A stretch of 64,000 nucleotides of DNA, taken from the NCBI GenBank assembly GCA_963794525.1, contig CAWCEC010000004.1, forward strand, positions 177,637 through 241,636, read 5' to 3'. The DNA is from an uncultured Chloroflexia bacterium (GTDB taxonomy: Bacteria > Chloroflexota > Limnocylindria > Limnocylindrales > CSP1-4). Position 1 is the stretch's first letter. Each line of letters begins with the position of its first letter. The notes beneath the pieces are model-generated. The model did not search any database, had not been told where the DNA came from, and saw only the letters and a list, made by a program, of their open reading frames with translations. Both the position numbers and the translations under genes were made by a program. Below are positions 1 through 64,000 of the stretch, one piece after another.

Positions 1-2
1 CG

Positions 3-182
3 GCGGCCCAGGACGAGATCTACCATGAGCTGGCCAAGATCCTCAACGAGGACGTTCCGCAGGCGAACCTCTATTCGCCGAACCTGGTGATGGTGGCGTC
101 GAAGGGCCTGGGTGGCGGCTTCGACATCCACCTGAACGAGCGCGAGACGTTCATGGACGTGGAGGCGTGGACGCTGGAGTAG
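3..182 (+). CDS. C-terminus of ABC peptide/oligopeptide-type substrate-binding protein (5'-truncated by window edge)
   Basis: Open frame from base 3 reads AAQDEIYHELAKILNEDVPQANLYSPN...FMDVEAWTLE*. This resembles family-5 solute-binding protein C-termini and lies directly upstream of OppB/OppC-type permeases. Confidence 0.75.
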   Translation, partial: AAQDEIYHELAKILNEDVPQANLYSPNLVMVASKGLGGGFDIHLNERETFMDVEAWTLE

Positions 183-209
183 CGCACCTGCCTTCCGATC
201 GGATCACCA

Positions 210-240
210 GCGGCGCCCGCCGGAACCCGGCGGGCGCCGC
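210..240 (+). terminator. GC-rich stem-loop between substrate-binding and permease genes
   Basis: GCGGCGCCCGCCG-GAACC-CGGCGGGCGCCGC is a perfect 13-bp stem with no U-tract. This position is typical of mRNA-stabilising or attenuating hairpins in ABC operons. Confidence 0.6.
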
Positions 241-258
241 CATCTAGCCTGGGGTGTC

Positions 259-1229
259 GTGGGCGCCTACTTCCTCCGGCGTGTGCTCATCGCCATCCCG
301 GTCCTGATCGGGATCACGATCGCCGCGTTCTTCGTCCTGTCCGCGGCACCAGGGGATCCCGTCCTCGCGCGACTCGACCCGGAGGTGCTCTCCCGCCTGA
401 CGCCGGAAGACATCGAGGCCCGTCGTCGCGAGCTCGGCCTCGACCAGCCGGTCCCCATCCGCTACGCGCGGTGGCTCGGCGACGTCCTGCAGGGCAACCT
501 CGGGTATTCGATCGTCAGTGGACGGCCGATCGCGGTCGAGGTCGCCAATCGTTTCGGTCCGTCCCTGACCCTGATGCTCGCCGCGGCCATCATCGCCCTG
601 CTCGTCGGCATCCCGTTCGGCGTCGCCTCCGCGGTCAACCAATACGGCCGCCTCGACTACACCCTGTCCGGCTTCACGATCTTCTTGATCAGCACGCCCC
701 CCTTCCTGCTCGGTCTCGTGGCGCTGTACGTGTTCGGTGTGACACTCAAGGTCCTGCCCGTCGGGGAGCTGTTCACGTTCGGCAAGGAGCACGACCTGGT
801 CGACCGGGCCGCGCACATCGTCATGCCGGCGATGATCCTCGGCCTTGCCAACGCCGCTCTGCTGATGCGCTACACGCGCGCGAGCATGCTGGACGTCCTG
901 AGCAGCGACTACATCACGACCGCCCGCGCAAAGGGGCTGTCGGGCAGGATCGTCATGATCCGCCATGCCCTCCGGAATGCGTTGATCCCGATCATCACGA
1001 TCCTCGCGCTCATCCTGCCTGAGCTGATCGCGGGGCCGTGATCACCGAGACGGTGTTCAACTGGCCGGGCCTCGGTCAGCTCGCCGTCCGGGCCGCCAGA
1101 GACCGTGACCCCGCGTTGATGATGGGCGTCGTGCTGATCGTGGGGGTGTTCACCCTCGTCGCCAGCATCCTCGCCGACTTCGCCTACTCCGCCGTCGACC
1201 CACGGATCCGATATGTCCGTCCCCGCTGA
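259..1229 (+). pseudogene. OppB/DppB-type ABC permease, split by a 1-base deletion (ORFs 259-1041 and 1038-1229)
   Basis: N-terminal YFLRR, PGDP, EAA loop (TARAKGL...RHALRN). One extra G in the GGGG run at 1032-1035 restores LIAGAVITETVFNWPGLG...DPRIRY. Real pseudogene versus assembly error cannot be resolved. Confidence 0.85.
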
Positions 1230-2128
1230 GCTCCTGGCGCCCCTCGATCCGCAGCAGGTCGTTGCCGGCGACCATGAGAGCCTGGTCCGGCAGTCCGCTG
1301 CGACGGTTCCTGCGCCACCGGCTGGCGATCGTCGGACTCGTGATCCTCGTCGCGATCGTCGCGATCGCTGTGTTCCTGCCGTTCATCGTCCCGCTCGACC
1401 CGCTCGCGACCGATTACGGCGCGATCCGCCAGCCGCCTGGCGAGGGCCATCCCCTTGGTGCCGACCTGTCCGGACGCGACATCCTCGCGCGGGTCGTCCA
1501 TGGGACGAGGATCTCGCTCGTGGTCGGGTTCGGTGCGGTCGCCCTGTACATGCTGGTCGGTGCCACGCTCGGGATGGTGGCCGGGTTCAGCGGAGGGATC
1601 CGCGACCAGATCATCATGCGGTTCACCGACACGCTCCTGGCCATCCCGCTGATCCTGATGTGCATCGTGTTCATCTCGATCGTCGGGCCCGGTCTCACCT
1701 CGGTGATCGCGGTCATCGGCCTGCTGGGCTGGCCGCATACCACCCGGCTCGTCCGCGGTCAGCTGCTCTCGTTGCGCGAGGCGGAGTTCGTCACCGCCAG
1801 CCGGGTCGTGGGCACGAGCGACCGTGAGATCGCGGTGCGCCATCTCCTGCCGAACATCCTTGGTCCACTGACCGTCGTCGCGACGTTCGGTGTCGCCCAG
1901 GCGATCCTGCTGGAGGCGTCCCTGTCCTTCCTCGGGCTGGGTGTGCGACCGCCCGTCCCGAGCCTCGGCGAGATGATCAACGCGGCCACCGCGCCCTCCA
2001 CCCTGCAGGACCTGCCGTGGGTCTGGTTGCCACCTGGGATCGTGATCGCGTTGCTGGTCCTCGCCGTGAACTTCATCGGCGACGGGGTCCGCGACGCCCT
2101 CGATCCGAAGTCGACGAGGCGCGGTTGA
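1213..2128 (+). CDS. OppC/DppC-type ABC permease, probable +1 frameshift near its 5' end
   Basis: HPLGADLSGRD, EAA loop (EFVTASRVVG...RHLLPN), LSFLGLG, GDGVRDALDP. The ATG at 1213 is out of frame with the body; removing one C at 1295-1296 gives the typical ESLVRQSLRRFLRHRLA. Confidence 0.85.
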
Positions 2129-2165
2129 CCGGACGGCTGTCGACGCCGTGTCCAAGGAGGAATCG

Positions 2166-2621
2166 ATGCTGTACGCCTACATCTCGGGCCCGATCGTGAT
2201 CACTGCCGGCCACTGGATCCAGCGTGGCGTCGACACCGAATCGGGCGCACGGGTCGAGATCCGGCGCGTCGAATACGAGGACATCCCTGGTGCCCCGGCC
2301 GGCGTGGCCGGCCTGCGCTTCCTGCCGGTCGGCTCCGGGATCTGGCGGGCGGACCTGTTCCGCGATCAGCATGGGGACGTCATCTACCACTACCACCCGC
2401 AGTTCGAGAAGGGTGACGTCGGCGAGCGCTTCCTCGACGAACAGCTCACCGCGGACCCGGTCGGGTTCGTGCTCGATCGCCTGCGGGACCTGCGGACGGT
2501 CCTCGTCGGCAGTGGCGCCGGCGACATCGCCGATCAGGTCGACTACGCGGAGATCGAGCGTGCTCTGCCCGCGATCCGGGAGGCCATCGAAGCGTCGTTC
2601 GAACCGGGGGACGCCGGCTAG
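2166..2621 (+). CDS. Hypothetical protein (151 aa)
   Basis: AAGGAGG RBS before ATG 2166; globular composition with WRADLF and HYHP motifs; operonic position after the permeases. Confidence 0.7.
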   Translation: MLYAYISGPIVITAGHWIQRGVDTESGARVEIRRVEYEDIPGAPAGVAGLRFLPVGSGIWRADLFRDQHGDVIYHYHPQFEKGDVGERFLDEQLTADPVGFVLDRLRDLRTVLVGSGAGDIADQVDYAEIERALPAIREAIEASFEPGDAG

Positions 2622-3886
2622 GTGTAGCGTGCCCGCCCGCTCTCCGACGTGAGCTGACCACTGCGCACAAGCTCCGCCACTTCGCGGAGATCGGCGAGGT
2701 ATCCGTCGACGTAGGGCTCGTGCCCGGGTGACTGCATGTACCGAAGCGCCGGCACGGGGTGGCTGTCGGCGAACACGATCCAGCCGCGGGCCTCCATGCC
2801 CTTCCCGATGGCATAGATGTCGAGCGTGTCCGAGGTGACCGCGAAGACCGACATGTGGGGCTGGCCCATGACCCGCAGGCCGTCGATGGCCTCGATCCCG
2901 TCCCACCATCGGCGGAGGTACTTCATCGTCCGATCGGCGCGATCCATGTAGCCCTGCTCGCCGAGATAGGTCATGACCGCCCACGCGGCGGCGATCGAGC
3001 CGCCGGGGCGTGTCCCGGTCATGGACGGCGTCACGTACCAGTCGTCGGGGCGAGCGGGGCCTCCGAACCGGAACGGCTGGTTGTCGAAGATCTCGCGGTT
3101 GCGCGACATGATCACGGACGCGCCCTTCGCGGTGTACCCGAACTTGTGCAGATCGGCCGAGATCGTGGTCACGCCGGGGACGCGGAAGTCGAACTTCGGC
3201 ACCGGATAGCCGAGCTTCTCGGCGAACGGCAGGAAGAACCCACCGATGCAGCTGTCGACATGGAAGCCGATATCCCGTTCCGCGGCGAGCGGGGCGAGCT
3301 CCTCGATCGGGTCGACCATGCCGAGGGTCAGGCTGGGCGCCGATGCCACCAGCAGGACCGTGTTGGGGCCGATCGCCGCGCGGTAGGCCTCCTGGTCGAT
3401 CTGTTGGTCGGGCCCGAACCCGACGGGGATGACCCGCAGCCCGAAGTAGTGGGCGCCCTTCGTGAACGCCGGGTGCGCCGACTCCGGGACCACCATCTCG
3501 GGGGCGCTGATCTCGGGATGGAGCCGCCGCGCTCGATCGCGAGCGGACTTGACGCCCATCAGGATCGATTCGGAGCCGCCGGACGTGATGCTGCCGACCG
3601 CATCGGGGCCGTGGAACAGCCCCGCGGCGTAGTCGATCACCTCGCGCTCGAAACGAGCGAGGCTCGGGAACAGGTCGGGCAGCAGCCCGTTCGTCGAGAA
3701 GAACCGCAGGTAGGCCTCCTTGGCCACCTCGAGGACATCCTCGCCGGCAGGGTAGTTCGTCCCCACCGCCATGCGCCGCAGCCAGTCCGCGTCATCTGTC
3801 GCTGCCGCTTCCATCTCCGCCCGCAGCGCGTCCCGGTCGGTGCCTTCGTGTGGGAGGCGCACTCGCTCGTCGGTCGCGCTTGTCAC
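2618..3886 (-). CDS. PLP-dependent group II decarboxylase/aldolase, sphingosine-1-phosphate-lyase-like
   Basis: TSGGSESI, SAHPAFTKGAHYFG, HVDSCIGGF, ISADLHKFGYTAKGAS (PLP lysine), GTRPGG; GGAGGG RBS 5 nt before GTG 3886. Confidence 0.85.
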   Translation of the reverse strand: MTSATDERVRLPHEGTDRDALRAEMEAAATDDADWLRRMAVGTNYPAGEDVLEVAKEAYLRFFSTNGLLPDLFPSLARFEREVIDYAAGLFHGPDAVGSITSGGSESILMGVKSARDRARRLHPEISAPEMVVPESAHPAFTKGAHYFGLRVIPVGFGPDQQIDQEAYRAAIGPNTVLLVASAPSLTLGMVDPIEELAPLAAERDIGFHVDSCIGGFFLPFAEKLGYPVPKFDFRVPGVTTISADLHKFGYTAKGASVIMSRNREIFDNQPFRFGGPARPDDWYVTPSMTGTRPGGSIAAAWAVMTYLGEQGYMDRADRTMKYLRRWWDGIEAIDGLRVMGQPHMSVFAVTSDTLDIYAIGKGMEARGWIVFADSHPVPALRYMQSPGHEPYVDGYLADLREVAELVRSGQLTSESGRARYT

Positions 3887-3901
3887 AACTACCCTCCTGG
3901 A

Positions 3902-3929
3902 CGGATCGCGGATCGCGGATCGCGGATCT
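3902..3929. repeat. Heptamer tandem repeat (CGGATCG)x3 plus a degenerate fourth copy
   Basis: cggatcg cggatcg cggatcg cggatct lies between the palindromic operator and the RBS of the PLP enzyme gene. Confidence 0.8.
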
Positions 3930-3940
3930 CGGGCGGGCCC

Positions 3941-3957
3941 GATTGTCGACAATCTAC
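3941..3957. promoter_or_regulatory. Palindromic operator copy 1, GATTGTCGACAATC-TAC
   Basis: Perfect 14-bp palindrome plus TAC upstream of the PLP enzyme gene; the same motif recurs at 4585, 6346, 13481 and 16124. Confidence 0.75.
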
Positions 3958-3987
3958 GCTATCCCACGGCGTGATCACGTCGCGAGA

Positions 3988-4584
3988 TCAGGCATCGACC
4001 TCCCGGAAGACCTCGGCCAGCGCGACCAGCGCTGACGACAGCGGCCGGTCCAACCACGGTCGCCACACGTCGTTGGGGAATGGCGTGCCGTCGATCGATC
4101 GACCGTTCACGCTGGCCGACCACGCGCCTGCCTCCATGAGCACGGTCGAGCTGTCCCACGGTGGATCGGCCCCGACCCGGCCGGTCGCGACGATGGGCTT
4201 TCCCAACTCGCGCCAGGCGATCTCGACCCGCAGCCCGCCGGCGACGATCTCCCCCTCCAGGGCACCGTCCCGGATGGGTGTCCGCTCGAAGGTCGCCGCT
4301 ATCGCGCTGGCGTCGGGCTCGGCGAGCGGCCACGATCGCGGACTGAGGCGCCCGCGACGGGCCCGATCGAGGTCCGGCGCATCGGTGAGGATGGCTTCAC
4401 CGCCCAGAGCGGCCGGTGCTCGCATGAAGGCAAGGTTCCCGCCGGGCGTATCGGCCGAGTAGGCCACGCTGTACCAGCTCAGGACGAAGGTCGGGTCGTC
4501 GCCCGAGCCGGGCTCCCGGAGCGCGAGGACGAGGTGGTCCGCGACGAGCGCAAGCCGCCCCGGGAGGACCTTCGCGATGCCCAC
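3988..4584 (-). CDS. Hypothetical protein (198 aa, beta-rich)
   Basis: Fills the gap between two minus-strand enzyme genes. GTG start lies 6 nt after a TAGATT -10-like hexamer. No family recognised. Confidence 0.65.
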   Translation of the reverse strand: MGIAKVLPGRLALVADHLVLALREPGSGDDPTFVLSWYSVAYSADTPGGNLAFMRAPAALGGEAILTDAPDLDRARRGRLSPRSWPLAEPDASAIAATFERTPIRDGALEGEIVAGGLRVEIAWRELGKPIVATGRVGADPPWDSSTVLMEAGAWSASVNGRSIDGTPFPNDVWRPWLDRPLSSALVALAEVFREVDA

Positions 4585-4597
4585 GTCGACAATCTAC
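4585..4597. promoter_or_regulatory. Operator copy 2 (GTCGACAATCTAC) overlapping a stop codon and a -10-like hexamer
   Basis: The minus strand reads CTG TAG ATT GTCGAC GTG. TAG is the stop of the ThDP gene, TAGATT fits TANNNT, and GTG starts the next gene. Confidence 0.6.
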
Positions 4598-6244
4598 AGG
4601 CCGGTGTCTCCCGGCAGCGAGAGGGCGAGCTCCTGCGAGGTGATGAACTCCAGGAGGGCGGGCGTCCCGTTCTCGGTCGCCGCGACGGCGCGCCGGATCG
4701 CGGGGACGATCTCGCCGGGCGCCGTGACCCGCTCGCCGTAGCCGCCCAGGGCTCGGGCGATCGCGGCGCAATCGCCCCCGATGTCCGTGCTCCGATAGCG
4801 CTCGGTGGCGATGGGCATGATCGGCAGCTCGATCGCCATCGAGAAGTTGTTCAGCACCACGGTGAGGATCGGGATCCGCTCGCGCACCGCGGTCTCGAAG
4901 TCGAGCCCGGTGAAGCCGAAGGCCGCGTCACCCATCACGTTGATGCACAGCCGGTCCGGGTGGGCGAGCTTGGCGCCCATCGCCAGCCCCAGGCCGTACC
5001 CGAGCTGGGTGGTCTTGCCCCAGCCGATGTACGACAGCGGTTCCGTGGCCGGCCAGAACGGCGAGAGCTGGTCGCGAGGGCTGCCGGCGTCATGAGTGAT
5101 GATCGTGCGAGCGATATCCACCGTCGCCGCGAGATCCGAGATGACCCGGTAGGGCGTCAACGGGACCTCGTCCGAGCGGAGCTTGGACGTCCACTCGGAT
5201 CGCCACGCATCGTTGAGGCTCGCGATGCGCGACGCGATCGTCGTCGCGCGCTCCGTGCGTGGCGTCGGCGATCGTTCGGTGGCGCACTCGATCAGGGCGT
5301 CGAGCACGAGCGCCGCGTCGCCGACGATCGCGATCTCGGCGGGCACACCCTGATCGAGATCGCCGGCGTCAGCCGTGGCGTGGATGTAGCGCTTGCCGGC
5401 CGGCCAGCCGATCCCGTACCCGGTCGGGGTAAAGCTGCAGCCGATGCCAAGCACGACATCCGCCTCGGCCACGAACGTATCGAGCGCACGAGACACCGTC
5501 CGACCGCCAGATCCGAGCGACAACGGATGGGTTTCCGGGAAGGCGCTCTTGCCCTGGAGGCTCGTCGTCACCGGGACGCCGAGCAGCTCGGCGAGGGCAC
5601 GCAAGCCATCCCAGGCCTGGGCGTAGTGGACGCCCTGGCCCGCGTAGATGACCGGTCGATCGGCCGCCATGAGCAGGTCGACCGCCGATTTCGATCGCCA
5701 TCGGATCGGGTGCCGATCGGGCTCGGACCGCCGGTCGATAGCCGTCCGGTGGCTCGACCTCGTCGTCGTACGCGTCCCAAGGGATCTCCACGAGGACCGG
5801 TCGAGGCCGGCCGTTGCGCACCTGCGCGAAGGCTCGACGCATGGTGTCGGGGAGGGCCCGCGAGACCCGGAGCTCGTCGGCCCATTTCGTGATCGGGCGA
5901 TACGCCTCGACGGCCCGGAAGTTCTGGGCGATGCCCATGTCCCGTCGGTCGTGACCGGCCGGCAGGAGGAGGATCGGGACGGAGTCGGCGTACGCCTGGG
6001 CCACGCCACCGAACGAGTTCTCGGCCCCTGGCCCCGACTGCATCGTGAACACGCCGATGCGCTGGCCCGATGTGACCCGGCTCATGGCGTCGGCCATGTG
6101 GATGCCGGTGCGCTCCTGGCGAACGATGATCGGCCGGATGCCGACCGCGGCTGCGGCCTCGATCAACGGGTTGACCGGGTACCCGATCAGCAACTCGACG
6201 CCCTCATGGGCCAGGATGCGGGCGAGGGCGTCGGCGACCCTCAA
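4594..6244 (-). pseudogene. ThDP-dependent enzyme (acetolactate-synthase-like superfamily), split by a +1 frameshift at ~5690
   Basis: N-half RQERTGIHMADA, GPGAEN, RPRPVLVEIP; C-half GWGKTTQLGYGLG and the ThDP motif GDAAFG...VLNN. Removing one A from the minus-strand AAA at 5689-5691 joins the frames (IESAVDLL). TTG start at 6244. Confidence 0.85.
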
Positions 6245-6345
6245 CGATACGGGACAGCAGGGCCTGCGGCTGGAGCGGCCGGAGCGGCCGTCTGCGCCAC
6301 CGTCACGTCTGCCTCCATGCACCGTCGACCAGCCCGGCACCCGCG

Positions 6346-6362
6346 GATTGTCGACAATCTAC
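6346..6362. promoter_or_regulatory. Palindromic operator copy 3, GATTGTCGACAATC-TAC
   Basis: Perfect 14-bp palindrome in the divergent gap between the ThDP gene and the CocE/NonD gene. Confidence 0.75.
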
Positions 6363-6412
6363 GCCATCCGGCCGCACGCTCACCATGGCTGCTGAACTCG
6401 ACAAGGCACGAC

Positions 6413-8434
6413 ATGCACGTCCTCAGGGATCTCCCACGCCCGATCAAGGAGATCGAGAATCTCTGGATCCCGCTCGCCGACGGTGAGCGGATGGCCGCTC
6501 GCGTGTTCCTTCCACGCGACGCGATGACCGAGCCGGTCCCCGCCATCGTCGAATACAACCCTTATCGCAAGCGCGATCTCACCGCCGTCAACAACGAGCC
6601 GTTCCATGGGTATCTCGCAGGCCACGGCTTTGCCGGCGTTCGACTGGAGATCCGCGGCTCCGGTGAATCTGACGGCATCCTTCGCGATGAGTACCTGGCC
6701 CAGGAACTCGCGGATGGGGTGGAGGCCATCGCGTGGCTCGCCCGCCAGCCGTGGTGCAGCGGGAAGGTCGGGCTGATCGGCAACTCGTGGTCCGGATTCA
6801 ACGCCCTCCAGATCGCCGCCCTCCGGCCGCCCGAGCTGGGCGCGATCGTCACGTCGTGCTCCACCGACGACCGCTACGCCGACGACATGCACTACATGGG
6901 CGGCTGCCTGCTCACCGACACGCTGGACTGGGGAGCGATGTTCCAGGCCCTCCTGGCCCTGCCGCCCGACCCCGCCCTCGTCGGCGAGCGATGGCGCGAC
7001 ATGTGGCGAGGGCGCATGGCCGAGGTGTCGGTACCCATCGGATCGTGGCTTCGGCACCAGCGGCGTGACGAATTCTGGCGCCACGGGTCCGTCATCGAAG
7101 ACTACTCGGCGATCGAGGTCCCGGTCCTGGCCGTCGGCGGCTGGCTCGATGGATACTCGAACGCCATCCCACGGCTGCTCGGGGGCCTGGGCGTTCCCCG
7201 CCGGGCGGTCATCGGGCCGTGGGCGCACGCGTACCCGCACCTGGCGGTGCCGGGACCCGGCTACGACTTCCTGGCCGACGTCGTCCGCTGGTTCGACCAC
7301 TGGCTCAAGGGTGTCGACCGCGGAGCGATGGAAGGCCCGATGCTCCGGGCCTGGATGGCCGAGGCCCTTCCGGCTCGCCCGTTCTACTCGACCGCACCCG
7401 GCCGCTGGATCGGCGAGGACGAGTGGCCATCGCCACGGATCGAGCGACGACACTGGTTCCTCCGAGCCGGCCGGCTCGCTGACGCGCCCGGGGATGCCGT
7501 GGTTGCCTGGGCGTCGCCCCGGGTCACCGGCCTGGCGGGCGGCGAGTGGTGCCCGTACGGCACCGGCGGGCGCGGGCCGGAGTTTCCCGGCGACCAGCGC
7601 GAGGACGACGGCCGGTCGCTGACATGGGACTCCCCTCCGCTCGACGGTCGGCTCGAGATCCTCGGGGCTCCGGTCGTGACGCTCGCCCTCTCGGTCGATC
7701 GACCATCCGCCTTCGTCGCGGTCCGGCTGTGCGATGTCGCGCCCGACGGGGCATCGACGAGGGTGACGTTCGGTGTGCTGAACCTCACCCACCGCGATGG
7801 TCACGCGGCGCCCCGCCCGATGGTGCCCGGTGAGCCGACGACGATCCGGGTGCAACTCAACGACGTGGCGTACGCGTTCCTGCCGGGCCACCATGTGCGT
7901 CTCGCGCTGTCGACGGACTACTGGCCCATGGTCTGGCCATCGCCGGAGGCAGTCACCGTGACCGTGCAGGAAGGGCCGTCGACACTGGAGCTGCCGGTGC
8001 GACCTCCACGGCCGGAAGATGCGGCGCTTGCGGACCTGGGCGAGCCCACGTGGGGGCCGCCGGCGCCCGTCACGGAGTTACGTGCCGGCGCCTGGAGCCG
8101 CGAGGTGCGCCACGACGCGGGAAGCGGCGAATCGTCGGTCACCAACAGCGTCGCTGGACCGCTCAGTCACCTCGACCGTACCGGCCGGGCGATCGCGCTC
8201 TCGGGCTTCGACCGATCGACCATCGGGGCCGACGATCCGACGTCGGCACGTGCGGAGAGCCGGCGCGAGTTCGAGATCGTGCGCGATGGCGTCACGATCC
8301 GGGTCACGGCCGAGCTCGATCTGACGTGCACGACCCAAACCTTCGGACTGGTGGTCAGGATGGCCGCGCACGAGGACGACGAGTCGATCTGGGCGCGAGA
8401 GTGGGAGGTCGACATCCCACGCGACCACCTGTGA
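6413..8434 (+). CDS. CocE/NonD-family alpha/beta hydrolase (Xaa-Pro dipeptidyl-peptidase-like)
   Basis: PYRKRD, RGSGESDG, nucleophile motif GNSWSG, GGWLDGY, GPWAH, C-terminal jelly-roll segment (GAPVVTL...VRLCDVAPDG...RLALSTDYWP). Confidence 0.9.
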   Translation: MHVLRDLPRPIKEIENLWIPLADGERMAARVFLPRDAMTEPVPAIVEYNPYRKRDLTAVNNEPFHGYLAGHGFAGVRLEIRGSGESDGILRDEYLAQELADGVEAIAWLARQPWCSGKVGLIGNSWSGFNALQIAALRPPELGAIVTSCSTDDRYADDMHYMGGCLLTDTLDWGAMFQALLALPPDPALVGERWRDMWRGRMAEVSVPIGSWLRHQRRDEFWRHGSVIEDYSAIEVPVLAVGGWLDGYSNAIPRLLGGLGVPRRAVIGPWAHAYPHLAVPGPGYDFLADVVRWFDHWLKGVDRGAMEGPMLRAWMAEALPARPFYSTAPGRWIGEDEWPSPRIERRHWFLRAGRLADAPGDAVVAWASPRVTGLAGGEWCPYGTGGRGPEFPGDQREDDGRSLTWDSPPLDGRLEILGAPVVTLALSVDRPSAFVAVRLCDVAPDGASTRVTFGVLNLTHRDGHAAPRPMVPGEPTTIRVQLNDVAYAFLPGHHVRLALSTDYWPMVWPSPEAVTVTVQEGPSTLELPVRPPRPEDAALADLGEPTWGPPAPVTELRAGAWSREVRHDAGSGESSVTNSVAGPLSHLDRTGRAIALSGFDRSTIGADDPTSARAESRREFEIVRDGVTIRVTAELDLTCTTQTFGLVVRMAAHEDDESIWAREWEVDIPRDHL

Positions 8435-8458
8435 TGGAGCTCGCCGCCCACGAGACGG

Positions 8459-10042
8459 TCAGAGCGACCGCCCCGTCCGGGCTCCCGTAGACCGACCGTC
8501 GATCACGGCCCATGTCCCGTTGACCATGACGCGGTCGATCCCCGACGGCCGCGCCGCCGGGTCTGCTTCGGTCGCCCGGTTGCCGATCGTCGCGGGATCG
8601 AAGACGACCAGGTCCGCTGCGAGTCCCGCTGCCAGGCGTCCGCGGTCGTCCAGCCCGAGCCGTCGGGCCGGCTCGGCGGTGATCTTGCGGACGGCCTCTT
8701 CGATGGTCAGGACGCCACGGTCGCGGACATACGACCCGAGCACCCGCGGGAACGTCCCGAAGCTCTTGGGCATGAGTCCGTAGGCGCGGTGCTTCTCGGG
8801 GTGGTTGGCGAACCCGTCACCGATCGGCACGCACAGCGGACTCGCGATGAGTCGGTCGAGGTGGCCCTGGTCCTTGATCGTCGGCGCGATCCAGAACTGG
8901 CCGTCCTCGAGCACGAGGTCGAGGGCGGTCTCGATCGGTGGCCGGCCCCGTTCTCGGGCGATCTCGCCGATCGACCGACCGGCGAGGCTCGCGTTCTCGG
9001 GGCGATTGACCTTGCAGATGACCTGATCGTCCCAATCCGCCATCCAGAAGTCGGCGTCGGGTCCGGTCAGGAACGCGACGAGCCGGGCACGCGATGCCGG
9101 ATCGCGGATGGCCGCATCGGTGGCCGCGCTTCCGCCGTCGCGCGCCCAGCCCGGGAGGGACTGGACCAACGCCCCGCCGCCGCGGTTGAAGATCGTCAGG
9201 TCGAACGTCACCTCGACGCCGCGACCGCGAGCATCGTCCAGCATCGCCAGCAAGGCGTCGGCTTCCTCGAGCGGCTGGTTCGCGCGCGGGTACATGTGCG
9301 AGATGTTGAGGATGACGCCGGCGCGCTCGGCGGTGTCGAGCGCCTCCCGCACCGAGCCGCGGACGTCGAGGTCGCCGTAGCGCATGTGGGTGTGATAGGT
9401 GAGGCCGCGCTCGGCCGCGACGCCGGCCAGGGCCGCGAGCTCGTCGACCGTCGCGAACAGGCCGGGTGCATAGGACAGGCCGGTCGTGAACCCTCGAGCG
9501 CCCTGGTCGATGGCCTCCCGGACGAGAGACCGCATCCGTTCGAGCTCGGCGGGCGTGGGCGGCCGGTTCGCGCCACCGATCACGAACCGCCGCAACGTGT
9601 TGTGACCGACGAACGTCGTGACGTTCGTCGCCGGCCGTGCGTCGGCGACGGCCTCGCGATAGCCGCCGATCGTGGTCCAGGTCCAGTCGACGCCGGGGAA
9701 GGCGAAGACCGGCTCCTCGTCGATCATGCCCGCGAGGCTGTCCGACGAGAGCGGCCCGGCCGAGAAGCCGCACAGGCCGACCGCCTGGGTGGTGATCCCC
9801 TGCTCGATCGCGCTGAGGCACCCCGGATCACTGAGCAGGGAGACGTCCGAGTGGGTGTGGAGGTCGATGAACCCCGGCGCGACCGCCCGCCCGCCGACGT
9901 CGATCTCCTCGCGTGCCAGCCCGGCCGGCACGGACGCACCGACGGAGACGATCCGGTCGCCGACGATCCCGATGTCGCCCCGGACCGAGGGCCCGCCCGT
10001 CCCGTCGTACAGCTGCGCGTTGCGAAGGACGACGTCGATCAC
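8459..10042 (-). CDS. N-acyl-D-amino-acid deacylase (amidohydrolase superfamily)
   Basis: PGFIDLHTHSD, FVGHNTLR, GLSYAPG, HTHMR, GTFPRVLG, GLAADLVVFDP; GTGA overlap with the GNAT stop. Confidence 0.9.
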   Translation of the reverse strand: MIDVVLRNAQLYDGTGGPSVRGDIGIVGDRIVSVGASVPAGLAREEIDVGGRAVAPGFIDLHTHSDVSLLSDPGCLSAIEQGITTQAVGLCGFSAGPLSSDSLAGMIDEEPVFAFPGVDWTWTTIGGYREAVADARPATNVTTFVGHNTLRRFVIGGANRPPTPAELERMRSLVREAIDQGARGFTTGLSYAPGLFATVDELAALAGVAAERGLTYHTHMRYGDLDVRGSVREALDTAERAGVILNISHMYPRANQPLEEADALLAMLDDARGRGVEVTFDLTIFNRGGGALVQSLPGWARDGGSAATDAAIRDPASRARLVAFLTGPDADFWMADWDDQVICKVNRPENASLAGRSIGEIARERGRPPIETALDLVLEDGQFWIAPTIKDQGHLDRLIASPLCVPIGDGFANHPEKHRAYGLMPKSFGTFPRVLGSYVRDRGVLTIEEAVRKITAEPARRLGLDDRGRLAAGLAADLVVFDPATIGNRATEADPAARPSGIDRVMVNGTWAVIDGRSTGARTGRSL

Positions 10043-10960
10043 AGCAGTGCGTCTGCGCCGGACGTGACGTACCGATCCCACTGCCCCCATGGGGCCGAGG
10101 TGAGCACCAGGGTCACCGCATCGCCATAACGCCAGCCGCGAGCAAGCAATCGCCCGATCGCGTCACGCGCGACGCCCGGGATCCGGAGCCGCGCTGAGGT
10201 CGCGCCGAGACGCGCCGCGACGGCCACCGAGGCGTCGACTGCGGGCGCGAGATCGACCGGATCGACGACGGCGATCGGCCCGATGGCGCCGTCGGACTGC
10301 ACGTAGGCATACCCTGCCGTTCGCCCGTCACGCACGACGGTGTACGCGTGCAGGGTGGAGACCGATGCCCAGAAGGCGTGGTCCTCCGGCCGTGCCGCGT
10401 CGAGCGTCGCGCGGTCGATAGCGTCGAGCGCACCAGCGTCGGGCACGCCTTCGCGAAGCATGTCGGTGGCGCCAGGCGTGGCCGGACCGGCAAGCTCCAT
10501 CAGGGCGAGCTGCGGGAACATCCCGAAGCGGCCGTACAGGCCGTTGGAAACCGGGTTCCGGGCGTCGGCGCCGACGGTCAGCAGGCTGCCGGGTGCCGCG
10601 GCCGCGAGCGCCCGCCGGACGATCTCGGCACCGACGCCCGCGCGACTGGTAGGCCGGCCGAACGTGGAGCGCGGCGAGGTACCAGACGTGCTCGCGCTGG
10701 ACGGCGATGCCGAACCCGACGAGGCCCCCGTCGACCTCGGCGACCCAGAAGCCGTCCGGATCGTGTCGGAGCGCACTCGCGCGAAAGGCCATGAAGCGCT
10801 CGGGTGGTTCGCTGGGTCTGCGCACCGCCGTCCAGCCGCGCGTCCGCGCGAGATCGTCCGCCGCCTCGAGGAAGACGTCGTAGGTCGGTCGCGCGTCGTC
10901 GGGCGTGGCACGGCGGATCGTGATGCCGGTGAGCATCCCGGGCGAGGGTGCGTCGGTCAC
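10039..10960 (-). pseudogene. Two-domain GNAT acetyltransferase, split by a +1 frameshift at ~10638
   Basis: IRRATPDD...WYLAALHVRPAYQSRG in one frame and VGAEIVRR...NGLY in another. Removing one G from the minus-strand GGG (10637-10639) restores the acetyl-CoA motif QSRGVG. Start may be 10960 or 10936. Confidence 0.8.
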
Positions 10961-11013
10961 CGCGCTAGCATCTGCGAGCGGACACATGCACCGCGGACAG
11001 CGAGGAGGTGGGC

Positions 11014-11775
11014 GTGGTCGAGCGGCGATTCGATGGGCGAGTGGCGATCGTGACCGGGGCGGGGCAGGGGATCGGACGGGCGGTCGCGGAACGTCTCGCG
11101 GCTGATGGCGCCGCCGTGGCCGTCGCCGACCTGAACGCCGAGACCGCCGACGAGGTCGTGCGTTCGATCGCGTCGAGCGGCGGTCGCGCCATCGCCGTCA
11201 GGACGGATGTCACGGACCCTGCCGACGCCGAGCGCCTGGCGGCCGACGCCGTGGCGCAGCTCGGACGGATCGACATCCTGGTCAACAACGCCGGGATCCT
11301 GCGGTCGACCCGTGCCGCCGACGTGACGCCCGAGGAATGGCACCTGGTGGTGGACGCCAATCTGACCGGCTCGTTCCTGTGCGCCCGCGCGGCCTACCCG
11401 GCGCTGCGAGCGTCCGGCCACGGCCGCATCGTCAACGTCGCGTCGATGGCCGGCCGGGCGACGAGCACCCTCGGCGGCGTCCATTACACGACCGCCAAGG
11501 CGGGCGTGCTCGGGTTGACCCGCCACCTTGCCCGCGAGTGGGCGCGCGACGGCATCACCGTCAACGCGATCTCGCCGGGGATCGTGGACACGCCCATGGT
11601 CCGAGGCTCCACGGACACCGAACGGATGAGCCAGGTGCTCGCGTCCATCCCACTGGGCCGGCTGGCCGAACCGGCCGAGATCGCCGCATTGATCGCGTTC
11701 CTCGCCTCGGATGACGCCGCATACATCACCGGCACCAACGTCGACATCCACGGTGGCGAGCTGATCATCGCCTGA
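11014..11775 (+). CDS. Short-chain dehydrogenase/reductase (FabG-like)
   Basis: TGAGQGIG, NNAG, catalytic YTTAK, VNAISPG; AGGAGG RBS. Confidence 0.92.
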   Translation: MVERRFDGRVAIVTGAGQGIGRAVAERLAADGAAVAVADLNAETADEVVRSIASSGGRAIAVRTDVTDPADAERLAADAVAQLGRIDILVNNAGILRSTRAADVTPEEWHLVVDANLTGSFLCARAAYPALRASGHGRIVNVASMAGRATSTLGGVHYTTAKAGVLGLTRHLAREWARDGITVNAISPGIVDTPMVRGSTDTERMSQVLASIPLGRLAEPAEIAALIAFLASDDAAYITGTNVDIHGGELIIA

Positions 11776-11793
11776 CCGCGGGGGACGGCGCCG

Positions 11794-13431
11794 CTACCCC
11801 CACGGCTGGCCGAGGGGACCGGTCAGGATCACGACGGATGGGCCTGGCTCGGCCGTCGCTCGCGCCATCGCCGCGGGCAGCTCGAACACGGACTCGACGC
11901 GTTCGGCTCGGGCGCCGAACGACCGCGCGAATGCGAGCAGGTCGGGATTGACGAGATCCGTGGCATAGGCCCGCCCGTGCCGGAGGATCTGGTAGTCGGC
12001 GATGGAGCCGAAGGCCGCGTCGTCGTGGATGAGGACCGTGACATCGAGCTGGTGCGCGACGGCCGTCGCCAGCTCCATGGCGGTGAACAGGAAGCCGCCG
12101 TCTCCGCACGATGCGACGACACGCCGACCCGGCGCGGCGACGGCCGCCCCGTTGGCCGCTCCAAGGGCGAACCCGAGCGTCGCGGAACCCCACGGGAACA
12201 TCGATCCATCCGGCTCGTACACCGGCCAGCAGTAGCCGGTCCAGGAGTTGAGCCGCGCCGCGTCGTGGGTCAGGATCGCCTCGCGCGGCAGGGCGGCACG
12301 AGCAGCGGCGAAGGCGTCGCGGACGGCGCGCTGCTCCCCCGAGACGCCGTCAAACGAACGATCGCGAGTGACTCGTGCCCGATCGCTTCCTCGACCCACA
12401 TCGACGGATGTCGCTCGACGACCCAGCTCCGCGAGCAGGCCCTCCAGCGCCAGGCGCGCATCGCCGCACACCGCCGCTTCGACCGGGTACGAGCGACCGA
12501 GCGCCGCGGGATCGACGTCGATCTGGACAAGGTTCGGGAGCGGCAGCGTCCAGCGTGCGGTCTGCACGTCGTCGAGGCGGCAGCCGACGACAAGCACGGC
12601 GTCCGCCTCTGCCAGCAGGGCGCGACATTCATCGCGCCCGGGATTGAGCACGCCGGCCCACAACGGGTCATCGGCGGGGATCGCGCCCGCGCCGGTGATC
12701 GCTGTCATGACCGGAGCGTCGAGCCGAGTCGCCAGACGGCGGAGCTCTGCCGCGGCTCCGGCGCGTTGCACCCCGGCGCCGGGCACGATCACGACCCGCT
12801 CAGCAGCCGACAGGATGCGCGCCGCCGTGACGACGTCGTCCGGATCCGGGGCGAGCGGGTCGGGGAATGCCGTCCGCGGCGGGTCGCCGTCGGCGCTGGC
12901 CGTCAACAGGTCGGTCGGTAGCTCCACGTAGGCGGGCTGACGGCGGCCGGTCATCGCGCACCGGAGGGCCTCGCCGACTGCCGCGGGGATCGACGCCGCG
13001 GTCCTCGGACGCCCGACGAACGAGGTGACCGCCTCGAAGGAGCGACCCTGGTCCGGCGTCTCGTGCAGGACGCCACGACCCAGTCCATCGAGGGTCGCGT
13101 CGATCTGCCCGGCCAGGACCACGACCGGCGACGAATCCGACCAGGCCTCGGCGACGGCGGCCAGCGTGTTGAACGTTCCTGGCCCGGTCGTCGTCGAGCA
13201 CACGCCCGGTTGACCGGTGACGCGGGCGTATCCGTCCGCCGCGAACGCGGCGCCCTGCTCGTGGCGGGTCAGGATGTGCCGGATGGACGGAGCGGCGGCC
13301 AGCGCGTCATACAGGCCGAGGGTGTGGATCCCGGGGATGCCGAACACCGTTCGGACCTGAGACGTCTCGAGGACCTCGACGATCGCGTCGCCGACCCGTC
13401 GTGCCACCGCCACCTCGCCCGTATCGGCCAT
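11794..13431 (-). CDS. Second ThDP-dependent enzyme (acetolactate-synthase-like)
   Basis: VFGIPG, RHEQGAAFAADGYAR, TTGPG, ThDP motif GDGGFLF...HDD. Confidence 0.9.
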   Translation of the reverse strand: MADTGEVAVARRVGDAIVEVLETSQVRTVFGIPGIHTLGLYDALAAAPSIRHILTRHEQGAAFAADGYARVTGQPGVCSTTTGPGTFNTLAAVAEAWSDSSPVVVLAGQIDATLDGLGRGVLHETPDQGRSFEAVTSFVGRPRTAASIPAAVGEALRCAMTGRRQPAYVELPTDLLTASADGDPPRTAFPDPLAPDPDDVVTAARILSAAERVVIVPGAGVQRAGAAAELRRLATRLDAPVMTAITGAGAIPADDPLWAGVLNPGRDECRALLAEADAVLVVGCRLDDVQTARWTLPLPNLVQIDVDPAALGRSYPVEAAVCGDARLALEGLLAELGRRATSVDVGRGSDRARVTRDRSFDGVSGEQRAVRDAFAAARAALPREAILTHDAARLNSWTGYCWPVYEPDGSMFPWGSATLGFALGAANGAAVAAPGRRVVASCGDGGFLFTAMELATAVAHQLDVTVLIHDDAAFGSIADYQILRHGRAYATDLVNPDLLAFARSFGARAERVESVFELPAAMARATAEPGPSVVILTGPLGQPWG

Positions 13432-13480
13432 GACACCGAGTGTCCATGGCGCAGGGATTGTAGGCGAGGATCGCGCGTCG

Positions 13481-13498
13481 TTGTCGACAATCTACAAT
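13481..13498. promoter_or_regulatory. Operator copy 4 (TTGTCGACAATCTACAAT) with -10-like hexamers for both divergent genes
   Basis: TACAAT at 13493-13498 lies 7 nt before in-frame GTG 13506. A second half-site GATTGTAG near 13456 gives TACAAT on the minus strand. Confidence 0.7.
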
Positions 13499-13505
13499 GT
13501 CGGGC

Positions 13506-14846
13506 GTGCCAGCGACCCGTCCGTGGTTCAGTCGTCTGAACCGCCCGCGAGGGCTGCCCGCGGTGCTCGACCGGCGGAAGAACGGGGTCCGGTCGCAGTC
13601 GACGACGGAGCTCCGCAACTACCAGATGATGCGTGGCGATTCGGTCGCCATGGGCATCATCAACTCGGTGGTCCCGTTCCTCCCCGTGTTCATCGTCCGG
13701 CTGGGTGGATCGGAGTTCGAGGTCAGCCTGCTGACCGCCATACCCGCGGTCAGCGGGTTCCTCCTCGCGATCCCGCTCGGTCAATTCCTCCAGGGCAAGC
13801 CACGGATCGTGCCCTGGTACAGCGGTTCGCGGCTGCTCGCGCACCTGTCATACGCGGTGGCGGCGGTGGTCGTACTCCTCGCACCTCGCCAGATGGTCGT
13901 GCCGGCGTTGCTGGTCGTCTGGGCGATCGCCGCGATCCCCTCGACCCTCGGCATGGTCGCCTTTCCGATCGTCATGGATGGCGCCGCCGGCCCGCGTGGC
14001 CGCTACGAGATCATGGGGCGGCGCTGGGCGATCATGGGGCTGACGACCGCGATCACGGTAGCGATCATCGGCCAGCTGCTGGATCGCCTGCCATTTCCCG
14101 CGAACTACCAGATCGTCTTCGTCGGATTCACCGTGGCAGGCCTCGTCAGCTTCCGCTTCTCCAGCCAATTCCGCGTACCCGCGCACGCGGCCCGACCGCT
14201 CGCGTCCGCCGGTCGACGGCTGGATCGATTGCGCGAGATCGTGCGAACGGTCCGTTCGGAGCCGGCGTTCCTGCGCTACAGCGCGCGTCAATTGGTGTAC
14301 GTGGTCGGCACACGCTTCGCCCTGCCGCTCATCCCGCTCTACTACGTCCGTGAGGTCGGCGCCCCGGATGCCTGGATCGGGATCATCGCTACCGGTCAGG
14401 CGCTGGCGCTGCTCGTCGGCTACCAACTGTGGCGGAAGGTGTCGGTCAAGCGCGGTGGCACGCTGGTCCTGCTGGTCACGCTGTTCGTCAACGCCCTCTA
14501 TCCCGCCGCGCTGTCGCTGGTGGACCAGCTCATCCTCGTCGCCGCGCTCACGGCCCTGGCCGCGGTCTTCAGCGCCGGCGTCGACCTTGCCCTGTTCGAC
14601 GAGCTGATGAAGCGCATCCCGCGGCCATACGGGGTCACGTTCACCTCCATCGACACGGCGCTCGTCAACGGGGCCAGCATCCTGGCGCCGCTTCTGGGTG
14701 CCGCCATCGCCATCGCGCTCGGACTTGCTGTGGCATTGCAGCTGGCGTCCGTGATCGGCCTGCTGGGCGTGATCCTGTTCGCCAGCGACAGTCGGACCAG
14801 CCGGATGGCGGAAGCACGACGCGACGAGGTCGCCGCGCCTGCCTGA
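13506..14846 (+). CDS. MFS transporter
   Basis: About 12 hydrophobic segments in two repeats. Start is GTG 13506 (leaderless-type) or ATG 13497. Confidence 0.85.
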   Translation: MPATRPWFSRLNRPRGLPAVLDRRKNGVRSQSTTELRNYQMMRGDSVAMGIINSVVPFLPVFIVRLGGSEFEVSLLTAIPAVSGFLLAIPLGQFLQGKPRIVPWYSGSRLLAHLSYAVAAVVVLLAPRQMVVPALLVVWAIAAIPSTLGMVAFPIVMDGAAGPRGRYEIMGRRWAIMGLTTAITVAIIGQLLDRLPFPANYQIVFVGFTVAGLVSFRFSSQFRVPAHAARPLASAGRRLDRLREIVRTVRSEPAFLRYSARQLVYVVGTRFALPLIPLYYVREVGAPDAWIGIIATGQALALLVGYQLWRKVSVKRGGTLVLLVTLFVNALYPAALSLVDQLILVAALTALAAVFSAGVDLALFDELMKRIPRPYGVTFTSIDTALVNGASILAPLLGAAIAIALGLAVALQLASVIGLLGVILFASDSRTSRMAEARRDEVAAPA

Positions 14847-14855
14847 TCGGGCCGG

Positions 14856-16076
14856 TCAGGCCACCGGGAGCGGGATGAGGCGGCCGGCGTGCATGACCAT
14901 CCGCGGGCGGGCCAGCCGGCTGAGATCGCTGAGCGGATCGCCGTCGACCAGGATCATGTCGGCGATCTTGCCCGGCTCCACGATCCCTACCTCGTCATCG
15001 ATCCCGAGGAGGCGGGCTGCCGTGGACGTGGCAGCCTGGATCGCCCCCATGGCGGAGGCCCCGTGGTCGTGGAGGAGGACGACCTCTCGCCAGAGCATCT
15101 CGGGCAGGACACCGCGCACGCCGGTATCGGTGCCGGTCGCCACCTCGACCCCGAGTCGGATGGCCGTTTCGCATGACCGGCGATGCAGCCGTTCGATCTC
15201 GTTCTGGCGTTCGCGTTGTGCGGGCGTCAGGCCCTCGAGGTCCCGCCAGACGTCAGTCACGGTGAGCGTCGGCACGAGGGTCGTGCCGGTCTCGACGAGC
15301 GTGGCGAGGGCCGCCTCATCGGCGAGGAACGCATGTTCCACGCTCGCGACGCCCGCCCGCGCGGATCGTCGGACCGATTCGCTGTTCTGGGCATGGCTGA
15401 GGACCCGTCGTCGGAGCCTGGTCGCCTCGTTCACGACGGCCGCCAGCTCGGCGCCGCTCACTTCCTCCACGCCGGCCACCGACGACGTGAGCATGGCCGC
15501 CTCGCTCGAGACGATCTTGATCACGTCCGCGCCATCTCGGACGTTGGCGCGGACCGCGCGAACGAACTCGAGCTCGCCGTCGGCTTCGCGGCCGAAGAGG
15601 TGCCCGTGCCCGCCGGTGATCGTCAGGGCGGGCCCGGCGGCCAGCAGGCGCGGTCCCACGACCTGGCCGGCGGCGATCGCCGCGCTCAGGACCACGTCGA
15701 GATTCGCGGGCGACCCGCCGCTCCGCGCCGTCGTCACGCCCGCCTCGAGGGCCCGCCGGGCCATGCCGGCGGCACGCAGGACGAGTCGTTCGATCGGCTC
15801 GTGGCGGTAGAGCAGGAACCCGTCCTCGACGGTCGGGTCGATGGTGTAGTGGGCGTGGCAATCGATCAGGCCAGGCAGCAGCGTACCGCCCGACGCGTCG
15901 ATGACCGTCGCGCCGGCAAGCGGGGCAGCGGATCCGGGCGCGGCGACGGCGGCGATCCGATCGCCCTCCACGACCACGTCCACGTCGACCCGCACCGGGC
16001 CTCCGGTGCCATCGATCAGTCGGGCGCCACGGAAGACGATGGGAGCGGTTCCGCCGGGCGAGGAGCGCGCGAGCAC
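14856..16076 (-). CDS. Metal-dependent amidohydrolase (Xaa-Pro dipeptidase-like)
   Basis: PGLIDCHAH, GGHG, DVIK (carboxylatable Lys position), SHA, EHA, GTD, GKIAD; GGAGGA RBS 9 nt before GTG 16076. Confidence 0.88.
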   Translation of the reverse strand: MLARSSPGGTAPIVFRGARLIDGTGGPVRVDVDVVVEGDRIAAVAAPGSAAPLAGATVIDASGGTLLPGLIDCHAHYTIDPTVEDGFLLYRHEPIERLVLRAAGMARRALEAGVTTARSGGSPANLDVVLSAAIAAGQVVGPRLLAAGPALTITGGHGHLFGREADGELEFVRAVRANVRDGADVIKIVSSEAAMLTSSVAGVEEVSGAELAAVVNEATRLRRRVLSHAQNSESVRRSARAGVASVEHAFLADEAALATLVETGTTLVPTLTVTDVWRDLEGLTPAQRERQNEIERLHRRSCETAIRLGVEVATGTDTGVRGVLPEMLWREVVLLHDHGASAMGAIQAATSTAARLLGIDDEVGIVEPGKIADMILVDGDPLSDLSRLARPRMVMHAGRLIPLPVA

Positions 16077-16123
16077 GACCAGGCTTCCTCCAGCGGGGAA
16101 GGGCGCCGCGATCCGGGGCGCGA

Positions 16124-16135
16124 TCGACAATCTAC
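16124..16135. promoter_or_regulatory. Operator copy 5 (TCGACAATCTAC)
   Basis: About 50 nt upstream of the amidohydrolase start, same orientation as the other four copies. Confidence 0.6.
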
Positions 16136-16169
16136 GGTGGTGACGCTCCCCGTCGCAACCGGCGCGACC

Positions 16170-19100
16170 CTAGACGACCCGGCGCAGCGTCCTCGTGCGG
16201 GTGCGTCGAGCCGTCGCTCGAGGCGCGGCCGCTGCGGTCGCCTTCCCAAGCGAGCCGAGCAGTACGGCCGTCTGCTCGGCGGGCACGGGGCGACTGAACA
16301 GGTAGCCCTGCCCGAGGTCGCAGCCGAGCTCGCGCAGGCGATCGGCCTGCTCGTCGGTCTCGATGCCCTCGGCCACCACGCCGATCCCGAGGCCGTGCGC
16401 CAGTGCGATGACCGCGTCGACGATCGAGCGGTCGGCGGTCTCCTCGATACCGGCCACGAAGGTGCGATCGATCTTGATCGTGTCGAGCGGCAGATGTTTC
16501 AGGTAGGACAGCGACGAATAGCCCGTCCCGAAGTCGTCGAGCACCAGCCGCACGCCCAGGCCGCGGAGGTCGCGCAGCGCTCGGATCCCTGCCTCGGATT
16601 GGTCCATCAGGACGCTCTCGGTGATCTCGAGCTCGAGCGCGTCGGCCTCGAGGCCGGTATGCGCCAGGGTCTGGCGGACATCCTCGACCAGGTCGGTCTG
16701 GGTGAACTGGCGCGCCGACAGGTTGACCGACACGAACAACGGTGGCGTCCCCTTGCCAGTACGCGTGGCGTTCCAGACGGCCGCCTGGCGGCACGCCGCG
16801 TCAAGCACCCAGCGCCCGAGCGGCACGATCAGGCCGGTCTCTTCGGCCATCGGGATGAACGCGAGGGGCGGCACGAGCCCGCGCGTGGGGTGCTGCCAGC
16901 GGACGAGGGCTTCGAACCCGACCACGACACCGCTCACGAGCGAGACGATCGGCTGGTAGTGGACGCGCAGCTCGTCGCGATCGAGCGCGCGGCGGAGGTC
17001 GTTCTCGAGGTCCAGTCGCTCGAGCGACTGGTCGCTCATGGATGGCTCGAACAGGAAGTGGCGCTGGCCGGCGTTGCCCTTGGCGCGGACCATGGCGATC
17101 TCGGCTTCGCGCAGGAGATCGTCCGGGCTGCCCCGACCAGGGGCCGCCAGTGCGATCCCGATCGATGCGGTGAGGAACCAGTCGCGACCGTTGAGCGGGA
17201 ACGGCTCGCGTAGCTCCTGCGCGATGCGCTCGGCGATCCGGTGCGCCTCGGCTGCGTCGGCGACGGGGTCGAGCACGAGTGCGAACTCGTCGCCACCGAA
17301 GCGCGCCACGGTGTCGCCCGGGCGGAGGCTGTTGACGAGGCGCTGTCCGACCGCCATCAGCAGCCGGTCGCCGGCGACGTGCCCCAGCGTCTCGTTCACG
17401 ACCTTGAAGCGGTCGAGATCGAGCAGGATCACCCCGATCGAGCCGTCCGCGTCGGTGCCGTGCCCTGCCAGCGAGTGGGCGATGCGGTCGGCCAGCAGCT
17501 CACGGTTGGGCAGGCCGGTCGTGGGGTCGTACAACGCGCCGCGTTGGGCGACGTCGACGAGCCTGGCGTTCTCGAGCCCGATGGCCGCAAGCCGCGCGAA
17601 GCTCGAGAGCGTCTCGAGGTCGCGCTCCGACCATGTCCGGGCCGTCGTGCCAGCAGCAAGGCCCAGCACGCCGATGACCCGGCCGGCCGACTTGAGCGGC
17701 GCGGCGATCGTGGCCCCCAGCTGCCAGCCCGCCGCGACGGTCACCGAGCGCCCGGGCCAGGCGTCGTAGTCGGCCACCGCGAACGGCTGGCCGGTGCGGA
17801 CGACCTCGCCGCCGACGCCCTCGTCGAGGGCGATGGACCCCTCCTCCTGACCGGCGAACATCCCGAGCCCGACCCGCAGGACGAGCCGGTTCGCGTCCGA
17901 CTCCACGAGATCGACCCAGCCATGCGGCGTCCCAAGGACCGACGATGCCCGGTCGAGGATGGTCGAGAGCATGGCGTTGGGATCACTCCGGTCCAGGAGG
18001 GCCAGCGCGGTTTCGTCGAGCGCGCGCACATAGGGGTCGGCGAGCGTCGGTTCGGGCTGCAGGCGGCTGTCGCCCTTGACGAGGTACAGCGCCCGATCGG
18101 CCACGGCGACCAGCTCGTCCTTGGTGCGGCCGTCCTCCGGATAGCAGGCCACGCCGGCGCTGATCGTCACGCTGGGGCGCGGGTCATTGTCCGTCGTTCC
18201 CTCGACGCTCGTGCGATCGCGCACGGCTCGACGGATCCGCTCGGCGACCTCGTGCGCGACGACCCGATCGGCGCCGGGCAGGATCGCAGCGAACTCGTCG
18301 CCGCCGTAGCGGTAGATCCGATCCGTATCGCGGGTGGCACGCGTCATCGCGGCTGCGATCTCGACCAGCAAGCCGTCACCGGCGGGATGGCCGAGCGTGT
18401 CGTTGAAGCGCTTGAAGGCGTCCAGGTCGAGCATGAGCACGGCGAACGGGCGCCCACCCTCCACGGCCGCGCCCAGCTCCCGCTGGAACGCGCCATGGTT
18501 GCGCAGCCCGGTCAGCGCGTCCTGCTCGGCCCGGACGCGGACCTCGCGGTGGGTCTGCGCGTTCTGCATCGCGATCGACGCCTGGCCTGCGAACAGCTTG
18601 GTCAGCTCGTACTCGTTGGTCGTGAAGTGCGCGTCCGACTCGCCGAGCCGGCCGATGTTGAGCGTACCGATGGTCTCGCCCCTGACCAGCAAGGGGACGA
18701 CCATGATCGACTCAGGCTCGAACGGGGTGTTCGGGACCTGCACGGACCGGGCGTCGAGGTGGGCATCGTTCGCCAGGACCGCCTCCCTGTGATCGATGAC
18801 CCAGCCGGTGATCCCCGGCCCGAGCGGGCTCTCGTCGGCCAGGATCTCGTCTGCGAACCGGTCGCGCGCGATGACCGCGCGACGCACGCCGGCCGCGCGG
18901 TCGACCTGGTAGATCGTCAGCGAGTCGTATGGCACGATCGCACGCAACGAGTCGGCGATGAGCTCCAGCACGCCGGCCGGGTCGAGCGTCCCGAGCAGTC
19001 GCTCGTTGACCTCGAGGAGCCGGCGCTGCCCTTCGAGCTGGAGCTCCATCTCGGCTTGCTGGCGGCGCAGTCGATCCAGGTTCTCGGCGTTGATCACGGC

Positions 19101-20171
19101 CTGGACCGCCGCCGCGGCGAAGATGGTCAGCGTCACCTCGTCGTCGGCGTCGAAGCGATCGATACCCATCGCCGACACCACGATCACGCCCCGCACGAGC
19201 TCGTCCTGGACCATCGGCACCAGCAGCATCGACTCCGGCCGTCGATCGCCGAGGATCACGCTGCGTGGGTCGCGCGTGGCATCCCGCAGTCGGAGCGGAC
19301 GCCCGTTGGCCGCGACCCAGCCTGTCAATCCCTGGCCGATCGGCATCCGGAGGGTCTCCATGTCCGGCTGGGTGGTGCCCAGGAACGTGCCCTCGAAGGC
19401 GATCGGCTCGCACATGCCGGTCGGATGGTCGACGTGGTACACCCGGATCGTGTCGTGCTCGATGAGGCGCTTCGCCTCCTCGACGATGGCTGCCGCGATG
19501 GATGCCCGGTCGTGCAGGCCGCTCAGCCGACCGGCCAGTTCCGCGATCGACGACAGGCGGTCGGCCAGCCCACGACGGGAGTCGGCCAGCCTGGCGGTGC
19601 CGATCGCCGTCGCCATGTGGTCGCCGAAGGCGCGGGCGAGCGCGCGCTCGGCGGGCGTCCACCCGTAGGCCTCGCGGTGATAGAGGACGAGCAGCCCCAG
19701 TGCGTCGCCGCCGTAGACGAGCGGCACGAAGCACACGGAACCGACACCGATCGCCTTGTACACCTCGCGCAGCGCGGGCGTGGTCGAACGCATGTCGCGA
19801 TCGAGCACGCGCACGCGGCGCCTGCGTATGGCGTCCATGCCGGCCGTGCGGGCGTCCTTGGGCAGGGAGTTGACCGCGTCGATGATCACCGGCGGCAGGC
19901 CGCGCTGGACGGCCAGTTCGAGCGGATGCTCCGCGGTCGGGTCGTAGGTCCACAGTGCCGCCCGATCGACACCGAACAGCACGAACGCCTCGTCGATGAT
20001 GTCGTCGAACAGACCGGTCAGATCGCGCCGCCCGCTGACCTTTGCCGCGATCCGGCCGAGCGCGTCGGCCCGCGTCGGATCGGTCGTCTCCGCGCGGCGT
20101 GCCGCCGCGGTCGGACGCCGCGACGCCGCTCGCCGTTTCTCGGGCGCGGGTCGGTGCTCGGCGCTGGACAT
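16170..20171 (-). CDS. Diguanylate cyclase/phosphodiesterase: GAF-GAF-GAF-GGDEF-GAF-GGDEF-EAL
   Basis: Two cyclase domains (DALTGL...RYGGDEF; DPTTGLPNR...RFGGDEF) and EAL motifs FEALVRW, VNLS, EITES, DDFGTGYSSL, KIDR, AEGIE, QGY. Four GAF-like repeats. Confidence 0.93.
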   Translation of the reverse strand: MSSAEHRPAPEKRRAASRRPTAAARRAETTDPTRADALGRIAAKVSGRRDLTGLFDDIIDEAFVLFGVDRAALWTYDPTAEHPLELAVQRGLPPVIIDAVNSLPKDARTAGMDAIRRRRVRVLDRDMRSTTPALREVYKAIGVGSVCFVPLVYGGDALGLLVLYHREAYGWTPAERALARAFGDHMATAIGTARLADSRRGLADRLSSIAELAGRLSGLHDRASIAAAIVEEAKRLIEHDTIRVYHVDHPTGMCEPIAFEGTFLGTTQPDMETLRMPIGQGLTGWVAANGRPLRLRDATRDPRSVILGDRRPESMLLVPMVQDELVRGVIVVSAMGIDRFDADDEVTLTIFAAAAVQAVINAENLDRLRRQQAEMELQLEGQRRLLEVNERLLGTLDPAGVLELIADSLRAIVPYDSLTIYQVDRAAGVRRAVIARDRFADEILADESPLGPGITGWVIDHREAVLANDAHLDARSVQVPNTPFEPESIMVVPLLVRGETIGTLNIGRLGESDAHFTTNEYELTKLFAGQASIAMQNAQTHREVRVRAEQDALTGLRNHGAFQRELGAAVEGGRPFAVLMLDLDAFKRFNDTLGHPAGDGLLVEIAAAMTRATRDTDRIYRYGGDEFAAILPGADRVVAHEVAERIRRAVRDRTSVEGTTDNDPRPSVTISAGVACYPEDGRTKDELVAVADRALYLVKGDSRLQPEPTLADPYVRALDETALALLDRSDPNAMLSTILDRASSVLGTPHGWVDLVESDANRLVLRVGLGMFAGQEEGSIALDEGVGGEVVRTGQPFAVADYDAWPGRSVTVAAGWQLGATIAAPLKSAGRVIGVLGLAAGTTARTWSERDLETLSSFARLAAIGLENARLVDVAQRGALYDPTTGLPNRELLADRIAHSLAGHGTDADGSIGVILLDLDRFKVVNETLGHVAGDRLLMAVGQRLVNSLRPGDTVARFGGDEFALVLDPVADAAEAHRIAERIAQELREPFPLNGRDWFLTASIGIALAAPGRGSPDDLLREAEIAMVRAKGNAGQRHFLFEPSMSDQSLERLDLENDLRRALDRDELRVHYQPIVSLVSGVVVGFEALVRWQHPTRGLVPPLAFIPMAEETGLIVPLGRWVLDAACRQAAVWNATRTGKGTPPLFVSVNLSARQFTQTDLVEDVRQTLAHTGLEADALELEITESVLMDQSEAGIRALRDLRGLGVRLVLDDFGTGYSSLSYLKHLPLDTIKIDRTFVAGIEETADRSIVDAVIALAHGLGIGVVAEGIETDEQADRLRELGCDLGQGYLFSRPVPAEQTAVLLGSLGKATAAAAPRATARRTRTRTLRRVV

Positions 20172-20412
20172 GGGTGTGGGGCGCGACCTCCCTGGGGCGA
20201 GCAGAGCCCGGCCGTCCGCACCTCGGACCGCACTGGGACGGTACGGTCTGGTGCCGTGCAGAGCGATAGCCCATCGGTACGGGGTGCGGCGACACCTCGG
20301 CGGTGCATGCCCGCGTTGATGGCTGCGCGCGCTCGCTCACGCACATCAGAGTGCGCTCGCTCGCGTGCTCACCATCGCCTTGGCCTGCGCCGCCATGGCG
20401 TCGCCGCGGGAT

Positions 20413-21132
20413 CTAGCCGGGTAGAAGGTCTCCGACCGAGTCGATGATCGTGTCGGCCGCTTGGAGATCCTCGTCCGTCCCGACGCCGCTTCGGACCCCG
20501 ATCACGCGCCCGGCACCCGCCGCGCGCGCCATGTCGAGGTCCGCCGGCGTGTCGCCGACCACCGCGACCCGCGAGGGTTCCGTCAGGAACGCGTGGCACA
20601 CCGCGAACACCGGGTCGGGCGCGGGCTTCACCTCGAACCCGTCGTCCCCGCAGACCATCGCCCCGACCAGCTGGCGGACCCCCAGTGAACGGAGCGCGGC
20701 CTCGGTCGCCGCACGATCGTCGGTCGTGACGACGGCGATCCGCCGCCCGTCGGCCCGCAGCCCCTCGAACACTGTCACGAGGTCCGCCAGCGGTACCGCG
20801 GACGCGGTCGGATCCGGGACGAACCAGGCTGTCTCGGTCGCGCGTCGCGCGGCGGCGATGCTCGGGCACCAGCGGCGCAGTACGCGGGCGACGGTCTCCT
20901 CGATACCCGCCATCGTCGCCGTCGCCAGCGCACCGCCGGGTGCGACCCGGCCACTGCTCGGGTCGAAGCCGATCGTCGCGAACACGTCGAGCGACACCGG
21001 TCGGCGGATCGTGGCGTCCAGGCGATCACCCAGCTCGCGCGCCCAGCCGCCCCACATCGCATGGAAGTCGATGAGCGTGCCGTCCTTGTCGAAGATGACG
21101 GCATCGATGCCCGCCAGGTCGACGGCCGTCAC
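20413..21132 (-). CDS. HAD-family phosphatase (phosphoglycolate-phosphatase-like)
   Basis: IFDKDGTL, VTTD, KPAPD, VGDTPAD; GTGA overlap with the upstream oxidoreductase stop. Confidence 0.9.
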   Translation of the reverse strand: MTAVDLAGIDAVIFDKDGTLIDFHAMWGGWARELGDRLDATIRRPVSLDVFATIGFDPSSGRVAPGGALATATMAGIEETVARVLRRWCPSIAAARRATETAWFVPDPTASAVPLADLVTVFEGLRADGRRIAVVTTDDRAATEAALRSLGVRQLVGAMVCGDDGFEVKPAPDPVFAVCHAFLTEPSRVAVVGDTPADLDMARAAGAGRVIGVRSGVGTDEDLQAADTIIDSVGDLLPG

Positions 21133-23597
21133 CCGCGCAGCCGCCGCATCTCCGGATCGAACAGCGGGTCCGTGGCGACCGTTGCCGGGACGGCCTCGCC
21201 GAAATAGCGGATCGTCACGGGCTGCCCGGGTCGGGCGACGTCCGACGGCAGCCACGCCAACGCGATGGGGGCGTCGACCTCGGGCGAGTAGCCGTAGCCG
21301 GCGCTGGTCACGTAGCCGGCGGGGCGGCCGTCGACGTGGACGGGCTCCTTGCCCATCATGACGGCGGCCTTGTCGGCGATGACCAGTGGGACGAGCCGCC
21401 GCTCGACAGACTCGGCGCTGCGACCGACGAGCGCGTCACGGCCGACGAACTCGCCCTTGTCCATGCGAACGGCGAACCCGAGACCGGCCTCGAACGGGTC
21501 ATGCTCACTGGTCATGTCGACGCCCGACAGGCGGTAGCCCTTCTCGAGTCGCAACGACCCGAACGCACTCCGCCCGGCGGCGATGATCCCGTGCTCCTGC
21601 CCGGCTGCCCACAGCGTGTCCCACAGCTTCAGGCCCATGTCAGCGGTCGTGTACAGCTCCCAGCCGAGCTCGCCGACGTACGACACGCGGAGCGCGGTGA
21701 CCGGCACGCTCCCCACCCACAGCTCGCGGGCCTGGAAATAACGGAACGCGTCGTTGGACACGTCCGCATCGGTGACGGATGCGAGGACGTCGCGTGCGCG
21801 CGGACCCCACAGCCCGATGCAGCAGGTCCCGCTCGTGATGTCGCGGACGCTGACGCTGCCGTCGCTCCGGGCGCGACGCTCCAACTCGTCGAGATCCAGC
21901 GGGCCGTTGGCGCCGACCTGGAAACGATCCGGGCCGAGGCGGGCGACGGTCAGGTCGCTCCGGATCCCGCCGCGAGCGTCGAGCAGGAGGCTGTACACCA
22001 CGGTCCCCAACGGACGGTCGACCCGGTTCGTCGTCAGGTGGTCGAGGAAAGCGGCGGCACCCGATCCCTCGACCGCGATCCGCTTGAGCGGCGTCACGTC
22101 GAACATCGCGACGCCATCGCGCGTCGCTCGCGCCTCGGCGCCGGCGATCGGATGCCAGTAGCGCGCGGCCCACGCGTTGCGGCGATGGATCTCGCCGCCG
22201 TAGCGGCCCAGCAGTCGCTCGTTGACGCCGAACCAGTGCGGCCGCTCCCAGCCCCCACCCTCGAGGAAGTACGCCCCGAGCTCCTGCTCGCGCTCGTAGA
22301 ACGGCGACGTCCGCAGTGGCCGCGGCTCCTCCATCGGCTGGAGGGGGTGGACGATGTCGTACACCTCGACGTAGTTCTGGATGCCCCGGTCGTGGACGAA
22401 CGACGGCGACAGCTGGTGCGCCTCGAACCTGTTGAGGTCGCAGTCATGGAGGTCGAAGGTCGAGCCGCCGTCGACCAGCCATTCGGCCATCGCCCGCCCG
22501 ACGCCAAGCGCATGGGTCACCCAGACCGCCTCGGCCAGCCAGAATCCGGCCACGTCGCGTGACTCACCCATCAGTGGGAAGCCGTCCGGCGTGAACGAGA
22601 AGATGCCGTTGATCGCATGATCGATGCGCGCGTCCGGCGCGCGCAGCGCCGGGACGAGCTCCTCGGCCCACGACCACGTCTCGGCGAACGTGTCGGGCGT
22701 GAAGTCCAGCACCGACGGCATCACCGGCGCGTCGCGCGGGTGGAGGAGATCGGAGGCGTCGACCGGCAGTGGCACGTGCCCGTAGCCGCCGACAGCCAGG
22801 CGGTCCGGGTATTCGCGGAAGTACATGTCGCGGTCCTGGACGCGGATGTTCGGGTGGATCGCCTCACGCTCCGGTGGGATCCCGAAGGCCACCACGTCGG
22901 GCAAAACCGTCGTCCAGCTGAGCTGATGGGCAAGCGGCTGGAGCGCCACGGTCATCCCGACCATCGCGCCGATGCGCGGGCCCCAGATGCCGGCGGCACA
23001 GACCACGATGTCAGCCGGGACCTCGCCGCGCTCCGTGAGGACGCCGCGCACCCGCCCGTCATCCGTCCGGATGCCGGTCACGGTGTGATCACCCAGGAAC
23101 CGGGCGCCACCCTCGATCGCGCGACGCGCCTGCGCCTCGGACACGCGTACCCCATCGGTCAGGCCGTCGGACGGCACGTGGTACGCACCGACGATCCGGT
23201 CGCGATCGACCAGCGGCCACAGTCGCACGGTCTCCTCGGGGTCGATCACCCGGCCGTCGAGACCCCACGACTCCGCGAAGTCGCGCCGGCGGTGGAGCTC
23301 GGCCAGCCGCTCCGGCGTGAGTGCAAGCTCCAGGCTGCCGACGGGGTTCCAACACCAGCGCCCGTCCAGGTCGAGGGAGGCCGCCTTCTCGACGCTGTAG
23401 CGGGCGAAGCCCGTCATCGTCTTCGACGCATTGGTCTGGAAGATGATGCCGGGCGCATGCGAGGTCGAGCCGCCTGTCTTGAAGAGGCCGCCCTGCTCGA
23501 CGACCGTGACGTCCGACCAGCCGCGCAGGACCAGCTCATCGGCCAGCGAGCAGCCGACGATGCCGGCTCCGATGATCACGACCCGTGGTGTTCGCAT
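21129..23597 (-). CDS. GcvT-domain FAD-dependent oxidoreductase (dimethylglycine/sarcosine dehydrogenase family), paralog 1
   Basis: IIGAGIVG, GGSTSHAPG, FTPDG, GWERP, VSYVGELGWE, SLRLEKGY. An alternative GTG start lies at 23672. Confidence 0.92.
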   Translation of the reverse strand: MRTPRVVIIGAGIVGCSLADELVLRGWSDVTVVEQGGLFKTGGSTSHAPGIIFQTNASKTMTGFARYSVEKAASLDLDGRWCWNPVGSLELALTPERLAELHRRRDFAESWGLDGRVIDPEETVRLWPLVDRDRIVGAYHVPSDGLTDGVRVSEAQARRAIEGGARFLGDHTVTGIRTDDGRVRGVLTERGEVPADIVVCAAGIWGPRIGAMVGMTVALQPLAHQLSWTTVLPDVVAFGIPPEREAIHPNIRVQDRDMYFREYPDRLAVGGYGHVPLPVDASDLLHPRDAPVMPSVLDFTPDTFAETWSWAEELVPALRAPDARIDHAINGIFSFTPDGFPLMGESRDVAGFWLAEAVWVTHALGVGRAMAEWLVDGGSTFDLHDCDLNRFEAHQLSPSFVHDRGIQNYVEVYDIVHPLQPMEEPRPLRTSPFYEREQELGAYFLEGGGWERPHWFGVNERLLGRYGGEIHRRNAWAARYWHPIAGAEARATRDGVAMFDVTPLKRIAVEGSGAAAFLDHLTTNRVDRPLGTVVYSLLLDARGGIRSDLTVARLGPDRFQVGANGPLDLDELERRARSDGSVSVRDITSGTCCIGLWGPRARDVLASVTDADVSNDAFRYFQARELWVGSVPVTALRVSYVGELGWELYTTADMGLKLWDTLWAAGQEHGIIAAGRSAFGSLRLEKGYRLSGVDMTSEHDPFEAGLGFAVRMDKGEFVGRDALVGRSAESVERRLVPLVIADKAAVMMGKEPVHVDGRPAGYVTSAGYGYSPEVDAPIALAWLPSDVARPGQPVTIRYFGEAVPATVATDPLFDPEMRRLRG

Positions 23598-23727
23598 CGT
23601 GCCGGTCAGGATACGGGCGTTCGATCGGGCATCGCGCTCCGCGATGCCCGTCGGAACGATGGAATCGACCACCTATACTCCGTCGCACGCTGCTCCCCCG
23701 GGAGCGAGCGCGGCCAGGAGGAGGGTG

Positions 23728-24558
23728 ATGGCCAGCGAGCCCGGCGTCACCGGCGAAACGACGACCCTCGCGGATCCGCTGGAGGAATCGCTCCGGCTCG
23801 TCGAGGTCGCCGATTCGCGCGGATTGACCCTTCGACTGATGGGCGGTATGGCCATCCGCGCCCACGCGCCACGCTGGCCGGCGCGGACCCGACGCACCGA
23901 AGTTGACCTGGACTTCGCGACGACCTCGCGGGATCGCTCGGCCGTCTACAAGCTGCTCGAGTCGGAGGGCTACACACCCGATCGCCAGCAGAACGCGCTG
24001 TTCGGCCAGAAGCAGGCGTATTTCGTCGACGTGCCGCGCAAGCGACCGGTCGATGTGCTCGTCGACGCGCTCGAGATGTGCCACCGCGTCGAGTTCGGAC
24101 CGCGGCTGGACAAGTCGAAGCCGACCCTGCCGCTGGCCGAGTTGCTGCTGTCCAAACTCCAGGTCGTCAAGATCAACCGCAAGGACGTCCTCGACGCGCT
24201 GATCCTGCTGGCGGAGCACCCGCTCGCCCAGGACGATGGTGTCGACGCCCTGCACGGGCCGGGCGCGATCAACGTCCCGCGCATCCTCGATGTCACCTCG
24301 AACGACTGGGGCTGGTGGCGGACGGTCAGCGGGAACCTCGAGAAGCTCGACCAGTTCCTGACGACCGAGCTCAAGCCCGACGATCTCGACCTCGGGACCG
24401 GTGAGCCCGTGAAGTTCGATCCGGCGGCGCAGGTCGCCGCGCTGCGCGCAGCCATCGATGGCGCACCGAAGTCGACCCGCTGGCGGCTGCGAGCGCGCGT
24501 CGGTGAACGCGTCACGTGGTACGCGGAGCCCGAGGAGATGGAGCACCGAGCGCTATGA
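23728..24558 (+). CDS. Uncharacterised nucleotidyltransferase-fold protein
   Basis: LMGGMA...VDLDF (hG[GS]...DhD), a third acidic strand PVDVLVD, and LLLSKLQ...RKDVLD; AGGAGGAG RBS. Confidence 0.75.
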   Translation: MASEPGVTGETTTLADPLEESLRLVEVADSRGLTLRLMGGMAIRAHAPRWPARTRRTEVDLDFATTSRDRSAVYKLLESEGYTPDRQQNALFGQKQAYFVDVPRKRPVDVLVDALEMCHRVEFGPRLDKSKPTLPLAELLLSKLQVVKINRKDVLDALILLAEHPLAQDDGVDALHGPGAINVPRILDVTSNDWGWWRTVSGNLEKLDQFLTTELKPDDLDLGTGEPVKFDPAAQVAALRAAIDGAPKSTRWRLRARVGERVTWYAEPEEMEHRAL

Positions 24559-25493
24559 GGATCTTCTTCGCAACCGACGTCCACGGCTCCGAGGTGTGCT
24601 GGCGGAAGTTCCTGAACGCCGGCGCCTTCCACAAGGCCGACGTCCTGATCATGGGCGGCGACATGACCGGCAAGGCGATGGTCCCGATCGTCCATCGAAA
24701 CGGGGGCTGGGAGGTCACGCTCCAGGAACAGCTCCACCAGCTGGCGACCGAGGACGAGCTCCTGGCGATGGAGAAGCGGATCTCCGACCGCGGCTACTAC
24801 CCGGTCCGCCTCGAGCCTGACGAGCTGGAGGCGTGGCAAGCCGACCAGTCGCTGGTCGATGCCCGCTTCAAGGACGAGATGCTGCGCAACGTCGAGCGCT
24901 GGATGGCCCTCGCCGACGAGCGCCTCGAGGGGAAGGGCATCCGCTGCATCGTGTCGCCTGCCAATGACGACATGTTCGAGATCGACCCGATCATCGCCGC
25001 CGCTCGGCTCGTCGAGCTGGGCGAGGCCAACACGATCGCCCTGGACGGCATCTCGCTCGTCTCGACCGGCTGGGCCAACCCGACACCGTGGAAGACGTTC
25101 CGCGAGCTTCCGGAAGACGAGCTGCGGGCTCGGATCGATGGTCTTGTCGCCGAGGTCCCCGACCCTCGGCGCTCCATCTTCAATTTCCATGCTCCGCCCT
25201 ACGGCTCGAACCTCGATTCGGCGCCCAAGCTCGATGCCGACCTCAAATACGTCGCGGGCGGACAGGCGCTGGTCCCTGTCGGGTCGCACGCGGTCCGGGA
25301 CGCGATCAGCGCGTACGGGCCGATGCTGTCGCTCCACGGCCACATCCACGAGGGACGGGGCGCCGTGAAGATCGGCCGCACCCTCGCCGTCAACCCCGGC
25401 AGCACCTACGAGGATGGGGTGCTCCAGGCCGCGATCGTCGACCTCGACGTCAAGAAAGGCGAGGTGAAGCGCTATCTGCTGATCAACGGCTGA
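24555..25493 (+). CDS. Calcineurin-like metallophosphoesterase (Icc-related)
   Basis: ATDVHG, GGDMTG, PANDD, NFHAPP, LHGHIHE; ATGA overlap with the nucleotidyltransferase stop. Confidence 0.88.
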   Translation: MRIFFATDVHGSEVCWRKFLNAGAFHKADVLIMGGDMTGKAMVPIVHRNGGWEVTLQEQLHQLATEDELLAMEKRISDRGYYPVRLEPDELEAWQADQSLVDARFKDEMLRNVERWMALADERLEGKGIRCIVSPANDDMFEIDPIIAAARLVELGEANTIALDGISLVSTGWANPTPWKTFRELPEDELRARIDGLVAEVPDPRRSIFNFHAPPYGSNLDSAPKLDADLKYVAGGQALVPVGSHAVRDAISAYGPMLSLHGHIHEGRGAVKIGRTLAVNPGSTYEDGVLQAAIVDLDVKKGEVKRYLLING

Positions 25494-25537
25494 CAGGACC
25501 GGTGGGGGAGGGAATCAGGAGGGAACAGGAGGGACAC

Positions 25538-27331
25538 ATGGCAACTGGCACTGCGTCCCCGTCGCTCTTCCTCAGGAATGCGACGGGACTCGTCAAGGGC
25601 TGGTCCGCGTTCGACGCGTTCACCTACTCGTTCATGTCGGTCAACCTCGTCACGCTGGGCATGTTCTACAGCCTGGCCGTGTTCGCGTACGTGCCGACGG
25701 CATCGCCCGTGCTGTCGATCCTCATCGCCGCGATCGCAGTCACGTTCCTGGCGGTGGCATATGCGGCACTGATCGCCGTCATGCCGCGTGCCGGCGGCGA
25801 CTACGTGTGGCAGACGCGGGTGCTCGACGGGCTGCCCGGCATCATCACCGGCGCGATCACCGGTGGGGTCGCGTCCTACCTGGTCGCGCAGGCCGTCGGC
25901 CTAGACTCGACGATCGCGCTCGTCGCCGGGGTGATCGGCCTCGTCGCGGGCGGCTTCATCGGAAGGATGCGTGGCGGCATCGGGTTCGTGCTCGCCGCCA
26001 CCGGCTGGTGGTTCATCCTCGCGATGTGGGCGCCGATCTACGGCGCCATCCTCAAGCTCGAGTTCTTCCAGCCGCTGGCAGCGCTCCTGGGTTCGACTGC
26101 CGGCGTCGACTTCTTCGGCTCCGACACTGGCACGCTGGTCGTGTCGCTCATCGTCATCGGCCTGACGTCGTGGCTGGTCGCCCTCGGGATGGCGGGCTAC
26201 GCGCGGATCCAGCGCGTCTGCCTGTATCTCGGGCTGATCGGCTTCGCGATCATGGCGATCCTGATGCTGGTCTCATCGCAGGACCAGTTCCGGGCCGCGT
26301 TCGACACGGCGAACATGCGGATGTTCGGGGTAGCAGGTGCGTACGACAAGACCATCGCCGACGCCGCCACGAATGACGCCTTCACCGGTTCACTCGAACC
26401 GCTCGCGATGGGCACCGACCTGACTGCGACGCTGGGCGCCGCCGTCGTGATGCTGCCCTTCATGCTGTTCTGGATCCTGTACCCGAACTGGGGCTCGACG
26501 CTCTACGGCGAGGTCCGCGGCTCGGGCGATTTCCGCAAGGTCCTCAACGGGATGCTGGGCGGGATCTGGGTCACCGCGATCCTGGCGATCGTGTTCGTAT
26601 TGCTGGCAGCCAAGACGTTCGGCTGGCTGTTCTTCAACGCCACCAACGCGAACTTCATCAATTGGTTCTATGGCTACACCACGACCGATCCGACCGTCCC
26701 GATCTGGAGCTATCCACCGCTCCTCGCCTCGTACCTGATCGACGTCCCGATCTTCCAGATCGCGATGGTCGTGCTGTTCGCGGCGTGGTTCCTCGGCTGG
26801 TCCGGGACGTTGTTCCTGTCGTCGACGCGGATGATCTTCGCGGCGGCGTTCGACCGCATCCTTCCGGAGCGGGCAGCGCAGGTGTCCGAGGGCCGCGGCG
26901 TCCCCGTGACGGCCCTGCTGTTCATCATGATCCCGGCCATCGTCGTGAGCGTGATCTACTCGTTCTCGGCGGACTTCCGGGCGCTGACATTGGACGCCAC
27001 GCTCGTGATCGCCGTCACGTTCCTCGGGAGCACCGTCGCCGCCACGATCCTGCCGTGGTGGAAACCGCAGCTCTTCGACAACTCGCCGATCGCGCGGCTG
27101 AAGATCCCGATCACGGTGGCCAGCCTGATCATCTCGGTGATCCTGGCCTACACGATCTACTTGTGGCTGACCGATGCGCTCTATGGCATCGGTGTCGGCA
27201 ACGCCAACTCGATCATCTTCCTGGGCGTGCTCTACGGGCTCGCCGCGATCGTGTATGTCGCCGCGCGGGTGTACCGCCGGTCGCAGGGCGTCGACCTAGA
27301 CGCGATCCACGCGGAGATCCCCGCGGAGTAG
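25538..27331 (+). CDS. APC-superfamily amino acid permease
   Basis: LFLRNATGLVK, MPRAGGDY, R-MIFAAAFDRILP; about 14 hydrophobic segments. Confidence 0.88.
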   Translation: MATGTASPSLFLRNATGLVKGWSAFDAFTYSFMSVNLVTLGMFYSLAVFAYVPTASPVLSILIAAIAVTFLAVAYAALIAVMPRAGGDYVWQTRVLDGLPGIITGAITGGVASYLVAQAVGLDSTIALVAGVIGLVAGGFIGRMRGGIGFVLAATGWWFILAMWAPIYGAILKLEFFQPLAALLGSTAGVDFFGSDTGTLVVSLIVIGLTSWLVALGMAGYARIQRVCLYLGLIGFAIMAILMLVSSQDQFRAAFDTANMRMFGVAGAYDKTIADAATNDAFTGSLEPLAMGTDLTATLGAAVVMLPFMLFWILYPNWGSTLYGEVRGSGDFRKVLNGMLGGIWVTAILAIVFVLLAAKTFGWLFFNATNANFINWFYGYTTTDPTVPIWSYPPLLASYLIDVPIFQIAMVVLFAAWFLGWSGTLFLSSTRMIFAAAFDRILPERAAQVSEGRGVPVTALLFIMIPAIVVSVIYSFSADFRALTLDATLVIAVTFLGSTVAATILPWWKPQLFDNSPIARLKIPITVASLIISVILAYTIYLWLTDALYGIGVGNANSIIFLGVLYGLAAIVYVAARVYRRSQGVDLDAIHAEIPAE

Positions 27332-27352
27332 CTCGAAAACCAAGCCGAGGGT

Positions 27353-27504
27353 GTCACCCACAGTGACATGTCAGCGTGGGTGACGCTTTCGGCACATCCG
27401 TGCGCGATCGATCGCCCAGACGACAGGTTTCTGCGTCCTGGGCGATCGGTCGTGCGGGTTCATGGCGATCGTGTCACTGGGACTGACATGTCAGCCTGAG
27501 TGAC
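27353..27504. repeat. Composite palindromic element: two 32-bp palindromes 120 bp apart flanking a long hairpin
   Basis: gtcacccacagTGACATGTCAgcgtgggtgac (27353-27384) and gtcactgggacTGACATGTCAgcctgagtgac (27473-27504); central stem 27402-27455. Confidence 0.8.
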
Positions 27505-27583
27505 CGGTGCCCTGGCCCTCGGCCCGCCGCGGGACAGGTATCCTCGTACGCTCGTCACCGTCAGGACGTAGGAGGAGGTCGGC

Positions 27584-30109
27584 ATGGGCGCGCTCCCGGC
27601 GCGAGCGGACGTCGTCGTCATCGGCGCGGGCATCGTCGGCAACAGCATGGCCTACCACCTGGCCGAGCAGGGCTGGCGGGACATCGTGCTAGTCGACAAG
27701 GGACCCCTGCCCAGTCCGGGCGGATCCACCGGCCATGCCTCGAACTTCATCTTCCTGACCGACCACTCGAAAGAGATGACGGCGTTCACCGTCGACAGCG
27801 CCCGCCAGTACCGCGAGCTGGATGTGTACGACGAGACCGGCGGCATCGAGGTCGCTCGGACACCTGAACGGATGGAGGAGCTCACGCGACGCCAGGCGTC
27901 GTCGACCTCGTGGGGGATCGAGGGGTCCCGGTTGCTGACCCCTGCCGAGGTCAAGGAGATGGTCCCGTTCATCGACGAGTCGGTGATCCTCGGTGGGTGG
28001 TACACGCCGGGCGTCGGCATCGTCGACTCGCTCCAGGCCGGGACCCTGATGCGCGACAAGGCCCAGAAGATGGGCGCGTTGACGGTCGCGGCGGGCGTCG
28101 AGGTCACCGGCATCGACGTGGTCGACGGGCAGGTCCGCGGCGTGCGCACGGACCAGGGTGACATCGCCGCCGATACGGTCGTCATCGCGTGCGGCGTGTG
28201 GAGCCCGCGGATCGCCCGGATGGCCGGGGCGTCGATCCCGTTGACGCCGGCGGTCCACCAGATGATCGACATCGGCCCGGTGCCCCAGTTCGAGCACACG
28301 ACCAAGGAGGTCGGCTTCCCGATCGTCCGCGACATGGACACCAACATGTACGAGCGCCAGCACGGCACCGGCTTCGAGGTCGGCTCGTACGCCCACCGGC
28401 CGATCCTGATGGACGCCGACGACATCCCGTCGATCGAGGCCTCGGCCCTGTCGCCGACGATGTTGCCGTTCACCCAGGAGGACTTCGACCCGCAGCTCGA
28501 GGATGCGCTCGAGCTGTTCCCCGAGATCGTCGGCGACGAATCCGTTGGCGTGAAGCTGGCGATCAACGGCCTGCTCGCATTGACGCCCGACGGCAACCCG
28601 ATCATCGGCGAGACCCCCGAGGTGAAGGGCCTCTGGTCCGCGGCCGCGATCTGGATCAAGGAAGCGCCAGGGATCGCCAAGGCGATCGCCGAGTGGATGA
28701 CCACAGGCGAACCGGAGATCGACCCGCACGGATCGGACATCGCCCGCTTCTATGACCATCACAAGACCGCGCAACACATCGCGGCGCGGGCCAGCGAGGG
28801 GTTCAACAAGACCTACGGCATCGTCCACCCGATGGAGCAGTGGGCGTCGAACCGGCCCATCCGGCTGTCGCCGGCCTACGACCGACATGTCGAGCTGGGA
28901 GCCGAGTTCTTCGAGGCGGCGGGCTGGGAACGGCCGTACTGGTACGGCACGAACGAGGGGCTTCTCGGCGAGTACGGCGATCGGGTGATGCCGCGTGAGG
29001 CCGAATGGGAATTGCGCTGGTGGTCGCCGATCATCAACGCGGAACACCTCGCGATGCGCGATCGGGCCGGTCTCGTCGACCTGTCGGCGTTCGCGATCTT
29101 CGACATCAGCGGGCCCGGGGCGCTCGCCGCGCTGGAACGGCTCTGCGTCAATCGCGTCGACGTGGCGCCGGGCCGGACGGTCTACACGCCGCTGCTCAAC
29201 TCGGCGGGCGGCATCCTGGCCGACCTGACCGTGATGCGCCTGGCCCATGACCGCTTCCGGGTCGTGACGGGCGGCGGCATGGGGATGCGCGACCGCAAGA
29301 TCTTCCAGGACGCGATGCCAGCCGACGGTACCGCGCACCTGCACGACGTGACCAACGCGTTCACGACGTTCGGGCTGTGGGGCCCGCGGGCACGCGACAT
29401 CCTCGGCGTGGCCGCCGACGGCGGCGCGGACATCAGCCACAAGGGCTTCCCGTTCCTGACGTCCAAGACCGTCGAGATCGACGGCGTCCGGACACTCGCG
29501 TCACGCATCAGCTACGTCGGCGAGCTGGGTTGGGAGATCTACGTCCCGATCGAGCAGGGGTTACGTGTCTGGGACGCGCTGTGGCGGGCCGGCCAACCGC
29601 ACGGGCTCGTGCCGGTCGGGATCGGCACGTACGCCGTGACCTCGCGGCTGGAGAAGGGCTACCGGGCGCATGGCGCCGAGCTCGAGCTCGATTTCGATCT
29701 CGTCGAGGCCGGCATGGCGCGACCGACGGTGAAGGACGACGACTTCGTCGGGCGCGAGGCCTATCTGCGGAAGCGCGACGAATCGCCCGTGGCGATCCTG
29801 TGCACGTTGACCGTCGAGGACCACACTTCGAAGAAGGGCGTCAAGCGCTTCATGCTCGGCCGCGAGCCGATCCTGGCGGAGGACGGCAGCCCGCTGGTCG
29901 ATGCGAAGGGCCGCCGCTCGTACGTGACGAGCGCGGGATCCGGCCCGTCGGTCGGGAAACATCTGCTGATGTCGTATCTGCCACCGGAGCAGGCGGTCGA
30001 GGGCACCAAGCTCCTCGTGGAGTACTTCGGCGAGCGCTATCCCGTGACCGTGGCCGTCGCAGGCAGCACGCCGCTGTTCGACGCCGAGAACGACCGGATC
30101 CGGAGCTGA
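27584..30109 (+). CDS. GcvT-domain FAD-dependent oxidoreductase (dimethylglycine/sarcosine dehydrogenase family), paralog 2
   Basis: VIGAGIVG, GGSTGHA, LTPDG, GWERP, ISYVGELGWE, SRLEKGYR; GGAGGAGG RBS. Confidence 0.92.
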   Translation: MGALPARADVVVIGAGIVGNSMAYHLAEQGWRDIVLVDKGPLPSPGGSTGHASNFIFLTDHSKEMTAFTVDSARQYRELDVYDETGGIEVARTPERMEELTRRQASSTSWGIEGSRLLTPAEVKEMVPFIDESVILGGWYTPGVGIVDSLQAGTLMRDKAQKMGALTVAAGVEVTGIDVVDGQVRGVRTDQGDIAADTVVIACGVWSPRIARMAGASIPLTPAVHQMIDIGPVPQFEHTTKEVGFPIVRDMDTNMYERQHGTGFEVGSYAHRPILMDADDIPSIEASALSPTMLPFTQEDFDPQLEDALELFPEIVGDESVGVKLAINGLLALTPDGNPIIGETPEVKGLWSAAAIWIKEAPGIAKAIAEWMTTGEPEIDPHGSDIARFYDHHKTAQHIAARASEGFNKTYGIVHPMEQWASNRPIRLSPAYDRHVELGAEFFEAAGWERPYWYGTNEGLLGEYGDRVMPREAEWELRWWSPIINAEHLAMRDRAGLVDLSAFAIFDISGPGALAALERLCVNRVDVAPGRTVYTPLLNSAGGILADLTVMRLAHDRFRVVTGGGMGMRDRKIFQDAMPADGTAHLHDVTNAFTTFGLWGPRARDILGVAADGGADISHKGFPFLTSKTVEIDGVRTLASRISYVGELGWEIYVPIEQGLRVWDALWRAGQPHGLVPVGIGTYAVTSRLEKGYRAHGAELELDFDLVEAGMARPTVKDDDFVGREAYLRKRDESPVAILCTLTVEDHTSKKGVKRFMLGREPILAEDGSPLVDAKGRRSYVTSAGSGPSVGKHLLMSYLPPEQAVEGTKLLVEYFGERYPVTVAVAGSTPLFDAENDRIRS

Positions 30110-30119
30110 TCGAGGGCCG

Positions 30120-30884
30120 ATGCGCATCCTCGTCCTGGTCAAGCGCGTTCCCGCGACCGGCGGACGGATCGTCCTGACCGAGGATGGCCGAGCGATCGAC
30201 ACGCGCTTCCTCGGGTTCGTCGTCAGCCCCCACGAGGAATGCGCTGAGGAGGAGGCCGTCCGCCTGATCGAGGCGAACGGCGGCGAGTCGGTCGTCCTGA
30301 CGCTCGGCGCGCCGGAGGCCGCCGACCAACTGCGCGATGCGATGGCGATCGGCATCGACCGCGCGGTCCTGCTCGAGACCGACGGGTCGGACTGGGATCC
30401 ATTCGCGACCGCGGCGGCGATCACCGACGCGGTCCGTGGTCTGGAGGCGGCCCATGGGCCGTTCGACCTCATCCTCGTCGGCAACGAGTCGGCCGATTCG
30501 GGCGGGTACCAGGTGGGCATCCGGCTGGCCGTCGACCTCGATCGACCGATCGCCACGGGGATCAAGGCGCTCGACATCAGCGATGGCGTCGCGACTGCTC
30601 GTCGCCAGGTCGCGGGTGGTGCCGACGTGTTCGAGCTCCCGCTGCCGGCGGTCGTCGGCGTCCGCGAGGGCATCAACCTGCCCCGCTACCCGTCCGTGCC
30701 GGGGCGGTTGCGGGCGAAGAAGAAGGACATCGAGCGCATCGTCCCGGAGCGTCGTCCGGGCGGCCCGACCCTCGAGCGCCTCCAGCTGCCGGTCGAGAAG
30801 GAGCAGCACGTCGAGATCCTCGGGACCGGTCCGGAGGCGGCGCCCCGGGTGGTGGCGCTGCTGCGCGAGCTGGGCGTCCTGTGA
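30120..30884 (+). CDS. etfB: Electron transfer flavoprotein beta subunit
   Basis: VLVKRVP, AMAIGID-RA, GNESAD, INLPRYP. Confidence 0.9.
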   Translation: MRILVLVKRVPATGGRIVLTEDGRAIDTRFLGFVVSPHEECAEEEAVRLIEANGGESVVLTLGAPEAADQLRDAMAIGIDRAVLLETDGSDWDPFATAAAITDAVRGLEAAHGPFDLILVGNESADSGGYQVGIRLAVDLDRPIATGIKALDISDGVATARRQVAGGADVFELPLPAVVGVREGINLPRYPSVPGRLRAKKKDIERIVPERRPGGPTLERLQLPVEKEQHVEILGTGPEAAPRVVALLRELGVL

Positions 30885-31882
30885 GCGGCGTCCTCGTCCT
30901 GGTCGAGCTGGCCGGCGACGCGCCCGACCGGCTGAGCGCCGAGGCGCTGGGTGTCGCGCGCGGTGTGGCGGATGCGCTCAGGGGCGCGGTCCACGCGGTG
31001 GTCGTCGCCGGGTCGGGCGACGCCGACGCCGCTGCGTCCGCCGCGCCCGCCCTCGGGTCGTACGGCGTGACAACGGTGCACCTCGCATCGAGCGACCGGC
31101 TCGAGGCCTACGCGCCGGCCGCCTGGGCCGCGGCAGTCGAGGGTGTCGTATCCAGCGGCTCGTACGATGCGGTCCTCGCCTCGGCTGGCGAGCGGGCGAC
31201 GGAGATCCTGGCCCATGTCGCCGCCCGCATGGGCATACCCATGGCGGCCAACGTCATCTCGATCGAGCCGGGTGAGCGCTGGCGGCTCACCCGACAGCGC
31301 TGGGCAGGGAGCCTGCTCGAAGAGGCATGGCTCGACGGGACGCCTCGGCTGTTCACCGTTGCCGCCCATGCCGTCCCGGCGATGGAGCCGTCCGCCTCGT
31401 CGGCACCCGCGGAGGTGGTCCGCGTCGAGCCGGCGATCAGCGATGCCGACCTGCGCGCGCGCGTGGTCGGCCACGACGTCGCCGGTGGCGCCGGCGTCTC
31501 CCTGTCCGACGCCAAGGTCGTGGTCGGTGGGGGGCGTGGCATGGGCAGCGCTGACGCCTTCGCGATGCTCGACGAGCTGGCCGCTGAACTCGGCGCGGCT
31601 GTCGGCGTCTCCCGCGTCGCGACGAGCCTCGGCTGGCGGCCGCACGCCCAGCAGATCGGCCAGACCGGCACGCGGATCGCCCCGGATCTCTACATCGCGT
31701 GCGGGATCAGCGGCGCGATCCAGCATATCGTGGGCGCCAAGGCGGCCAAGCGGATCCTGGTGATCAACTCCGACCAGGACGCCCCGATCTTCCGGCGGGC
31801 GAGCTACGCGGTCGTGGGTGACGTCCACGCCGTGGTCCCGGCTATCACGGCCGAGATCCGCCGGGCCCGTAGCGGAGGTTGA
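30881..31882 (+). CDS. etfA: Electron transfer flavoprotein alpha subunit
   Basis: VVGGGRG, AVGVSR, QIGQTG, LYIACGISGAIQH, INSDQDAPIF. Confidence 0.93.
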   Translation: MSGVLVLVELAGDAPDRLSAEALGVARGVADALRGAVHAVVVAGSGDADAAASAAPALGSYGVTTVHLASSDRLEAYAPAAWAAAVEGVVSSGSYDAVLASAGERATEILAHVAARMGIPMAANVISIEPGERWRLTRQRWAGSLLEEAWLDGTPRLFTVAAHAVPAMEPSASSAPAEVVRVEPAISDADLRARVVGHDVAGGAGVSLSDAKVVVGGGRGMGSADAFAMLDELAAELGAAVGVSRVATSLGWRPHAQQIGQTGTRIAPDLYIACGISGAIQHIVGAKAAKRILVINSDQDAPIFRRASYAVVGDVHAVVPAITAEIRRARSGG

Positions 31883-31948
31883 GCGACCGGTCGGCGCTAC
31901 ACTCCCCTCCAACGCGGACAGGACCCGCGCCGAGAGGAAGGTGACCTG

Positions 31949-32293
31949 ATGGGCTTCATCCGTGGCGTCATCGCCGGAGTCGCCGTCGCCGCTGGGGCGG
32001 CGGCCTGGTACATGTCGCGGGCGGGGTCGCGCTTCAGGGATCGCTACCGTGTCGATCGCAAGCTCGGCCGACTCGGCGACGAGATCGAGGAACGGACGCG
32101 CGACGTCCGCTCCAAGGTGACCGCCCAGGTCAATGAGGCACGATCGTCGGCGACCGGCACGGCCGCCGAGGGCGGCGATGTGCTGGACGAAGCCCGGGCG
32201 GCAGCAGCCGAAGAGGCCGCCGAGCTGGCCGCGGACGTCGAAGCGAAAGCCGCCAAGGTGAAACGGGCCGCGAAGTCGGCCGCATCCGAGTAG
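31949..32293 (+). CDS. Small membrane-anchored YtxH-like protein
   Basis: GFIRGVIAGVAVAAG N-terminal anchor, then an Ala/Glu/Lys-rich helical tail; GAGGAAGG RBS. Confidence 0.65.
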   Translation: MGFIRGVIAGVAVAAGAAAWYMSRAGSRFRDRYRVDRKLGRLGDEIEERTRDVRSKVTAQVNEARSSATGTAAEGGDVLDEARAAAAEEAAELAADVEAKAAKVKRAAKSAASE

Positions 32294-32304
32294 CAGGAGA
32301 AGCT

Positions 32305-32628
32305 GTGGCAAGACGGAAAGTCACGTACCCACCGCCCAAGACCGCCAACCGACCCGCGCCGCCCACTGGGCTGCCTGATGACGCGCCATATGTGCGGCCG
32401 ACAGTCGCCAACATCGACGTCACGGCGGGTAAGGGCCGCGCCGGACTGACCGTCGGGGGACGCGTCCGGATCACCGGCACCGGCCTGTACACCGGTGAGA
32501 CCGCCGTCATCGAGCGGCTTGCCAATGGGGTCATCCCGTCGGCGGTCGTCAGGACCGAAGCCGGCAAGACACGCCAGGTCCGCACGATCGACCTGGAACC
32601 GGTGGGTCCGGCGGCGAAGGGCGAGTAG
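32305..32628 (+). CDS. Small protein with a KOW/SH3-like C-terminal domain
   Basis: LTVGGRVRITGTGLYTGETAVI fits a KOW-like pattern; Pro-rich N-terminus; AGGAGA RBS. Confidence 0.6.
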   Translation: MARRKVTYPPPKTANRPAPPTGLPDDAPYVRPTVANIDVTAGKGRAGLTVGGRVRITGTGLYTGETAVIERLANGVIPSAVVRTEAGKTRQVRTIDLEPVGPAAKGE

Positions 32629-32783
32629 GCCCGCGGCGCGGCCGCGATAGACGGCCGACCACCGATCTCGGCTCCCCGGGCACAAGCGGCTGCGGCTTCC
32701 GCGCCTCGGGTCGATGCCGTCGCTTCTGAGGCGGCCGCGAGATCCGGCCCGCGACTCCCAGGCACGTTTTCGGCTCCAAGACG

Positions 32784-32892
32784 CGACTGCGCCGCGTTTC
32801 GGACCCGATTCGCGTTTCTGATGCACGGATGCCCATCGAGGATGGCTCAGCTTCGCGCTTCCGGCAGAAAACGCGACTCCGAGGCGCAGTCG
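32784..32892. repeat. Long imperfect inverted repeat (about 110 nt) between convergent genes
   Basis: cgactgcgcc/ggcgcagtcg, tcgga/tccga, cgcgtttctg/cagaaaacgcg and an inner ccatc/gatgg stem. Confidence 0.65.
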
Positions 32893-32920
32893 TGGACGAG
32901 CCCCGCCCGCGCCGCGCTGC

Positions 32921-33673
32921 CTACCCCTCCCGCAGCCCGGCCGCGATGCGGGCCGCACCCGTCACCAGCAGCTGCGCCAGGGCGGCGTCGCGCCCCGCCG
33001 GTGGGAATCGGTACGACGGTCCGTGGATGTGGACGGCGGCGATGACCTCGCCCGACGCATCGGCGATCGGCGCCGCGACCGACGCGATCCCGTCGTCGAA
33101 CTCCTCGATCGCCCAGGCATAGCCTCGCCTGCGCACGTCTCGTAGGCGCTCGCGGACCGCATCCGGATCCGACAGGGTCTGGGGCGTAAATCGCTCGAGC
33201 GTTGGTTGCGCCAGGTAGCGCTCGATCGCCGCCGGTGTCCGGAACGCCAGCAGCACCTGCCCCGACGAAACGGCATGGAGCGGCGCCCTGGCGCCGGTCC
33301 AGTCACGTACGACGACCGGGTTCGGCGTGTCGACCTGGTCGATGTAGTGGATGAGGTCCCCATCGGGCACGCCGAGACCGGCGGCTTCACCGGACGCCGC
33401 TGCGAGATCCGTGAGGACCGGCCGGCCGACCGCGGCCAGCGAGCGGATCAACGAGAACCCGCCAGCCAGCATCACGAGCCGCGGTCCCAGCCGGTACGCC
33501 GTCTCGCCGGGGACCTGCTCGACCGCGCCCTCGCCGACGAGGGTCGCGAGCAACCGAGCCGCCGTCGACTTCGGGAGGGCGGCCCGTTCCGCGACCTCGG
33601 TCACGCCGAGCGGGCCCTCATCGAGGGCGTCGAGCACGGCGAAGGCGCGTCTGATGGACTGGACGCTGGACAT
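32921..33673 (-). CDS. IclR-family transcriptional regulator
   Basis: VQSIRRAFAVL, HTH GVTEVAERAALPKSTAARLL, AVSSGQVLLA, RRRGYA, GIASVAAPI. Confidence 0.93.
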   Translation of the reverse strand: MSSVQSIRRAFAVLDALDEGPLGVTEVAERAALPKSTAARLLATLVGEGAVEQVPGETAYRLGPRLVMLAGGFSLIRSLAAVGRPVLTDLAAASGEAAGLGVPDGDLIHYIDQVDTPNPVVVRDWTGARAPLHAVSSGQVLLAFRTPAAIERYLAQPTLERFTPQTLSDPDAVRERLRDVRRRGYAWAIEEFDDGIASVAAPIADASGEVIAAVHIHGPSYRFPPAGRDAALAQLLVTGAARIAAGLREG

Positions 33674-33708
33674 CGGTACCTTCGTGTTCTAGATTTCGCA
33701 GTCTGGCT

Positions 33709-33745
33709 GGTTCCATCATACGGTACGGTTCCACGATGTGGAACC
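33709..33745. promoter_or_regulatory. Putative IclR operator GGTTCCAC-GAT-GTGGAACC with a degenerate tandem copy 18 bp upstream
   Basis: Perfect 8-3-8 palindrome at 33727-33745, and GGTTCCATCATACGGTAC at 33709, in the divergent gap between iclR and the corrinoid operon. Confidence 0.7.
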
Positions 33746-33771
33746 CCAGACCAGCGTTCGGAGCGAACCCG

Positions 33772-34485
<714 letters not shown>

Positions 34486-35140
34486 ACATCGGGCCGATGG
34501 CGTCGCCTCGCCACGGGTCCTCGTGGTCGGCTGTGGCGCCCTCGCGCGGGAGCTGGTCGCGCTGACCAGAGACCTGCCCAACGTCGACATCACGTGCCTG
34601 CCGGCCACGCTCCATAACCGACCGGGTGGCATCCCGGCCGCGGTCCGAGATCGCATCCGCCGCCGCCGCGCCGGCTATGACCGCGTGTTCGTCGCCTATG
34701 CCGACTGTGGCACCGGCGGCCTGCTCGACCCGGTCATCGCCGAGGAGGGCGTCGAGCGTCTCGCGGGCGCGCATTGCTACGAGTTCTACGCTACGAGCCC
34801 GGAGTTCGCCCGGCTGGTCGAGGACGAGCCGGCCACCTTCTTCCTGACCGACTTCCTCGCCCGCAACTTCGATCGGCTGGTGATCAAGGGTCTGGGTCTC
34901 GACCGCCACCCGGAGCTGCGCGACGCGTATTTCGGCAACTACAGGCGCCTCGTCTACCTCGCCCAGACCGACGATCCGACGCTCGCTACGGCAGCCCGAC
35001 GCGCCGCACGCCGGCTCGGGCTCCGCTTCGAGCAGCGCCACACCGGCTACGGCCAGCTCGCGACGACGATCGGCGCGGTCGCCGCGGGCCGACCCGCACC
35101 GACCGTCACGTCCGTCATCGACCTGGGAGGACGCTGAGCC

Positions 35141-35488
35141 GTGGGCACCATGACCGTCATCTGGTGGCGCGACATCCCGGCCCAGGTGACCGGCCGCGAG
35201 GGTCGGCGGCAGAGCAAGATCGTGCTCCATCCGCGCTTCCAGGTCGCGATCGACAAGGCCGCCAGCCGCGCCGGCAAGCGGGCCTACAACGCCTACATCG
35301 AAGAGTGGCGCCGGACCCAGAAGCGCTGCGGTGACGACATCGACCAGGAGGTGGCGGCCGAGGCCGAGCGCCTCGAGGCCGACTACGACAAGCATCGACT
35401 GGCGATGCTCATCCAGTCCGGCGGGGTCGATGGCGGGGAGCCGTTGCCGCCTGCGCACGACGAGACCCAGGGGAAGCCGGACGCATGA
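35141..35488 (+). CDS. Small 'virulence factor' (PF13769-like) protein of corrinoid clusters
   Basis: IWWRDIPAQV...RFQVAIDKAA...YIEEWRR; family recognised from memory. Confidence 0.7.
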   Translation: MGTMTVIWWRDIPAQVTGREGRRQSKIVLHPRFQVAIDKAASRAGKRAYNAYIEEWRRTQKRCGDDIDQEVAAEAERLEADYDKHRLAMLIQSGGVDGGEPLPPAHDETQGKPDA

Positions 35489-36462
35489 CGCGCACGGTCG
35501 TCAGCTCCGCTACGCGCGAGGTCGTCCTCGGCGACGACCAGCCGTTCGTGATCATCGGTGAGCGCATCAACCCGACCGGTCGCAAGATCCTCATGGAGGA
35601 GATGAAGGCCGGCGACTTCTCGCGCGTCGAGCGCGACACGATCGCCCAGGTCGAGGCGGGTGCCCACATGCTGGACGTCAATGCCGGCATCCCGCTGGCC
35701 GACGAGCCGGCGATCCTGGCCCAGACGATCAAGCTCGTCCAATCGCTGACGGACCTTCCGCTGTCGATCGACTCGTCCATCGTCGAGGCGCTGGAAGCCG
35801 GGCTTGCCGTCTACCAGGGCAAACCGCTGCTCAACAGCGTCACGGGTGAAGAGGAGCGGCTGGAGCGGGTGCTGCCGCTGGTCAAGAAGTACGGCTGCGC
35901 GGTCGTCGCGATCAGCAACGACGAGACGGGCATCAGCATGGACCCGGACGTCCGCTTCGCCGTCGCCAAGCGCATCGTCGAGCGGGCCGCCGACCACGGC
36001 ATCCCGCGCGAGGACATCGTGGTCGATCCGCTGCTGATGCCCATCGGGGCGCTTGCCGGCGCTGGCCGCCAGGTGTTCCACATCCTCGGGCGGTTGCGCG
36101 ACGAGCTGAAGGTCAACTCGACGTGCGGCGCCTCGAACGTCAGCTTCGGGTTGCCGAACCGCGAGGGCATCAACGGCGCGTTCCTGAGCATGGCCATCGC
36201 GTCGGGGCTCACGTCGGCGATCACCAACCCGGTCGCCGAGGGCGTGCGCCACGCCGTCATGGCCAGCGACGTGCTGATGGGCAACGACCAGGACGCCGCC
36301 CGCTGGATCCGCCGGTTCCGCGTCGCGCCGCCCGCCGGCGAGGCCGGGGGCCGCCGCGTCAACCGCCGTCGCGGTGGCGCCCCGAATGGCGCCGGCCAGG
36401 CGCTCTCGGCGGACGTGCCCGGCGTCGACGTCCCGGGGCTCGACGTCCCGGCCTCGCGCTGA
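35485..36462 (+). CDS. Methyltetrahydrofolate:corrinoid methyltransferase (pterin-binding, DHPS fold)
   Basis: IIGERINPTGRK, LDVN, SIDSS, LLNS, VVDP, GASNVSFGLP; ATGA overlap. Confidence 0.9.
   Translation: MTRTVVSSATREVVLGDDQPFVIIGERINPTGRKILMEEMKAGDFSRVERDTIAQVEAGAHMLDVNAGIPLADEPAILAQTIKLVQSLTDLPLSIDSSIVEALEAGLAVYQGKPLLNSVTGEEERLERVLPLVKKYGCAVVAISNDETGISMDPDVRFAVAKRIVERAADHGIPREDIVVDPLLMPIGALAGAGRQVFHILGRLRDELKVNSTCGASNVSFGLPNREGINGAFLSMAIASGLTSAITNPVAEGVRHAVMASDVLMGNDQDAARWIRRFRVAPPAGEAGGRRVNRRRGGAPNGAGQALSADVPGVDVPGLDVPASR
36412..36456 (+). repeat. 15-bp tandem repeat x3 encoding DVPG(V/L)
   Basis: gacgtgcccggcgtc / gacgtcccggggctc / gacgtcccggcctcg at the 3' end of the MeTr gene. Confidence 0.75.
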
Positions 36463-36472
36463 CGGCGGGCCG

Positions 36473-38545
36473 ATGGCCCCGACACCTGCCACGACGGACC
36501 CGCAGATCATCTTCACGCCGTCGGGTCGGCGCGGCCGGGTCCCGGTCGGCACCACGATCCTCGATGCCGCGCGCTCGCTCGGCGTCGACATCGACGCCGT
36601 CTGCGGTAGCCGTGGGATCTGCGGTCGGTGCACGGTGACCCCCGCATTTGGGACGTTCGCGAAGCACGGCATCACATCGGCGCCGGAGCACATCGCGGAG
36701 CCGGGCCAGCTCGAGACGGCGTACCGCGAGGAACAGGGCCTCCCCGACGACCGGCGGTTGTCCTGCACGGCCACGTTGCTCGGCGACGCCGTCATCGACG
36801 TCCCGCCCGAGAGCCAGGTCCACCGCCAGGTCGTTCGCAAGGACCTCGCCGCACGGGCCTTCGAGATGGATCCGGTCGTGCGGCTCTACACGGTCGATGT
36901 CACGGCACCCGACCTGGCCACGCCGACCGGCGACCTCGGCCGGCTGTTCGCGGCGCTCGAGGCGGAGCAAGGGTTGACGGATCTGCACGCCGACCTGTCG
37001 GTCATCCGCGTCCTCCAGTCGACGCTGGAAGCGGGCGCGTACCGCGTCACCGTGGCCGTCCATGGCGGAGGCGATGTCATCGCGGTCTGGCCCGGCTTCC
37101 ACGACCGCGCGTTCGGCGTCGCCATCGATGTCGGGTCGACGACGATCGCCGGGCACCTGGTCGACCTCGTGAGCGGCGACGTCCTCGCGAGTGCTGGCGT
37201 GATGAACCCGCAGATCCGGTTCGGCGAGGACCTGATGAGCCGCGTGTCGTACGTGATGATGCATGAGGGCGGCGATGTCGAGCTGACGACGGCGGTCCGA
37301 AAGGCGCTCGACGGGTTACTCGCCGCGCTCGCCAACAAGACCGATATCAAGCGGCTCGAGATCCTCGAGCTCGCGATCGTCGGGAACCCGATCATGCACC
37401 ACCTGCTCCTTGGCATCGATCCGACGCCGCTCGGTTCGGCGCCATTCGCGCTGGCGACCGACACCGCCGTTTCGACGACCGCCGCCGAGCTCGGCGTGTA
37501 CGCCCATCCGGGGGCGCGGGTCTACGTGTTGCCGTGCATCGCCGGTCACGTCGGTGCGGATACGGCCGGGGTGATCCTGGCCGAGGAGCCGCACAAGGCC
37601 GAAGTGATGACGCTGGTCGTCGACGTCGGCACGAACGCCGAGATCGTCCTCGGCAACCGCGACCGGCTGCTGGCCGCTAGCAGCCCGACCGGCCCGGCGT
37701 TCGAGGGTGCCCAGATCAGCTCGGGGCAGCGTGCCGCGCCCGGCGCGATCGAGCGCGTGCGGATCGACCGCGCGACGCTGGAGCCGCGGTTCCGGGTGAT
37801 CGGTGTCGATGCCTGGTCCGATACGCCGGACTTTGTGGAAGCCCTGGCTGCCGCCGGCACCGGCGTGACCGGCATCTGCGGCTCGGGGATCATCGAGGTG
37901 ATCGCGGAGCTGTTCCTCGCCGGCGTCATCAGCGCGGACGGCGTGATCGACGGCGGTCTCGCCGACCGGACGGCGCGGGTCATCCCGGACGGCCGCACGT
38001 ACAGCTACGTCCTGCACGAACCCGACGAGGGCGGCCCGCGGATCGTCATCACCCAGAACGACGTCCGCGCGATCCAGCTCGCGAAGGCCGCGCTGTACGC
38101 GGGTGCGCGGCTCCTGATGGACCAGCTCGCGATCAACACCGTCGACGAGGTCCGCCTGGCTGGCGCGTTCGGCAGCCAGATCGACCCGTTGCACGCGATG
38201 GTCCTGGGGCTGGTGCCGGATTGCGACCTCGAGCGGGTGCGCGCTGCCGGCAACGCCGCGGGCACCGGCGCGTTGATCGCGCTGCTGTCCGGGGCCGCCC
38301 GGCGCGAGATCGAAGGTGTCGTCCGCCGGGTCGAGAAGATCGAGACGGCGGTCGAGCCCCGCTTCCAGGAGCACTTCGTCGAGGCGATGGCGATCCCGCA
38401 CCGCACCGCCCCGAGCCCGAACCTCGAGCAGGTCGTCGATCTGCCGCCCCGCCCGGCCACCGCCGGCCGGGCGACCGACGGACGAACGGGGACCCGCCGA
38501 CGCCGACGGGCCGTGGTCCGCAGCGGACCCGGAGCCGAGCGATGA
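36473..38545 (+). CDS. RACo-type reductive activator of corrinoid enzymes (2Fe-2S + ASKHA)
   Basis: CGSRGICGRC...RLSC, AIDVGSTTI, NPQIRFGEDLMSR, GNPIMHH, DVGTNAE, GPAFEGAQI, GICGSG, AGAFG, GNAAG. Confidence 0.92.
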   Translation: MAPTPATTDPQIIFTPSGRRGRVPVGTTILDAARSLGVDIDAVCGSRGICGRCTVTPAFGTFAKHGITSAPEHIAEPGQLETAYREEQGLPDDRRLSCTATLLGDAVIDVPPESQVHRQVVRKDLAARAFEMDPVVRLYTVDVTAPDLATPTGDLGRLFAALEAEQGLTDLHADLSVIRVLQSTLEAGAYRVTVAVHGGGDVIAVWPGFHDRAFGVAIDVGSTTIAGHLVDLVSGDVLASAGVMNPQIRFGEDLMSRVSYVMMHEGGDVELTTAVRKALDGLLAALANKTDIKRLEILELAIVGNPIMHHLLLGIDPTPLGSAPFALATDTAVSTTAAELGVYAHPGARVYVLPCIAGHVGADTAGVILAEEPHKAEVMTLVVDVGTNAEIVLGNRDRLLAASSPTGPAFEGAQISSGQRAAPGAIERVRIDRATLEPRFRVIGVDAWSDTPDFVEALAAAGTGVTGICGSGIIEVIAELFLAGVISADGVIDGGLADRTARVIPDGRTYSYVLHEPDEGGPRIVITQNDVRAIQLAKAALYAGARLLMDQLAINTVDEVRLAGAFGSQIDPLHAMVLGLVPDCDLERVRAAGNAAGTGALIALLSGAARREIEGVVRRVEKIETAVEPRFQEHFVEAMAIPHRTAPSPNLEQVVDLPPRPATAGRATDGRTGTRRRRRAVVRSGPGAER

Positions 38546-40083
38546 CCGAGCGAGCCCCTGGCCGCCGCAGCGGCGGTAGCGAGGCGCGGCGTGCCGCGCG
38601 CCTCCATGCCCATCACGAGCGGACGCCGTTCCTGACCCGCACCCTCGCGCCATTCGAGGTCCTCGACGAGGAGGGCCTCTCGCTCATCGAGCAGAACGCC
38701 GACACGATCCTCGAAGAGGTCGGGATCATCTTCCGTGGTGACCCCGAGGCGCTCACGTTGCTGCGCGACGGCGGTGCGGACGTCGACGGCGAACTCGTGC
38801 GGTTCCCGCGGGGCATGTGCCGACGGATCGTGCAGGCGACCGCGCCCCGGCAGTTCACCCAGTACGCCCGGAACGAGGCCAACAACGTCGAGATCGGCGG
38901 GATGCACACGGTGTTCGCGCCGAATTACGGCTCGCCGTTCGTCCGGGATCTCGATCGCGGCCGGCGCTACGGCACGATCGAGGACTTCCGCAACCTCGTG
39001 AAGCTCACCTACCTGTCGCCGCACCTCCACCACAGTGGCGGGACCGTCTGCGAGCCGGTCGATATCCCGGTCAACAAGCGCCACCTCGACATGGTCTACG
39101 CGCACATGCGCTACTCGGACAAACCGTTCATGGGCTCGGTGACGGCGCCGGAGCGCGCTCGCGACACGGTCGAGATGGCGCGGATCCTGTTCGGGGCCGA
39201 CTACCTCGAGGACCACCCGGTCATCCTGTCGCTGATCAACGCGAACTCGCCTCTGGTCTGGGACGCCACGATGCTCGGATCGGCGAGAGCCTACGCCGAG
39301 GCGAACCAGGCGACGCTCCTGACGCCATTCATCCTGGCCGGCGCGATGGCGCCGGTCACCGCTGCGGGCGTCGCCGCGCAAACGCTGGCCGAGGCGCTCG
39401 CCGGCATGGCGTTCGTCCAACTCGTGCGACCCGGTGCCCCGGTCGTGCTCGGCAGCTTCGCGAGCTCGATGTCGATGCAGTCCGGCGCGCCGACGTTCGG
39501 CACACCGGAGCCCGCCCTGGTCCTGTACGTCATGGGGTCGCTCGCGCGCAGGCTGGGTGTCCCGTTCCGATCCGGTGGCTCGCTGTGCGCTTCGAAGATC
39601 CCCGACGCGCAGGCCGCCTACGAGAGCGCCGCGACGCTCCAGCCGACCGTCCTGGGCGGCGTCAACTTCGTCCTCCACGCCGCGGGCTGGCTCGAGGGCG
39701 GGCTGAGCGTCGGCTACGAGAAGTTCATCCTCGACGCCGACCAGTGCGGGATGATGGCCGTCTTCGTGAAGGGCGTCGACCTCTCGGAGAACGGCCAGGC
39801 GCTGGATGCGATCCGCGGCAACGGGCCCGGTCAGCACTTCCTCGGCACGGCCCACACCCTGGCCAACTTCGAGACCGCGTTCTACCGCTCCGAGGTCGCC
39901 GACAACAATTCCTTCGAGCAGTGGAGCGAGGACGGCGGGTTGGACGCGGCCCAGCGGGCCAATGCGATCTGGAAGCGGATGCTCGCGGAGTACGAGGAAC
40001 CGCCGCTCGACCAGGCGATCGACGAGGCACTGCTGGAGTTCATGATCCGCCGCAAGGCGTCGATGCCCGACTCCGAGGTCTGA
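38542..40083 (+). CDS. MttB-family (trimethylamine/glycine betaine) corrinoid methyltransferase, non-pyrrolysine
   Basis: NSPLVWD, TPFILAGAMAP, SGAPTFGTPE, GGSLCASKIPDAQA (Leu at the position that is Pyl in archaeal MttB), HAAGWLEGG, HFLG. Confidence 0.92.
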   Translation: MTERAPGRRSGGSEARRAARLHAHHERTPFLTRTLAPFEVLDEEGLSLIEQNADTILEEVGIIFRGDPEALTLLRDGGADVDGELVRFPRGMCRRIVQATAPRQFTQYARNEANNVEIGGMHTVFAPNYGSPFVRDLDRGRRYGTIEDFRNLVKLTYLSPHLHHSGGTVCEPVDIPVNKRHLDMVYAHMRYSDKPFMGSVTAPERARDTVEMARILFGADYLEDHPVILSLINANSPLVWDATMLGSARAYAEANQATLLTPFILAGAMAPVTAAGVAAQTLAEALAGMAFVQLVRPGAPVVLGSFASSMSMQSGAPTFGTPEPALVLYVMGSLARRLGVPFRSGGSLCASKIPDAQAAYESAATLQPTVLGGVNFVLHAAGWLEGGLSVGYEKFILDADQCGMMAVFVKGVDLSENGQALDAIRGNGPGQHFLGTAHTLANFETAFYRSEVADNNSFEQWSEDGGLDAAQRANAIWKRMLAEYEEPPLDQAIDEALLEFMIRRKASMPDSEV

Positions 40084-40086
40084 GCG

Positions 40087-41400
40087 GTGCTCTTCCGCCG
40101 CCACGCCCGGCTGACGCCAGCCTCGCGCACCGCGCTGGCCGATCTTCTGGGTTCGCCGACGTTCGAGCTCATCCCGCTCAAGAACGCGATGGACCAGGCC
40201 GCCTATCTCCCGGCCGGGGCGACTGTGTCGGTCACTGCCTCGCCTACCAAGGGGCTCGAGGCGACGGTGGACCTCGCGGCGCGGTTGCGCCTTGCCGGAT
40301 TCACCGTCGTCCCCCACCTGTCGGCGCGCATGGTCCGCGATCGAGCGCACCTCACCGCGCTGGTGGCGGCCCTCGATAACGCCGGAATCGATCGGGCATT
40401 CATCGTCGGCGGCGATGAGAAGGAGCCGGGCGCGTATGTCGACGGCCTGGCGCTGCTGCGCGAGCTGGCCGAGATCGGCCATCCGTTCCGGCACGTCGGC
40501 ATTCCTGCTTACCCTCAGGGCCACGCGTTCATCGCGGACGGTCCGCTGCTTGCGGCGTTGCACGCCAAGGCCGAGTTCGCCCAGTACATGACTACACAGC
40601 TCTGTTTCGACCCCTCGGCCATCTCGTCCTGGATCGCGGCACGTCGGGCGGAGGGCCTGACCCTGCCGGTCCATATCGGGGTCCCGGGTGTGGCGGAGCC
40701 ACAGAAGCTCCTCGCTCTCGCGGCGCGGATCGGGGTGGCCGATACCCATCGGTTCCTCGCCAAGAACGTCCGATTCGTCGCGCGGCTCGTGCGGTCAGGT
40801 GGGTTCTACCGGCCTGACGCCCTTCTGGAGGGGATCGCCCCGACCATCGCCGATGCCGATGCGAAGGTCAGCGGTTTCCACCTCTATCTGTTCAACGCAG
40901 TGGAAGTGACCGAGCGCTGGCGAGTCGCCAAGCTCGAGACGCTGGCACGCGGATCGACGAGCGACGCCACGTCGCGGGGGTCGCTTCTCGACGCCCTCGC
41001 GGGCTTCCCCGATCGGCTCGCGGCCGCCGCCAGGGCGGCGACCGCCGACGCTGTCCCACCCGGCGAATGGACGCCGGAGCAGGTCGTCCGGCATCTGGTT
41101 GCGGTCGAGCTCGATGTCCATCAGGGTCGACTCCGCGACCTCGAGACCGACGCCGAACCGCAGTGGACGTGGGCCGAACCCGGACCGTGGCCGGGCGAAC
41201 CGGAGTTCGACCTCGAGGGGGTGGTCGCCAGGTTCGGCGAGGAGCGGGCGGCCACCGTCGGGGCGCTCCGGGCGCTCGACGAGGACGGCTGGGCGCGAGC
41301 CGGTCGGCACGCCACGTTCGGCCGGCTGGACGTGGCCGGGCTCGTCCGGACTGCAGTCGACCATGACGAGGAGCACCTCCGTGGTCTGGGTCGCGACTAG
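40087..41400 (+). CDS. MTHFR-like flavoprotein read through into a DinB/YfiT-like domain
   Basis: N-part VVPHLSAR, GGD, AYPQGH, TQLCFD, HLYLFN; C-part WTPEQVVRHL...HDEEH. Possibly two genes joined by one extra C at 40955. Confidence 0.8.
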   Translation: MLFRRHARLTPASRTALADLLGSPTFELIPLKNAMDQAAYLPAGATVSVTASPTKGLEATVDLAARLRLAGFTVVPHLSARMVRDRAHLTALVAALDNAGIDRAFIVGGDEKEPGAYVDGLALLRELAEIGHPFRHVGIPAYPQGHAFIADGPLLAALHAKAEFAQYMTTQLCFDPSAISSWIAARRAEGLTLPVHIGVPGVAEPQKLLALAARIGVADTHRFLAKNVRFVARLVRSGGFYRPDALLEGIAPTIADADAKVSGFHLYLFNAVEVTERWRVAKLETLARGSTSDATSRGSLLDALAGFPDRLAAAARAATADAVPPGEWTPEQVVRHLVAVELDVHQGRLRDLETDAEPQWTWAEPGPWPGEPEFDLEGVVARFGEERAATVGALRALDEDGWARAGRHATFGRLDVAGLVRTAVDHDEEHLRGLGRD

Positions 41401-41502
41401 GACCATCGCGTCCGCTTTGTAACTCGACCCACGCGACGGGCGCGTGGCAGTATGCCGTCAGGCGTCGGGAAGACCGCACGCCATCGAGCTGGAGGGACCC
41501 TG

Positions 41503-42264
41503 ATGGCGTCCGACCCCAACGCGCCCCGCTCACGACGAGCACTCCTGACCGCAGCGGCCGGTGGTGCGGCGGCTATGGCGGCCTCGGCGGCGATGCCGCT
41601 GACAGCTGTCGCCGCGGATCCGAACGACGTCGTCAAGAACGTCGACAATCCCACGACCGCCGAAACGTCGATCACCCAAGCGACCGCTGGCTTCATCGCC
41701 TTCAAGGCGAGCACGACGAATCCCGATCGTGCCGGCCTCGTCGGTTCGACTGGCGACGAAACCGACAGCTTCGAGGACAACACAACGTTCACCGGCGTCT
41801 ACGGCTGGAGCCAGGCCGACGCCACGAACGGCGCGGGCTCCGGCGTCTGGGGTGACAGCCCCGACACCGGCGTCGTCGGGACGGGCTCGGTCGGCGTGCT
41901 CGGGCTCGGCGGTGTCGGCGTGTGGGGCGACGGCAGTGGTGCGCCCGGCGTCATCGGCGACACCGACACCTCGACGATCGCTGGCGTGCTCGCCCGGGGC
42001 GTAAGCGCGACGGGGCTCGCCCTATCGGTCATCGGCAAAGCGAAGTTCAGCCGGTCCGGCAGGACGACGATCGGCGCTGGCCGCTCCACGCTTACCGTGT
42101 CGCTGAACGGCGTCACGTCGGGCAGCAAGGTCTTCGCCGTGTTGCACTCCAACCGATCCGGCCGCTATGTCCGTGCCGTCGTGCCGACGACCAACAGGTT
42201 CACCGTCTATCTCAACACTACGGTCACCTCGGCGTCGTTCGTCGCCTGGTTCGTGCTCGACTGA
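41503..42264 (+). CDS. Tat-exported Gly/Thr/Val-rich protein
   Basis: SRRALL twin-arginine signal with an AxA cleavage site; repeats of GV(Y/W/L/V)G; aromatic C-terminus FVAWFVLD; GGAGGG RBS. Confidence 0.7.
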   Translation: MASDPNAPRSRRALLTAAAGGAAAMAASAAMPLTAVAADPNDVVKNVDNPTTAETSITQATAGFIAFKASTTNPDRAGLVGSTGDETDSFEDNTTFTGVYGWSQADATNGAGSGVWGDSPDTGVVGTGSVGVLGLGGVGVWGDGSGAPGVIGDTDTSTIAGVLARGVSATGLALSVIGKAKFSRSGRTTIGAGRSTLTVSLNGVTSGSKVFAVLHSNRSGRYVRAVVPTTNRFTVYLNTTVTSASFVAWFVLD

Positions 42265-42470
42265 TGGCCGCGTACGATCGCGCCCGATTGGCACAGCTCC
42301 GCGCGGCATTCGGCCGGCCAGGCATCAGCACTGCGGTGGCGCGGGCGCTGACCCGCGCCGAACGCGCGCCGGGTGGCAGTCGTCGACGAACGCTTGCCTT
42401 GAGCGGCAGTCGACTGGCGGACCTCGTGTCCGGCAAGCGACCGCCTCTGGTTCGCCGACGAGACTCCTAG
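42264..42470 (+). CDS. Possible 68-aa basic small protein
   Basis: TGATG overlap with the previous stop and an open frame to TAG 42470; codon usage is atypical and no motif was recognised. Confidence 0.25.
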   Translation: MAAYDRARLAQLRAAFGRPGISTAVARALTRAERAPGGSRRRTLALSGSRLADLVSGKRPPLVRRRDS

Positions 42471-42601
42471 GCAGACCCTGGCGAGCCGCAGCGGTCCCCG
42501 CCGCGGCTCGCGTCCCCTCAACGCGATCGCCGCTCCGCCGACAGCGCGCTTGCGACTCCGCGAGGACTCGGGCATCATCGCGCCCACAACCGAAGAAGTG
42601 C

Positions 42602-42704
42602 TTTATCCAGAGTGGCGGAGGGACCGGCCCGTCGATGCCACGACAACCTACCGGCGCGAGGTCGGCAAGGTGCCAAATCCGGGCAGGTCCTCCTGCGAGA
42701 TAAG
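42602..42704 (+). ncRNA. SAM-I (S-box) riboswitch
   Basis: TTATCCAGAG-TGGCGGAGGGACCGGCCC-GTCGATGCCACGACAACC...AAGGTGCCAAATCC...GCAG...CTGCGAGATAA matches the SAM-I core, with P1 TTATC/GATAA; it lies upstream of metH. Confidence 0.92.
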
Positions 42705-42797
42705 GGACACTCCCCTTCGGAGCTCCCTCGAAGCGACCAGGTCGTCCGGGTCCACGGGCCGTGTCCCGCCGCTGCGCCGCGCAACCCGGAGCTGCCT

Positions 42798-45700
42798 GTG
42801 TCGAACCGCACCCTGTCGCCGCCGCTGAGCGAGGCGCGCACGTCCGAGCCGGACGCCGCCGCGCCGTTCACGCGCGCGAGCCGGCATGCCCGGCTCGCCG
42901 GTCTGCTCGCGGAACGCATCCTCGTCCTCGATGGCGCGATGGGCACGATGCTCCAGGCGTACGGGTTCGATGAGGCCGGCTACCGGGGCGATCGCTTCCG
43001 CGAGCATCCCCGCGACCTGCGAGGCGACAACGATCTCCTGACGCTGACGCAGCCCGACGCGGTCCGGGCCGTGCACGCCGCCTATCTGGACGCGGGCGCG
43101 GACATCGTCTCGACCAATACCTTCACCTCCACGCGGATCGCCCAGGCCGATTACGGGCTCGACGACGCCGTCGTCCGCGACCTCAACGTCACGGCCGCCC
43201 GTCTGGCGCGCGCCGCCGCCGACGCCGCCGAAGCCCGCGACCCCGGTCGGCCGCGGTTCGTCGCGGGTGCCCTCGGCCCCACCAACCGGACCGCGTCGAT
43301 CAGCCCGGACGTGGGCGACCCGGCGGCCCGGGCGGTCAGCTGGGTCGAGTTGCAGGACGCGTACCACGACGCGGCGGCCGGTCTGGTCGAGGGCGGCGCC
43401 GACATCCTGCTGATCGAGACGATCTTCGACACGCTCAACGCGAAGGCCGCGATCTTCGGCGTGGAGACCCTGTTCGACGAACTCGGCGAGCGGCTGCCGG
43501 TCATCGTGTCCGGGACGATCGTCGACGCGTCCGGACGGACGCTGTCCGGCCAGACGGTCGAGGCGTTCTGGCACAGCATCCGCCACGCCGACCCGCTCGT
43601 CGTCGGGCTCAACTGCGCACTCGGGCCAAAACAGCTGCGCGAGCACCTCGACGTGCTGGCACGCGTCGCCGACCGCCCGGTGTCGGCCTATCCGAACGCC
43701 GGCCTGCCGAACGAGCTCGGTGGCTACGACGAGACGCCGGAGGCGATGGCCGACGCGCTGGGCGAGTGGGCCAGCCACGGGCTGCTCAATATCGCCGGCG
43801 GCTGTTGCGGGACGACGCCCGAACACATCGAGGCGATCGCGGCCGCGGTCGCCGGCGCCACCCCGCGCCAGATCGTGCGGCCTCCGGCGAAGACCCACCT
43901 GTCCGGGCTCGAGCCCGTCGTGATCCCGCCGCCCGGCGACACGTTCGTCAACGTCGGCGAGCGGACCAACGTGACCGGCTCGCGCAAGTTCGCGAGGCTG
44001 ATGGCCGAAGGCGGAGAGGACGAGGCGATCGAGATCGCGCGCGAGCAGGTCGCCAATGGCGCCCAGCTCATCGACGTGAACATGGACGAGGCGATGCTCG
44101 ACGGCGTCGCGGCGATGACCCGCTTCCTCCGCCGCGTGGCCGCCGAGCCCGACATCGCGACGGTGCCCGTCATGGTCGACAGCTCGAAATGGTCGGTCAT
44201 CGAGGCCGGACTCCAGCAGCTCCAGGGCAAGGGCGTCGTGAACTCGATCTCACTGAAGGAAGGCGAGGCAGAGTTCCTGCGCCAGGCGCGCCTGTGCAAG
44301 CGCTACGGCGCGGCGGTCGTCGTCATGGCGTTCGACGAGCAGGGCCAGGCAGACTCGGTCGAGCGCCGGGTCAGCGTCCTCAAGCGTGCCTACAAGCTGC
44401 TGACCGAGGTCGTCGGTTTCGCGCCCGAGGACATCATCCTCGACGCCAACATCTTCGCCATCGCGACCGGCATCGAGGAGCACAACGCCTACGCCGTGCA
44501 GTTCATCGAGGCCGTGCAGCGACTCAAGGCCGAGTTGCCGGGCACGCGCACGTCGGGCGGCGTGTCGAACGTGTCCTTCGCGTTCCGCGGCAACGACCGC
44601 GTGCGCGAGGCGATCCACTCTGTCTTCCTGTATCACGCCAAGCAGGCCGGGCTGGACATGGCCATCGTCAACGCCGGTGTCCTGCCGGTCTATGACGACA
44701 TCGAATCGGACCTTCGCGAGCGCGTCGAGGACGTCGTGCTGAACCGTCGCGCCGACGCGACGGAGCGCCTCCTCGAGATCGCGCGGCAGTACGAAGGCAG
44801 CGCCGGCATGGACCGGCCGGCCGAGGACCTCGCGTGGCGCGAGCGCCCGGTCGGGGAGCGGCTGACCCACGCGCTGGTCGAGGGCATCGATGCGTGGATC
44901 GTCGAGGACACCGAGGAGGCTCGCCAGGCGGCCAGCCGTCCACTCGAGGTCATCGAGGGCCCGCTCATGGATGGGATGAACGTCGTCGGCGACCTATTCG
45001 GGTCGGGGCGGATGTTCCTGCCCCAGGTCGTCAAGAGCGCCCGGGTCATGAAGAAGGCTGTCGCGCACCTCGTGCCGTATCTCGAGGCGGAGCGCGAGGG
45101 GACCGGCGTTCGCAAGGCCGGCACGATCGTTACTGCCACGGTCAAGGGCGATGTCCACGACATCGGCAAGAACATCGTCGGGGTCGTCCTCGGCTGCAAC
45201 GACTACGAGGTCATCGACCTCGGCGTGATGGTCCCGGCCACACGGATCCTGGAGACCGCCGCCGAGCATGACGCGGACCTGATCGGGTTGTCGGGGCTGA
45301 TCACGCCATCACTCGACGAGATGGTCCACGTCGCGTCCGAGATGGAACGGCTCGGCATGACGACGCCGCTGCTGATCGGTGGGGCGACCACCTCGCGCAT
45401 GCATACGGCCGTGAAGATCGCGCCAGCGTACTCGGGGCCGGTCGTTCACGTACTCGACGCGTCACGGGCGGTCGGCGTCGCCGGCTCCCTCGTCGACAGC
45501 AACCGACGGCCGGCCTACGCGGCCGGCGTCCGCGACGAGTACGAGGCCATCCGCCTCGATCGTGCCGGCCGCCAGGCGAAGGAGCGCTACCTCACGATCG
45601 CCGAGGCTCGGGCGAACCGGGTCCCGATCGACTGGTCGATGGTCACGCCACCGGCGCCGACGTTCCTCGGCGTCCGGACGTTCGACGACTACCCGCTCGC

Positions 45701-46577
45701 CGAGCTCGTCGAGCGGATCGACTGGACGCCGTTCTTCGCGACGTGGGAGCTGCGCGGTGCGTACCCCGCCATCCTCGACGATCCCAAGGTCGGCGCGGCG
45801 GCGCGCGACCTCTACGACGATGCGCGCCGGCTGCTGGACCGGATCGTCTCAGAGACGCGGCTGCGTGCGAGCGGCGTGGTCGGGTTCTGGCCGGCCAACG
45901 CCGATGTCGACGACATCGCGGTGTGGCGCGACGACCGGCGCGACGACCGGCTGGCCACGTTCCGGACGCTGCGTCAGCAGATGGCCAAGACCGACGCTCG
46001 ACCGAATGTCGCGCTGGCCGATTTCGTCGCCCCCATCGATAGCGGGCTCGCCGACCACATCGGCGCGTTCGCGGTCACGGCTGGCCACGGTCTGGAGGGT
46101 CCGGACGGGCTGGTCGCCGAGTTCACGGCCGCCCATGACGACTACTCCGCGATCCTCGCGAAGGCACTGGCCGACCGCCTGGCCGAGGCATTCGCCGAGC
46201 GCCTCCACGAGCGCGTCCGGCGCGAGCTGTGGGGCTATGCGGTGGACGAGGAGCTGTCAAACACCGACCTCATCGCGGAGCGCTACCAGGGCATCCGTCC
46301 CGCGCCCGGCTATCCGGCCTGCCCCGATCACACCGAGAAGCGGACGTTGTTCGAGCTCCTCGATGCCGAGGCACGCGCCGGTATGGAGCTGACCGAGTCG
46401 TACGCGATGCTGCCCGGGGCCTCGGTGTCCGGCTACTACCTGTGGAACCCGGCGAGCCACTACTTCGGCGTCGGCCGGATCGACCGCGACCAGCTCGAGG
46501 ACTACGCCGCTCGCAAGGGCATCCCCGCTACCGAGGCGGAACGGTGGCTCGCGCCGAACCTGCGGGAGCCGGCATGA
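42798..46577 (+). CDS. metH: Cobalamin-dependent methionine synthase
   Basis: [37 protein letters not shown]-terminal activation domain [14 protein letters not shown]; GGAG RBS before GTG 42798. Confidence 0.96.
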
Positions 46578-48526
46578 CGATCGGCGACGCGCGCGCCCGC
46601 TTCCGCGAGCGGCTGACAAGTGGCCCGCTCCTGGCCGACGGCGCCATGGGCACGCTGCTGTTCAGCCGTGGCATCCCGCAGCGGGCGGTCCTCGACGACC
46701 TGGTCGCCACTCGGCCCGACCTGATCGGCTCGATCCATCGCGAGTACCTCGACGTCGGGGCGGACATCATCGAGACGGCGACCTTCGGGGCGAACCGCGT
46801 CCGCCTCGCGCCGCACGGCCTCGCCGAGCGTGCCGGGAAGCTGGCCCGCCGTGGTGCCCAGCTCGCCCGTGAGGCCCGTGACGTGGCCGGCCGTGACGTG
46901 CTCGTGGCCGGCTCGATCGGGCCGCTCGGTCCACCGACACGCGAGATCGTGCACCTCTCCGAGGACGCTGTTCGCGCCGCGTTCCGCGAGACCATCGAGG
47001 GGCTGCTCGAGGGCGGCGTCGATGTGTTCTGGTTCGAGACGTTCGGTCACATCGACCACCTCGCGATCGCGGTCGAGGAGGCGCGTGCGGCTGCCGCCGA
47101 CCTGCCGGTCGTGGCGCTGTTGACCTTCGGCGAGGATGCCGCCCTGCCGGACGGGACGAGCCCCGGCGCTGCGGCGGAAGCGCTGGCCCGCCGGATCGAT
47201 GTCGATGTCATCGGCGTCAACTGCGGCGCGGGGCCGGTCGGCTGCCTCGAGGCGCTCGCGGCCATGACCGATGACGCCGGTGCGATCCCCCACGCCATCC
47301 TCCCGAACGCGGGCCTGCCGCAACGGATCGAGGGACAGTTCGTCTACGCCGCCGGTCCCGACTATCTCGGTCGGATGGTGGGCGACATGCTCGACGCCGG
47401 TGCGGCCATCGTCGGCGGCTGTTGCGGGACGACGCCGGACCACATCGCGGCGATGCGCGTGGCGATCGACGCGCGGGTCGGAACTGTCCGAGTGGAGGTG
47501 GCACCGGCGCCCGCCCCCGCGTCCGCCCCGGCTGCCACCACGACCATCCGCGCCGAGGTCGCCGCGGCGACCGACACGACCGCACCGCCGTCGCGGCTGG
47601 CCCGCGCCCTCGCCGACGGCCGGTACGTGATCTCGGTCGAGATCGACCCGCCGCGCTCCGTTCGCATCGAGCGCACGATCGAGGCGGCGCGCATGCTCCA
47701 GGACGCCGGCGTCGACATCGTCAACGTCAGCGACTCGGCCATGGCGCGGGTGCGGATGGGGGCCCTCGCCGTGGCGTTCGGGATCCAGCACGACCTCGAT
47801 ATCGAGTGCGTCGTGCACTTCACGACGCGCGACCGGAACCTGATGGCGATCGAGTCGGAGCTGCTCGGCGCCCACGCGCTCGGCGTGCGCGACATCCTGG
47901 CGCTCACCGGGGACCCGCCGCGGATCGGCGATCTGCCCGGGGCGACCGGCGTGTGGGACGTCGACTCGATCGGCCTGGTCGAGATCCTGACCCGCCTCAA
48001 CCGCGGCGAGGATGCCGCCGGTTCGCCGATCGGCCAGCCGGCCTCGTTCACGATCGCCTGTGCCCTCGACCCGACGGCCGCCGACGCGGCCACCGAATGG
48101 GATCGCCTGGAACGCAAGATCGCCGCGGGCGCGCAACTGATCATGACCCAGCCGCTCTACTCGGAGGCCCAGGTCGAGGCCATGTTCCGCGAGGCGTGTC
48201 GGCGCTTCGGGCCGGCCGACTTCCCCATCCCGGTCCTGCTCGGGGTACTGCCGCTGCAGTCGTCCCGACACGCCGAGTTCCTCCACCACGAGGTGCCCGG
48301 CATCACGATCCCGGACGCGACGCGCGACGCGCTGCGGGAGGCCGGTGAGCGTGGCGCGGAGGTCGGGCTGCGGATCACCGAGGAGCTCCTGGCGGTCGTC
48401 GGCGACCGGGTCGCCGGCACCTACATCATGCCGTCGTTCGGACGCTACGAGCAGGCCGCCGAGCTCGTCCGCCGGCTGCGTGCCATGCCCGCCGCTCGCG
48501 TTGACGCCCCGGCGCTCCGGCCCTAG
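46574..48526 (+). CDS. Bifunctional homocysteine S-methyltransferase / MTHFR (YitJ-like)
   Basis: ADGAMGT, GVNCG, PNAG, GGCCG, then EIDPP, RDRN, TGDP, MTQP; ATGA overlap with metH. Confidence 0.92.
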
Positions 48527-48531
48527 ACTCG

Positions 48532-48556
48532 ATATCCGACGAAATCACTCGGATAT
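48532..48556. promoter_or_regulatory. IscR type-1-like Rrf2 operator ATATCCGA-N9-TCGGATAT
   Basis: 25-bp palindrome immediately before the Rrf2 RBS; aligns with the IscR type-1 consensus ATASYYGACTRWWWYAGTCRRSTAT at 21 of 25 positions by my count. Confidence 0.75.
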
Positions 48557-48571
48557 GCGAGGAAGCGACCC

Positions 48572-49096
48572 CTGACCGCGCCGCCCGGCACACCATCCGT
48601 CCCCGTCCAGCGCCCCGCCTACCACGGCTCGGGCGCGGTCTCCTTTTCGACGAAGGGTGAGTACGGCGTCCGCCTGATGGTCCAGCTGGCCCGCCACTAC
48701 GGCCAGGGGCCGGCGAGCCTGGCCGGTATCGCGGCGGAGGAGGATCTCCCGCGGGCCTATCTCGAGCAGCTCGTCGTGAGCCTCCGCGAAGCGGGCCTAG
48801 TCGTGAGCACGCGAGGTGCCCACGGCGGCTACGAGCTGACCCGCCCGCCCGCGACCATCGCGATGGGCGAGGTCCTGCGTGCCCTCGAAGGCCCGATCGC
48901 ACCGATGTTCTGCGCCAGCGACGACCCGGAGCACGCCACGACCTGCGACCGCTCGTCGCGTTGCACCGTCAACATCCTGTGGGTGCGCGTCCGTGACGCG
49001 ATCACCTCGACCCTCAATTCGATGACCCTCGCCGACCTCGCGCCACCGCGCGTCGTCGCCATCGACGACCCGGAAGGAGCCCTGATCACCTCGTGA
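48572..49096 (+). CDS. Rrf2-family Fe-S regulator (IscR-like)
   Basis: STKGEYGVR, YLEQL, RGAHGGY, three Cys (FC...TC...RC). No ATG/GTG precedes the conserved N-terminus; CTG 48572 follows a GAGGA RBS. Confidence 0.88.
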   Translation: MTAPPGTPSVPVQRPAYHGSGAVSFSTKGEYGVRLMVQLARHYGQGPASLAGIAAEEDLPRAYLEQLVVSLREAGLVVSTRGAHGGYELTRPPATIAMGEVLRALEGPIAPMFCASDDPEHATTCDRSSRCTVNILWVRVRDAITSTLNSMTLADLAPPRVVAIDDPEGALITS

Positions 49097-50007
49097 CCGA
49101 CCAGTCGACCGCCACCGACCAGCACCTCGTCATCCGCGGCCTGCGCGTCGCTCCCCTCGGAAAGCCGGAACAGGAGATCCTGCAGGGGATCGACCTGACC
49201 GTCGGCAAGGGCGAGGTCCACGCGATCATGGGCCCCAACGGCTCCGGCAAGACGACGCTCGCGTACGCGCTGATGGGGCATCCCGCCTACGTCGTGACCG
49301 GAGGCCAGGTCGTCTGGAAGGGCCGCGACATCCTGAAGCTGTCACCCGACAAGCGGGCGCGGCTCGGGTTGTTCCTGGCATTCCAGTACCCGACCGCCAT
49401 CCCCGGGCTGTCGGTCGCGTCGTTCATCCGGAGCGCGCTCAACGCCAAGCTCCAGGGCATCGACAAGAGCGACGACATCGACCCGACCGATCCGGTCAAG
49501 GGCGGCGTCTCGATGCGCGACTTCCGCACCAAGATGCGCGAGAAGATGGCCCTCCTGCGCATGGACGAAGGCTTCGCCTCGCGCTACGTCAACGAGGGCT
49601 TCTCGGGCGGCGAGAAGAAGCGGCTCGAGATGCTGCAGATGGCGGTCATCGAACCCGAGATGGCGATCCTCGACGAAACCGACTCGGGGCTCGACATCGA
49701 CGCGCTGCGGATCGTCGCCGAGGGTGTCAACGCGATGCTCAACCCTGAGCTCGGCGTGCTGCTGATCACGCACTACCAGCGCCTGCTCAATCACATCAAG
49801 CCGGACGTCGTCCACGTGCTCGCCCAGGGCCGCATCGTGAAGAGCGGCGGCCGGGAGCTGGCGCTCCAGCTCGAGGACGAGGGCTACGGCCCGATCCTCC
49901 GCGAGGCCGGCCTCGAGACGACCGTGCCGGACGATGCTCTCAAGGTGCCCAAGGGCCCCGAGCTCGATGCCGAGCTCGACCGCGAGCCCGTGGAGGCCGC
50001 CCGCTAG
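49093..50007 (+). CDS. sufC: Fe-S cluster assembly ATPase SufC
   Basis: MGPNGSGKTT, LAFQYP, VNEGFSGGEKKR, LDETDSGLDIDAL, LITHY. Confidence 0.95.
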   Translation: MTDQSTATDQHLVIRGLRVAPLGKPEQEILQGIDLTVGKGEVHAIMGPNGSGKTTLAYALMGHPAYVVTGGQVVWKGRDILKLSPDKRARLGLFLAFQYPTAIPGLSVASFIRSALNAKLQGIDKSDDIDPTDPVKGGVSMRDFRTKMREKMALLRMDEGFASRYVNEGFSGGEKKRLEMLQMAVIEPEMAILDETDSGLDIDALRIVAEGVNAMLNPELGVLLITHYQRLLNHIKPDVVHVLAQGRIVKSGGRELALQLEDEGYGPILREAGLETTVPDDALKVPKGPELDAELDREPVEAAR

Positions 50008-50019
50008 CCGGGCGCCACC

Positions 50020-51276
50020 ATGGCCATCGAGGCGTCCGACCGACCAGCCCTCGACCCCGTCGCGCTGCGGCGCGACTTCCCGATCCTCGGTCAGGAGATC
50101 AACGGGCATCCGCTGACCTACCTCGACTCGGCGTCGAGCAGCCAGAAGCCGAGCGTCGTCATCGATGCCGTGTCCGACTACTACCGCGAGTACAACGCCA
50201 ACGTCCACCGCGGCATCTACACGATCGGCGAGAAGGCGACGGCCGCGTACGAGCGCGCGCGTGCGACGGTCGGGCGGTTCATCAATGCGCCCGATAGCCA
50301 CGAGATCGTGTTCACTCGCAACGCGACCGAGGCGATCAACCTCGTCGCGTACTCGTGGGGTCGCCGCAACATCGCGCGCGGCGACGCGATCGTCCTGACC
50401 GAGATGGAGCATCACGCCAACCTCGTGCCGTGGCAGCTCCTCGTCCAGGAGCAGGACGGCGATCTCGAGTTCATCCCGATCACCGACGACGGTGAGCTGC
50501 GGCTCGACGTCTTCGAGGTGCTGCTGCGGTTGCGTCCGAAGCTGGTCGCGTTCACCCAGGTGTCGAACACGCTCGGGACGATCAATCCGGTGCGCGAGAT
50601 GGTCGACATGGCGCATGCGGCCGGCGCGCTCGTGCTGGTCGATGGGGCGCAGGCGGTGCCGCACGTGCCGGTCGACGTCCAGGCGCTCGACTGCGACTTC
50701 TACGCGTTCAGCGGCCACAAGATGCTCGCCCCGATGGGTTCGGGAGCGCTGTGGGCGCGGCGCGAGCTGCTCGAATCGATGCCGCCATTCCTCGCCGGTG
50801 GCGAGATGATCCGCGAGGTCCACCTCCGGCGTAGCGAGTTCAACGACATCCCCTGGAAGTTCGAGGCGGGGACGCCGGCCGTGGGCGACGCGATCGGGCT
50901 GGGTGTCGCAGCCGAGTACCTGATGGGCATCGGCATGGAGGCCGTCCGCGAGCACGAGCGGGAGCTGGTGCGGTACGCGCTGGAGGTGCTGCCCCGCGAG
51001 GTGCCGCAGATCGAGCTGTACGGCCCGTTGGATCCCGACCGGCGCGGTGGCGTCGTGCCGTTCAACCTGCCGGGCATCCACCCGCACGATGTCGCCCAGG
51101 TGCTGGACCGCTACGGCATCGCGATCCGTGCCGGTCACCACTGCACGATGCCGCTGCACGAGCGGATGGATCTCGCGGCCACGGCCCGCGCCAGTTTCAG
51201 TGTCTACACCACGACCGACGACATCGACAAACTGGCCGCGGGCCTTCGCGAGGTGGCGCGGATCTTCGATCGCTAG
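50020..51276 (+). CDS. sufS: Cysteine desulfurase SufS (group II)
   Basis: YLDSASSSQKP, ANVHRG, EHHAN, DGAQ, SGHKM, FEAGTP, RAGHHC. Confidence 0.95.
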   Translation: MAIEASDRPALDPVALRRDFPILGQEINGHPLTYLDSASSSQKPSVVIDAVSDYYREYNANVHRGIYTIGEKATAAYERARATVGRFINAPDSHEIVFTRNATEAINLVAYSWGRRNIARGDAIVLTEMEHHANLVPWQLLVQEQDGDLEFIPITDDGELRLDVFEVLLRLRPKLVAFTQVSNTLGTINPVREMVDMAHAAGALVLVDGAQAVPHVPVDVQALDCDFYAFSGHKMLAPMGSGALWARRELLESMPPFLAGGEMIREVHLRRSEFNDIPWKFEAGTPAVGDAIGLGVAAEYLMGIGMEAVREHERELVRYALEVLPREVPQIELYGPLDPDRRGGVVPFNLPGIHPHDVAQVLDRYGIAIRAGHHCTMPLHERMDLAATARASFSVYTTTDDIDKLAAGLREVARIFDR

Positions 51277-51289
51277 CCGACTCGCCGGG

Positions 51290-52654
51290 CTAGTGGATGC
51301 GCACGCCCTGGCGGCTAAGTTCGGCCTGGATCTGGCCCACCTCGAGGCGATCGAACGGCTGATCGAGCCGTAGCGACACCGCGGCGGCCACGCCCGCGCC
51401 CTGGCCGCTGACCGTGCAGCACATCATGTTGCGCACCGACGCGTGCGAGATCTTGTCGCCGCCGATCGAGCGCCCGGCCACGATCAGGTTGCCGACTCCC
51501 TTCGGCACGAGCGAGCGGTACGGGACCTGGAAGTAGCGCCCCGTCGTCGGCAGGATCAGCACCCCGTAGCCATCGATGAACTCGGGGAAGATGCCGATCG
51601 CGTCGTCGAACCGGCCTTGCTCGCGGACGTCGGCGGCGGTCAAGTCGTAGAGCAATTCGATCTTGCGCGTATCGCGAATACCGATGGTCATCCCGAAGTT
51701 ACGCAGCGTCGCGTCCTCGCAGCCGGGCATGAAGGCGCGCAGTGCGTCGATCGCCTGCATCGCCTGCGCCCGTCCCTCGATCTCACCGCGGGTGAGGTCG
51801 TCGGCACTCGTGCCGTCGATCCCGGCGAGGTGGATCAGGTTGAGGTACGTGAGGTCGCCCTGGTCGCTGATCGTGCCCCACGTGCCGGCGAGCGTGATGA
51901 GGTTCTTGGGGATGAGGCCTGCCGCGACCGCCTGCTTGAACGGCTTGCGCAGGAACGGCGAGAAGAGCTCGTCCTCCTTGCCGGTCGTCTCGATGTCCCA
52001 CTCGGCGTTGCCCGCCCAATCGCGATAGGTCTGCGGATCGGCCTTCACGGCGTCGAGGAATCGTCCCTTGTTCACGCCGGTCATCGAGAACATCACCGAC
52101 GCGGCGAGCATCTCCTCGGGCGGCGTCGTGTGGAACGGGGCACCGGCGCGAGCCGCGACGTCGGCGTCACCTGTGGCGTCGACCACGCGCTTCGCGAGGA
52201 CGGCCTCGCGCCCCGACTTGCTCTCTGTGATGACGCCGCGGACCGCACCGTCCTCGACGATGGGTGCGACTGCCAGACGGTGGAGCATCGGCGTGATGCC
52301 GGCCTCGGCGACAAGGACGTCGGCCACGTACTTGAACCGCTCGCCGTTGATGCCCATCGACAGCGACTGGCTCTCCGGGCTCGCCGCGCCCATCGCAGCG
52401 GCCCGCTCCTCCAGCTCGCGCCCGATGCCATCGCCCTCGACCGTCCCCTCGTGGCGGTACCAGCCGATGCTCTCGACGCCGACCTGGGTCATGTTCCCGC
52501 CGAAACAGCCGTACCGGTCGAGCAGCGTCGTGCGCGCGCCGGCCCGCGCCGACGCCAGCGCTGCCGAGAGACCGCCGGGACCGCTGCCGACGACGAGGAC
52601 GTCGGTCTCGTGGACGGCGTCGACCTCGCGGGCCGGCTCCAGGATCCGGGTCAC
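51290..52654 (-). CDS. FAD-dependent oxidoreductase (PF12831-like)
   Basis: DVLVVGSGPGG, GCFGG, VVDATGDAD, GIRDTR, YRSLVP, LIVAGR. Confidence 0.88.
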   Translation of the reverse strand: MTRILEPAREVDAVHETDVLVVGSGPGGLSAALASARAGARTTLLDRYGCFGGNMTQVGVESIGWYRHEGTVEGDGIGRELEERAAAMGAASPESQSLSMGINGERFKYVADVLVAEAGITPMLHRLAVAPIVEDGAVRGVITESKSGREAVLAKRVVDATGDADVAARAGAPFHTTPPEEMLAASVMFSMTGVNKGRFLDAVKADPQTYRDWAGNAEWDIETTGKEDELFSPFLRKPFKQAVAAGLIPKNLITLAGTWGTISDQGDLTYLNLIHLAGIDGTSADDLTRGEIEGRAQAMQAIDALRAFMPGCEDATLRNFGMTIGIRDTRKIELLYDLTAADVREQGRFDDAIGIFPEFIDGYGVLILPTTGRYFQVPYRSLVPKGVGNLIVAGRSIGGDKISHASVRNMMCCTVSGQGAGVAAAVSLRLDQPFDRLEVGQIQAELSRQGVRIH

Positions 52655-53778
52655 GACGCCTCGGGGACGGGCTCGGTAGCGGCGGCCGCCGCCGCCGAGT
52701 CGGGGGCAGCGGGCACCGCGAATACCGGCGACGGCGCGAACGTGACCGCGACGACCGTGCCCGGCGTCAGCCCGCCGGCCTCCTCGACGTCCGTCTGGAC
52801 ACCGACGAGCTCGCCGGTCGGGAGCTCCACCTGGACTCGGCTGACCGAGCCGAGGAAGCTCACCGCGAGGACCCTCGCGGATCCGGTCGCGTCGGGGGCG
52901 AGGCGGATGGCCTCCGGCCGGACGAGCGCGATCACTGGTCCCGCGCTGGTGGAACCCTCGAGGAGCGGTACCCGCTGGCCGATGAGGTCGACGGCACCAT
53001 CGCGGGCGACACCGCGGATCCGGTTCGTGAGCCCGACGAACTCGGCGACGAACGCGGTCCGCGGGCGGTCGTAGAGCTCGGACGGCGGCGCGATCTGCTC
53101 CAGGTGTCCGGCCGACATCACGCCCACGCGGTCGCCGAGGGCGAGTGCCTCCTCCTGGTCGTGGGTCACGAACAACGTGGTCGTGCCGACCGCGATCTGG
53201 ATGCGCCGGATCTCCTCGCGGAGCTGGCGGCGGACCTTCGCATCGAGCGCCGAGAGCGGCTCGTCAAGGAGCAGCACCTTGGGGCTGATCGCGAGTGCCC
53301 GCGCCAGCGCGATCCGTTGCTGCTGGCCGCCGGACAGCTGGTACGGATAGCGCCCGCCCTGGGCGAGCAGGCCGACGAGCTCGAGCATCTCGTCCGCTCG
53401 CCGTCGCCGCTTCGGGCCGTCCATCCCGCGCAGCCGCAGGCCGTACGCGACATTGTCCCGGGCGGTCATATTCGGGAACAGGCTGTACGCCTGGAACACC
53501 ATCCCCATGTCGCGGCGGTTGGCCGGCACGTGCGTGATGTCCTTGCCATCGACGAGGATCCGGCCGCTGTCCGACTCGTCGAGACCGGCCAGGGCGCGCA
53601 GCGCGGTCGTCTTGCCGCAGCCCGACGGGCCGAGGAGGGCGACCAGCTCGCCCGGTGCGAGTTCCAGGGTGAGACCGTCGAGCGCGCGGACCGCTCCATA
53701 GGCACGATGGAGCCCTAGAAGCTGGACGGCGACGCCCGCCCGGGTGCCGGCCGCGGGCGCGGCGGGTGCGGTGGTCAC
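52651..53778 (-). CDS. ABC transporter ATP-binding protein (PotA/FbpC-like)
   Basis: GPSGCGKTT, LSGGQQQR, LLLDEP, VTHDQEEA, TOBE-like C-terminus. Confidence 0.93.
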   Translation of the reverse strand: MTTAPAAPAAGTRAGVAVQLLGLHRAYGAVRALDGLTLELAPGELVALLGPSGCGKTTALRALAGLDESDSGRILVDGKDITHVPANRRDMGMVFQAYSLFPNMTARDNVAYGLRLRGMDGPKRRRRADEMLELVGLLAQGGRYPYQLSGGQQQRIALARALAISPKVLLLDEPLSALDAKVRRQLREEIRRIQIAVGTTTLFVTHDQEEALALGDRVGVMSAGHLEQIAPPSELYDRPRTAFVAEFVGLTNRIRGVARDGAVDLIGQRVPLLEGSTSAGPVIALVRPEAIRLAPDATGSARVLAVSFLGSVSRVQVELPTGELVGVQTDVEEAGGLTPGTVVAVTFAPSPVFAVPAAPDSAAAAAATEPVPEAS

Positions 53779-54590
53779 GGTGCAAGCACCTCCGTGAGGG
53801 GTTCTTCAGCGGCGCGCCGTCGCTCCGAGCCGACGACGGCGATCCCGAGGACGAGCACGAACGCGAACAGCAGCGCGGCCAGGGATACCGCCACGGCGAC
53901 GAAGGAGTCCCGCTTGCCGAGCAGGTTGATCACCACCTGGAGCGTGTCGTAGTTGAGCAGCGACGAGATCGTGAACTCGCCCAGCACCAGCGCGACGGAG
54001 ATCACCGCGGCGGACAGGATCGCGCCGCGCAGGTTGGGCGCGATGATCTGGAAGATCACCCGTGGCCAGCTCGCCCCGAGGCTCCGCGCGGCCTCGGCGA
54101 GGGTCGGGACGTCGATCGACTTCATGCCCGCATCGATCGCCCGGTGCGCGTACGGCAGCACGAGGATGAGGTCGATGAATGCCAGGGTCAGTGGGTTGCC
54201 GCGCGTGGCGCGGCTCAGGATCGAGTAGATCGGCACGATCCCAACGACCAGCACCACGGCGGGGATCGCCAGTGGCAGCAGGCACAGGAACTCGACGGGT
54301 CGCTTCAACTTGGGGAGGCGGATATACGTCCACGCCATCGTCGGCACGAGCAGGAGGACCATCCCGACCGCGGTGAGCGCGGCGATCGCGATCGTCACGA
54401 TGATCGCCTCGACGAGGTTCGGGTCGTCGGCGATCGCGATCCATGCATCGAGTGAGCGCGCCCCGAAGTCGCCCCGTGTCGAGAACTCGGCCATGGCGAC
54501 GAGCGGCAGCAGCAGATACCCGCCGACCAGGACGAGCAGCGCCCAGCGGGCGACGGTATGCCCGAGCGGCTTGCGTCTCACCGCAGCCAC
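53775..54590 (-). CDS. ABC transporter permease
   Basis: EAARSLGA loop; 6 transmembrane segments. Confidence 0.9.
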   Translation of the reverse strand: MAAVRRKPLGHTVARWALLVLVGGYLLLPLVAMAEFSTRGDFGARSLDAWIAIADDPNLVEAIIVTIAIAALTAVGMVLLLVPTMAWTYIRLPKLKRPVEFLCLLPLAIPAVVLVVGIVPIYSILSRATRGNPLTLAFIDLILVLPYAHRAIDAGMKSIDVPTLAEAARSLGASWPRVIFQIIAPNLRGAILSAAVISVALVLGEFTISSLLNYDTLQVVINLLGKRDSFVAVAVSLAALLFAFVLVLGIAVVGSERRRAAEEPLTEVLAP

Positions 54591-55501
54591 CGGCCGGCTC
54601 GGCGCTGGACCAACGCGTACAACCCCATCACGACGACGACGACGACGATCATGCCGAGGGCGAGCGCCTTGCCGATGTTCTCCTGTCCCAGCGCGACCTC
54701 GCTCGTCAGCGCCTCACGGATCTGGAGCGGCACGATCGGGCTGCCCTGGCTCACCAGGGCCGCGGCGGTCGCGTAGGCCGAGAACGCATTCGCGAACAGG
54801 AGCAGGACGGCGCCGAGCATGCTCGGGGCGAGGATCGGACCGCCGACGTGCCGCCAGAACGATCCGCTCGAGCCGCCCAGGCTGGCCGACGCGTCGTACC
54901 ACTCCTGGCGCAGCCCGTCGAGCGCGGGCAGGAAGACGATGACCATCAGCGGGATCTGGAAGTAGGTGTAGACGAGCGTCAGCCCGGTCATCCCATAGAG
55001 CCACGTGCTGTCTTCGGTGAGGTCGATGCCGACCGCGTCGCGGAGCGCCATCGTCACCAACCCGTTGAAGCCGAAGGCTGCCAGGAATGCGAAGGCGAGC
55101 ATCACGCCGCCGAACTGCGCCAGCACGCCCGATGCGGCGATCACGAACTGGCGGAGGGCCCCCCCGGGTCCGCCACTCGCGACAGCCCAGGCGAGCAGTC
55201 CACCGAGCACGGCGCCCAGCAGCGCCGTCACCAGCGACAGCTGGATCGAGCGGCCGAATGCCTGGAGGAACCGAGGCTCGGTGAGCACGGTCCGGAGGTT
55301 GTCGTGCGTGAGGCCGCCGCCCTCGGTCTGGAAGGCGCCCGACACGACGATGAGCGTGGGCAGCAGCAGGAACAGCGTGACGTAGCCGAAGAAGGGGAGC
55401 ATCGGGAGATAGACGGTCACCCGGCGGGCGCGCTCGGAGCCGGCCCCGCCCGTGGCGAGGCCGGCTCCCTCTCGATGTCCCGATGCGACGTCGGTCGTCA
55501 T
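54578..55501 (-). CDS. ABC transporter permease
   Basis: YFQIPLM...DASASLGG loop; 6 transmembrane segments. Confidence 0.9.
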   Translation of the reverse strand: MTTDVASGHREGAGLATGGAGSERARRVTVYLPMLPFFGYVTLFLLLPTLIVVSGAFQTEGGGLTHDNLRTVLTEPRFLQAFGRSIQLSLVTALLGAVLGGLLAWAVASGGPGGALRQFVIAASGVLAQFGGVMLAFAFLAAFGFNGLVTMALRDAVGIDLTEDSTWLYGMTGLTLVYTYFQIPLMVIVFLPALDGLRQEWYDASASLGGSSGSFWRHVGGPILAPSMLGAVLLLFANAFSAYATAAALVSQGSPIVPLQIREALTSEVALGQENIGKALALGMIVVVVVVMGLYALVQRRAGRWLR

Positions 55502-55535
55502 CGTCGGATCTGATCCGAGGCGATCCCCGGGGTGG

Positions 55536-56654
55536 CTATGGCAGCTCGATGGCCCAGTTGGCGGTGAGATAGTCGGCCGCCTTGGTCACCTGCTCCTGGG
55601 TCAGCACGGTCGGGGTCCCCTCGGCCTGGGCAAGCTTGCCCAGTGCGTCCTGGTCGATCGTGCCATCGGCGACCATCTTCTCCTGGAGGACCGGCCGAGC
55701 GAAGCCCTTCAGCCACTCGTTCTGAGCCTCCGGCGTGTACAGGAACTCCTGCCACAGGCGGGCGGCCGCGGGATGCGGCGCGTCCTTGTTGATCGCCTGC
55801 AGGTAGTACGCCGCGACCGGGGCTGCGTCGGACGGGACCGACAGCTGCCAGTCGATGCCCTGGCCGGTCAGCTCGCCCGTGAGCGCCGCGTTGTTGTACT
55901 CCCAGTCGATCACGCACGGCGTCTGGCCCGACGTGATCGTCGCCGGGGTGGGGTCGACCGGGAGCAGGTTGCCGGCCGTATTGAGCTGGTTGAAGAACTC
56001 GACGCCGGGCGCGATGTCGTCAGCCGACCCGCCGTTGGCGAGCGACGCCATCACCACGCCATGCATGCCGGCCGCCGCGGTCTTGGGATTGCCGTTGAGC
56101 GCGATCATGCCCTTGTACTCGGGCTTCAGCATGTCCGCCACGGTGGCCGGCGCGGCGACCTTGTTGGCATCGCAGCCGATCGACATGAAGCCGGCGTAGT
56201 CGCTGACCCACAGCCCGGTGGATTCCTTGAGGTTGGCCGGGATGTCCGCCCACGACGCCACCTGGTACGGCGCGAAGACATCGAGGTTCGCGAGGGCGAC
56301 ATTGGCCCCGAGATCGAACACGTCGGGCGCCTTGTCGGTGCCGGCGTTGTTCTTGGCGGCGTCGATCTCCTCCTGGCTGTTGGCGTCGGGCTGCTGCTCG
56401 TCCACCGTGAGCCCGTACTTGGCCTTGAACGCCGCGATGACGCCCTTGTAGTTCGCCCACTCTGGGGGAAGGGCGATGACGTTGAGCTTGCCTTCGGCCT
56501 TGGCGGCCGCGACGAGTGCCTCCATCCCACCGAGGGCGGCGGCGTTGGTCGCCGTCTTGGCGGCGCCGGACCCGCCGGATCCGCCACTACACGCGGCGAC
56601 GACGACGGCGATGGCGGCCACTACGACGATGGCGCCTGATCTCATCCTGGACAT
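55536..56654 (-). CDS. ABC substrate-binding lipoprotein (polyamine/iron/thiamine-type family)
   Basis: Lipobox-like VAAC-SGG, WANY, PDVFD, DWEYN, APHPAAARLWQEF; GAGGAG RBS. Confidence 0.9.
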   Translation of the reverse strand: MSRMRSGAIVVVAAIAVVVAACSGGSGGSGAAKTATNAAALGGMEALVAAAKAEGKLNVIALPPEWANYKGVIAAFKAKYGLTVDEQQPDANSQEEIDAAKNNAGTDKAPDVFDLGANVALANLDVFAPYQVASWADIPANLKESTGLWVSDYAGFMSIGCDANKVAAPATVADMLKPEYKGMIALNGNPKTAAAGMHGVVMASLANGGSADDIAPGVEFFNQLNTAGNLLPVDPTPATITSGQTPCVIDWEYNNAALTGELTGQGIDWQLSVPSDAAPVAAYYLQAINKDAPHPAAARLWQEFLYTPEAQNEWLKGFARPVLQEKMVADGTIDQDALGKLAQAEGTPTVLTQEQVTKAADYLTANWAIELP

Positions 56655-56900
56655 GTCGTGACTCCTCATACAGCGTTCCGCATCCGCCCGATGCCAGTCG
56701 TCTGCACCACGACGCTGTGACCCCGGTCGGGACCTCCACATGCGCATGACGGGCCGCGGGCACGGCTCCAAGCGGACTGGGCGTCATGTCGCCTGCTCGC
56801 TAGGTCGTTGACTCGTCAGCGAGCGCTCGCAACGTAGCAGCGCGCCGTTGCCTCCGCAAGGTCGGCGCGCCAGGGGATACAGGTTGTTAACGCCGGGTTG

Positions 56901-58187
56901 TCAACGACCGGGTGTCAAGGACCGCCAGGTGTCGAGCGCCCATTGCCAGTCGGCGGGATCGTCGAACTCGATCCGGATCGCTGCGCCCGATCCGGTGACG
57001 GCCGAATAGCCCTCGAGGATGCCTATTTCAACGCCGGACGACGCATCGGTCATGAGCCGGGCACGTCCCAGGACACCGCCCAGGTTGTGGGCGATCGCAT
57101 CGGGCCCGAGATCGACCGCGAACTGTTCGATGAAGGCCTGCGCGGTCATCGGGGAACGGTCGGCATTGCCGGTCGCGGTCGCGGCCAGCGTGATGCTCCG
57201 CCCGCCACCGCTGCCCCACCACTCCTCGGCGCTGCGCCGCTCGGCGTATTCGCCGGGCACTTCGAGCGACCAGCCCTCGTGGTTGATCCGGACCGGCTGG
57301 CGACGGTAGCCGATCGGCGGCACGGGCTCCGGCTCCTTGGAGGCGTTGGCCGCGGCCTGGCGGGCCATCGGGTCATCGACCCCGCGGAGCGCCGTCAGCT
57401 CGGTCCACGCATGCCAGGGGTAGGGGAGGTCGGGCTCGATCGGGTACGCCCGCGAGAGCAGTCGATGGACCTCGTCGAACAGATCGGCCTCGCCTTCCAT
57501 CGCCGGCGTCCGCCAGCGGACCTCGAGCCACATCAGCACGAGGGCGCGGTTCATCAGGTACCGGGCATCGGTTGCGTCCGCCCACCACGGGGTGATGTCC
57601 AATGCGACGCGCGGATCGGCGATGGCGGCCTCGAGCCACGCGTTGTCGCGCGGCCCCAGGACGGTCACGAGGGCCTGATCGGTCGCGAACCGGACGCCCG
57701 GCGGCATCCCGAGGGGCACGCCGCGCTCTCCGCGGCCGACCTTCACGCGCGCTCGCGACAGCCGCGGTCCGAGCCAACCGAGGTAGAGGCGCTCGACGTC
57801 GCTGCGGTCGGCGAACGCGGTCGCGCCATCGCCATCGGTCCAGTCGATCCCGATCTCGGTCCCGAGGCGCTCGAGGATCCGACCCACGAAGCGGTGGTAG
57901 CCGGGGCCGACGACCCCGGTGTCGCCGGACGCGGTCACGCGACCGGTGTCCGAGGCGGTCAGGAAGAGCGGCGACGTGGCCGGATGGAGGTCGACCGCGA
58001 GCGCGGTCTCGCCGGACGGCAGGGTCCGCTGGTGGGTCGAGCGCACCGCGTCGGCGTATTCGCCCGTCAGCCAGACCGCGGCATCGGCGAGCAGGCGATC
58101 ACCGGCGGGCAGGCGTGGGATCAGGCCACGTTTCTGCGCCATGCCGCCGAGCGCCACACCGAGAGCGTCCGAGATGTTCGTGGTCAC
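56901..58187 (-). CDS. Hypothetical protein (about 428 aa)
   Basis: Trp-rich globular sequence with GPGYH and IGYRR motifs. The start may be 58187 or 58142; the upstream part of the computed ORF is non-coding-like. Confidence 0.7.
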   Translation of the reverse strand: MTTNISDALGVALGGMAQKRGLIPRLPAGDRLLADAAVWLTGEYADAVRSTHQRTLPSGETALAVDLHPATSPLFLTASDTGRVTASGDTGVVGPGYHRFVGRILERLGTEIGIDWTDGDGATAFADRSDVERLYLGWLGPRLSRARVKVGRGERGVPLGMPPGVRFATDQALVTVLGPRDNAWLEAAIADPRVALDITPWWADATDARYLMNRALVLMWLEVRWRTPAMEGEADLFDEVHRLLSRAYPIEPDLPYPWHAWTELTALRGVDDPMARQAAANASKEPEPVPPIGYRRQPVRINHEGWSLEVPGEYAERRSAEEWWGSGGGRSITLAATATGNADRSPMTAQAFIEQFAVDLGPDAIAHNLGGVLGRARLMTDASSGVEIGILEGYSAVTGSGAAIRIEFDDPADWQWALDTWRSLTPGR

Positions 58188-58323
58188 CGAACCCCGACGA
58201 TATCCCCGAAAACCCGCCACGAGGCCCGCCGGTTGGTACCAGCGGGGGCGGCAAACGGTCCGTTGCGGGGACGCACCTCGGCGTAGCCTCGCGTCTCGGC
58301 GGGAGGGCTTGTGCGCCAAGATC

Positions 58324-58388
58324 CTTCGAAATCGAAGAGTCCCGCGCGCCTTGCGTGGCTCGCTCTTCACGAACCTTCGAAATCGTAG
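58324..58388. promoter_or_regulatory. Pair of palindromes CTTCGA-AA-TCG(A/T)AG, 51 bp apart
   Basis: 58324-58337 is perfect and 58375-58388 has one mismatch; both lie in the divergent gap before sufU. Confidence 0.5.
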
Positions 58389-58441
58389 GAATCGAATGGG
58401 GTCGGGTCTCCCGGCACCGGCGGCGTCGAGCCCCGTGGACC

Positions 58442-58470
58442 CCAATCCCGACCCCGCTGGTCGGGATTGG
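58442..58470. other. 12-bp perfect hairpin upstream of sufU
   Basis: CCAATCCCGACC-CCGCT-GGTCGGGATTGG, followed by a TACACT -10-like hexamer at 58481. Confidence 0.6.
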
Positions 58471-58496
58471 AGCTTCGCGCTACACTCGATGCTCCG

Positions 58497-58907
58497 ATGG
58501 ACGACCTGTACCGCGACTACATCCTCGAGCACTACCGCCAGCCCCATAACTTCGGGGTGATCGAGGATGCCGACGCGAGCTTCGAGGGATCCAACCCGCT
58601 GTGCGGCGACCGGATCACGCTGATGCTCGGCGTCAAGGACGGCATCGTGGACCGTGTCGGGTTCACCGGTCGCGGCTGCGCCATCAGCCAGGCGAGCGCG
58701 AGCCTGCTGACCGACGAGATCAAGGGCAAGCCGCTCAAGGACGTCGCATCGTTCCGTGCCGACGACCTGCTCGACCTGCTCGGCATCGAGATCGGCCCCG
58801 CGCGGTTGAAGTGCGCGATGCTGAGCCACGAGAGCCTCCAGCACGTGCTCGAGGACCTCGGCGCCGCCGCTCCGCAGACGAAAGCCACGGAAGGCGCGCA
58901 GGCATGA
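58497..58907 (+). CDS. sufU: SufU/IscU-type scaffold/sulfur-transfer protein
   Basis: LYRDYILEHY, NPLCGD, GCAISQAS, RLKCA. Confidence 0.92.
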   Translation: MDDLYRDYILEHYRQPHNFGVIEDADASFEGSNPLCGDRITLMLGVKDGIVDRVGFTGRGCAISQASASLLTDEIKGKPLKDVASFRADDLLDLLGIEIGPARLKCAMLSHESLQHVLEDLGAAAPQTKATEGAQA

Positions 58908-59006
58908 TACGGATCGAGCGCCGCTGCAGGTGTCGCCCGCCGGCTTGAGCCGGCACGCGTCGCGACCCGCAAGGGCCCCAACCACCATCCACCCGCCCTG
59001 GCCGCC

Positions 59007-60275
59007 ATGAGCAGCCAGCCCGTCGACCCACCGGAGCGAACCCTACCGATGCCGAAATCCTACGCCGACCTCCTGCGTGAGGCCCGCGCCCAGATCCGCG
59101 AGGTCACCCCGCAGGAGGTGGAAGCCCTCCCCGCCGACGCGGCCACTCTCGTCGACGTCCGTGAGGCGTCTGAGTGGGAGCAGGGCCACCTGCCCGGCGC
59201 GCACCACGTTTCCAAGAGCTACATCGAGCAGCAGATCGAGGCCGCCGCGCCCGACCGCGACGCGCCAGTGATCCTCTACTGCGCGGGCGGCATCCGCTCG
59301 CTGTTCGCGGCCCAGACCCTCGCCGACATGGGCTACTCCGACGTCGCAAGCATGTCCGGGGGCTTCCAGGCCTGGAAGGGCGCCGGCTTCGACTTCGAGA
59401 CGCCGGTCGTGCTGAACGCCGAGCAGAAGCAGCGCTACAGCCGCCACCTGCTGATCCCCGAAGTCGGCTCGTCGGGCCAGAAGCGCCTGCTCGAGTCGAA
59501 GGCGCTGCTCATCGGTGCCGGCGGGCTCGGCAGCCCGGCCGCGCTGTATCTCGCCGCCGCGGGCGTCGGCACGATCGGTCTCGTCGACTTCGACGTCGTC
59601 GACCTCAGCAACCTGCAGCGCCAGATCGTCCACACGACCGACCGGATCGGCGAGCGCAAGGTCGAATCCGCGCGGATCTCCATCAACGCCCTCAACCCGG
59701 ACGTCGATGTCGTCCAGCACGAGGAGATGCTGACGGCCGCGAACGTCGAGCGGCTGATCGACGGTTACGACGTCATCGTCGACGGCACCGACACGTTCGA
59801 GACCCGCTACGTCCTCAACGACGCCGCCGTCGCGGCCGGCATCCCGGTCGTGCACGCAAGCGTGTTCCGGTTCGAGGGGCAGCTCACCACGTTCATCCCG
59901 TACGAGGGGCCGTGCTATCGCTGCCTGTATCCGACACCGCCGCCGCCTGAGTTGGCTCCGGGCTGCTCGGTCGCCGGGGTCCTCGGCGTGGTGCCCGGCA
60001 TCCTCGGACTGCTCCAGACCAACGAAGCGCTGAAGATCCTGCTCGGCATCGGCAATACGCTGGCCGGCCGGCTGGTGCTGTTCGATGCACTCGAGACCGA
60101 GTTCACCGAGCTCCAGCTCCGGCGTGACCCGCAGTGCCCGGTCTGCTCGGACGCCGCCGTCGAAGCCCGCAAGGCCGGGCGGCCGCTCGCGACCGCCAAT
60201 CTCGGCGCGGACGCGCCGTTCCTCATGACCACGACCGGCTTGGCCGGCTCGGTGTCGCCCGAGGCGCGCGGGTGA
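59007..60275 (+). CDS. moeB: Rhodanese-ThiF/MoeB adenylyltransferase (N-terminal rhodanese)
   Basis: DVRE, YCAGGIRS; RYSRH, GAGGLG, SNLQRQ, CYRC, CSVAG, CPVC. Start is 59007 or 59049. Confidence 0.92.
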   Translation: MSSQPVDPPERTLPMPKSYADLLREARAQIREVTPQEVEALPADAATLVDVREASEWEQGHLPGAHHVSKSYIEQQIEAAAPDRDAPVILYCAGGIRSLFAAQTLADMGYSDVASMSGGFQAWKGAGFDFETPVVLNAEQKQRYSRHLLIPEVGSSGQKRLLESKALLIGAGGLGSPAALYLAAAGVGTIGLVDFDVVDLSNLQRQIVHTTDRIGERKVESARISINALNPDVDVVQHEEMLTAANVERLIDGYDVIVDGTDTFETRYVLNDAAVAAGIPVVHASVFRFEGQLTTFIPYEGPCYRCLYPTPPPPELAPGCSVAGVLGVVPGILGLLQTNEALKILLGIGNTLAGRLVLFDALETEFTELQLRRDPQCPVCSDAAVEARKAGRPLATANLGADAPFLMTTTGLAGSVSPEARG

Positions 60276-60544
60276 GCACGGTCTACATCCCGGCCGTGCT
60301 CCGGCCGAACGTGGGCGGCGTGAAGTCAGTCGAGATCGAGGGCGACTCCATCCGATCGGTCGTCGGCGGTCTCATCGAGCGGCACCCGTCGCTCGGCGGC
60401 CAGCTGCTGACCGACGAGGGCGACCTCAACCGGTTCGTCAACGTGTACGTCAATGGCCAGGACGTCCGTTACCTGGCCGGCCTCGACACCCCGGTCGCCG
60501 GGACCGACGAGGTCCGTCTGCTGCCGGCGATGGCCGGCGGCTGA
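60272..60544 (+). CDS. MoaD/ThiS-family sulfur carrier (CysO-like)
   Basis: FVNVYVNGQDVRYL, C-terminal PAMAGG; GTGA overlap. Confidence 0.92.
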   Translation: MSTVYIPAVLRPNVGGVKSVEIEGDSIRSVVGGLIERHPSLGGQLLTDEGDLNRFVNVYVNGQDVRYLAGLDTPVAGTDEVRLLPAMAGG

Positions 60545-60547
60545 CGC

Positions 60548-61561
60548 ATGGCCGTCCCGTGGCGGATCGGCGAGGCCGATCACGACCACACGCACGCCCA
60601 CGAGGACCTGGCGCCGCACGGCGGCCGCTACGCGGACATCCTCGACGCGATCGGCCACACGCCGCTCGTCGAGATCCCGCGGATGAGCCCGAACCCCGCG
60701 GTCCGCATCTTCGCCAAGCTGGAGATGCTCAACCCGACGGGCTCCGTCAAGGATCGCGCTGCGAAGTACCTGATCGAGGACCTGGAGGCTCGCGGCCTCC
60801 TGCACGAGGATTCGATCATCCTCGAACCGACGTCCGGTAACACCGGTATCGCGCTCGCGATGATCGGACGGCGCAAGGGCTATCGCGTGGCGCTGGTCAT
60901 GCCCGACAACGTCACCAACGAACGTCGGCAGATGGCGGCGCTGTACGGCGCCGAGGTTATCGACTCGCCGGGCGCCCTCGGGTCGAACGGCGCGATCGCG
61001 CTGGCCAAGCACCTCGTCAACAAGGACGAGCGGTTCGTGATGCCATACCAGTACGGCAACCCGGCCAATCCGCAGGCTCATTACGAGACGACCGGCCCGG
61101 AGATCCTGGCCGACTGCCCGGAGATCGACACGTTCGTCGCCGGGCTCGGCACCGGTGGGACGCTCATGGGTGTATCGCGCTACCTGCGCGAGCACAAGCC
61201 GGGTGTGCGCATCGTGGCCGCGGAGCCGATGCCCGGCGAGAAGGTCCAGGGGCTGCGATCGCTCGATGACGGGTTCATCCCGGAGATCCTCGACGCGGAC
61301 ATGCTCGATGCGAAGTACCTGGTCTCGAACTTGGACGCGCTGACCGCGCTCCGCGAGCTCGTCTTCCGCGAGGGCATCTTCGGCGGACCGTCGTGCGGGG
61401 CCGTGCTGGTGGCTGCCGCCCGCGAGGCGACACGGATGCGTGCGGGCACGATCGTCGCGCTGCTGCCAGACGGCGGCTGGAAGTACCTCTCGGCGGGCAC
61501 GTTCACGACCGATTTCGACGAGATGCAGGACGCCCTCGAAGGCGGCGTCAACTGGTGGTAG
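60548..61561 (+). CDS. cysM: PLP-dependent cysteine synthase, CysM-type
   Basis: IGHTPLV, NPTGSVKDR, PTSGNTG, GLGTGGT, DGGWKYLS. Confidence 0.88.
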   Translation: MAVPWRIGEADHDHTHAHEDLAPHGGRYADILDAIGHTPLVEIPRMSPNPAVRIFAKLEMLNPTGSVKDRAAKYLIEDLEARGLLHEDSIILEPTSGNTGIALAMIGRRKGYRVALVMPDNVTNERRQMAALYGAEVIDSPGALGSNGAIALAKHLVNKDERFVMPYQYGNPANPQAHYETTGPEILADCPEIDTFVAGLGTGGTLMGVSRYLREHKPGVRIVAAEPMPGEKVQGLRSLDDGFIPEILDADMLDAKYLVSNLDALTALRELVFREGIFGGPSCGAVLVAAAREATRMRAGTIVALLPDGGWKYLSAGTFTTDFDEMQDALEGGVNWW

Positions 61562-62247
61562 CCGCGAGTCGGCCGAGCGTCCCTAGCCTGGACCCAAAGC
61601 GTGTCGTGGCCGATGGCTATGACGCGATCGCCGAGCGCTATTTCGAGTGGAGCGACGCCTCGCCCTCGCCGACGCGACTCGCCTGGCTCGAACGGGCGAT
61701 GCGTCGGATCCCGCAAGGAAGCGACGTGCTGGATCTCGGCTGCGGGGCCGGGATCCCGATGACGCGGGCGCTCGCGGCGGGTCGGCGCGTGACGGGCGTC
61801 GACCTGTCGGCCCGGCAGATCGAGCTCGCGCGGCGCAACGTTCCCGAAGCGACGTTCATCCACGCGGACATGACCACCCTACGGCTGCCACCGGACAGCC
61901 TCGATGCCGTCGTCGCGTTCTACTCGCTCACACACCTGCCACAGGCCGAATCTCCGGTCGTCCTGGCGTCGATCTTCCGCTGGCTCCGACCAGGTGGCGT
62001 ATTCCTTGGTTCGATGGGAGCCTATGAGGCGCCGGACGAGATCGAGGCCGATTGGCTCGGCATCCCGATGTTCTTCGGTCACCCGGGCGCGAAGCGAAAC
62101 CGCGCCATGGTGCGACGCACCGGCTTCGTCCTCGAGACGGCCGTCGTCGAGGTGGAACCAGAGGATCGCCACGACGCGCTCTTCCTTTGGGTGGTCGCCC
62201 ACAAGCCGGGCAGCGATTCGTCCGATCGACCAAGGGCCGATCGATGA
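61555..62247 (+). CDS. Class I SAM-dependent methyltransferase
   Basis: VLDLGCGAG, GVDLS, HADM, AFYSLTH, LRPGG; start approximate. Confidence 0.88.
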   Translation: MVAASRPSVPSLDPKRVVADGYDAIAERYFEWSDASPSPTRLAWLERAMRRIPQGSDVLDLGCGAGIPMTRALAAGRRVTGVDLSARQIELARRNVPEATFIHADMTTLRLPPDSLDAVVAFYSLTHLPQAESPVVLASIFRWLRPGGVFLGSMGAYEAPDEIEADWLGIPMFFGHPGAKRNRAMVRRTGFVLETAVVEVEPEDRHDALFLWVVAHKPGSDSSDRPRADR

Positions 62248-62711
62248 CCAGCGCGACACATCCCGGACCGGCGACGGCACAGCTGCCGGCAACGATGACC
62301 CAGACATTGATCGACCACGCCCGAGCGGAGAACCCGAACGAGGCCTGCGGTCTCATCGTCGGCGACCGACCCGCGGCGAACGGCGGTCGCGCCCTCCGGT
62401 TCATTCCGACCCGGAATGTCGCCGCCTCGCCGTATCGATACGAGATCCATCCCGACGACCTGTACCGGCTGACCGTCGAAACCGATGACGCGGACGAGGC
62501 CTTCTGGGGCATCGTCCATTCCCACACCCACACGCCGGCAGTGCCGTCACCGACCGACATCGGGCTCGCGTTCTACCCGGACGCCCTGTACATGCTCGTG
62601 TCGCTCAGCGCGGACGAGGCGGACCAGGCGACCGGCATGCCCAGCATCCGGGCATGGCGGATCGTCGACGGCCACGTCCACGAGGTCGCGATCGACGTCA
62701 TCGAGGGATGA
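62244..62711 (+). CDS. JAB/MPN+ metalloprotease (Mec-like)
   Basis: NEACG, HSHT...PSPTD (JAMM motif); ATGA overlap. Confidence 0.92.
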   Translation: MTSATHPGPATAQLPATMTQTLIDHARAENPNEACGLIVGDRPAANGGRALRFIPTRNVAASPYRYEIHPDDLYRLTVETDDADEAFWGIVHSHTHTPAVPSPTDIGLAFYPDALYMLVSLSADEADQATGMPSIRAWRIVDGHVHEVAIDVIEG

Positions 62712-63106
62712 CGGCGGCGGACCGGCCGCGTCTAGGGGCGATGATCGCGGTCGCGCTGGGCGTCCTGGCGATCGTTGGCGCGACCGTCGTCGGCTGGAAC
62801 GACGCCTGGCTCGAAGCCGTCGTAGCGCCGCCACCGATCGTCCGCGCAGCCCTCGTCGGCGGCGCCGTCGCGCTGGGCGCCCTGCTGCTGGCACGCTCGG
62901 TCGGGCGGATGGCGGAGGCCGGCACCCAGGACGTGCAGGGCCTCATCCGGGCCGTCCGCCTCGCGTTCCTGGCGGTGGCCGCATTCGCCGCTGCGGCCGG
63001 CTGGGCGCTCGGGCATCCGCTCCCGCTGATCGTTGCCGCGGTCATCGCCGGCATCGACGTCATCGAGACGTCGTTCCTCTTACTCGTGGTCGGTCGGGGT
63101 CGCTAG
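62708..63106 (+). CDS. Small 4-TM membrane protein
   Basis: Four hydrophobic segments; ATGA overlap with the JAB gene. Confidence 0.7.
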   Translation: MTAADRPRLGAMIAVALGVLAIVGATVVGWNDAWLEAVVAPPPIVRAALVGGAVALGALLLARSVGRMAEAGTQDVQGLIRAVRLAFLAVAAFAAAAGWALGHPLPLIVAAVIAGIDVIETSFLLLVVGRGR

Positions 63107-64000
63107 GTCGGCGTTCCCGCTCGGTCAGCGGCAAGCGAGCCGACGCGCTCGATGAGGCGGTCGAGGAAGGTCTCGGCATCCGCGGTCATTGCCACGTCGA
63201 GGTTGGGGGGCCGACCCTTGAGGTGCCGCCGGTCGGCGACGGTCATGCCGGTCGTCAGCTCACCGCTCGTCTCGACATCGACGTAGAGCGCCTCGGTCGT
63301 CACCAGGCCGCGATCGAGCGTCGCCGCGACGGCGAGAGGATCGTGGATGAAGGCGCCGTAGAAGCCGTCGTACCGCTGGTGGAACTCGAAATAGAAGCGG
63401 AGCGCGTCGGCGAGGAAGCGGATCACCGGGTTCGACGCGGCCGACCGTTCCCCGCCGAGTGGATCGTCCTGGTCGGCGAGCGCAAGTGACTCGTCCGGCG
63501 TGCTGTCGGCTCGCCGTGCAAGCCGGACGACATGCTCCGGCAAGATCCGCGCCTGCTCGGTCGCGTCGAGCCCCAGCGCCAGCGGGCGTGGGATCGTCGG
63601 ATCGGCCTGGATCGCGTCCGCCCACGCGCGGAACACGATCCGTGCCGCCTCGGGATCGCAGTGCAGGTTCCACTCGGTCGTCGGTGTCGTGTTGCCCGGC
63701 ACGCCGAAGGCGCCGCCCATCAGCACGAAACCCCGGAGCAGTCGGGGGAGGGCCGGTTCCTGCTCGAGAGCCGCCGCGAGGTTGGTCAGCGGGCCGAGGG
63801 TGACCAGCGTGACCTCGCCCGCGAACCTGCGGGCCTCCTCGATGATCACGTCGACACCGTGACGGTCGCTGGCCGAGCGGGTCGGCGGCGGGAGCTGGGC
63901 ATGCCCGATGCCGTACGGGCCGTGCGTTTCGGGGGTCGTCTCGAGCGGGCGCACGAGCGGCACCTCCCGCCCGATCGCGACCTCGACGTCCGTTCGTCCA
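63103..64000 (-). CDS. Inosine-uridine-type nucleoside hydrolase (5'-truncated by window edge)
   Basis: HGPYG, TLGPLTNLA, MGG, GNTTPTTEWN...DPEAA, IHDPLA; the frame stays open to base 64000. Confidence 0.9.
   Translation of the reverse strand, partial: GRTDVEVAIGREVPLVRPLETTPETHGPYGIGHAQLPPPTRSASDRHGVDVIIEEARRFAGEVTLVTLGPLTNLAAALEQEPALPRLLRGFVLMGGAFGVPGNTTPTTEWNLHCDPEAARIVFRAWADAIQADPTIPRPLALGLDATEQARILPEHVVRLARRADSTPDESLALADQDDPLGGERSAASNPVIRFLADALRFYFEFHQRYDGFYGAFIHDPLAVAATLDRGLVTTEALYVDVETSGELTTGMTVADRRHLKGRPPNLDVAMTADAETFLDRLIERVGSLAADRAGTPT

Follow-up and report, generated by a model that had tools for sequence, protein, structure and literature searches.

A palindromic repeat confined to one 150-kb block of a soil Limnocylindria genome is a predicted operator of a FadR-subfamily GntR regulator

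We analyzed a 64-kb stretch of DNA (hereafter the window) from an uncultured soil Chloroflexota bacterium, a Limnocylindria MAG with a genome of 3.17 Mb, in which a short sequence recurs in front of metabolic genes. In its complete form the element is the 20-bp palindrome GTAGATTGTCGACAATCTAC, and its copies are very likely operators of N, a FadR-subfamily GntR+FCD factor that we predict to repress by promoter occlusion. The motif, its distribution, its conservation, its co-occurrence with N and its promoter geometry were observed directly in the genomes compared.

A search of the window located GTCGACAATCTAC exactly at 3945, 4585, 6350 and 13483, and with one mismatch (12/13), as ATCGACAATCTAC, at 16123, all on the plus strand; a sixth match is only the reverse reading of the palindrome at 6343. 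Shuffled windows gave an expectation of 1.2 matches, and none of 100 shuffles contained six or more. The five copies of the original prediction are therefore real, as is the perfect 14-bp palindrome reported in two of them, which reads GATTGTCGACAATC at 3941 and 6346. Their placement between genes or at gene starts holds overall, although the copy at 4585 overlaps the stop codon of a ThDP gene. The shared orientation also stands, but it does not amount to an oriented operator, since what all five copies retain is the arm that forms the -10 box of a minus-strand gene. Seen at full length, the copies resolve into three full or nearly full sites and two half-sites (4585-4597 and 16123-16135), at which a dimer would be expected to bind weakly at best (Table 1). 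As a side observation, the recurring "MSTIY" N-termini of the longest open reading frames are artefacts, because TTG TCG ACA ATC TAC is the motif itself; these start codons are not used.

Table 1. Genes and predicted operator sites in the motif-bearing part of the window (window coordinates)
Feature	Position	Strand	Remarks
Group II PLP decarboxylase-like (MfnA/GAD-like, below family cut-offs)	2618..3862	-	target of site 3938
Predicted operator site CCCGATTGTCGACAATCTAC	3938..3957	.	perfect 14-bp core; 30.5 bits
Conserved 198-aa protein, no assigned function	3988..4584	-	~60 homologous clusters, nearly all 197-203 aa
Half-site GTAGATTGTCGAC	4585..4597	-	overlaps ThDP TAG stop; abuts GTG start of 198-aa gene
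ThDP enzyme, acetolactate-synthase-like	4594..6340	-	target of site 6343
Predicted operator site GCGGATTGTCGACAATCTAC	6343..6362	.	intergenic, ThDP (-)/CocE-NonD hydrolase (+); 32.6 bits
CocE/NonD (S15) hydrolase	6386..8434	+	divergent from ThDP gene; family search
Amidohydro_3/Amidohydro_1 metallo-hydrolase	8459..10090	-	"aminoacylase" of the original prediction
GNAT acetyltransferase	10039..10987	-	apparently frameshifted in assembly
Short-chain dehydrogenase (SDR)	11008..11775	+	
Second ThDP enzyme	11794..13431	-	target of site 13476
Predicted operator site CGTCGTTGTCGACAATCTAC	13476..13495	.	intergenic, second ThDP (-)/MFS (+); 22.4 bits
MFS transporter	13497..14846	+	divergent from second ThDP gene
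Amidohydro_1 hydrolase	14856..15995	-	behind broken site 16116
Broken operator (predicted)	16116..16135	-	upstream of amidohydrolase gene; GTAGATTGTCGAT, then ~10 extra bases

Several genes in this segment needed closer reading. The first ThDP gene is split, with its N domain in frame 5369-6340 and its M and C domains in frame 4594-6009; in relatives it is intact and encodes 549-550 aa. It is always followed by the gene for the 198-aa protein, which has no match in Pfam or NCBIfam. In the GNAT gene, the Acetyltransf_1 match is limited to the N-terminal half (frame 10328-10987). The families nearest to the second ThDP enzyme are PRK08266 and 5-guanidino-2-oxopentanoate decarboxylase, and the one nearest to the Amidohydro_1 hydrolase is the Caulobacter-type Xaa-Pro dipeptidase, all three below cut-off.

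The five copies had been thought to define a 12-kb regulon; they are instead the distal end of a longer series, of which the window contains the last 12 kb. Genome-wide, 15 strong sites (at least 22 bits) all fall within C4:43,558-191,131, and the next best match scores 15.6 bits. Together with one weak site and the two half-sites, the set extends over about 150 kb (C4:43.5-194 kb) of genes for catabolism and transport; the other five contigs of the genome yielded no copy, and the scan found the motif at no unrelated locus. All operator sites are intergenic. In 82 sites, the GT, the AC and the flanking A/T positions of the core ATTGTC·GACAAT are nearly invariant, and the core matches NyGTM-N0-KACNy, within the FadR-subfamily operator consensus NyGTM-N0-1-KACNy (PMC4494728), bearing out the GntR/FadR assignment made at the outset. 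A literature search for TTGTCGACAA retrieved only cloning primers with SalI sites and no known operator.

The regulator had been expected to lie outside the window. We found no GntR gene in the window, and a GntR gene with its own site lies 70 kb upstream of it. This gene, N (C4:107800-108492; GntR domain at C4:107845-108027 in the whole-genome scan), encodes a GntR winged helix-turn-helix (PF00392, residues 16-76, 58.5 bits against a cut-off of 27) followed by an FCD domain (PF07729, residues 87-218, 84.1 bits against 24.3), and its nearest solved structures are FCD GntR regulators (7xp0, 3c7j, 3ihu, 6z74, McbR 4p9f and PdhR 9jpj). In the metal-dependent FCD group, the metal-binding residues are typically one Asp and three His; D137, H141, H194 and H216 are invariant in the orthologues of N and of its paralogue N2 and are candidate metal ligands. 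N falls far below the cut-off of all NCBIfam equivalogs compared, CsiR among them, PhnR (phnR_burk) being the best at 112/271, followed by NanR (56.7/260), LldR (39/311), GlcC (37/301) and PdhR (34/330), and is therefore not the orthologue of a known regulator.

Motif and regulator travel together. Multiple motif copies occur in exactly 6 of the 37 genomes of the genus, and those six alone encode an N orthologue with an identity of 76% or more; the best matches in the others do not exceed 49%. The PLP decarboxylase-like gene is likewise found only in genomes with both motif and regulator, its orthologues of at least 76% identity being confined to G000, G002, G019 and G023 (25 genus genomes searched, without G029). 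Among the genomes searched, the motif, N and this target gene thus mark the same members of the genus and no others. In about 20 MAGs the palindrome stands 65-100 bp upstream of the start of N (or N2); upstream of N it is invariant in five congeners whose flanks have diverged. In MAG loci L013-L031 and L035 it precedes every N- or N2-type gene with enough upstream sequence, and it is absent from the MAG loci of more distant GntR genes.

N2 (C4:139996-140632) is 46-53% identical to N overall and about 76% identical in the helix-turn-helix and wing, and the recognition helix and wing share the invariant pattern VSR[G/A]PVREA[L/I]R...FPHRGAVVVG. N2 occurs in the same genomes as N and the motif and lies inside a site-controlled operon in G029; in L032 and L033 a site 3.7-4.1 kb upstream of the N2 gene is consistent with a G029-like arrangement, and in L030 a site directly precedes one N2-type gene. 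These observations would also suit a palindrome bound by N2 alone, with N merely a regulated target, but we consider this improbable. In every genome examined the own-promoter site belongs to N and not to N2, and in G000 N2 is split by a frameshift, yet the sites there are intact. Moreover, with DNA-reading heads so nearly identical, it is more likely that both proteins bind than that one does so exclusively. From the similarity of its head, N2 probably also binds the 20-bp palindrome; given the near-identical heads, the co-occurrence and the G029 operon, the sequence data are compatible with binding by N, by N2 or by both.

The position of the palindrome relative to promoters points to how N would act. 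The arms read TAGATT, with TTGAC boxes 17-18 bp upstream. Of the 124 TAnnnT arms (97 sites), 31% are preceded, with a spacer of 17-18, by a hexamer that matches TTGACA in five or more of its six positions; control offsets give 2% and non-TA arms 3%, all counted on sites that include orthologous promoters and are hence non-independent. TTGAC/TGGAC pentamers concentrate at spacers 17 (n=21) and 18 (n=33), with three or fewer at each other spacer, and in one-directional promoters it is the upstream arm that is conserved. No convincing -35 box was found in the window promoters. The overlap is not universal, since the arms of the conserved Mo-dehydrogenase/AstE site (TGGATT/TCGATT) are not -10-like. 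With arms and boxes so spaced, the site would span both the -10 box and the point where transcription begins, an arrangement that implies repression through promoter occlusion.

In the mechanism that we propose, a dimer of N would bind GTAGATTGTCGACAATCTAC, each arm of which would double as the sigma-70-type -10 hexamer TAGATT, the recognisable -35 boxes being TTGACN or TGGACN at 17-18 bp upstream of the arm. Once bound, the protein would mask the -10 box together with the start of transcription, blocking RNA polymerase, and at divergent gene pairs a single site would serve two face-to-face promoters. TTGACG-N18-TAGATTGTCGACAATCTAC is the promoter form whose repression by N is predicted. The repressor would be released by a small-molecule effector, probably a carboxylate bound to the FCD metal site. 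Binding itself, the choice of repression over activation, and the effector are inferred.

The -10-like arms with their -35 boxes, and the fact that one-directional promoters conserve just the upstream arm beyond the core, could also be read as a strong promoter element only, a -10 box with a conserved start region and no dedicated repressor. This is very unlikely. Invariance is highest in the central ATTGTCGACAAT, at 2.3-2.7 bits per position, and these positions stay symmetric even where transcription runs one way; a sigma factor does not read central operator positions. In addition, the motif is restricted to one cluster and to N-carrying genomes, and is missing from housekeeping promoters in the rest of the genome. 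That the palindrome serves another DNA-binding protein, whether of a different family or a nucleoid or partition protein, is hardly credible when the core fits the GntR/FadR consensus exactly, the co-occurrence with N is perfect, the own-promoter site recurs in about 20 genomes, and the remaining GntR genes of the cluster (N2 in G000 and a third gene at C4:174 kb, only 34% identical) have no adjacent site.

Operators of N would be expected to persist in front of orthologous genes, and the motif was kept at most promoters checked: in 6/6 relatives at the PLP-gene promoter, in 3/3 at both the 2-hydroxyacid dehydrogenase/Gfo and the Mo-dehydrogenase/AstE pairs, in all at the FMN dehydrogenase/N pair, in 3/3 at the first ThDP gene and in 1/1 at the second. 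For the amidohydrolase gene, the site is kept directly or via the PLP gene in eight of nine relatives checked; the G029 match, only 53% identical, may be paralogous, and in G002 no site was seen upstream of the gene. Between species whose proteins are 60-90% identical, the distance from a site to the orthologous start codon is fixed, and the gene order of the cluster varies between species. The near-identical copies, the two truncated ones in the window and this variable order might recall a dispersed repeat, a MITE- or REP-like mobile element or a recombination site, none of them regulatory, but this can practically be dismissed given the fixed distances, the lack of copies elsewhere in the genome, and a similarity that ends at 20 bp, beyond which the flanks are unrelated except for the -35 boxes. 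A copy-and-paste promoter cassette was also rejected, as the N18 spacers differ along with the flanks.

The individual window sites differ in their histories. At 3938-3957 the right arm is TAGATT when read on the minus strand, towards the PLP decarboxylase-like gene, and orthologues of this gene have a site at equal distance in G019, G023, G029, G061 and two metagenome contigs. The site between the first ThDP and CocE/NonD genes is kept in the equivalent intergenic region of G061, L086 and L087. At the second ThDP gene the left arm is degenerate and the core and right arm are intact; the orthologous promoter of G019 has the same asymmetric site, TGTAGATTGTCGACAAC. The half-site at the junction of the first ThDP and 198-aa genes is lineage-specific, as it is present in G000, partial (GTAGATTGTCGGG) in the closest metagenome relative and absent from G061 and L086; it is recent and of uncertain function, and it may serve a leaderless transcript as its internal -10 box. 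Judged by alignment, the amidohydrolase-gene operator is broken by an insertion of about 10 bp: the extra bases stand where the second arm lies in relatives, and G061 and G065 have the full palindrome at the equivalent position. In G063, where the sequence failed to align, coordinates alone place a site about 96 bp upstream of the gene. In G019 and G023 the amidohydrolase gene lies downstream of the PLP gene, under the PLP-gene site, and site spacing indicates the same arrangement in G062 and G064.

The predicted regulon comprises at least 35 genes and probably about 55. The window genes had been assigned to one pathway for a single N-acylated or amino substrate; the gene set of the block is instead highly paralogous (five MR_MLE, five Gfo/Idh/MocA and four 2-hydroxyacid dehydrogenase genes, among others) and looks like many parallel short catabolic routes. 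With this heavy paralogy, and because no enzyme rose above an equivalog cut-off in the family annotations, no single pathway can be named. The predicted regulon also includes sugar-type ABC importers, three BNR_2 sialidase-like genes, two DHDPS/NanA-type aldolases, an epimerase and a PIG-L deacetylase. A compositionally foreign island was considered and rejected, as GC stays flat between 0.68 and 0.72. C4:1-260 kb has a single tRNA, which maps to 33.7 kb, some 10 kb outside the first site, with none in the block, and the 847-aa gene on the right flank, used for border synteny, is multi-paralogous and lies elsewhere in relatives.

In each of the six genomes the sites are confined to 100-160 kb. 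This may reflect a conserved "regulon island", a possibility that we put forward tentatively and rate somewhat short of even: a block present or absent as a unit in the different species of the genus and holding all operators of two paralogous FCD regulators with one head and diverged sensors. Two signals would then act on one operator through the shared head and the diverged sensor domains, and, the operator consisting of two face-to-face -10 boxes, one dimer would shut two divergent promoters. If true, about 50 heterogeneous catabolic genes would be wired into one switch; we know of no such 50-gene single-switch wiring described for FadR-type regulators.

FadR-subfamily repressors with palindromic operators, including LldR, PdhR, GlcC, DgoR, HypR and DipR, have been surveyed (PMC4494728). 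N resembles them in its GntR winged helix-turn-helix plus FCD architecture, in the fit of its predicted operator to their consensus, in having one central, promoter-overlapping site in the divergon of the regulator gene, and in targets that are catabolic and transporter genes for carboxylate-type substrates. As with LldR, an FMN-dependent 2-hydroxyacid dehydrogenase is encoded beside the regulator. However, those six typically control one or two operons, whereas the predicted regulon of N has about 17 sites and about 35-55 genes; the confinement of its sites and the paralogous second regulator with the same head also set it apart from the LldR-type examples. NanR of E. coli is likewise an FCD regulator, and the sialidase-like, aldolase and deacetylase genes recall its role in sialic-acid catabolism. 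Yet N scores far below the NanR cut-off, most of its predicted regulon is unrelated to sialic-acid use, and NanR binds GGTATA direct repeats rather than a palindrome (PMC4494728).

The mechanism is an ordinary one, and it reveals neither a new pathway nor a new kind of regulation; less ordinary are the conserved confinement of the sites and the second paralogous regulator with its near-identical head. Limnocylindria, Chloroflexota that abound in soil and freshwater, have to our knowledge no cultured, genetically tractable member, and their gene regulation is almost unstudied. For this class, our analysis provides a predicted regulator-operator pair that can be tested, some 100 examples of the site, and a sigma-70-type promoter architecture (TTGACN, a 17-18 bp spacer and TAGATT). 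It also points to about 50 catabolic genes predicted to be co-controlled, whose substrates could be sought through the ligand of the regulator. Finally, the confinement to 100-160 kb in six genomes offers a natural case for asking why regulons cluster, and for studying whether local search by the regulator or the gain and loss of the block as a unit is the cause.

The repeat described in the window by the original prediction, with four exact copies of GTCGACAATCTAC and a fifth with one mismatch, was found as described, always on the + strand (table); window shuffles yield 1.2 matches on average, and none of 100 reached the observed count. A whole-genome scan identified this repeat as the right-hand part of a longer element, the 20-bp palindrome GTAGATTGTCGACAATCTAC, and two of the window copies lie in the perfect palindrome GATTGTCGACAATC. 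A position matrix trained on 82 sites from the genome under study (G000) and its relatives returned 15 sites of 22-41 bits in the assembly (3.17 Mb, six contigs, 69.5% G+C), all in one stretch of contig C4, on which the window occupies 177637-241636, with the next best match genome-wide at 15.6 bits. Together with one weak site, at a promoter that has a good site in relatives, and two half-sites in the window, these amount to 18 copies in 150 kb, every one of them intergenic, and the palindrome scan found no copy on the other five contigs. The set thus extends far beyond the window, which covers just its final 12 kb. Two of the operators lie 91 bp apart, between aminotransferase and aldehyde-dehydrogenase operons; each probably controls its own operon, because the same two are 2.3 kb apart in the related genome G023.

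Positions of features in the window and elsewhere on its contig (C4, CAWCEC010000004.1)
Feature	Position	Strand
DUF7700 paralogue	window 2148-2621	+
PLP gene	window 2618-3862	-
Tandem heptamer in PLP leader	window 3895-3925	
Perfect palindrome	window 3941, 6346	
Exact repeat	window 3945, 4585, 6350, 13483	+
One-mismatch repeat	window 16123	+
198-aa gene	window 3988-4584	-
First ThDP gene	window 4594-6340	-
GNAT gene	window 10039-10987	-
Second ThDP gene	window 11794-13431	-
Amidohydrolase	window 14856-15995	-
Extra bases interrupting the amidohydrolase operator	window 16126-16116	-
GAF/GGDEF/EAL gene (1333 aa)	window 16170-20171	-
Only tRNA in C4:1-260 kb	C4:33.7 kb	
Range of the 15 matrix sites	C4:43,558-191,131	
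Low-coding region	C4:70-80 kb	
Regulator N	C4:107800-108492	
Paired operators	C4:117611, C4:117702	
Weak site	C4:129,915	
Regulator N2	C4:139996-140632	
Split or nonsense-tailed block genes	C4:97501-98277, 116901-117584, 139996-140632, 146067-148418, 167596-168630	
DUF7700 paralogue	C4:167067-167534	-

The regulator had been expected outside the window, and the searches bear this out: a GntR helix-turn-helix (HTH) model has ten matches in the genome, three of them inside the 150-kb block and none within the window. Our candidate, N, is a 230-aa protein with GntR and FCD domains. A palindrome with one mismatch lies 65 bp from its start, with a divergent FMN-dependent 2-hydroxyacid dehydrogenase on the opposite side, and this palindrome is invariant in five congeners while the surrounding DNA has diverged. 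Among loci fetched with N as query, the core lies 65-100 bp upstream of every gene of the N or N2 (paralogue) type with enough upstream sequence (MAG loci L013-L031 and L035), and it is absent from all more distant GntR loci of other phyla. Multiple motif copies occur in 6 of 37 genomes of the genus, and exactly those six carry an orthologue of N at 76% identity or above (49% at most in the others); the chance of such a 6-versus-31 split is about 4 in 10 million if the genomes were independent, a figure that is only indicative given their relatedness. Orthologues of the window PLP gene at 76% or more were restricted to G000, G002, G019 and G023 among 25 genus genomes searched, G029 excluded. 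Finally, the core ATTGTC·GACAAT conforms exactly to the FadR-subfamily operator consensus, NyGTM-N0-1-KACNy (PMC4494728). An autoregulatory site, co-occurrence and family fit thus form three lines of sequence evidence that point to N as the reader of the motif, and the operator proposed originally was the right idea. N falls below every NCBIfam equivalog cut-off and is an uncharacterised member of the FadR subfamily. Its close relatives come from soil MAGs labelled Candidatus Limnocylindrales, Chloroflexota or Chloroflexia, many from long-read 'MFD' assemblies.

N2, whose gene is split in the G000 assembly, shares 46-53% identity with N and is present in the same genomes. Comparison of the N and N2 groups gives about 76% identity across the HTH and wing, where the recognition helix and wing hardly vary at all, and only about 42% across the FCD domain; N and N2 therefore probably read one operator but sense different ligands. 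N2 lies within an operon beginning at a site in G029, and sites 3.7-4.1 kb upstream of N2 in L032 and L033 are compatible with the same arrangement.

In both arms the palindrome reads TAGATT, a sequence of the -10 hexamer type. Between N and the FMN dehydrogenase, a conserved TGGACG on one side and TTGACT (opposite strand) on the other each lie 18 bp from the site, so that the region has two face-to-face promoters that use the arms as -10 boxes. Across 97 sites, some of them orthologous and so not independent, 31% of the 124 TAnnnT arms match TTGACA at five or more of six positions with a spacer of 17-18, compared with 2% when control offsets are used and 3% among arms lacking TAnnnT. TTGAC/TGGAC pentamers occur in 54 cases at spacers 17 and 18 and in at most three at any other position. 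The promoters in the window show no clear -35 box, and the site between the Mo-dehydrogenase and AstE genes has the arms TGGATT/TCGATT, which are not -10-like. In one-directional promoters the gene-upstream arm is conserved and the other decays; the five window copies share an orientation because each keeps the arm serving a minus-strand gene. With a dimer on the palindrome, both the -10 box and the transcription start would be covered, as in classical repression that works by excluding RNA polymerase, and the position of the operator thus suggests repression rather than activation.

Conservation of the sites was followed in retrieved DNA flanking the motif in G019, G023 and G029, in which orthologues of G000 genes were located, and in additional relatives reached via the 198-aa gene and the amidohydrolase. 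Sites lie at nearly equal distances from orthologous start codons for eight genes or gene pairs: the PLP gene (kept in 6/6 relatives), the 2-hydroxyacid dehydrogenase/Gfo pair (3/3), Mo-dehydrogenase/AstE (3/3), first ThDP gene/CocE (3/3), DUF7700/2-hydroxyacid dehydrogenase (2/3), the HpcH aldolase (2/2), FMN dehydrogenase/N (all) and second ThDP gene/MFS (in G019). One of the two DUF7700 paralogues in the block is divergent from a site and the other adjoins the PLP gene, a position conserved in G061 and in L087, the closest metagenome relative. The PLP leader contains a tandem heptamer (GATCCGC, about 3.5 copies), which recurs as about five imperfect copies (GATGCGC/GATCCGC) in L087 and is missing from G061 and L086.

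Two of the window copies are half-sites. Behind the last one, the G000 amidohydrolase operator reads GTAGATTGTCGAT followed by about 10 extra bases (CGCGCCCCGG); these break what G061 and G065 have as a full palindrome in the corresponding position, so the operator is either broken in G000 or affected by an assembly error. In G063 a site lies about 96 bp upstream of the amidohydrolase, judged by coordinates because the sequence did not align. The gene sits downstream of the PLP gene and under its site in G019 and G023, and likewise, by site spacing, in G062 and G064; no site was seen upstream of it in G002, and the G029 match, only 53% identical, may be a paralogue. The copy at 4585 overlaps the TAG stop codon that ends the first ThDP gene and lies directly against the GTG start codon of the conserved 198-aa gene; since the closest metagenome relative has part of it and two further relatives lack it, this copy is recent and of uncertain function. 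The 198-aa protein has no Pfam or NCBIfam match but about 60 homologous clusters of near-identical length, and in the relatives examined its gene directly follows the ThDP gene and precedes the PLP decarboxylase-like gene, making it a candidate subunit or partner of the ThDP/PLP pair.

At least 35 called genes fall in operons that begin at sites, and the regulon probably comprises about 55 of the block's roughly 127 genes when split genes and long operons are counted. It includes enolase-superfamily (MR_MLE) proteins and Gfo/Idh/MocA oxidoreductases (five copies each), D-2-hydroxyacid dehydrogenases and MalK-type ABC ATPases (four each), BNR_2 proteins (three), and FMN 2-hydroxyacid dehydrogenases, DHDPS-type aldolases and ThDP enzymes (two each), with several amidohydrolases and GNAT and SDR genes. 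Single enzymes are an HpcH aldolase, an aldehyde dehydrogenase, a Mo-dehydrogenase, an AstE/AspA deacylase, a CocE/NonD hydrolase, a PIG-L deacetylase and an isoaspartyl peptidase; PLP enzymes are represented by a group II decarboxylase, class III and class V aminotransferases, a PALP enzyme and a D-serine-dehydratase-like enzyme, and transport by an oligopeptide-type ABC ATPase and MFS transporters. No regulon enzyme scored above an equivalog cut-off. With so many paralogues, the set is better read as numerous short routes running in parallel, for carboxylates of the amino-acid-derived and sugar-acid-like kinds, than as one linear pathway; given 18 copies over 150 kb, the 12-kb, one-pathway regulon first proposed was too narrow. 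Just past the last motif copy starts a gene for a 1333-aa protein with four GAF, two GGDEF and one EAL domain, which has no site of its own.

The clustering is itself conserved. In five more well-assembled genomes (2.8-4.3 Mb), the 14-bp core occurs 9-12 times per genome, with every copy inside a single span, of 162 kb in G061, 157 kb in G062, 131 kb in G063, 97 kb in G064 and 119 kb in G065. The G000 block is not distinct in composition from its surroundings and contains no tRNA, the nearest lying about 10 kb before the first site. In one mid-block region the coding score is very low and few genes can be called (37% coverage). Many block genes are frame-split or end in arginine/proline-rich nonsense tails; besides N2, the first ThDP gene and the GNAT gene, the splits affect an aminotransferase, a Gfo/Idh/MocA gene and two ATPases. 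Relatives carry intact orthologues, and the splits are probably indel errors of this long-read MAG (80% estimated completeness in 6 contigs) rather than pseudogenes.

In summary, our analysis yields a solid but mechanistically ordinary regulon prediction. N is orthologous to none of the named FadR-subfamily regulators, and its system resembles those of the classical repressors (LldR, PdhR, GlcC, DgoR and others) in every family feature that sequence can address. It departs from the usual picture of the subfamily in its larger number of operators, in their strict, conserved confinement to one 100-160-kb block found in only part of the genus, in the presence of a second regulator that shares the DNA-reading head, and in an operator whose two arms would both serve as -10 boxes.

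Follow-up and report, generated by a model that had tools for sequence, protein, structure and literature searches.

The question raised by this locus is whether a cluster pairing corrinoid-dependent methyl transfer with flavin-dependent demethylation serves one catabolic route, and for which amine. The DNA analysed, hereafter the window, is a stretch of 64,000 nucleotides from a 70% G+C MAG of a soil Candidatus Limnocylindrales (Chloroflexota). An initial annotation had read the genes between 21129 and 40957 as a betaine demethylation route in which an anaerobe-type corrinoid step is combined with flavin dehydrogenases. Pfam, NCBIfam and PDB searches place three adjacent transcription units in 21129-41400, and we consider it likely that they encode an aerobic, cobalamin-dependent route for glycine betaine catabolism; the MAG, which is 80% complete, also encodes a haem-copper oxidase (COX1).

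Organization of the locus

The features of the region are as follows.

21129..23597, minus strand: DH1, N-methyl amino acid demethylase of the FAD/folate type, 822 aa with its ATG at 23597 (DAO, FAO_M, GCV_T and GCV_T_C)
23728..24558, plus strand: 276-aa protein, first of a three-gene unit between the flavoenzymes; start set by the ribosome-binding site GGAGGAGG
24555..25493, plus strand: calcineurin-like metallophosphoesterase (Pfam Metallophos, E 4.5e-6)
25538..27331, plus strand: APC-superfamily permease, 597 aa, candidate uptake system (Pfam AA_permease_2, 33.9 bits)
27584..30109, plus strand: DH2, second flavoenzyme of the DMGDH/SARDH type, 841 aa, with a probable link to ETF (DAO, FAO_M, GCV_T and GCV_T_C)
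30120..31882, plus strand: etfB (30120-30884) and etfA (30881-31882), with a GTGA overlap (Pfam ETF, ETF_alpha)
32921..33673, minus strand: IclR-family regulator, divergent from mtgC (HTH_IclR and IclR_C)
33710..33744, no strand assigned: candidate operator for the IclR protein, a tandem pair of 17-bp palindromes, each fitting GTTCCAYNATRYGGAAC, at 28-62 bp upstream of mtgC
33772..34485, plus strand: MtgC-type corrinoid (cobalamin-binding) protein (Pfam B12-binding_2 and B12-binding)
34454..35137, plus strand: DUF1638 protein (Pfam PF07796)
35141..35488, plus strand: small PF13769 ("Virulence_fact") protein (Pfam, 70.6 bits)
35485..36462, plus strand: MeTr (MtgD-like), methyl-corrinoid:THF methyltransferase (Pfam Pterin_bind)
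36473..38545, plus strand: RACo/RamA-like ATP-dependent reductive activase of the corrinoid protein (Fer2, RACo_linker, Raco_middle and RACo_C_ter)
38542..40083, plus strand: MttB, 513 aa, probable glycine betaine:corrinoid methyltransferase (MtgB-like; PF06253, 769 bits)
40087..40956, plus strand: S6MTHFR-type methylenetetrahydrofolate reductase homologue (MetF2-like; PDB 7XG9/7XLF, 116 bits)
40953..41400, plus strand: DinB_2 domain, fused in frame in this assembly (Pfam DinB_2)

Every part that the initial annotation had listed is present in 21129-41400, although its list omitted the DUF1638, PF13769, IclR and DinB genes. The core operon, flanked by the IclR gene and translationally coupled, runs mtgC, DUF1638, PF13769, MeTr, RACo, non-Pyl MttB, MTHFR-like and DinB; the MeTr start overlaps the end of the PF13769 gene and the MttB start overlaps the RACo stop, both at ATGA. 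The mtgC start at 33772 agrees with the N-termini of relatives, and 34454, 34466 and 34523 are the candidate start codons of DUF1638. The end given for the region, 40957, has to be moved, as the MTHFR-like open reading frame reaches 41400 through a 1-nt insertion at ~40955 that is unique to this assembly and accounts for the apparent MTHFR-DinB fusion. The junction reads ATCGA in the window and ATGA in two related genomes (G170 and G149), and DinB is a separate open reading frame in all 12 loci compared and in 3 genomes of the same genus; in relatives it is the last gene of the operon, coupled through ATGA. With one extra base relative to every relative examined, the fusion is ruled out as a genuine architecture.

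Conservation and regulation

To survey neighbours, the open reading frames of 80 loci around related MttBs were clustered and Pfam was run on the cluster representatives. The core operon recurs in ~45-54 of these loci, in three or more phyla (Chloroflexota, Actinomycetota and Proteobacteria), being kept in Limnocylindrales, Gaiellales, Acidimicrobiia and several proteobacterial families, and the entire 20-kb arrangement is found again in a genome of the same genus; on both counts the co-location exceeds chance. DUF1638 is syntenic in 32 loci, and the PF13769 gene separates DUF1638 from MeTr in most hub loci, in several phyla. Other neighbours include BetA/BetB-like enzymes and, by number of loci among the 80, SoxB-like DAO (13), SoxG (10), FTHFS (8), GMC oxidoreductase (7), L-serine dehydratase (5), GbdR-like AraC (5), FolD (4) and aldehyde dehydrogenase (4). 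Orthologues of the MttB itself occur in 30 of 60 genomes sampled from the host's Limnocylindrales family and in 12 of 12 from its genus.

Control of the corrinoid operon probably lies with the divergently encoded IclR protein, acting at the two tandem palindromes. This predicted operator also precedes mtgC in loci of Limnocylindrales and Acidimicrobiia and has no other copy in the window, and the IclR gene is syntenic in 23 related loci.

One could envision that the three units are mere neighbours, the corrinoid operon being a general hub for several MttBs, and DH1 and DH2-etfBA independently regulated demethylases of other N-methyl compounds, with no single co-induced route. We regard this as quite unlikely, since DH2-etfBA adjoins the mtg operon in numerous loci from Chloroflexota and Actinomycetota and on an Acidobacteriota-labelled contig, DH1-like genes adjoin it in several Actinomycetes loci, and the product of the first step is the substrate of a DMGO-type enzyme. 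What gives the idea its weight is that an operator shared by the mtgC, DH1 and DH2 promoters was looked for and not found, a distinct palindrome pair lying upstream of DH2 only; that DH2-etfBA is not beside the operon in the closest genome (G170); and that the genome holds ~six DMGDH-like paralogues and a single MtgC/MeTr/RACo set for five MttBs. That single set probably does serve the four other MttB paralogues as well.

The methyltransferase and its probable substrate

The MttB matches PF06253 over its full length (profile positions 1-500 of 500), in an open reading frame without internal stop. As the initial annotation had held, it is a non-Pyl member of the superfamily: Leu348 aligns with the pyrrolysine of Methanosarcina barkeri MttB (X in 7XCL, K in the 7XCM variant). 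Because it lacks Pyl and scores 257 bits against TIGR02369 (Pyl-containing trimethylamine methyltransferase), for which the cut-off is 525, a true TMA methyltransferase is ruled out. The closest solved protein is PDB 4YYC ("putative trimethylamine methyltransferase"), presumably a structural-genomics entry from Sinorhizobium meliloti (~70% identity over 507 residues; E 9e-217 for residues 5-511). The loop HAAGWLEGG is unchanged in it, and the Tyr/Arg/His residues are also shared; being without published function, it gives no evidence on the MttB substrate. The match to Desulfitobacterium hafniense MtgB (2QNE/9YCE) has an E-value of 1e-123 and that to the true TMA enzyme 4e-30.

The glycine betaine contacts of D. 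hafniense MtgB include Y97, R312 and H348 (PMC13080624), which correspond in PDB alignments to Tyr129, Arg343 and His379 of the MttB. These contacts are kept in 64-65 of 67 orthologues, and they are missing from three of the MAG's other four MttBs. A check of the betaine-binding residues thus bears out the betaine assignment for three of four, the exception being the second cation-pi aromatic, Phe356 of MtgB, which is replaced by Gly387 here, as in 4YYC; in D. hafniense MtgB the F356L change raises the Km several hundred-fold. Near Gly387, at the position equivalent to Ile352 of MtgB, lies Trp383, invariant in the orthologue group, which on the alignment might stand in for Phe356. An AlphaFold2 model (mean pLDDT 78) falls below 50 in loops 347-357 and 380-388, around Trp383 and Gly387.

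The altered pocket bears on the proposal that the MttB acts on another quaternary amine (proline betaine, carnitine, gamma-butyrobetaine, choline or phosphocholine), the flavoenzymes demethylating the corresponding N-methyl products. R312 and, in part, H348 are also kept in MtcB, MtpB, MthB and MtyB (PMC13080624) and therefore do not discriminate between substrates. Tyr97, in contrast, belongs to a betaine-specific aromatic pair that is not kept in the other characterised enzymes and is invariant in the orthologue group. The existence of five MttB paralogues in the genome could also be taken to favour another amine, but the others have their own gene neighbourhoods, one lying beside an enolase-superfamily racemase/epimerase-type enzyme and further demethylases and another beside a BKACE carnitine-type enzyme. 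Two of the MttB paralogues are frameshifted in this assembly. Another point in favour of a different amine is the candidate uptake system: it is a generic APC permease beside a metallophosphoesterase rather than BCCT or OpuA, its Atlas neighbours are generic APC permeases only, and a BCCT betaine transporter was not found in the 80%-complete MAG. Metallophosphoesterase orthologues (77-82%) adjoin the permease in three other loci (L017, L022 and G128); the 276-aa protein, which has no Pfam or NCBIfam match over threshold, keeps its position in a same-genus genome. Given in addition the orthologue-level dimethylglycine oxidase in the cluster, and the sarcosine oxidase, BetA/BetB-like enzymes and GbdR-like regulators beside orthologues across phyla, we think a different amine unlikely and retain glycine betaine as the probable substrate.

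The flavoenzymes and electron transfer

Both flavoenzymes share their four domains with Arthrobacter globiformis DMGO (1PJ5) and mammalian DMGDH/SARDH, and resemble them in the flavin-linking His motif and in the GcvT folate module that captures the C1 unit. DH1 aligns with DMGO over its full length at 947 bits (rat DMGDH, 364 bits) and keeps the motif GGSTSHAP; DH2 scores 567 bits against DMGO and 317 against DMGDH and has GGSTGHAS. In both, the motif histidine aligns with DMGO His48, which we take to be the covalent-FAD residue. The description of the pair as two GcvT-type dehydrogenases thus holds for their four-domain architecture and less well for DH1, which is closest to an oxidase and, judging from that similarity, may use O2.

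The etfB gene begins 10 nt after DH2, and etfBA is a dedicated electron-transfer flavoprotein pair; a second etfBA pair, 33% identical, lies on another contig of the MAG (C3) and is the housekeeping copy. The arrangement is like that of mammalian DMGDH/SARDH, which work with ETF, in that one cluster flavoenzyme adjoins etfBA; it differs in that ETF-QO (PF05187) was not found in the 80%-complete MAG. As the genome has ~six DMGDH-like paralogues, any matching of DH1 and DH2 with dimethylglycine and sarcosine is guesswork.

The corrinoid proteins and the proposed fate of the methyl group

MtgC is the sole copy in the MAG, and its best NCBIfam models are two glycine-betaine MtgC models, both under their cut-offs. 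MeTr exceeds the cut-off of PRK07535 (348 bits), and RACo scores 368 bits, under the cut-off, against an AcsV-type model. DUF1638 has been linked genetically to B12 reactivation in Phaeobacter inhibens (PMC5764234).

The MTHFR-like domain has just 24 bits against Pfam MTHFR, and its sole PDB match is S6MTHFR (7XG9/7XLF). Glu27, Asp110 and the Gln of an MTTQ motif correspond to the catalytic E21, D107 and Q175 of S6MTHFR; of the residues that exclude NADH in that enzyme, Leu48, Pro49 and Cys219, the first is replaced by Ser and the second is kept. S6MTHFR oxidises CH3-THF in vitro and barely uses NADH (PMC11868366). We propose from this homology that the cluster enzyme oxidises CH3-THF to CH2-THF, the oxidative role that had been suggested for it being supported because the sole solved relative oxidises methyl-THF. 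A separate operon, 1.2 kb downstream and preceded by a SAM riboswitch, is also available for the reductive direction: it encodes a complete five-module MetH with its own reactivation domain and a YitJ-like homocysteine methyltransferase-MTHFR fusion, the canonical MTHFR lying at 46229-48526. This operon handles the reductive folate direction and methionine synthesis.

The same operon bears on a further alternative, in which MtgC, MeTr, RACo and DUF1638 would form mainly a split cobalamin-dependent methionine synthase, as in P. inhibens, and not a catabolic system. MtgC and MtgD do also function, together with MtgE, as a split methionine synthase, typically in lineages that lack MetH, and some lineages carry both MetH and the MtgC/MtgD system (PMC12478193). 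Here, however, MetH and the YitJ-like fusion are encoded close by, which removes the need for MtgC and MtgD in this role, and the operon includes an MttB and an MTHFR of the oxidative type but lacks a homocysteine-binding module. We consider such a function highly improbable.

Under the preferred reading, a glycine betaine route, homology and context suggest the following sequence of events. MttB would move one methyl group from glycine betaine to the Co(I) of MtgC, from which MeTr would hand it to tetrahydrofolate; RACo, driven by ATP, would re-reduce the Co(II) corrinoid, probably assisted by DUF1638 and perhaps by the PF13769 protein. The S6MTHFR-type enzyme would convert CH3-THF to CH2-THF, which could feed into serine or be turned into formate by way of FolD and Fhs. 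DH1 and DH2 would take off the remaining methyls as CH2-THF on their GcvT-like folate domains, DH1, the DMGO orthologue, most likely acting on dimethylglycine and possibly using O2, and DH2 most likely acting on sarcosine and passing electrons to its dedicated ETF. The passage from betaine through dimethylglycine and sarcosine to glycine, with the methyls captured on folate, had been put forward at the outset, and it is supported by the Tyr/Arg/His contacts, the DMGO orthologue, DH2-etfBA, the folD and fhs genes (adjacent to each other elsewhere in the MAG) and the classical betaine-catabolism genes beside orthologues in other phyla.

Relation to known systems

The novelty implied by joining an anaerobe-type corrinoid step to flavin dehydrogenases does not survive comparison with the literature, as the combination was published in 2025 for aerobic Proteobacteria (PMC12478193); with the pathway already described in aerobic bacteria, the cluster is ordinary in kind. 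In aerobic Ruegeria pomeroyi, glycine betaine is degraded through MtgBCD, MetF2 and demethylation of dimethylglycine and sarcosine (Mausz et al., PNAS 2025, PMC12478193), mtg genes are co-located in operons in other Proteobacteria (PMC12478193), and in P. inhibens deletion of mtgB1 and gbcAB abolishes growth on glycine betaine (bioRxiv 10.64898/2025.12.19.695462). Judged by gene content, our cluster matches the R. pomeroyi MtgBCD/MetF2 route. [quoted passage not shown] The differences from the system of Mausz et al. are that the host belongs to the Chloroflexota, a phylum not named in PMC12478193; that all parts lie in one operon, predicted to be IclR-controlled, with both later demethylases alongside; that PF13769 and DinB_2 genes are additional conserved members; and that a classical MetH is next door.

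D. hafniense MtgB/MtgC/MtgA (2QNE, 9YCE; Picking et al., JBC 2026, PMC13080624) shares the MttB-superfamily TIM barrel, Leu at the Pyl position and transfer of the methyl via a cognate corrinoid protein to THF, whereas here the host is aerobic and the operon adds RACo, DUF1638, PF13769 and a putatively oxidative MTHFR. The S6MTHFR of Sphingobium lignivorans SYK-6 (Yu et al., Commun Biol 2025, PMC11868366) is also paired with a THF-dependent demethylase that produces CH3-THF, but the partner here is a corrinoid system rather than LigM/DesA, and DinB_2 follows the gene.

Significance

Soil is rich in glycine betaine and related quaternary amines, and these findings indicate that one family of Limnocylindrales, common uncultured soil Chloroflexota, can demethylate betaine by a B12 enzyme. 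The pathway described in 2025 for marine Proteobacteria is thereby extended to another phylum and habitat, with no new mechanism. A demand for cobalamin is implied for the host, because the cobalamin-synthesis marker CbiC was not found in a genome-wide search of the 80%-complete MAG. Three small leads emerge: the changed aromatic pocket in the MttB, the putative operator for the IclR protein, and the conserved PF13769 and DinB companions. A tentative extension, which we hold to be rather unlikely as a whole, is that the pocket shared with 4YYC (invariant Trp383 and Gly386-Gly387, vs Tyr355-Phe356 in MtgB) is a truly altered one, that PF13769 and, in Limnocylindrales, the MTHFR-coupled DinB_2 metalloprotein are accessory factors for a corrinoid methyltransferase working in oxygen (for example in cofactor protection or re-reduction, or in taking electrons from MTHFR), and that the hub serves all five MttBs. 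Were this so, the abundant soil Limnocylindrales would be broad quaternary-amine demethylators.

Results

The initial annotation read this cluster as a route from betaine through dimethylglycine and sarcosine to glycine, with the methyl groups passed to folate and a methylenetetrahydrofolate reductase (MTHFR) run oxidatively; every part it had named proved to be present in Pfam-confirmed gene calls, and its pathway reading is supported by homology and conserved context. Because high G+C yields many spurious ORFs, genes were picked by GC3 and then checked with Pfam. Neighbouring genes of the corrinoid operon either overlap by ATGA or lie 3–10 nt apart, and etfB meets etfA in a GTGA overlap.

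Genes of the cluster (window positions, strand, product)
20413-21132, minus: HAD hydrolase, without conservation in relatives
21129-23597, minus: DH1, flavoenzyme (DAO+FAO_M+GCV_T+GCV_T_C)
23728-24558, plus: protein without family assignment
24555-25493, plus: metallophosphoesterase
25538-27331, plus: APC permease
27584-30109, plus: DH2, flavoenzyme (DAO+FAO_M+GCV_T+GCV_T_C)
30120-31882, plus: etfB and etfA
31949-32628, plus: two small genus-conserved ORFs
32921-33673, minus: IclR regulator
33772-34485, plus: mtgC, corrinoid protein
34454-35137, plus: DUF1638
35141-35488, plus: PF13769
35485-36462, plus: MeTr
36473-38545, plus: RACo
38542-40083, plus: MttB
40087-41400, plus: MTHFR-like, DinB_2 fused in this assembly

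MttB has, as first noted, Leu at the pyrrolysine site (Leu348 aligns with the pyrrolysine of M. barkeri MttB); this absence, with a TIGR02369 score of 257 bits against a 525-bit cut-off, rules out a trimethylamine methyltransferase. Its closest solved relative is PDB 4YYC (E 9e-217), an uncharacterised protein titled 'putative trimethylamine methyltransferase', followed by the glycine betaine methyltransferase MtgB of Desulfitobacterium hafniense (2QNE and 9YCE, E 1e-123) and then by true MttB (E 4e-30). In MtgB, mutagenesis and a betaine-bound structure assign cation-pi contacts to Y97 and F356 and carboxylate contacts to R312 and H348; R312 and partly H348, but not the aromatic pair, are common to the carnitine, proline betaine, gamma-butyrobetaine and phosphocholine enzymes (Picking et al. 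2026, PMC13080624). With 9YCE chain numbering corrected by a two-residue offset, the expected betaine-binding residues were only partly recovered: Y97, R312 and H348 correspond to Tyr129, Arg343 and His379, whereas F356 corresponds to Gly387; Ile352 corresponds to Trp383. The Tyr, Arg and His contacts are present in 64–65 of 67 orthologues, and the HAAGWLEGG loop is identical in 4YYC. An AlphaFold2 model has pLDDT below 50 at 347–357 and 380–388, and is thus uninformative on the pocket. The apparently altered aromatic pocket, common to 4YYC, remains a lead.

When the four further MttB paralogues of the source MAG were compared at the MtgB contact positions, three lacked Tyr and Arg or His; the fourth, 69% identical to the window protein, keeps Tyr, Arg, His and Trp and adjoins an enzyme of the BKACE family, which cleaves dehydrocarnitine en route to betaine. 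This paralogue (G000:C3:183281-189389, locus L098) is frameshift-split here and intact in relatives, and an Old-Yellow-Enzyme-type flavoprotein also lies nearby. A second methylamine module (G000:C4:281644-292353, locus L097) combines a frame-broken MttB paralogue without the Tyr/Arg betaine contacts with an enolase-superfamily (MR_MLE) enzyme, a DMGDH-like protein of 853 aa, a DAO fragment and a SoxA-like Fer2_4+GCV_T protein; in keeping with this context, its substrates may be of the proline- or hydroxyproline-betaine type. A single corrinoid hub for five MttB paralogues is a further lead.

The MTHFR-like domain scores only 24 bits against Pfam MTHFR, and its sole PDB match is S6MTHFR of Sphingobium lignivorans (7XG9, 116 bits), whose catalytic Glu21, Asp107 and Gln175 have aligned residues here. 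S6MTHFR oxidises CH3-THF with a kcat of 29 s-1, shows scant reaction with NADH and is partnered with THF-dependent demethylases (Yu et al. 2025, PMC11868366); this relationship directly supports the proposed oxidative role, read here by homology. A canonical MTHFR domain is encoded apart, in a YitJ-like fusion with homocysteine S-methyltransferase (46229-48526) that follows a SAM riboswitch (RF00162, 67 bits, 42600-42706) and a complete five-module metH; folD and fhs lie side by side on contig C2. The separate canonical MTHFR, the metH/riboswitch linkage and the folD-fhs pair are consistent with a division of labour in which one enzyme oxidises for catabolism and the other reduces for biosynthesis. 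The methionine-synthesis operon (42600-48526) immediately follows the operon for catabolic methyl transfer.

Against a real MTHFR-DinB_2 fusion, all 15 relatives checked (12 of 12 related loci plus three same-genus genomes) encode DinB_2 as an ORF of its own in a different frame, and at 40953-40957 the window reads ATCGA where the same-genus genomes G170 and G149 have ATGA, an overlapping stop and start. Two MttB paralogues of the MAG are likewise frame-broken, their orthologues in relatives being intact. The simplest explanation for these sequences is thus an indel in the assembly. The PF13769 and DinB_2 companions remain a lead.

Both flavoenzymes had been taken for dehydrogenases, which probably holds for DH2 but may not for DH1. 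DH1 is close enough to dimethylglycine oxidase of Arthrobacter (DMGO; 947 bits over the full length, ~65% identity over the first 100 residues) to rank as an orthologue, and may be an oxidase; DH2 is more distant (567 bits), and the two are 39% identical. The His that corresponds to DMGO His48, the covalent-flavin site, is retained in DH1 and DH2. Because etfBA starts 10 nt after DH2 and a second, 33% identical pair, presumably the housekeeping one, is encoded elsewhere in the genome, DH2 is likely an ETF-linked dehydrogenase. A split of dimethylglycine and sarcosine between DH1 and DH2 is something we only infer.

A tandem pair of palindromes, each of the form GTTCCAYNATRYGGAAC (33710-33744), sits upstream of mtgC, 28–62 bp before its corrected start; the pair is kept in Limnocylindrales and Acidimicrobiia loci, has no further copy in the window and, as a candidate IclR operator, remains a lead. 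Between the permease and DH2 (27344-27504) is another palindrome pair, with centres GTGACATGTCAGC and CTGACATGTCAGC ~120 bp apart and a long hairpin between them, a motif unique to that spot within the window; these elements could be a terminator and an operator for DH2-etfBA. Since the mtgC palindromes are unique in the window and DH2 has its own pair, co-regulation of the three units is unsupported.

A species-representative genome scan gave 80 loci with MttB 68–88% identical, from taxa including Limnocylindrales, Gaiellales, Thermoleophilia, Acidimicrobiia, other Actinomycetota and Alpha-, Beta- and Gammaproteobacteria, and from contigs labelled Acidobacteriota. By tblastn of the window proteins, the IclR/MtgC-DUF1638-PF13769-MeTr-RACo-MttB-MTHFR block recurs in most sufficiently long loci, adjoined by DH2-etfBA in many from Chloroflexota and Actinomycetota and by DH1-like genes in several from Actinomycetes. 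Among same-genus genomes, G128 keeps the entire 20-kb order, G149 has the hub, DH2-etfBA and DH1, and G170 has the hub with MttB 98% identical and no DH2 in the 10 kb fetched past IclR. Among 201 genomes sampled from the class, an MttB orthologue (at least 77% identity) occurs in 30 of 60 same-family genomes, in 12 of 12 from the genus and in essentially none from other families.

The family-less protein, metallophosphoesterase and APC permease between the flavoenzymes (23728-27331) form one unit, its position also kept in G128; only the latter two recur in loci L017 and L022, and one idea is a link to a phosphorylated precursor, e.g. phosphocholine. Downstream of etfA (31949-32628), a YtxH-like ORF of 114 aa with a hydrophobic N-terminal segment and a family-less ORF of 107 aa are shared by same-genus genomes at 67–81% and have no counterpart in the other 80 loci. 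Identity across the operon (32921-41400, compared with G170, G149 and G128; loci L089, L091 and L093/L094) appears mosaic: against G170 it is 93–98% for MeTr, RACo and MttB but only 59% for DUF1638, which reaches 90% against G149 and G128. This pattern suggests intra-operon recombination among species of the genus.

Discussion

In the aerobe R. pomeroyi, genetics and proteomics show that MtgB, MtgC and MtgD demethylate glycine betaine; RamA, DUF1638 and MetF2 are co-induced, dimethylglycine and sarcosine steps follow, and operons of these genes occur in other Alpha-, Gamma- and Deltaproteobacteria, Chloroflexota being unmentioned (Mausz et al. 2025, PMC12478193). Genetics of mtgB1 in P. inhibens are described in a 2025 preprint (bioRxiv 10.64898/2025.12.19.695462), a RamA-like protein and DUF1638 have been tied to B12 reactivation (Price et al. 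2018, PMC5764234), and mttB/mtgB annotations in Limnocylindria MAGs have been placed under anaerobic methylotrophy (Rasmussen et al. 2024). The present system is thus of a known kind, but in another phylum, Chloroflexota, and in a compact all-in-one arrangement. When ORFs from the 80 loci were clustered and cluster representatives searched with Pfam, the recurrent neighbours were the gene set that glycine betaine induces in R. pomeroyi: SoxB-like DAO (13 loci), SoxG, MFS transporters and ABC transporters (10 each), formate-THF ligase (8), BetA-like GMC oxidoreductase (7), L-serine dehydratase and AraC regulators with a DJ-1/PfpI domain of the GbdR/SouR/CdhR type (5 each), and FolD and BetB-like aldehyde dehydrogenase (4 each).

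The source MAG (G000; 3.17 Mb, six contigs, 70% G+C, 80% complete, 1% contaminated), in which the window occupies G000:C4:177637-241636, encodes haem-copper oxidase subunit I, which makes the organism an aerobe or facultative aerobe. Soil and freshwater metagenomes are the source of the nearest MttB homologues (84–93% identity); those with a name are listed as 'Candidatus Limnocylindrales bacterium' or 'Chloroflexi bacterium'. ETF-QO (PF05187), BCCT transporters (PF02028) and the cobalamin-synthesis marker CbiC (PF02570) had no match in this 80%-complete MAG; if these absences are real, the organism would scavenge B12, import betaine via another carrier and re-oxidise ETF by other means.

Follow-up and report, generated by a model that had tools for sequence, protein, structure and literature searches.

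A co-inherited nucleotidyltransferase, metallophosphoesterase and APC permease, probably a nutrient-uptake unit and possibly gated by nucleotidyl transfer

The question raised by this locus is whether three adjoining genes, coding for a nucleotidyltransferase (gene 1), a metallophosphoesterase (gene 2) and a permease (gene 3), belong together, and what the two enzymes would do beside a transporter. An earlier sequence-only reading had described the genes as co-oriented, with the first two coupled by ATGA, and a check of the open reading frames in the window (the whole stretch of 64,000 nucleotides that was analysed) gave the same layout, with all three on the + strand. Gene 1 (23728..24558, 276 aa) is preceded by an AGGAGG ribosome-binding site and its TGA stop overlaps the ATG of gene 2 (24555..25493, 312 aa) in the ATGA at 24555-24558. 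Gene 3 (25538..27331, 597 aa) begins with an ATG at 25538. Both enzymes are predicted to be cytoplasmic.

The trio lies, as that reading had stated, between two GcvT-type dehydrogenases of the same DAO-FAO_M-GCV_T-GCV_T_C architecture. One of them, a dimethylglycine/sarcosine-dehydrogenase-like enzyme assigned with Pfam and NCBIfam (21129..23672, - strand), is divergent from gene 1 and is kept beside the trio in close relatives only, and the other (27584..30109, + strand) is followed by EtfB (30120..30884) and EtfA (30881..31882), all three assigned by Pfam and the last two also on the + strand. Within 32921..40083 Pfam identified an IclR regulator on the - strand, a corrinoid protein, DUF1638, a PF13769 protein, a pterin-binding methyltransferase, a RACo activator and an MttB-family methyltransferase, a set of predicted functions that marks this region as a betaine-type demethylation island. 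Because of this island the candidate cargo in the window is a betaine-type compound, probably one without a hydroxyl group, and gene 3 probably supplies the adjoining demethylation pathway, by import, with glycine betaine or a similar methylated amine.

The motifs previously noted in gene 1 (GG...DLD, a third Asp and LSKL...RKD..D) are present and show little or no variation among 77 homologues. G39, D60 and D62 of the catalytic motif G39-G40...D60-L-D62 (23842..23913, + strand) and the third catalytic Asp, D109 in VDVLVD (24052..24054, + strand), are invariant. The alignments also delimit an AbiEii/MenT-type motif, K143-L-Q145...K152-D153..D156 (24154..24195, + strand), within L141-S-K143-L...R151-K152-D153..D156; K143, Q145 and D156 are invariant both in the 77 homologues and in a 51-module set, D153 is invariant in the latter and nearly invariant in the former, and K152 is nearly invariant in the 77 homologues. 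Structure prediction with AF2 gave a confident model (pLDDT 91.9) with the nucleotidyltransferase (NTase) fold on which the sequence-only reading depended, consisting of a minimal NTase core and a separate C-terminal helical domain of ~100 residues in which W194, W252, R255 and W264 are invariant. The nearest Foldseek neighbours were MenT1 (the top match), ANT(2'')-Ia, LnuA and TM1012, and the CdnE cyclase was also among the top matches, although the CD-NTase match is weak (TM 0.28).

A whole-library search with gene 1 matched 1990 representative clusters at E<=0.001. The protein scored 18.5 bits against PF14907 (NTP_transf_5), under the Pfam gathering cut-off of 31.2, and sub-threshold or weak matches in 57 of the 77 homologues (best E=2.1e-8) indicate a fringe relative of this family. 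The PF08843 (AbiEii, DUF1814) model did not match the gene 1 protein and matched a single one of the 77 homologues (E=0.004). Gene 1 shares with AbiEii/MenT proteins the minimal Pol-beta core GG..DxD..D and the K-L..(R/K)-D..D motif, but differs from them in falling under the Pfam threshold, in its own C-terminal domain, in its metabolic context and in the absence of an HTH or MenA antitoxin. An adjoining cognate antitoxin (AbiEi/MenA) was not found, the conserved partners being the metallophosphoesterase and the permease, and an HTH fusion to gene 1 occurs in one distant homologue only. Among PDB sequences the family profile best matched ANT(2'')-Ia (AadB) and LnuA, with marginal E-values of 0.006-0.06 and ~15% identity across the N-terminal helix-GG-DxD region. 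These are antibiotic resistance proteins of 160-185 aa that have neither the C-terminal domain of gene 1 nor a phosphoesterase or permease partner.

Gene 2 carries the five metallophosphoesterase motifs D8xH10, G35D36, P-A-N137-D-D139, H212 and H261-G-H263-I-H265, and D8, H10, D36, H212, H261, H263 and H265 are invariant in the family alignments. The non-canonical PANDD that had been picked out from the sequence is real. At motif III (N137-D138-D139; 24963..24971, + strand), where GNH(D/E) is usual, the Asn ligand is retained and the catalytic His is replaced by Asp; the N-D-D is invariant in 24 and in 50 members, and is therefore a family trait and not decay. The motif III of MPPED2 is likewise non-canonical. 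The protein passes the Pfam Metallophos cut-off (PF00149; 27.9 bits, cut-off 21.5) and stays under that of Metallophos_3 (19.6 bits, cut-off 28.2). The AF2 model (pLDDT 95.2) contains an inserted cap subdomain of ~85 residues, and its best Foldseek matches were aq_1956 (2yvt; E=5.7e-13), TT1561 (1uf3), MPPED2, SbcD/Mre11 and Lmo2642. The closest folds (aq_1956, TT1561 and MPPED2, E 5.7e-13 to 1e-6) are proteins of 225-275 residues that lack the cap; aq_1956 and TT1561 are structural-genomics metallophosphoesterases (Pfam Metallophos_3), and the functions of all three are at best weakly defined. Invariant hydroxyl residues of gene 2 are Y82, T177, S244 and S283, and its profile search touches LpxH and Rv0805. 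On its motifs and model gene 2 is predicted to be an intact binuclear metallophosphoesterase.

Gene 3 passes the Pfam AA_permease_2 cut-off (PF13520; 33.9 bits, cut-off 27), in agreement with the earlier assignment to the APC permeases, and is a divergent member of them. The generic APC motifs PRxGGDY, GE and R..A...D...P are conserved, residues 99-144 form an insertion relative to most relatives, and there are no PDB sequence relatives at E<=1. Alignment of the module permeases revealed a C-terminal tail, which is a new observation. In the window it reads GVDLDAIHAEIPAE-COOH (27287..27328, + strand), and the module-specific motif G-[IV]-[DN]-h-x3-[YFH]-x-E-[IL]-P-x-[ED] ends nearly all of the 55 aligned module permeases, the archaeal one included. 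Within these G584 is at least 90% conserved, with the Gly substituted in two, and P595 is invariant. The tail was present in 10 module permeases, whereas 9 APC permeases encoded outside the modules in these genomes lacked it. No Ser, Thr or Tyr of the permease is both invariant and specific to the family; the sole conserved hydroxyl residue is the generic APC Y89, and the aromatic position of the tail varies between Y, F and H, so a covalent mark on the permease would have no obvious site. Gene 2, in contrast, does offer the invariant hydroxyl residues named above.

The distribution of the three genes shows that they travel together. Genes 1 and 2 were both present in 59 of 65 carriers among 301 Chloroflexota genomes (gene 1 only in four, all fragmented or incomplete MAGs, and gene 2 only in two) and in 30 of 31 carriers among 251 Actinomycetota genomes (gene 2 only in one, gene 1 only in none), giving Fisher p values, uncorrected for phylogeny, of ~1e-55 and ~1e-38. 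Up to five paralogous modules occur per genome, and the copy numbers of genes 1 and 2 are mostly equal (for example 5/5, 3/3 and 2/2). Of the 59 carriers of genes 1 and 2, 58 also contain the permease subfamily, compared with 0 of 18 non-carrier relatives, and the matches to this subfamily, wherever placed, adjoin genes 1 and 2. The gene order varies (1-2-3, 2-3-1, 2-1, or 3-1 with gene 2 divergent), and so do the catabolic neighbours, which include betaine/choline genes, sugar kinases, amidases and hydantoinases; no catabolic neighbour is conserved across modules. The trio is also present on a plasmid of the archaeon Halobellus limi, so that the conservation across bacteria and archaea looked for by the sequence-only reading extends to two bacterial phyla and this plasmid. 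The association is far beyond chance and is not a chance neighbourhood, and the trio very probably forms one functional nutrient-uptake unit of many soil bacteria and at least one archaeon. None of the findings that the sequence-only reading had named as fatal to it was encountered: the genes co-occur elsewhere, gene 1 has an NTase fold, and no described pathway or curated family covers genes 1-3.

Within the unit, gene 2 is the tightest partner of the permease. In 30 of 52 cases the two adjoin each other in the same orientation, a median of ~100 bp apart. Their pairwise distances are correlated (Pearson 0.88, Spearman 0.65), and the pair sometimes occurs without gene 1 nearby. In two loci a single gene 1 lies between two gene 2-permease pairs, and several genomes hold more copies of gene 2 than of gene 1, so one transferase can apparently serve more than one permease. 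Over ~50 modules the mean pairwise identity fell from 0.43 (gene 2) through 0.39 (gene 1) to 0.28 (permease), and columns at least 90% conserved made up 16, 11 and 4%, respectively; both enzymes also have numerous invariant residues away from the metal and NTP sites. This asymmetry fits a common enzymatic target with a diversified cargo, but is weak evidence because membrane proteins diverge faster anyway. The three gene trees differ little in how closely they follow the catabolic context (3-4 label changes in each tree), and gene 1 is thus not demonstrably generic.

Taken together, these features suggest a unit in which a dedicated APC-type secondary permease would work with a cytoplasmic metallophosphodiesterase and a cytoplasmic nucleotidyltransferase. 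Gene 1 would use NTP to transfer AMP or UMP, as a nucleotidyl group, to a target common to all modules, namely the permease-gene 2 complex and not the cargo, and gene 2 would hydrolyse the phosphodiester so made. The enzymes may be recruited to the transporter by docking on the conserved cytoplasmic tail of the permease, and the cycle of addition and removal would gate the uptake of nitrogen-rich solutes, in the window probably glycine betaine. We hold this picture of a nucleotidyl pair docked on the permease and gating uptake tentatively, with somewhat less than even confidence. The cycle would most plausibly act on the permease or on gene 2 bound to it, given that the tail is specific to the modules and that gene 2 and the permease are so tightly linked. 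Two other targets had been suggested from the sequence; a catabolic enzyme is unlikely since no catabolic neighbour is conserved across modules, and the imported amine is the least likely, since genes 1 and 2 are conserved across widely differing cargo contexts and the cargo in the window is probably hydroxyl-free. Against gating, one would not expect a general regulator to be copied along with each permease, and small-molecule O-nucleotidyltransferases are among the closest relatives of gene 1 in both sequence and structure. We know of no de-AMPylase with a metallophosphoesterase fold.

The proposed logic can be compared with that of AmtB-GlnK-GlnD, which consists of an ammonium channel, a PII protein and a uridylyl/adenylyl-transferase with removing activity, or with HEPN-MNT (HepT-MntA), in which the minimal NTase MntA adenylylates its partner protein HepT. 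As in the former, a nitrogen-compound transporter gene is linked to a cytoplasmic partner whose state, in our proposal, would be set by a Pol-beta NTase and a hydrolytic remover. In the trio, however, there is no PII; a separate calcineurin-like metallophosphoesterase takes the place of the HD domain as remover, transport is by an APC/LeuT-fold carrier, and the transferase is a minimal MenT/ANT-like NTase and not GlnD/GlnE. A GlnD/GlnE-type switch acts on a defined Tyr of a partner protein; the two types of enzyme that it would need are present with catalytic residues intact, but no conserved target residue was found on the permease. In SidM/SidD-type pairs a separate metal-dependent hydrolase removes AMP; eraser folds and targets in these and in HepT-MntA differ from the trio, and neither system contains a transporter. 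Standalone sensor proteins adjoin the module in 6 of 56 loci, cNMP-binding in three and 4xCBS (CBS-pair) in three. Such nucleotide-sensing proteins are fused to signalling NTases elsewhere, COG2905/DUF294 proteins combining cNMP-binding, CBS and NTase domains, and their presence as separate genes beside some modules was counted for gating. COG2905/DUF294 NTases are likewise described as paired with a phosphoesterase beside a solute transporter of actP type, but each of the three components belongs to another family or fold than in the trio, the phosphoesterase being of exonuclease or PHP fold.

Modification of the cargo, turnover of a second messenger and a toxin-antitoxin role are all less likely than gating. 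An unlikely reading is that gene 1 nucleotidylylates the compound leaving the permease, trapping or activating it in a manner like group translocation, with gene 2 resolving the diester to phospho-cargo or free cargo and the tail tethering the enzymes for channelling. It draws on the relatedness to ANT(2'')-Ia and LnuA, enzymes that adenylylate hydroxyl groups of small molecules, on the profile match to LpxH, an NDP-sugar pyrophosphatase, on the alcohols, sugars and kinases in many contexts (Fe-ADH with ALDH, choline-kinase-like, FGGY and PfkB genes), on the co-diversification of gene 2 with the permease and on the way in which all three trees follow the catabolic context. Yet the inferred cargos are chemically disparate (betaines, amino alcohols, sugar derivatives, and guanidino, amide or hydantoin compounds) while the enzymes keep their many invariant residues; the cargo in the window, probably betaine-type and hydroxyl-free, argues against ANT/Lnu-type chemistry; a nucleotide placed on the cargo and hydrolysed off again would be a futile cycle unless cleavage is nucleoside-side; and a single gene 1 can lie beside two permease-gene 2 pairs. 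Alternatively, the amine could arrive phosphorylated, in a zwitterionic form such as phosphocholine or phosphoethanolamine, and be released by gene 2 as a phosphatase, with gene 1 a salvage or branch-point enzyme. The gene 2-permease link and its occasional independence of gene 1 would accord with this, as would the Fe-ADH and ALDH that follow the pair in several loci, as expected upon choline release, but gene 1 is almost never missing from carrier genomes, choline-kinase-like genes in the same clusters would undo the phosphatase, amidase and hydantoinase contexts do not fit and the nearest gene 2 structures are diesterases, which makes it quite improbable.

A local second messenger, made by gene 1 upon transport or sensing of cargo, degraded by gene 2 and acting on the permease or on nearby nucleotide-binding proteins or regulators, appears rather improbable. 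Gene 2 resembles cyclic-nucleotide phosphodiesterases (MPPED2 and Lmo2642 structurally, Rv0805 by profile), and the CdnE match and the cNMP-binding and CBS neighbours point the same way, but a diffusible signal would cause cross-talk among up to five paralogous modules, the sensors are confined to the few loci given above, the CD-NTase match is weak and motif III of gene 1 is of AbiEii/MenT and not of cGAS/DncV type. It is very improbable that gene 1 is an AbiEii/MenT-like toxin that nucleotidylylates tRNA and is enzymatically neutralised by gene 2, in a toxin-antitoxin or phage-defence role. MenT1 is the top structural match, the K-L..K-D..D motif is present, and residues 236-294 of gene 2 (motif V) gave a partial match to the PADLOC candidate PDC-S10. 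Set against these, no PADLOC model for known defence systems (CBASS/CD-NTase and others) matched gene 1 or gene 3, gene 1 has neither an HTH antitoxin partner nor an above-threshold AbiEii match, the pair lies within catabolic operons and is tied to a permease in both bacterial phyla and in the archaeon, orthologues are 74-97% identical, and the pair has no mobile-element neighbours.

Gating by an add/remove pair treats nucleotidyl transfer as a regulatory addition to transport. There is a small chance that it is instead a mechanistic part of the transport cycle, such that the permease would work only with the tail-bound phosphodiesterase. Gene 1 would then load NMP onto the complex, or onto the cargo as it emerges, and gene 2 would reset the system by hydrolysis. 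If true, this would mean NTP-driven or vectorial uptake by an otherwise secondary LeuT-fold carrier, and Bacteria and Archaea would share a novel form of energy coupling or group translocation.

The three genes of the trio lie in the same orientation with the first two coupled by ATGA, and this arrangement, already recognised in the sequence-only reading, was confirmed by the open reading frames and their overlap. Gene 1 (23728–24558) encodes a nucleotidyltransferase and has an AGGAGG ribosome-binding site, gene 2 (24555–25493) encodes a metallophosphoesterase whose start is overlapped by the gene 1 stop, and gene 3 (25538–27331) encodes a permease and follows after a gap of 44 bp. The GC3 of the three frames is 0.83–0.88, in a genome with a GC content of 70%, and they are therefore genuine coding frames. 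The names attached to near-identical proteins and loci put the organism in Chloroflexota, class Limnocylindria. In and around the trio no Rfam match was obtained, and no promoter-like or terminator-like sites were found above chance.

The block had also been placed between two GcvT-type dehydrogenases in a methylamine-catabolism region, which agrees with the Pfam assignments of the neighbours. Each side carries a DAO-FAO_M-GCV_T-GCV_T_C gene of the dimethylglycine/sarcosine-dehydrogenase type (DMGDH-like), the downstream one followed by EtfBA, and farther downstream are an IclR regulator, a corrinoid (B12-binding) protein, DUF1638, a PF13769 protein, a pterin-binding methyltransferase, a RACo activator and an MttB-family methyltransferase. 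The flanking dehydrogenases and downstream methyl-transfer genes place the trio within a betaine-type demethylation island, and from this context the window permease probably imports glycine betaine or another quaternary amine related to it. All of the downstream genes except the regulator form a complete-looking corrinoid-dependent methyl-transfer set (33736–40083) that adjoins both flavin/GcvT dehydrogenases and EtfBA; together these would be a betaine-to-glycine demethylation island mixing 'anaerobe-type' and flavin steps. At related loci surveyed in other genomes (L001–L009 and L046–L082) an ABC transporter, consisting of a solute-binding protein, two permeases and an ATPase with TOBE, lies between a HAD hydrolase and the left dehydrogenase. 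It is absent at that position in the window (16170–21255), where the HAD gene and a giant GAF-GGDEF-EAL protein (16170–20171) are retained. The same loci contain an aldehyde dehydrogenase convergent with the permease; the window likewise lacks this enzyme at the corresponding position.

Gene 1 belongs to no curated family in Pfam, NCBIfam or PADLOC, its match to NTP_transf_5 (PF14907) being below the model threshold at 18.5 bits against a cut-off of 31.2. A whole-library search gave a family of 1990 representative clusters (50% identity) at E ≤ 0.001. Alignment of 77 diverse homologues revealed invariant residues G39, D60, D62, D109, H119, K143, Q145 and D156, together with W194, G195, W252, R255, G259 and W264, and bore out the GG...DLD, third Asp and KL...KD..D motifs read from the sequence. 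The AF2 model had a pLDDT of 91.9, and comparison with the PDB using Foldseek gave distant minimal nucleotidyltransferases only (MenT1, ANT(2'')-Ia, LnuA, TM1012 and 5uvd), with E of about 1e-3 and TM of 0.35–0.6 on the target. A single-sequence search of PDB sequences gave no match, and the family profile gave marginal matches to ANT(2'')-Ia and LnuA. The invariant residues, confident model and structural matches indicate that gene 1 is an intact Pol-beta-fold nucleotidyltransferase, the fold that had been assigned to it, with a C-terminal helical domain of its own of about 100 residues.

No fusion of gene 1 to gene 2, or of either enzyme to the permease, was seen in a Rosetta-stone search. 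A distant gene 1 homologue (L169:3548–5547) carries an N-terminal MarR/IclR-type HTH domain and lies between a radical-SAM gene and a second gene 1 paralogue; this 5.5-kb contig has no visible gene 2 and its setting is unlike that of the permease modules. At L043 (7951–10755) a single open frame of 935 codons contains a PfkB kinase, a SIS domain and a gene 1 homologue, which may be a fusion or three genes without a stop in between, and the layout is reminiscent of fructosamine (frl-type) catabolism in which an APC permease takes part.

Gene 2 belongs to the metallophosphoesterase superfamily, its Pfam assignment (Metallophos, 27.9 bits against a cut-off of 21.5) being at superfamily level only. 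All metal ligands are invariant, and motif III is non-canonical: the PANDD noticed in the window contains the N137-D-D139 that replaces GNH(D/E) throughout the family. Across a set of 50 modules K18, K40, Y82, T177-P178, R183, P214-P215, D221, G243-S244 and N280-x-G282-S283 are also invariant, while W179, invariant in an alignment of 24 sequences, is at least 90% conserved. In the model (pLDDT 95.2) some 85 residues between motifs II and III form an inserted cap. Structurally it is closest to aq_1956 and TT1561, both uncharacterised, followed by MPPED2, SbcD/Mre11, Lmo2642, YfcE and MJ0936, which lie on the diesterase side of the superfamily; the family profile gave only marginal matches to PDB sequences.

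The product of gene 3 is an APC superfamily carrier, as the sequence-only reading had it, and a divergent one. It scored 33.9 bits for AA_permease_2 (cut-off 27), a superfamily-level assignment only, and keeps the generic APC motifs, and a single-sequence search of PDB sequences found no relative. In nearly all permeases of the module the last transmembrane helix is followed at once by the terminal sequence G-[IV]-[DN]-h-x3-[YFH]-x-E-[IL]-P-x-[ED]-COOH; the window's version of this tail, 14 residues long, is GVDLDAIHAEIPAE (27287–27328), at the C-terminus of gene 3. The motif was present in an archaeal permease and in 10 APC permeases of modules, whereas nine non-module APC permeases, drawn from four of the same genomes, end differently. 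Precisely terminated, conserved and cytoplasmic, the tail resembles a docking motif and may serve as one. The window permease and its closest relatives also have about 46 additional residues, hydrophobic and rich in Gly (25832–25969; residues 99–144), that are missing from permeases of other modules, and matches from other genomes break at residues 98 and 145.

Co-inheritance of the three genes was examined in two phyla. Among 301 Chloroflexota genomes gene 1 was found in 63 and gene 2 in 61, with both in 59; the four with gene 1 alone were all fragmented or incomplete MAGs, and two had gene 2 alone. Copy numbers of the two genes were mostly equal, up to five of each. Of the 59 carriers 58 possess the permease subfamily, which was absent from all 18 of the non-carriers compared, relatives at the level of genus, family or class; its matches adjoined genes 1 and 2 wherever they were placed. 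Among 251 Actinomycetota genomes 30 had both enzymes, none had gene 1 alone and one had gene 2 alone, at a contig edge. Fisher p-values were about 4e-55 for Chloroflexota and 5e-38 for Actinomycetota, values that disregard shared ancestry. The module thus occurs in roughly one-fifth of the sampled Chloroflexota and one-eighth of the sampled Actinomycetota genomes.

The order 1-2-3 is kept in relatives at 62–97% identity, and 41 of the 56 surveyed loci have the genes 1:1:1 within 15–20 kb. Other orders are 2-3-1, 2-1 and 3-1 with gene 2 divergent, and in a further arrangement an agmatinase–gene 1–amidase operon lies 4–6 kb from an adjacent permease and gene 2. A plasmid (NZ_CP031312) of the archaeon Halobellus limi CGMCC 1.10331 has the order IclR, Fe-ADH, ALDH, gene 2, gene 1, permease. 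Because gene order is shuffled, simple block inheritance is insufficient as an explanation. Conservation of the neighbourhood across two phyla and an archaeal plasmid is therefore established, and the trio is almost certainly one functional unit.

Within this unit the closest partner of the permease is gene 2: in 30 of 52 cases the two are same-strand neighbours, and their distances correlate with r = 0.88 (partial correlation 0.85), compared with 0.45–0.59 for correlations involving gene 1. Gene 1 is placed more loosely, with two gene 2–permease pairs apparently sharing one copy at L034 and at L135, and in several genomes gene 2 copies outnumber gene 1 copies. The lower distance correlations suggested that gene 1 is a generic component; however, context labels match the trees of all three genes about equally, so that this is not demonstrable. 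Across about 50 modules mean pairwise identity is 0.43 for gene 2, 0.39 for gene 1 and 0.28 for the permease, with 16, 11 and 4% of columns, respectively, at least 90% conserved. This gap fits a common enzyme substrate and a diversified cargo, although membrane proteins diverge faster anyway.

No neighbour beyond the trio is conserved, and no family is found at more than 12 of 56 loci. The neighbours fall into several catabolic themes: DMGDH-like enzymes, MttB, Fe-ADH, ALDH and choline-kinase-like genes; FGGY kinase, SDR, DeoR, BtpA and sugar-phosphate isomerase; PfkB with SIS; class II aldolase with aminotransferase and HAD; and agmatinase, amidase, Amidohydro_3, hydantoinase A/B and CN-hydrolase. 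Regulators are of the DeoR, GntR, IclR, LacI and Lrp types. The trio behaves like a portable module for uptake that can be joined to many pathways for nitrogen-containing solutes. The PF01633 choline/ethanolamine-kinase-like genes nearly always directly adjoin a DMGDH-like gene (L036, L040, L045, L133, L136, L137 and L141), often as two kinase–dehydrogenase pairs per cluster, which suggests that these dehydrogenases act on, or feed, phosphorylated amino alcohols. A distant module (L172:348–5352) has genes 1 and 2 followed by a PLP-dependent decarboxylase (PF00282) and a 590-residue open reading frame, a further amine-related context. Small standalone nucleotide-sensing proteins, with CBS pairs or cNMP-binding domains, flank the module in six loci; a 4xCBS protein adjoins gene 1 at L040, L136 and L137, and a 141-residue cNMP-binding protein lies by the module at L043, L127 and L131.

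We propose, tentatively and at somewhat less than an even chance, that the trio is a three-component uptake unit gated by its two enzymes. Genes 1 and 2 would form an opposing pair, one transferring a nucleotidyl group and the other hydrolysing it, and would act at the permease–gene 2 complex; the permease tail would recruit the pair, whose action would gate uptake. In the alignment of module permeases no Ser, Thr or Tyr is both family-specific and invariant, and hence the permease has no obvious covalent site, while gene 2 has the invariant hydroxyl residues Y82, T177, S244 and S283. There is a modest chance that nucleotidyl transfer is integral to the transport cycle, which would be something categorically new. 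Of the writer/eraser/transporter module put forward from the sequence, the conserved unit and both enzyme folds stand, and the writer/eraser part stays a proposal.

Nucleotidylylation of the cargo itself is an unlikely alternative, and a local second-messenger circuit is less likely again. Uptake of a phospho-amine followed by its dephosphorylation is improbable. A role in tRNA or RNA-end repair was rejected, since it does not fit a permease as the conserved third partner. Gene 1 carries a K-L..K-D..D motif of the AbiEii/MenT type; it nevertheless scores below the threshold of the AbiEii/MenT models and its partner does not fit AbiEii, and a toxin–antitoxin or defence pair, rejected on context, partners and conservation, has a very slight chance of being correct. 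The gated uptake unit resembles in its logic AmtB-GlnK-GlnD and the AMPylation pairs MntA-HepT and SidM/SidD, but every component of the trio comes from a family other than those of its counterparts there.

The module is genuine and occurs widely, and it is as yet undescribed. That no described pathway contains the trio was upheld by searches of Pfam, NCBIfam, PADLOC and the literature, and in the literature no description was found of the trio as a group or of a function for PF14907 or aq_1956/TT1561. The trio would amount to a transporter whose partner system works by nucleotide transfer. Its proteins currently carry the annotations 'hypothetical', 'metallophosphoesterase' or 'APC permease'; even a negative outcome for gating would be useful in improving the annotation of thousands of genomes. 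The module adjoins genes for the breakdown of betaine or choline, of amino sugars, and of guanidino and amide compounds, all of them major pathways by which organic nitrogen is turned over in soil. Should the enzymes prove to gate or drive the permease, secondary carriers would be seen to be controlled in a new way, and the aq_1956/TT1561-like phosphoesterases and a large orphan nucleotidyltransferase family would gain a first function.

Follow-up and report, generated by a model that had tools for sequence, protein, structure and literature searches.

What is the symmetric 152-bp element that separates an amino-acid permease gene from a dehydrogenase-ETF operon in the genome of an uncultured soil bacterium of the Chloroflexota? 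The element, here called loc1, occupies positions 27353-27504 of a stretch of 64,000 nucleotides, which is referred to below as the window. A sequence-only reading of the window had described it as two palindromes enclosing a long hairpin and had offered three explanations, namely a REP/REPIN-like non-autonomous repeat, a looped double operator for the downstream operon, or a structured RNA. Among known systems, the closest to the element are the REPIN-RAYT systems, in which REP doublets are associated with REP-associated tyrosine transposases (PMC3116915, PMC3337134, bioRxiv 10.1101/2021.07.10.451892). Here we follow loc1 from its anatomy to its relatives in the same genome, in sister genomes and beside one particular gene, and weigh these explanations against each other.

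Results

Two bipartite arms enclose the core of loc1

The two palindromes proved to be near-palindromes whose starts lie exactly 120 bp apart. As read off the sequence, Watson-Crick pairing holds at 14 of 16 positions in the 32-bp left arm, GTCACCCACAGTGACATGTCAGCGTGGGTGAC (27353-27384), and at 13 of 16 in the 32-bp right arm, GTCACTGGGACTGACATGTCAGCCTGAGTGAC (27473-27504). The arms have the form GTCAC-N5-GTGAC-AT-GTCAS-N5-GTGAC, which can be described either as four half-sites or as two abutting 17-bp sites. In the left arm, the outer site is TGTCAC-N5-GTGACA (27352-27368) and the inner site is ATGTCAG-N5-GTGAC (27368-27384), the latter aligning with the single arm of other subfamilies; in the right arm, the inner site spans 27473-27489 and the outer site 27488-27504. 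Inner arm, core and inner arm together form a 122-nt unit (27368-27489) that is common to every subfamily and is matched by the family profile R1 with 109 bits (E = 5e-24). The 88-bp core between the arms (27385-27472) carries partly conserved blocks in alignments, which are CGCCCAG, CAG, TGGGCGATCGG and GC; arms, unit and core are given here without strand. Measured on the sequence, the centers of the inner sites are 105 bp apart and those of the outer sites 136 bp apart, which at 10.5 bp per turn corresponds to 10.0 and 13.0 helical turns.

On the + strand, the core contains a central 18-bp stem followed by a bulged inner stem and a GTTT loop (27402-27455). The stem itself (27402-27419 with 27438-27455) was found as originally described, two G-T pairs being its sole departures from Watson-Crick pairing. 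The left palindrome can also be lengthened to 50 bp, as GCCGAGGG (27344-27351) pairs with GCTTTCGGC (27385-27393), and another CCCTCGGC lies to the right of loc1 at 27513-27521.

loc1 is one of about 15 copies of a fixed-length repeat

In the 3.17-Mb genome (69.5% G+C), the 10-mer TGACATGTCA was counted six times, against about 0.5 occurrences that we estimate for chance, and the reversed pattern, used as a control in the same genome, gave no match. All six occurrences form pairs 120-121 bp apart and lie inside three copies of one element, 152 or 153 bp long: loc1 itself, loc2 (contig C4, 339765-339917) and loc3 (contig C6, 237003-237154). Homology among the three stops exactly at the outer GTCAC/GTGAC. 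Profile searches gave about 15 intergenic copies in the genome, and loc1 is thus not unique. Across 31 copies from many genomes, the unit is 122-127 nt long, and 122-125 nt in 30 of them; it consists of a bipartite arm, a partly conserved core of about 90 nt and the same arm inverted. The subfamily of loc1 has an extra outer site that doubles each arm, giving the 32-bp palindromes and the 152-nt element. A copy at C4:29574 has GTCGC/GCGAC in all eight half-sites, and several copies are single-armed with non-palindromic arms, for example TGTCAG-N5-GGCAC ... GTGCC-N5-CTGACA. Units can also form arm-core-arm-core arrays, because a partial third core (GCTCGCGTGATGAACGGGCACGC) lies beside the C4:29574 copy at C4:29500-29574 and two units at C2:171603-171856 have one arm in common.

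The copies are found between convergent, co-directional or divergent genes of unrelated functions, and most of them follow gene 3' ends. Going by the ORFs and stop codons on either side, convergent gene ends enclose at least four of them, and others sit between co-directional genes; GC3-based gene calling missed several genes, and these contexts were partly judged from stop and start codons in alignments. A weak R1 match elsewhere in the window (41627-41759) falls inside a coding frame and looks like chance.

A search for the exact pattern in relatives was null because half-sites differ between species; the species-specific element that this result had suggested was corrected by the profile searches. 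When 185,579 genomes were scanned for TGACATGTCA-N100-120-TGACATGTCA, nearly all of the 54 matches were due to chance, and real relatives were present only in L055 and L017. A different pair, with AATGACATGTCATT palindromes 121 bp apart, was seen in an Acidimicrobiales MAG of an unrelated phylum (L022:2568-2698). It has the same 10-mer core and spacing with other flanks, and could be either chance or an analogous two-site module.

Sister genomes have filled and empty sites

Six copies with their flanks were compared by BLAST with eight congeners, and five of the copies have empty orthologous sites in sister genomes. The loc3 copy is present in the genome studied here (G000) and absent from G021, G044, G053, G055 and G056. 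The same holds for the copy at C3:453061, which is absent from G021 and G024, and for that at C6:194250, absent from G021 and G053. Two copies are more widely held: that at C2:142119 is present in G000, G021 and G053 and absent from G024, G055 and G056, and that at C4:29574 is present in G000, G021 and G024 and absent from G053 and G055. At loc3, the anchors on both sides are 234 nt apart in the filled site and 45 nt apart in the empty-site congeners, and the 7-bp direct repeat GATGCGG on either side of the insert leaves the start codon of the neighboring gene intact. No target duplication was discernible at the four other filled/empty sites or at 18 copies from the congener G024.

Copies within one and the same genome are old, with cores that are 60-78% identical, and the number of R1 matches per congeneric genome ranges from 0 to 50 with both strands counted. 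The 18 units fetched from G024 average 61% identity, and 15 of them have doubled GTCGC-type arms that are kept similar. The most similar copies in G024 are physical neighbors, including a pair that brackets the gene described below, so that copies seem to have spread of late by local duplication or gene conversion rather than by long-range jumps. Of the three early explanations, the REP/REPIN-like non-autonomous repeat is the best supported, by the dispersed, sharply bounded copies and their filled and empty sites, but the enzyme gene to be expected is absent: a search for Y1_Tnp (PF01797; RAYT/IS200) found no match in the genome, which is 80% complete, whereas the same search was positive in 6 of 14 control genomes.

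A gene for an HTH-nuclease protein accompanies the family

loc2 begins 24 bp past the stop codon of a gene, P0001 (C4:338968-339738 of the same genome), whose 257-aa product combines an XRE-HTH (HTH_3) and a PD-(D/E)xK-like domain. In its C-terminal domain, E104, E106, D117, E132-x-K134 and Q146xxxY150 are invariant, a PD-(D/E)xK nuclease signature of RecB/Cas4 type with intact catalytic residues. Family matches of this domain are weak (NucS_C, YraN and PDDEXK families). In a confident AlphaFold model (mean pLDDT 86), the predicted C-terminal domain resembles the R2-element restriction-like endonuclease and AF1548, and the predicted N-terminal domain agrees with the HTH folds of P22 c2, 434 Cro and restriction-modification C-proteins at an rmsd of about 1 Å. 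Searches with P0001 of defense-system and phage family libraries, and of the sequences of solved structures, matched the HTH domain alone. The source names attached to homologs assign the organism to the Chloroflexota, Candidatus Limnocylindrales.

The association of gene and element is not confined to loc2. P0001 orthologs with identities as low as 56% retain an element directly after the stop codon, also when a different gene follows, and in many metagenome loci and congeners the gene has copies on one side or on both. Among 43 gene loci with enough flank, 18 have an element within 400 bp, and at the other 25 the same profile found none; of the 16 loci whose protein shares 55% identity or more with P0001, 11 have an element within this distance. 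Where a copy adjoins the gene, it is usually downstream of the stop codon. Gene order at the P0001 locus is kept in orthologs (VIT1, M23 peptidase, the gene, HD-domain gene, CAP and PafBC-like genes), as is that at the locus of a paralog on contig C2 (MscS, the gene, IclR). In 41 congeners, gene and element occur together in 22 and are both missing in 10, with the gene alone in 2 and the element alone in 7 (Fisher p = 0.001, in a test that ignores phylogeny and incomplete assemblies and counts a close gene at E < 1e-60 as present); most genomes in the gene-only and element-only groups are incomplete assemblies. Among 201 sampled Chloroflexota genomes, gene (E <= 1e-40) and element were found only in the two genomes that belong to the genus studied here, and both are absent from the other 199.

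Of the paralogs in the genome, three are close (about 50% identical) and five are distant. Three of its paralogs differ in the arms of the element beside them, which belong to the GTCAC, the TGTCAG/GGCAC and the GACCT/GGTCAAA type. A single-armed copy (ATGTCAGGCTGAGGCAC ... GTGCCTGGGGCTGACAT) comes after the C2 paralog, and one with GACCT/GGTCAAA arms comes before the second C4 paralog. In other lineages the arms are GGTAC-N5-GTACC, GTTCC-N5-GGAAC or of TGAAC type, and the core is still recognizable. Since the neighboring arms differ between paralogs and between lineages, the arms vary with the adjacent protein while core and length stay constant. We are highly confident that loc1 belongs to a bounded, fixed-length family of dispersed repeats, and that the arms of this family correspond to the HTH-nuclease gene beside them and co-vary with it.

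Several further features of these loci were seen. The C2 paralog (C2:152863-153618; G000 C2:151947-154609 compared with L068:2962-5921) is 58% identical between the two genomes, where its neighbors are 80% and 92.5% identical; it is either unusually fast-evolving or was replaced by a paralog, and the arms differ between the two genomes too. A PafBC-like pair or fusion (HTH_PafC, WYL, WCX) at L005:8209-10431 (C4 of G000, about 2.3 kb from loc2) keeps its synteny with the P0001 locus, as do an HD-domain gene and a CAP-domain gene. A PafBC/RecA-NDp motif, considered for this reason near loc2, was dropped, as no -10 element stands at the required distance. A conserved GCTTGACT is located about 7-15 nt before the predicted starts of three paralogs (C4:338940-338968, C2:152835-152863 and C4:440460-440490), which points either to a common promoter giving leaderless or short-leader transcripts or to wrongly assigned start codons. 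At L073, L083, L085 and L068, G+C-rich tandem arrays with units such as GGGCGCGGGCGTGAGGCCCGGGCGGTGCC come after the element, about 100-350 bp downstream of the gene. The gene bracketed by two elements in G024 (C3:1053853-1054615) matches in two pieces (residues 2-183 and 186-255) and may be frameshifted or interrupted.

loc1 is a passenger at a synteny break

The ORF of the upstream amino-acid permease (AA_permease_2; 25088-27331, + strand), whose true start is probably further downstream, stops 22 bp before loc1. A dimethylglycine/sarcosine-dehydrogenase-like gene (DAO, FAO_M and GCV_T; 27584-30109, + strand) starts 80 bp past loc1 and is followed by the genes for ETF beta (30120-30884) and ETF alpha (30881-31882). 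In six congeners with 91-95% identical dehydrogenase N-termini, the upstream gene is instead a divergent aldehyde-dehydrogenase-like gene, named from reading its translation, and neither the permease gene nor the element was found in the region upstream of their dehydrogenase. Homology resumes about 35 bp to the right of loc1 in a GGTATCCTC block conserved in the six congeners; it begins at TATCCT (27539-27544, + strand), a -10-like hexamer that may serve as a promoter. Upstream of the dehydrogenase, the congeners (L151-L156) have GGTCAAGG, about 25 nt and GGGTATCCTC, to be compared with window positions of about 27505-27545. With a different upstream gene in the relatives and synteny broken at loc1, a clean empty-site comparison failed for this copy. 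Because the six congeners carry the operon without permease or element, loc1 marks a rearrangement boundary and not a conserved operon control site; and because the genome retains only the GGTATCCTC part, the upstream control region of the operon was replaced at the rearrangement.

These comparisons divide the proposal of a looped double operator for the dehydrogenase-ETF operon into two parts. Its geometry stands, in that the arms look like protein sites in helical phase. The dedicated operator does not, because copies are many and dispersed, several of them lie between convergent ends, and the operon of the relatives is without the element. loc1 is a passenger at a synteny break rather than a dedicated operator, and it gives no evidence of special regulation of the dimethylglycine-dehydrogenase/ETF operon. 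Two known kinds of site were also considered for the arms. An XRE-type promoter operator agrees with them in half-site geometry but not in location, which would be the promoters of a coherent regulon and is here among unrelated neighbors and at convergent or co-directional ends. A BldD-box or matS-like site (TNAC-N5-GTNA; GTGACRNYGTCAC) was dropped, as the organism belongs to the Chloroflexota and the partner protein is different.

The main rival to mobility is a wider form of host use. The protein with HTH and nuclease fold would be a transcription factor or nucleoid organizer, and the elements would be non-mobile binding modules, that is, looped operators or architectural sites spread by ordinary duplication and recombination; they would autoregulate the gene of the protein and influence the genes next to them, including the dehydrogenase-ETF operon 80 bp downstream of loc1. 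The arms do have an operator-like 5-N5-5 geometry in helical phase, their conservation while the cores drift suggests continuing selection on binding, and the nearest copies are local duplicates. Copies abut the gene in the manner of autoregulatory sites, but on the side of its stop codon in the usual case. Those at loc1, loc3 and C6:194260 are just upstream of gene starts. Against this explanation stand the convergent and co-directional placements described above and the lack of a common function among the neighboring genes. The empty orthologous sites of sister species, together with the element-free dehydrogenase operon of six close congeners, also count against it, as do the invariant catalytic residues of the nuclease, which would be superfluous in a pure regulator. 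We regard it as unlikely; the explanations by RNA and by a classical MITE are weaker.

The arm pattern points to duplex DNA sites rather than to a folded strand

Whether the element acts as a folded strand was judged from pairing across the family. In the half-site columns, left and right arms are 83-100% complementary, with many double changes, and in the arm spacer (columns 9-11) they are 34-45% complementary, compared with 20-47% in slid-register controls. The arms consist of blocks of 5/6 bp - N4/5 - 5/6 bp, in which inverted, co-varying half-sites lie one helical turn apart. RNAalifold applied to 29 diverse units kept 12 pairs, all of them between arm half-sites. Imposing the hairpin of loc1 on the family left the central helix 56% paired, against 28-39% in slid controls. 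Folding of the central region gave z = -6.1 at loc1, -1.2 at loc3 and +0.1 at loc2, the last no better than shuffles; the central hairpin is strong only at loc1.

A structured RNA would be a transcribed three-hairpin terminator, stabilizer or processing site at gene 3' ends, roles that REP elements can have, or a small-RNA family; the permease transcript would then be divided from that of the dehydrogenase at loc1. The fold of loc1 itself is very strong on the + strand: the central 88 nt have a folding energy of -53 kcal/mol, against -41 kcal/mol on the - strand, and the intergenic region reaches z = -6.8 (+ strand) and -4.8 (- strand) relative to shuffled sequences. Furthermore, most copies follow gene 3' ends, and loc1 has six non-Watson-Crick pairs, all of them G-T and none A-C when read on the strand of both flanking genes. 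This last observation, from which folding of the + strand had been proposed, is correct for loc1 but does not extend to the family, in which 81 G-T cells stand against 124 A-C cells. The partly paired central helix, absent at loc2, the non-complementary spacers and the restriction of the RNAalifold pairs to arm half-sites likewise speak against RNA. The best Rfam matches reached about 21-24 bits, where the gathering scores are 40-90 bits, and no intrinsic terminator (G+C-rich hairpin with a T-run) or promoter-like site was found in 27200-27700. We consider this explanation decidedly improbable. As the genes on both sides are co-directional and loc1 is on their sense strand, its perfect + strand hairpin may be a local refinement.

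Co-varying half-sites, spacers that do not pair, and a spacing of 10 and 13 turns therefore argue for protein recognition of duplex bipartite sites rather than for an RNA or single-strand fold. The alignments fit arms that are putative protein sites on duplex DNA, present at both ends and in helical phase.

A classical MITE would be derived from an IS by deletion and be mobilized in trans by a DDE or HUH transposase from another locus, its HTH-nuclease neighbor being a coincidence. Such an origin is scarcely credible. In its favor are the inverted repeats at the ends, a length below about 300 bp, intergenic dispersal and the one 7-bp flanking duplication. Against it, the genome has no Y1 (IS200/RAYT) transposase, and nothing longer with the same arms was found (every TGACATGTCA lies inside the three 152-bp copies, and all profile matches are of unit length); HTH-nuclease adjacency recurs across orthologs and paralogs with arms changing to match, and gene and element have the same narrow taxonomic range.

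Discussion

A repeat family with a putative nuclease partner

The reading that we favor, with moderate confidence, is a lineage-specific, REPIN/RAYT-like family of fixed-length repeats partnered with an unrelated XRE-HTH / PD-(D/E)xK nuclease, which would mobilize them. Each arm would be a bipartite duplex-DNA site with the geometry of an HTH-dimer operator, read by the HTH of the cognate protein; for the half-sites GTCRC/GYGAC of the loc1 subfamily, the cognate gene would be P0001. Because the arms are 10 and 13 turns apart, proteins bound at both ends would lie on one face of the helix, where synapsis would be possible. Once the bound proteins were brought together, the nuclease domain would nick or cut at or near the ends of the element, and cutting would allow the unit to be copied or relocated into short intergenic regions, mostly at gene 3' ends. 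By analogy with REPIN/RAYT, we give roughly even chances to the proposal that a P0001-type nuclease binds the arms and mobilizes or maintains the copies. The strong conservation of arms at dispersed copies could also reflect their use by the host as regulatory or architectural sites. A more far-reaching possibility, which we put forward only tentatively, is that the family is a second, independently evolved and long-lived repeat-plus-enzyme replicator, in which an HTH-guided PD-(D/E)xK nuclease synapses the ends and cuts, copies or moves the unit, and in which recognition helix and arms co-diversify per paralog.

Comparison with known repeats and operators

The likeness to REPIN-RAYT systems covers several levels. 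In both cases, short palindromic repeats are scattered in intergenic DNA, mostly at gene 3' ends, and abut a chromosomal enzyme gene; each gene paralog has its own repeat variant and its conserved chromosomal neighborhood; copy number varies between related genomes without regular target duplication; and a dispersed repeat population, here of about 15 copies, coexists with a gene at a stable chromosomal site. Unlike in REPIN-RAYT systems, the enzyme is an XRE-HTH + PD-(D/E)xK protein instead of an HUH/Y1 transposase, for which no Y1_Tnp gene is present, and the ends, which start with YGTC, look like bipartite duplex sites instead of GTAG-tagged single-strand hairpins. The long single-strand hairpin is replaced by an unpaired arm spacer and a central helix that is 56% paired, and the repeats differ further in the strictly fixed length of the unit, in its partly conserved core of 90 nt and in their low copy number (tens).

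Other known systems resemble single aspects of the family. Operators of XRE-family repressors are likewise inverted-repeat sites of 15-17 bp with a variable center, arranged in tandem and in helical phase, but here there are about 15 dispersed modules, often away from promoters, and a protein with an intact nuclease motif. Correia elements of Neisseria are MITEs of about 100-155 bp with 26-bp terminal inverted repeats, a central IHF site and TA target duplications; we know of no cognate gene adjacent to them. They are similar in size, in having terminal inverted repeats around a central region, in their intergenic sites and in possible effects on neighboring transcripts, and differ in that the arms described here co-vary with a neighboring nuclease gene.

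[quoted passage not shown] 2013, PMC3733652). As in those palindromic repeats, the ends of our elements start with YGTC and finish with GACR, and the copies are mostly located between convergent or co-directional genes, sometimes in groups. However, a CGTC-tagged REP has an unpaired tag, an 8-9-bp stem, a 4-5-nt loop and a CCA tail (PMC3733652), whereas YGTC is here paired within a half-site of 6 bp and a core of 90 nt lies between two arms, so that the element is not a CGTC-tagged REP by the definition of that family. In the literature that we searched, no comparable pairing of a repeat with a nuclease was found, the closest cases being REPIN-RAYT (PMC3116915) and the orphan CGTC REPs (PMC3733652).

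Implications for palindromic repeats

REPIN-RAYT is the only vertically inherited bacterial repeat-enzyme partnership that we found described in the same literature, and whole superfamilies of palindromic repeats are still without a mobilizing enzyme (PMC3733652). If the reading favored here is true, such a partnership is built on an unrelated nuclease, and the repeat-enzyme lifestyle would have evolved more than once. The more far-reaching possibility raised above would also mean a transposition-like mechanism without DDE, HUH, serine or tyrosine chemistry, and would set a precedent for the spread of palindromic repeats that have no known transposase, such as the CGTC-type REPs. A partnership of a small protein with defined 17-32-bp sites would offer a directly testable system, and the arm types GTCAC, GTCGC, TGTCAG/GGCAC, GGTAC and GTTCC form a natural series for studying the co-evolution of HTH proteins with their DNA sites.
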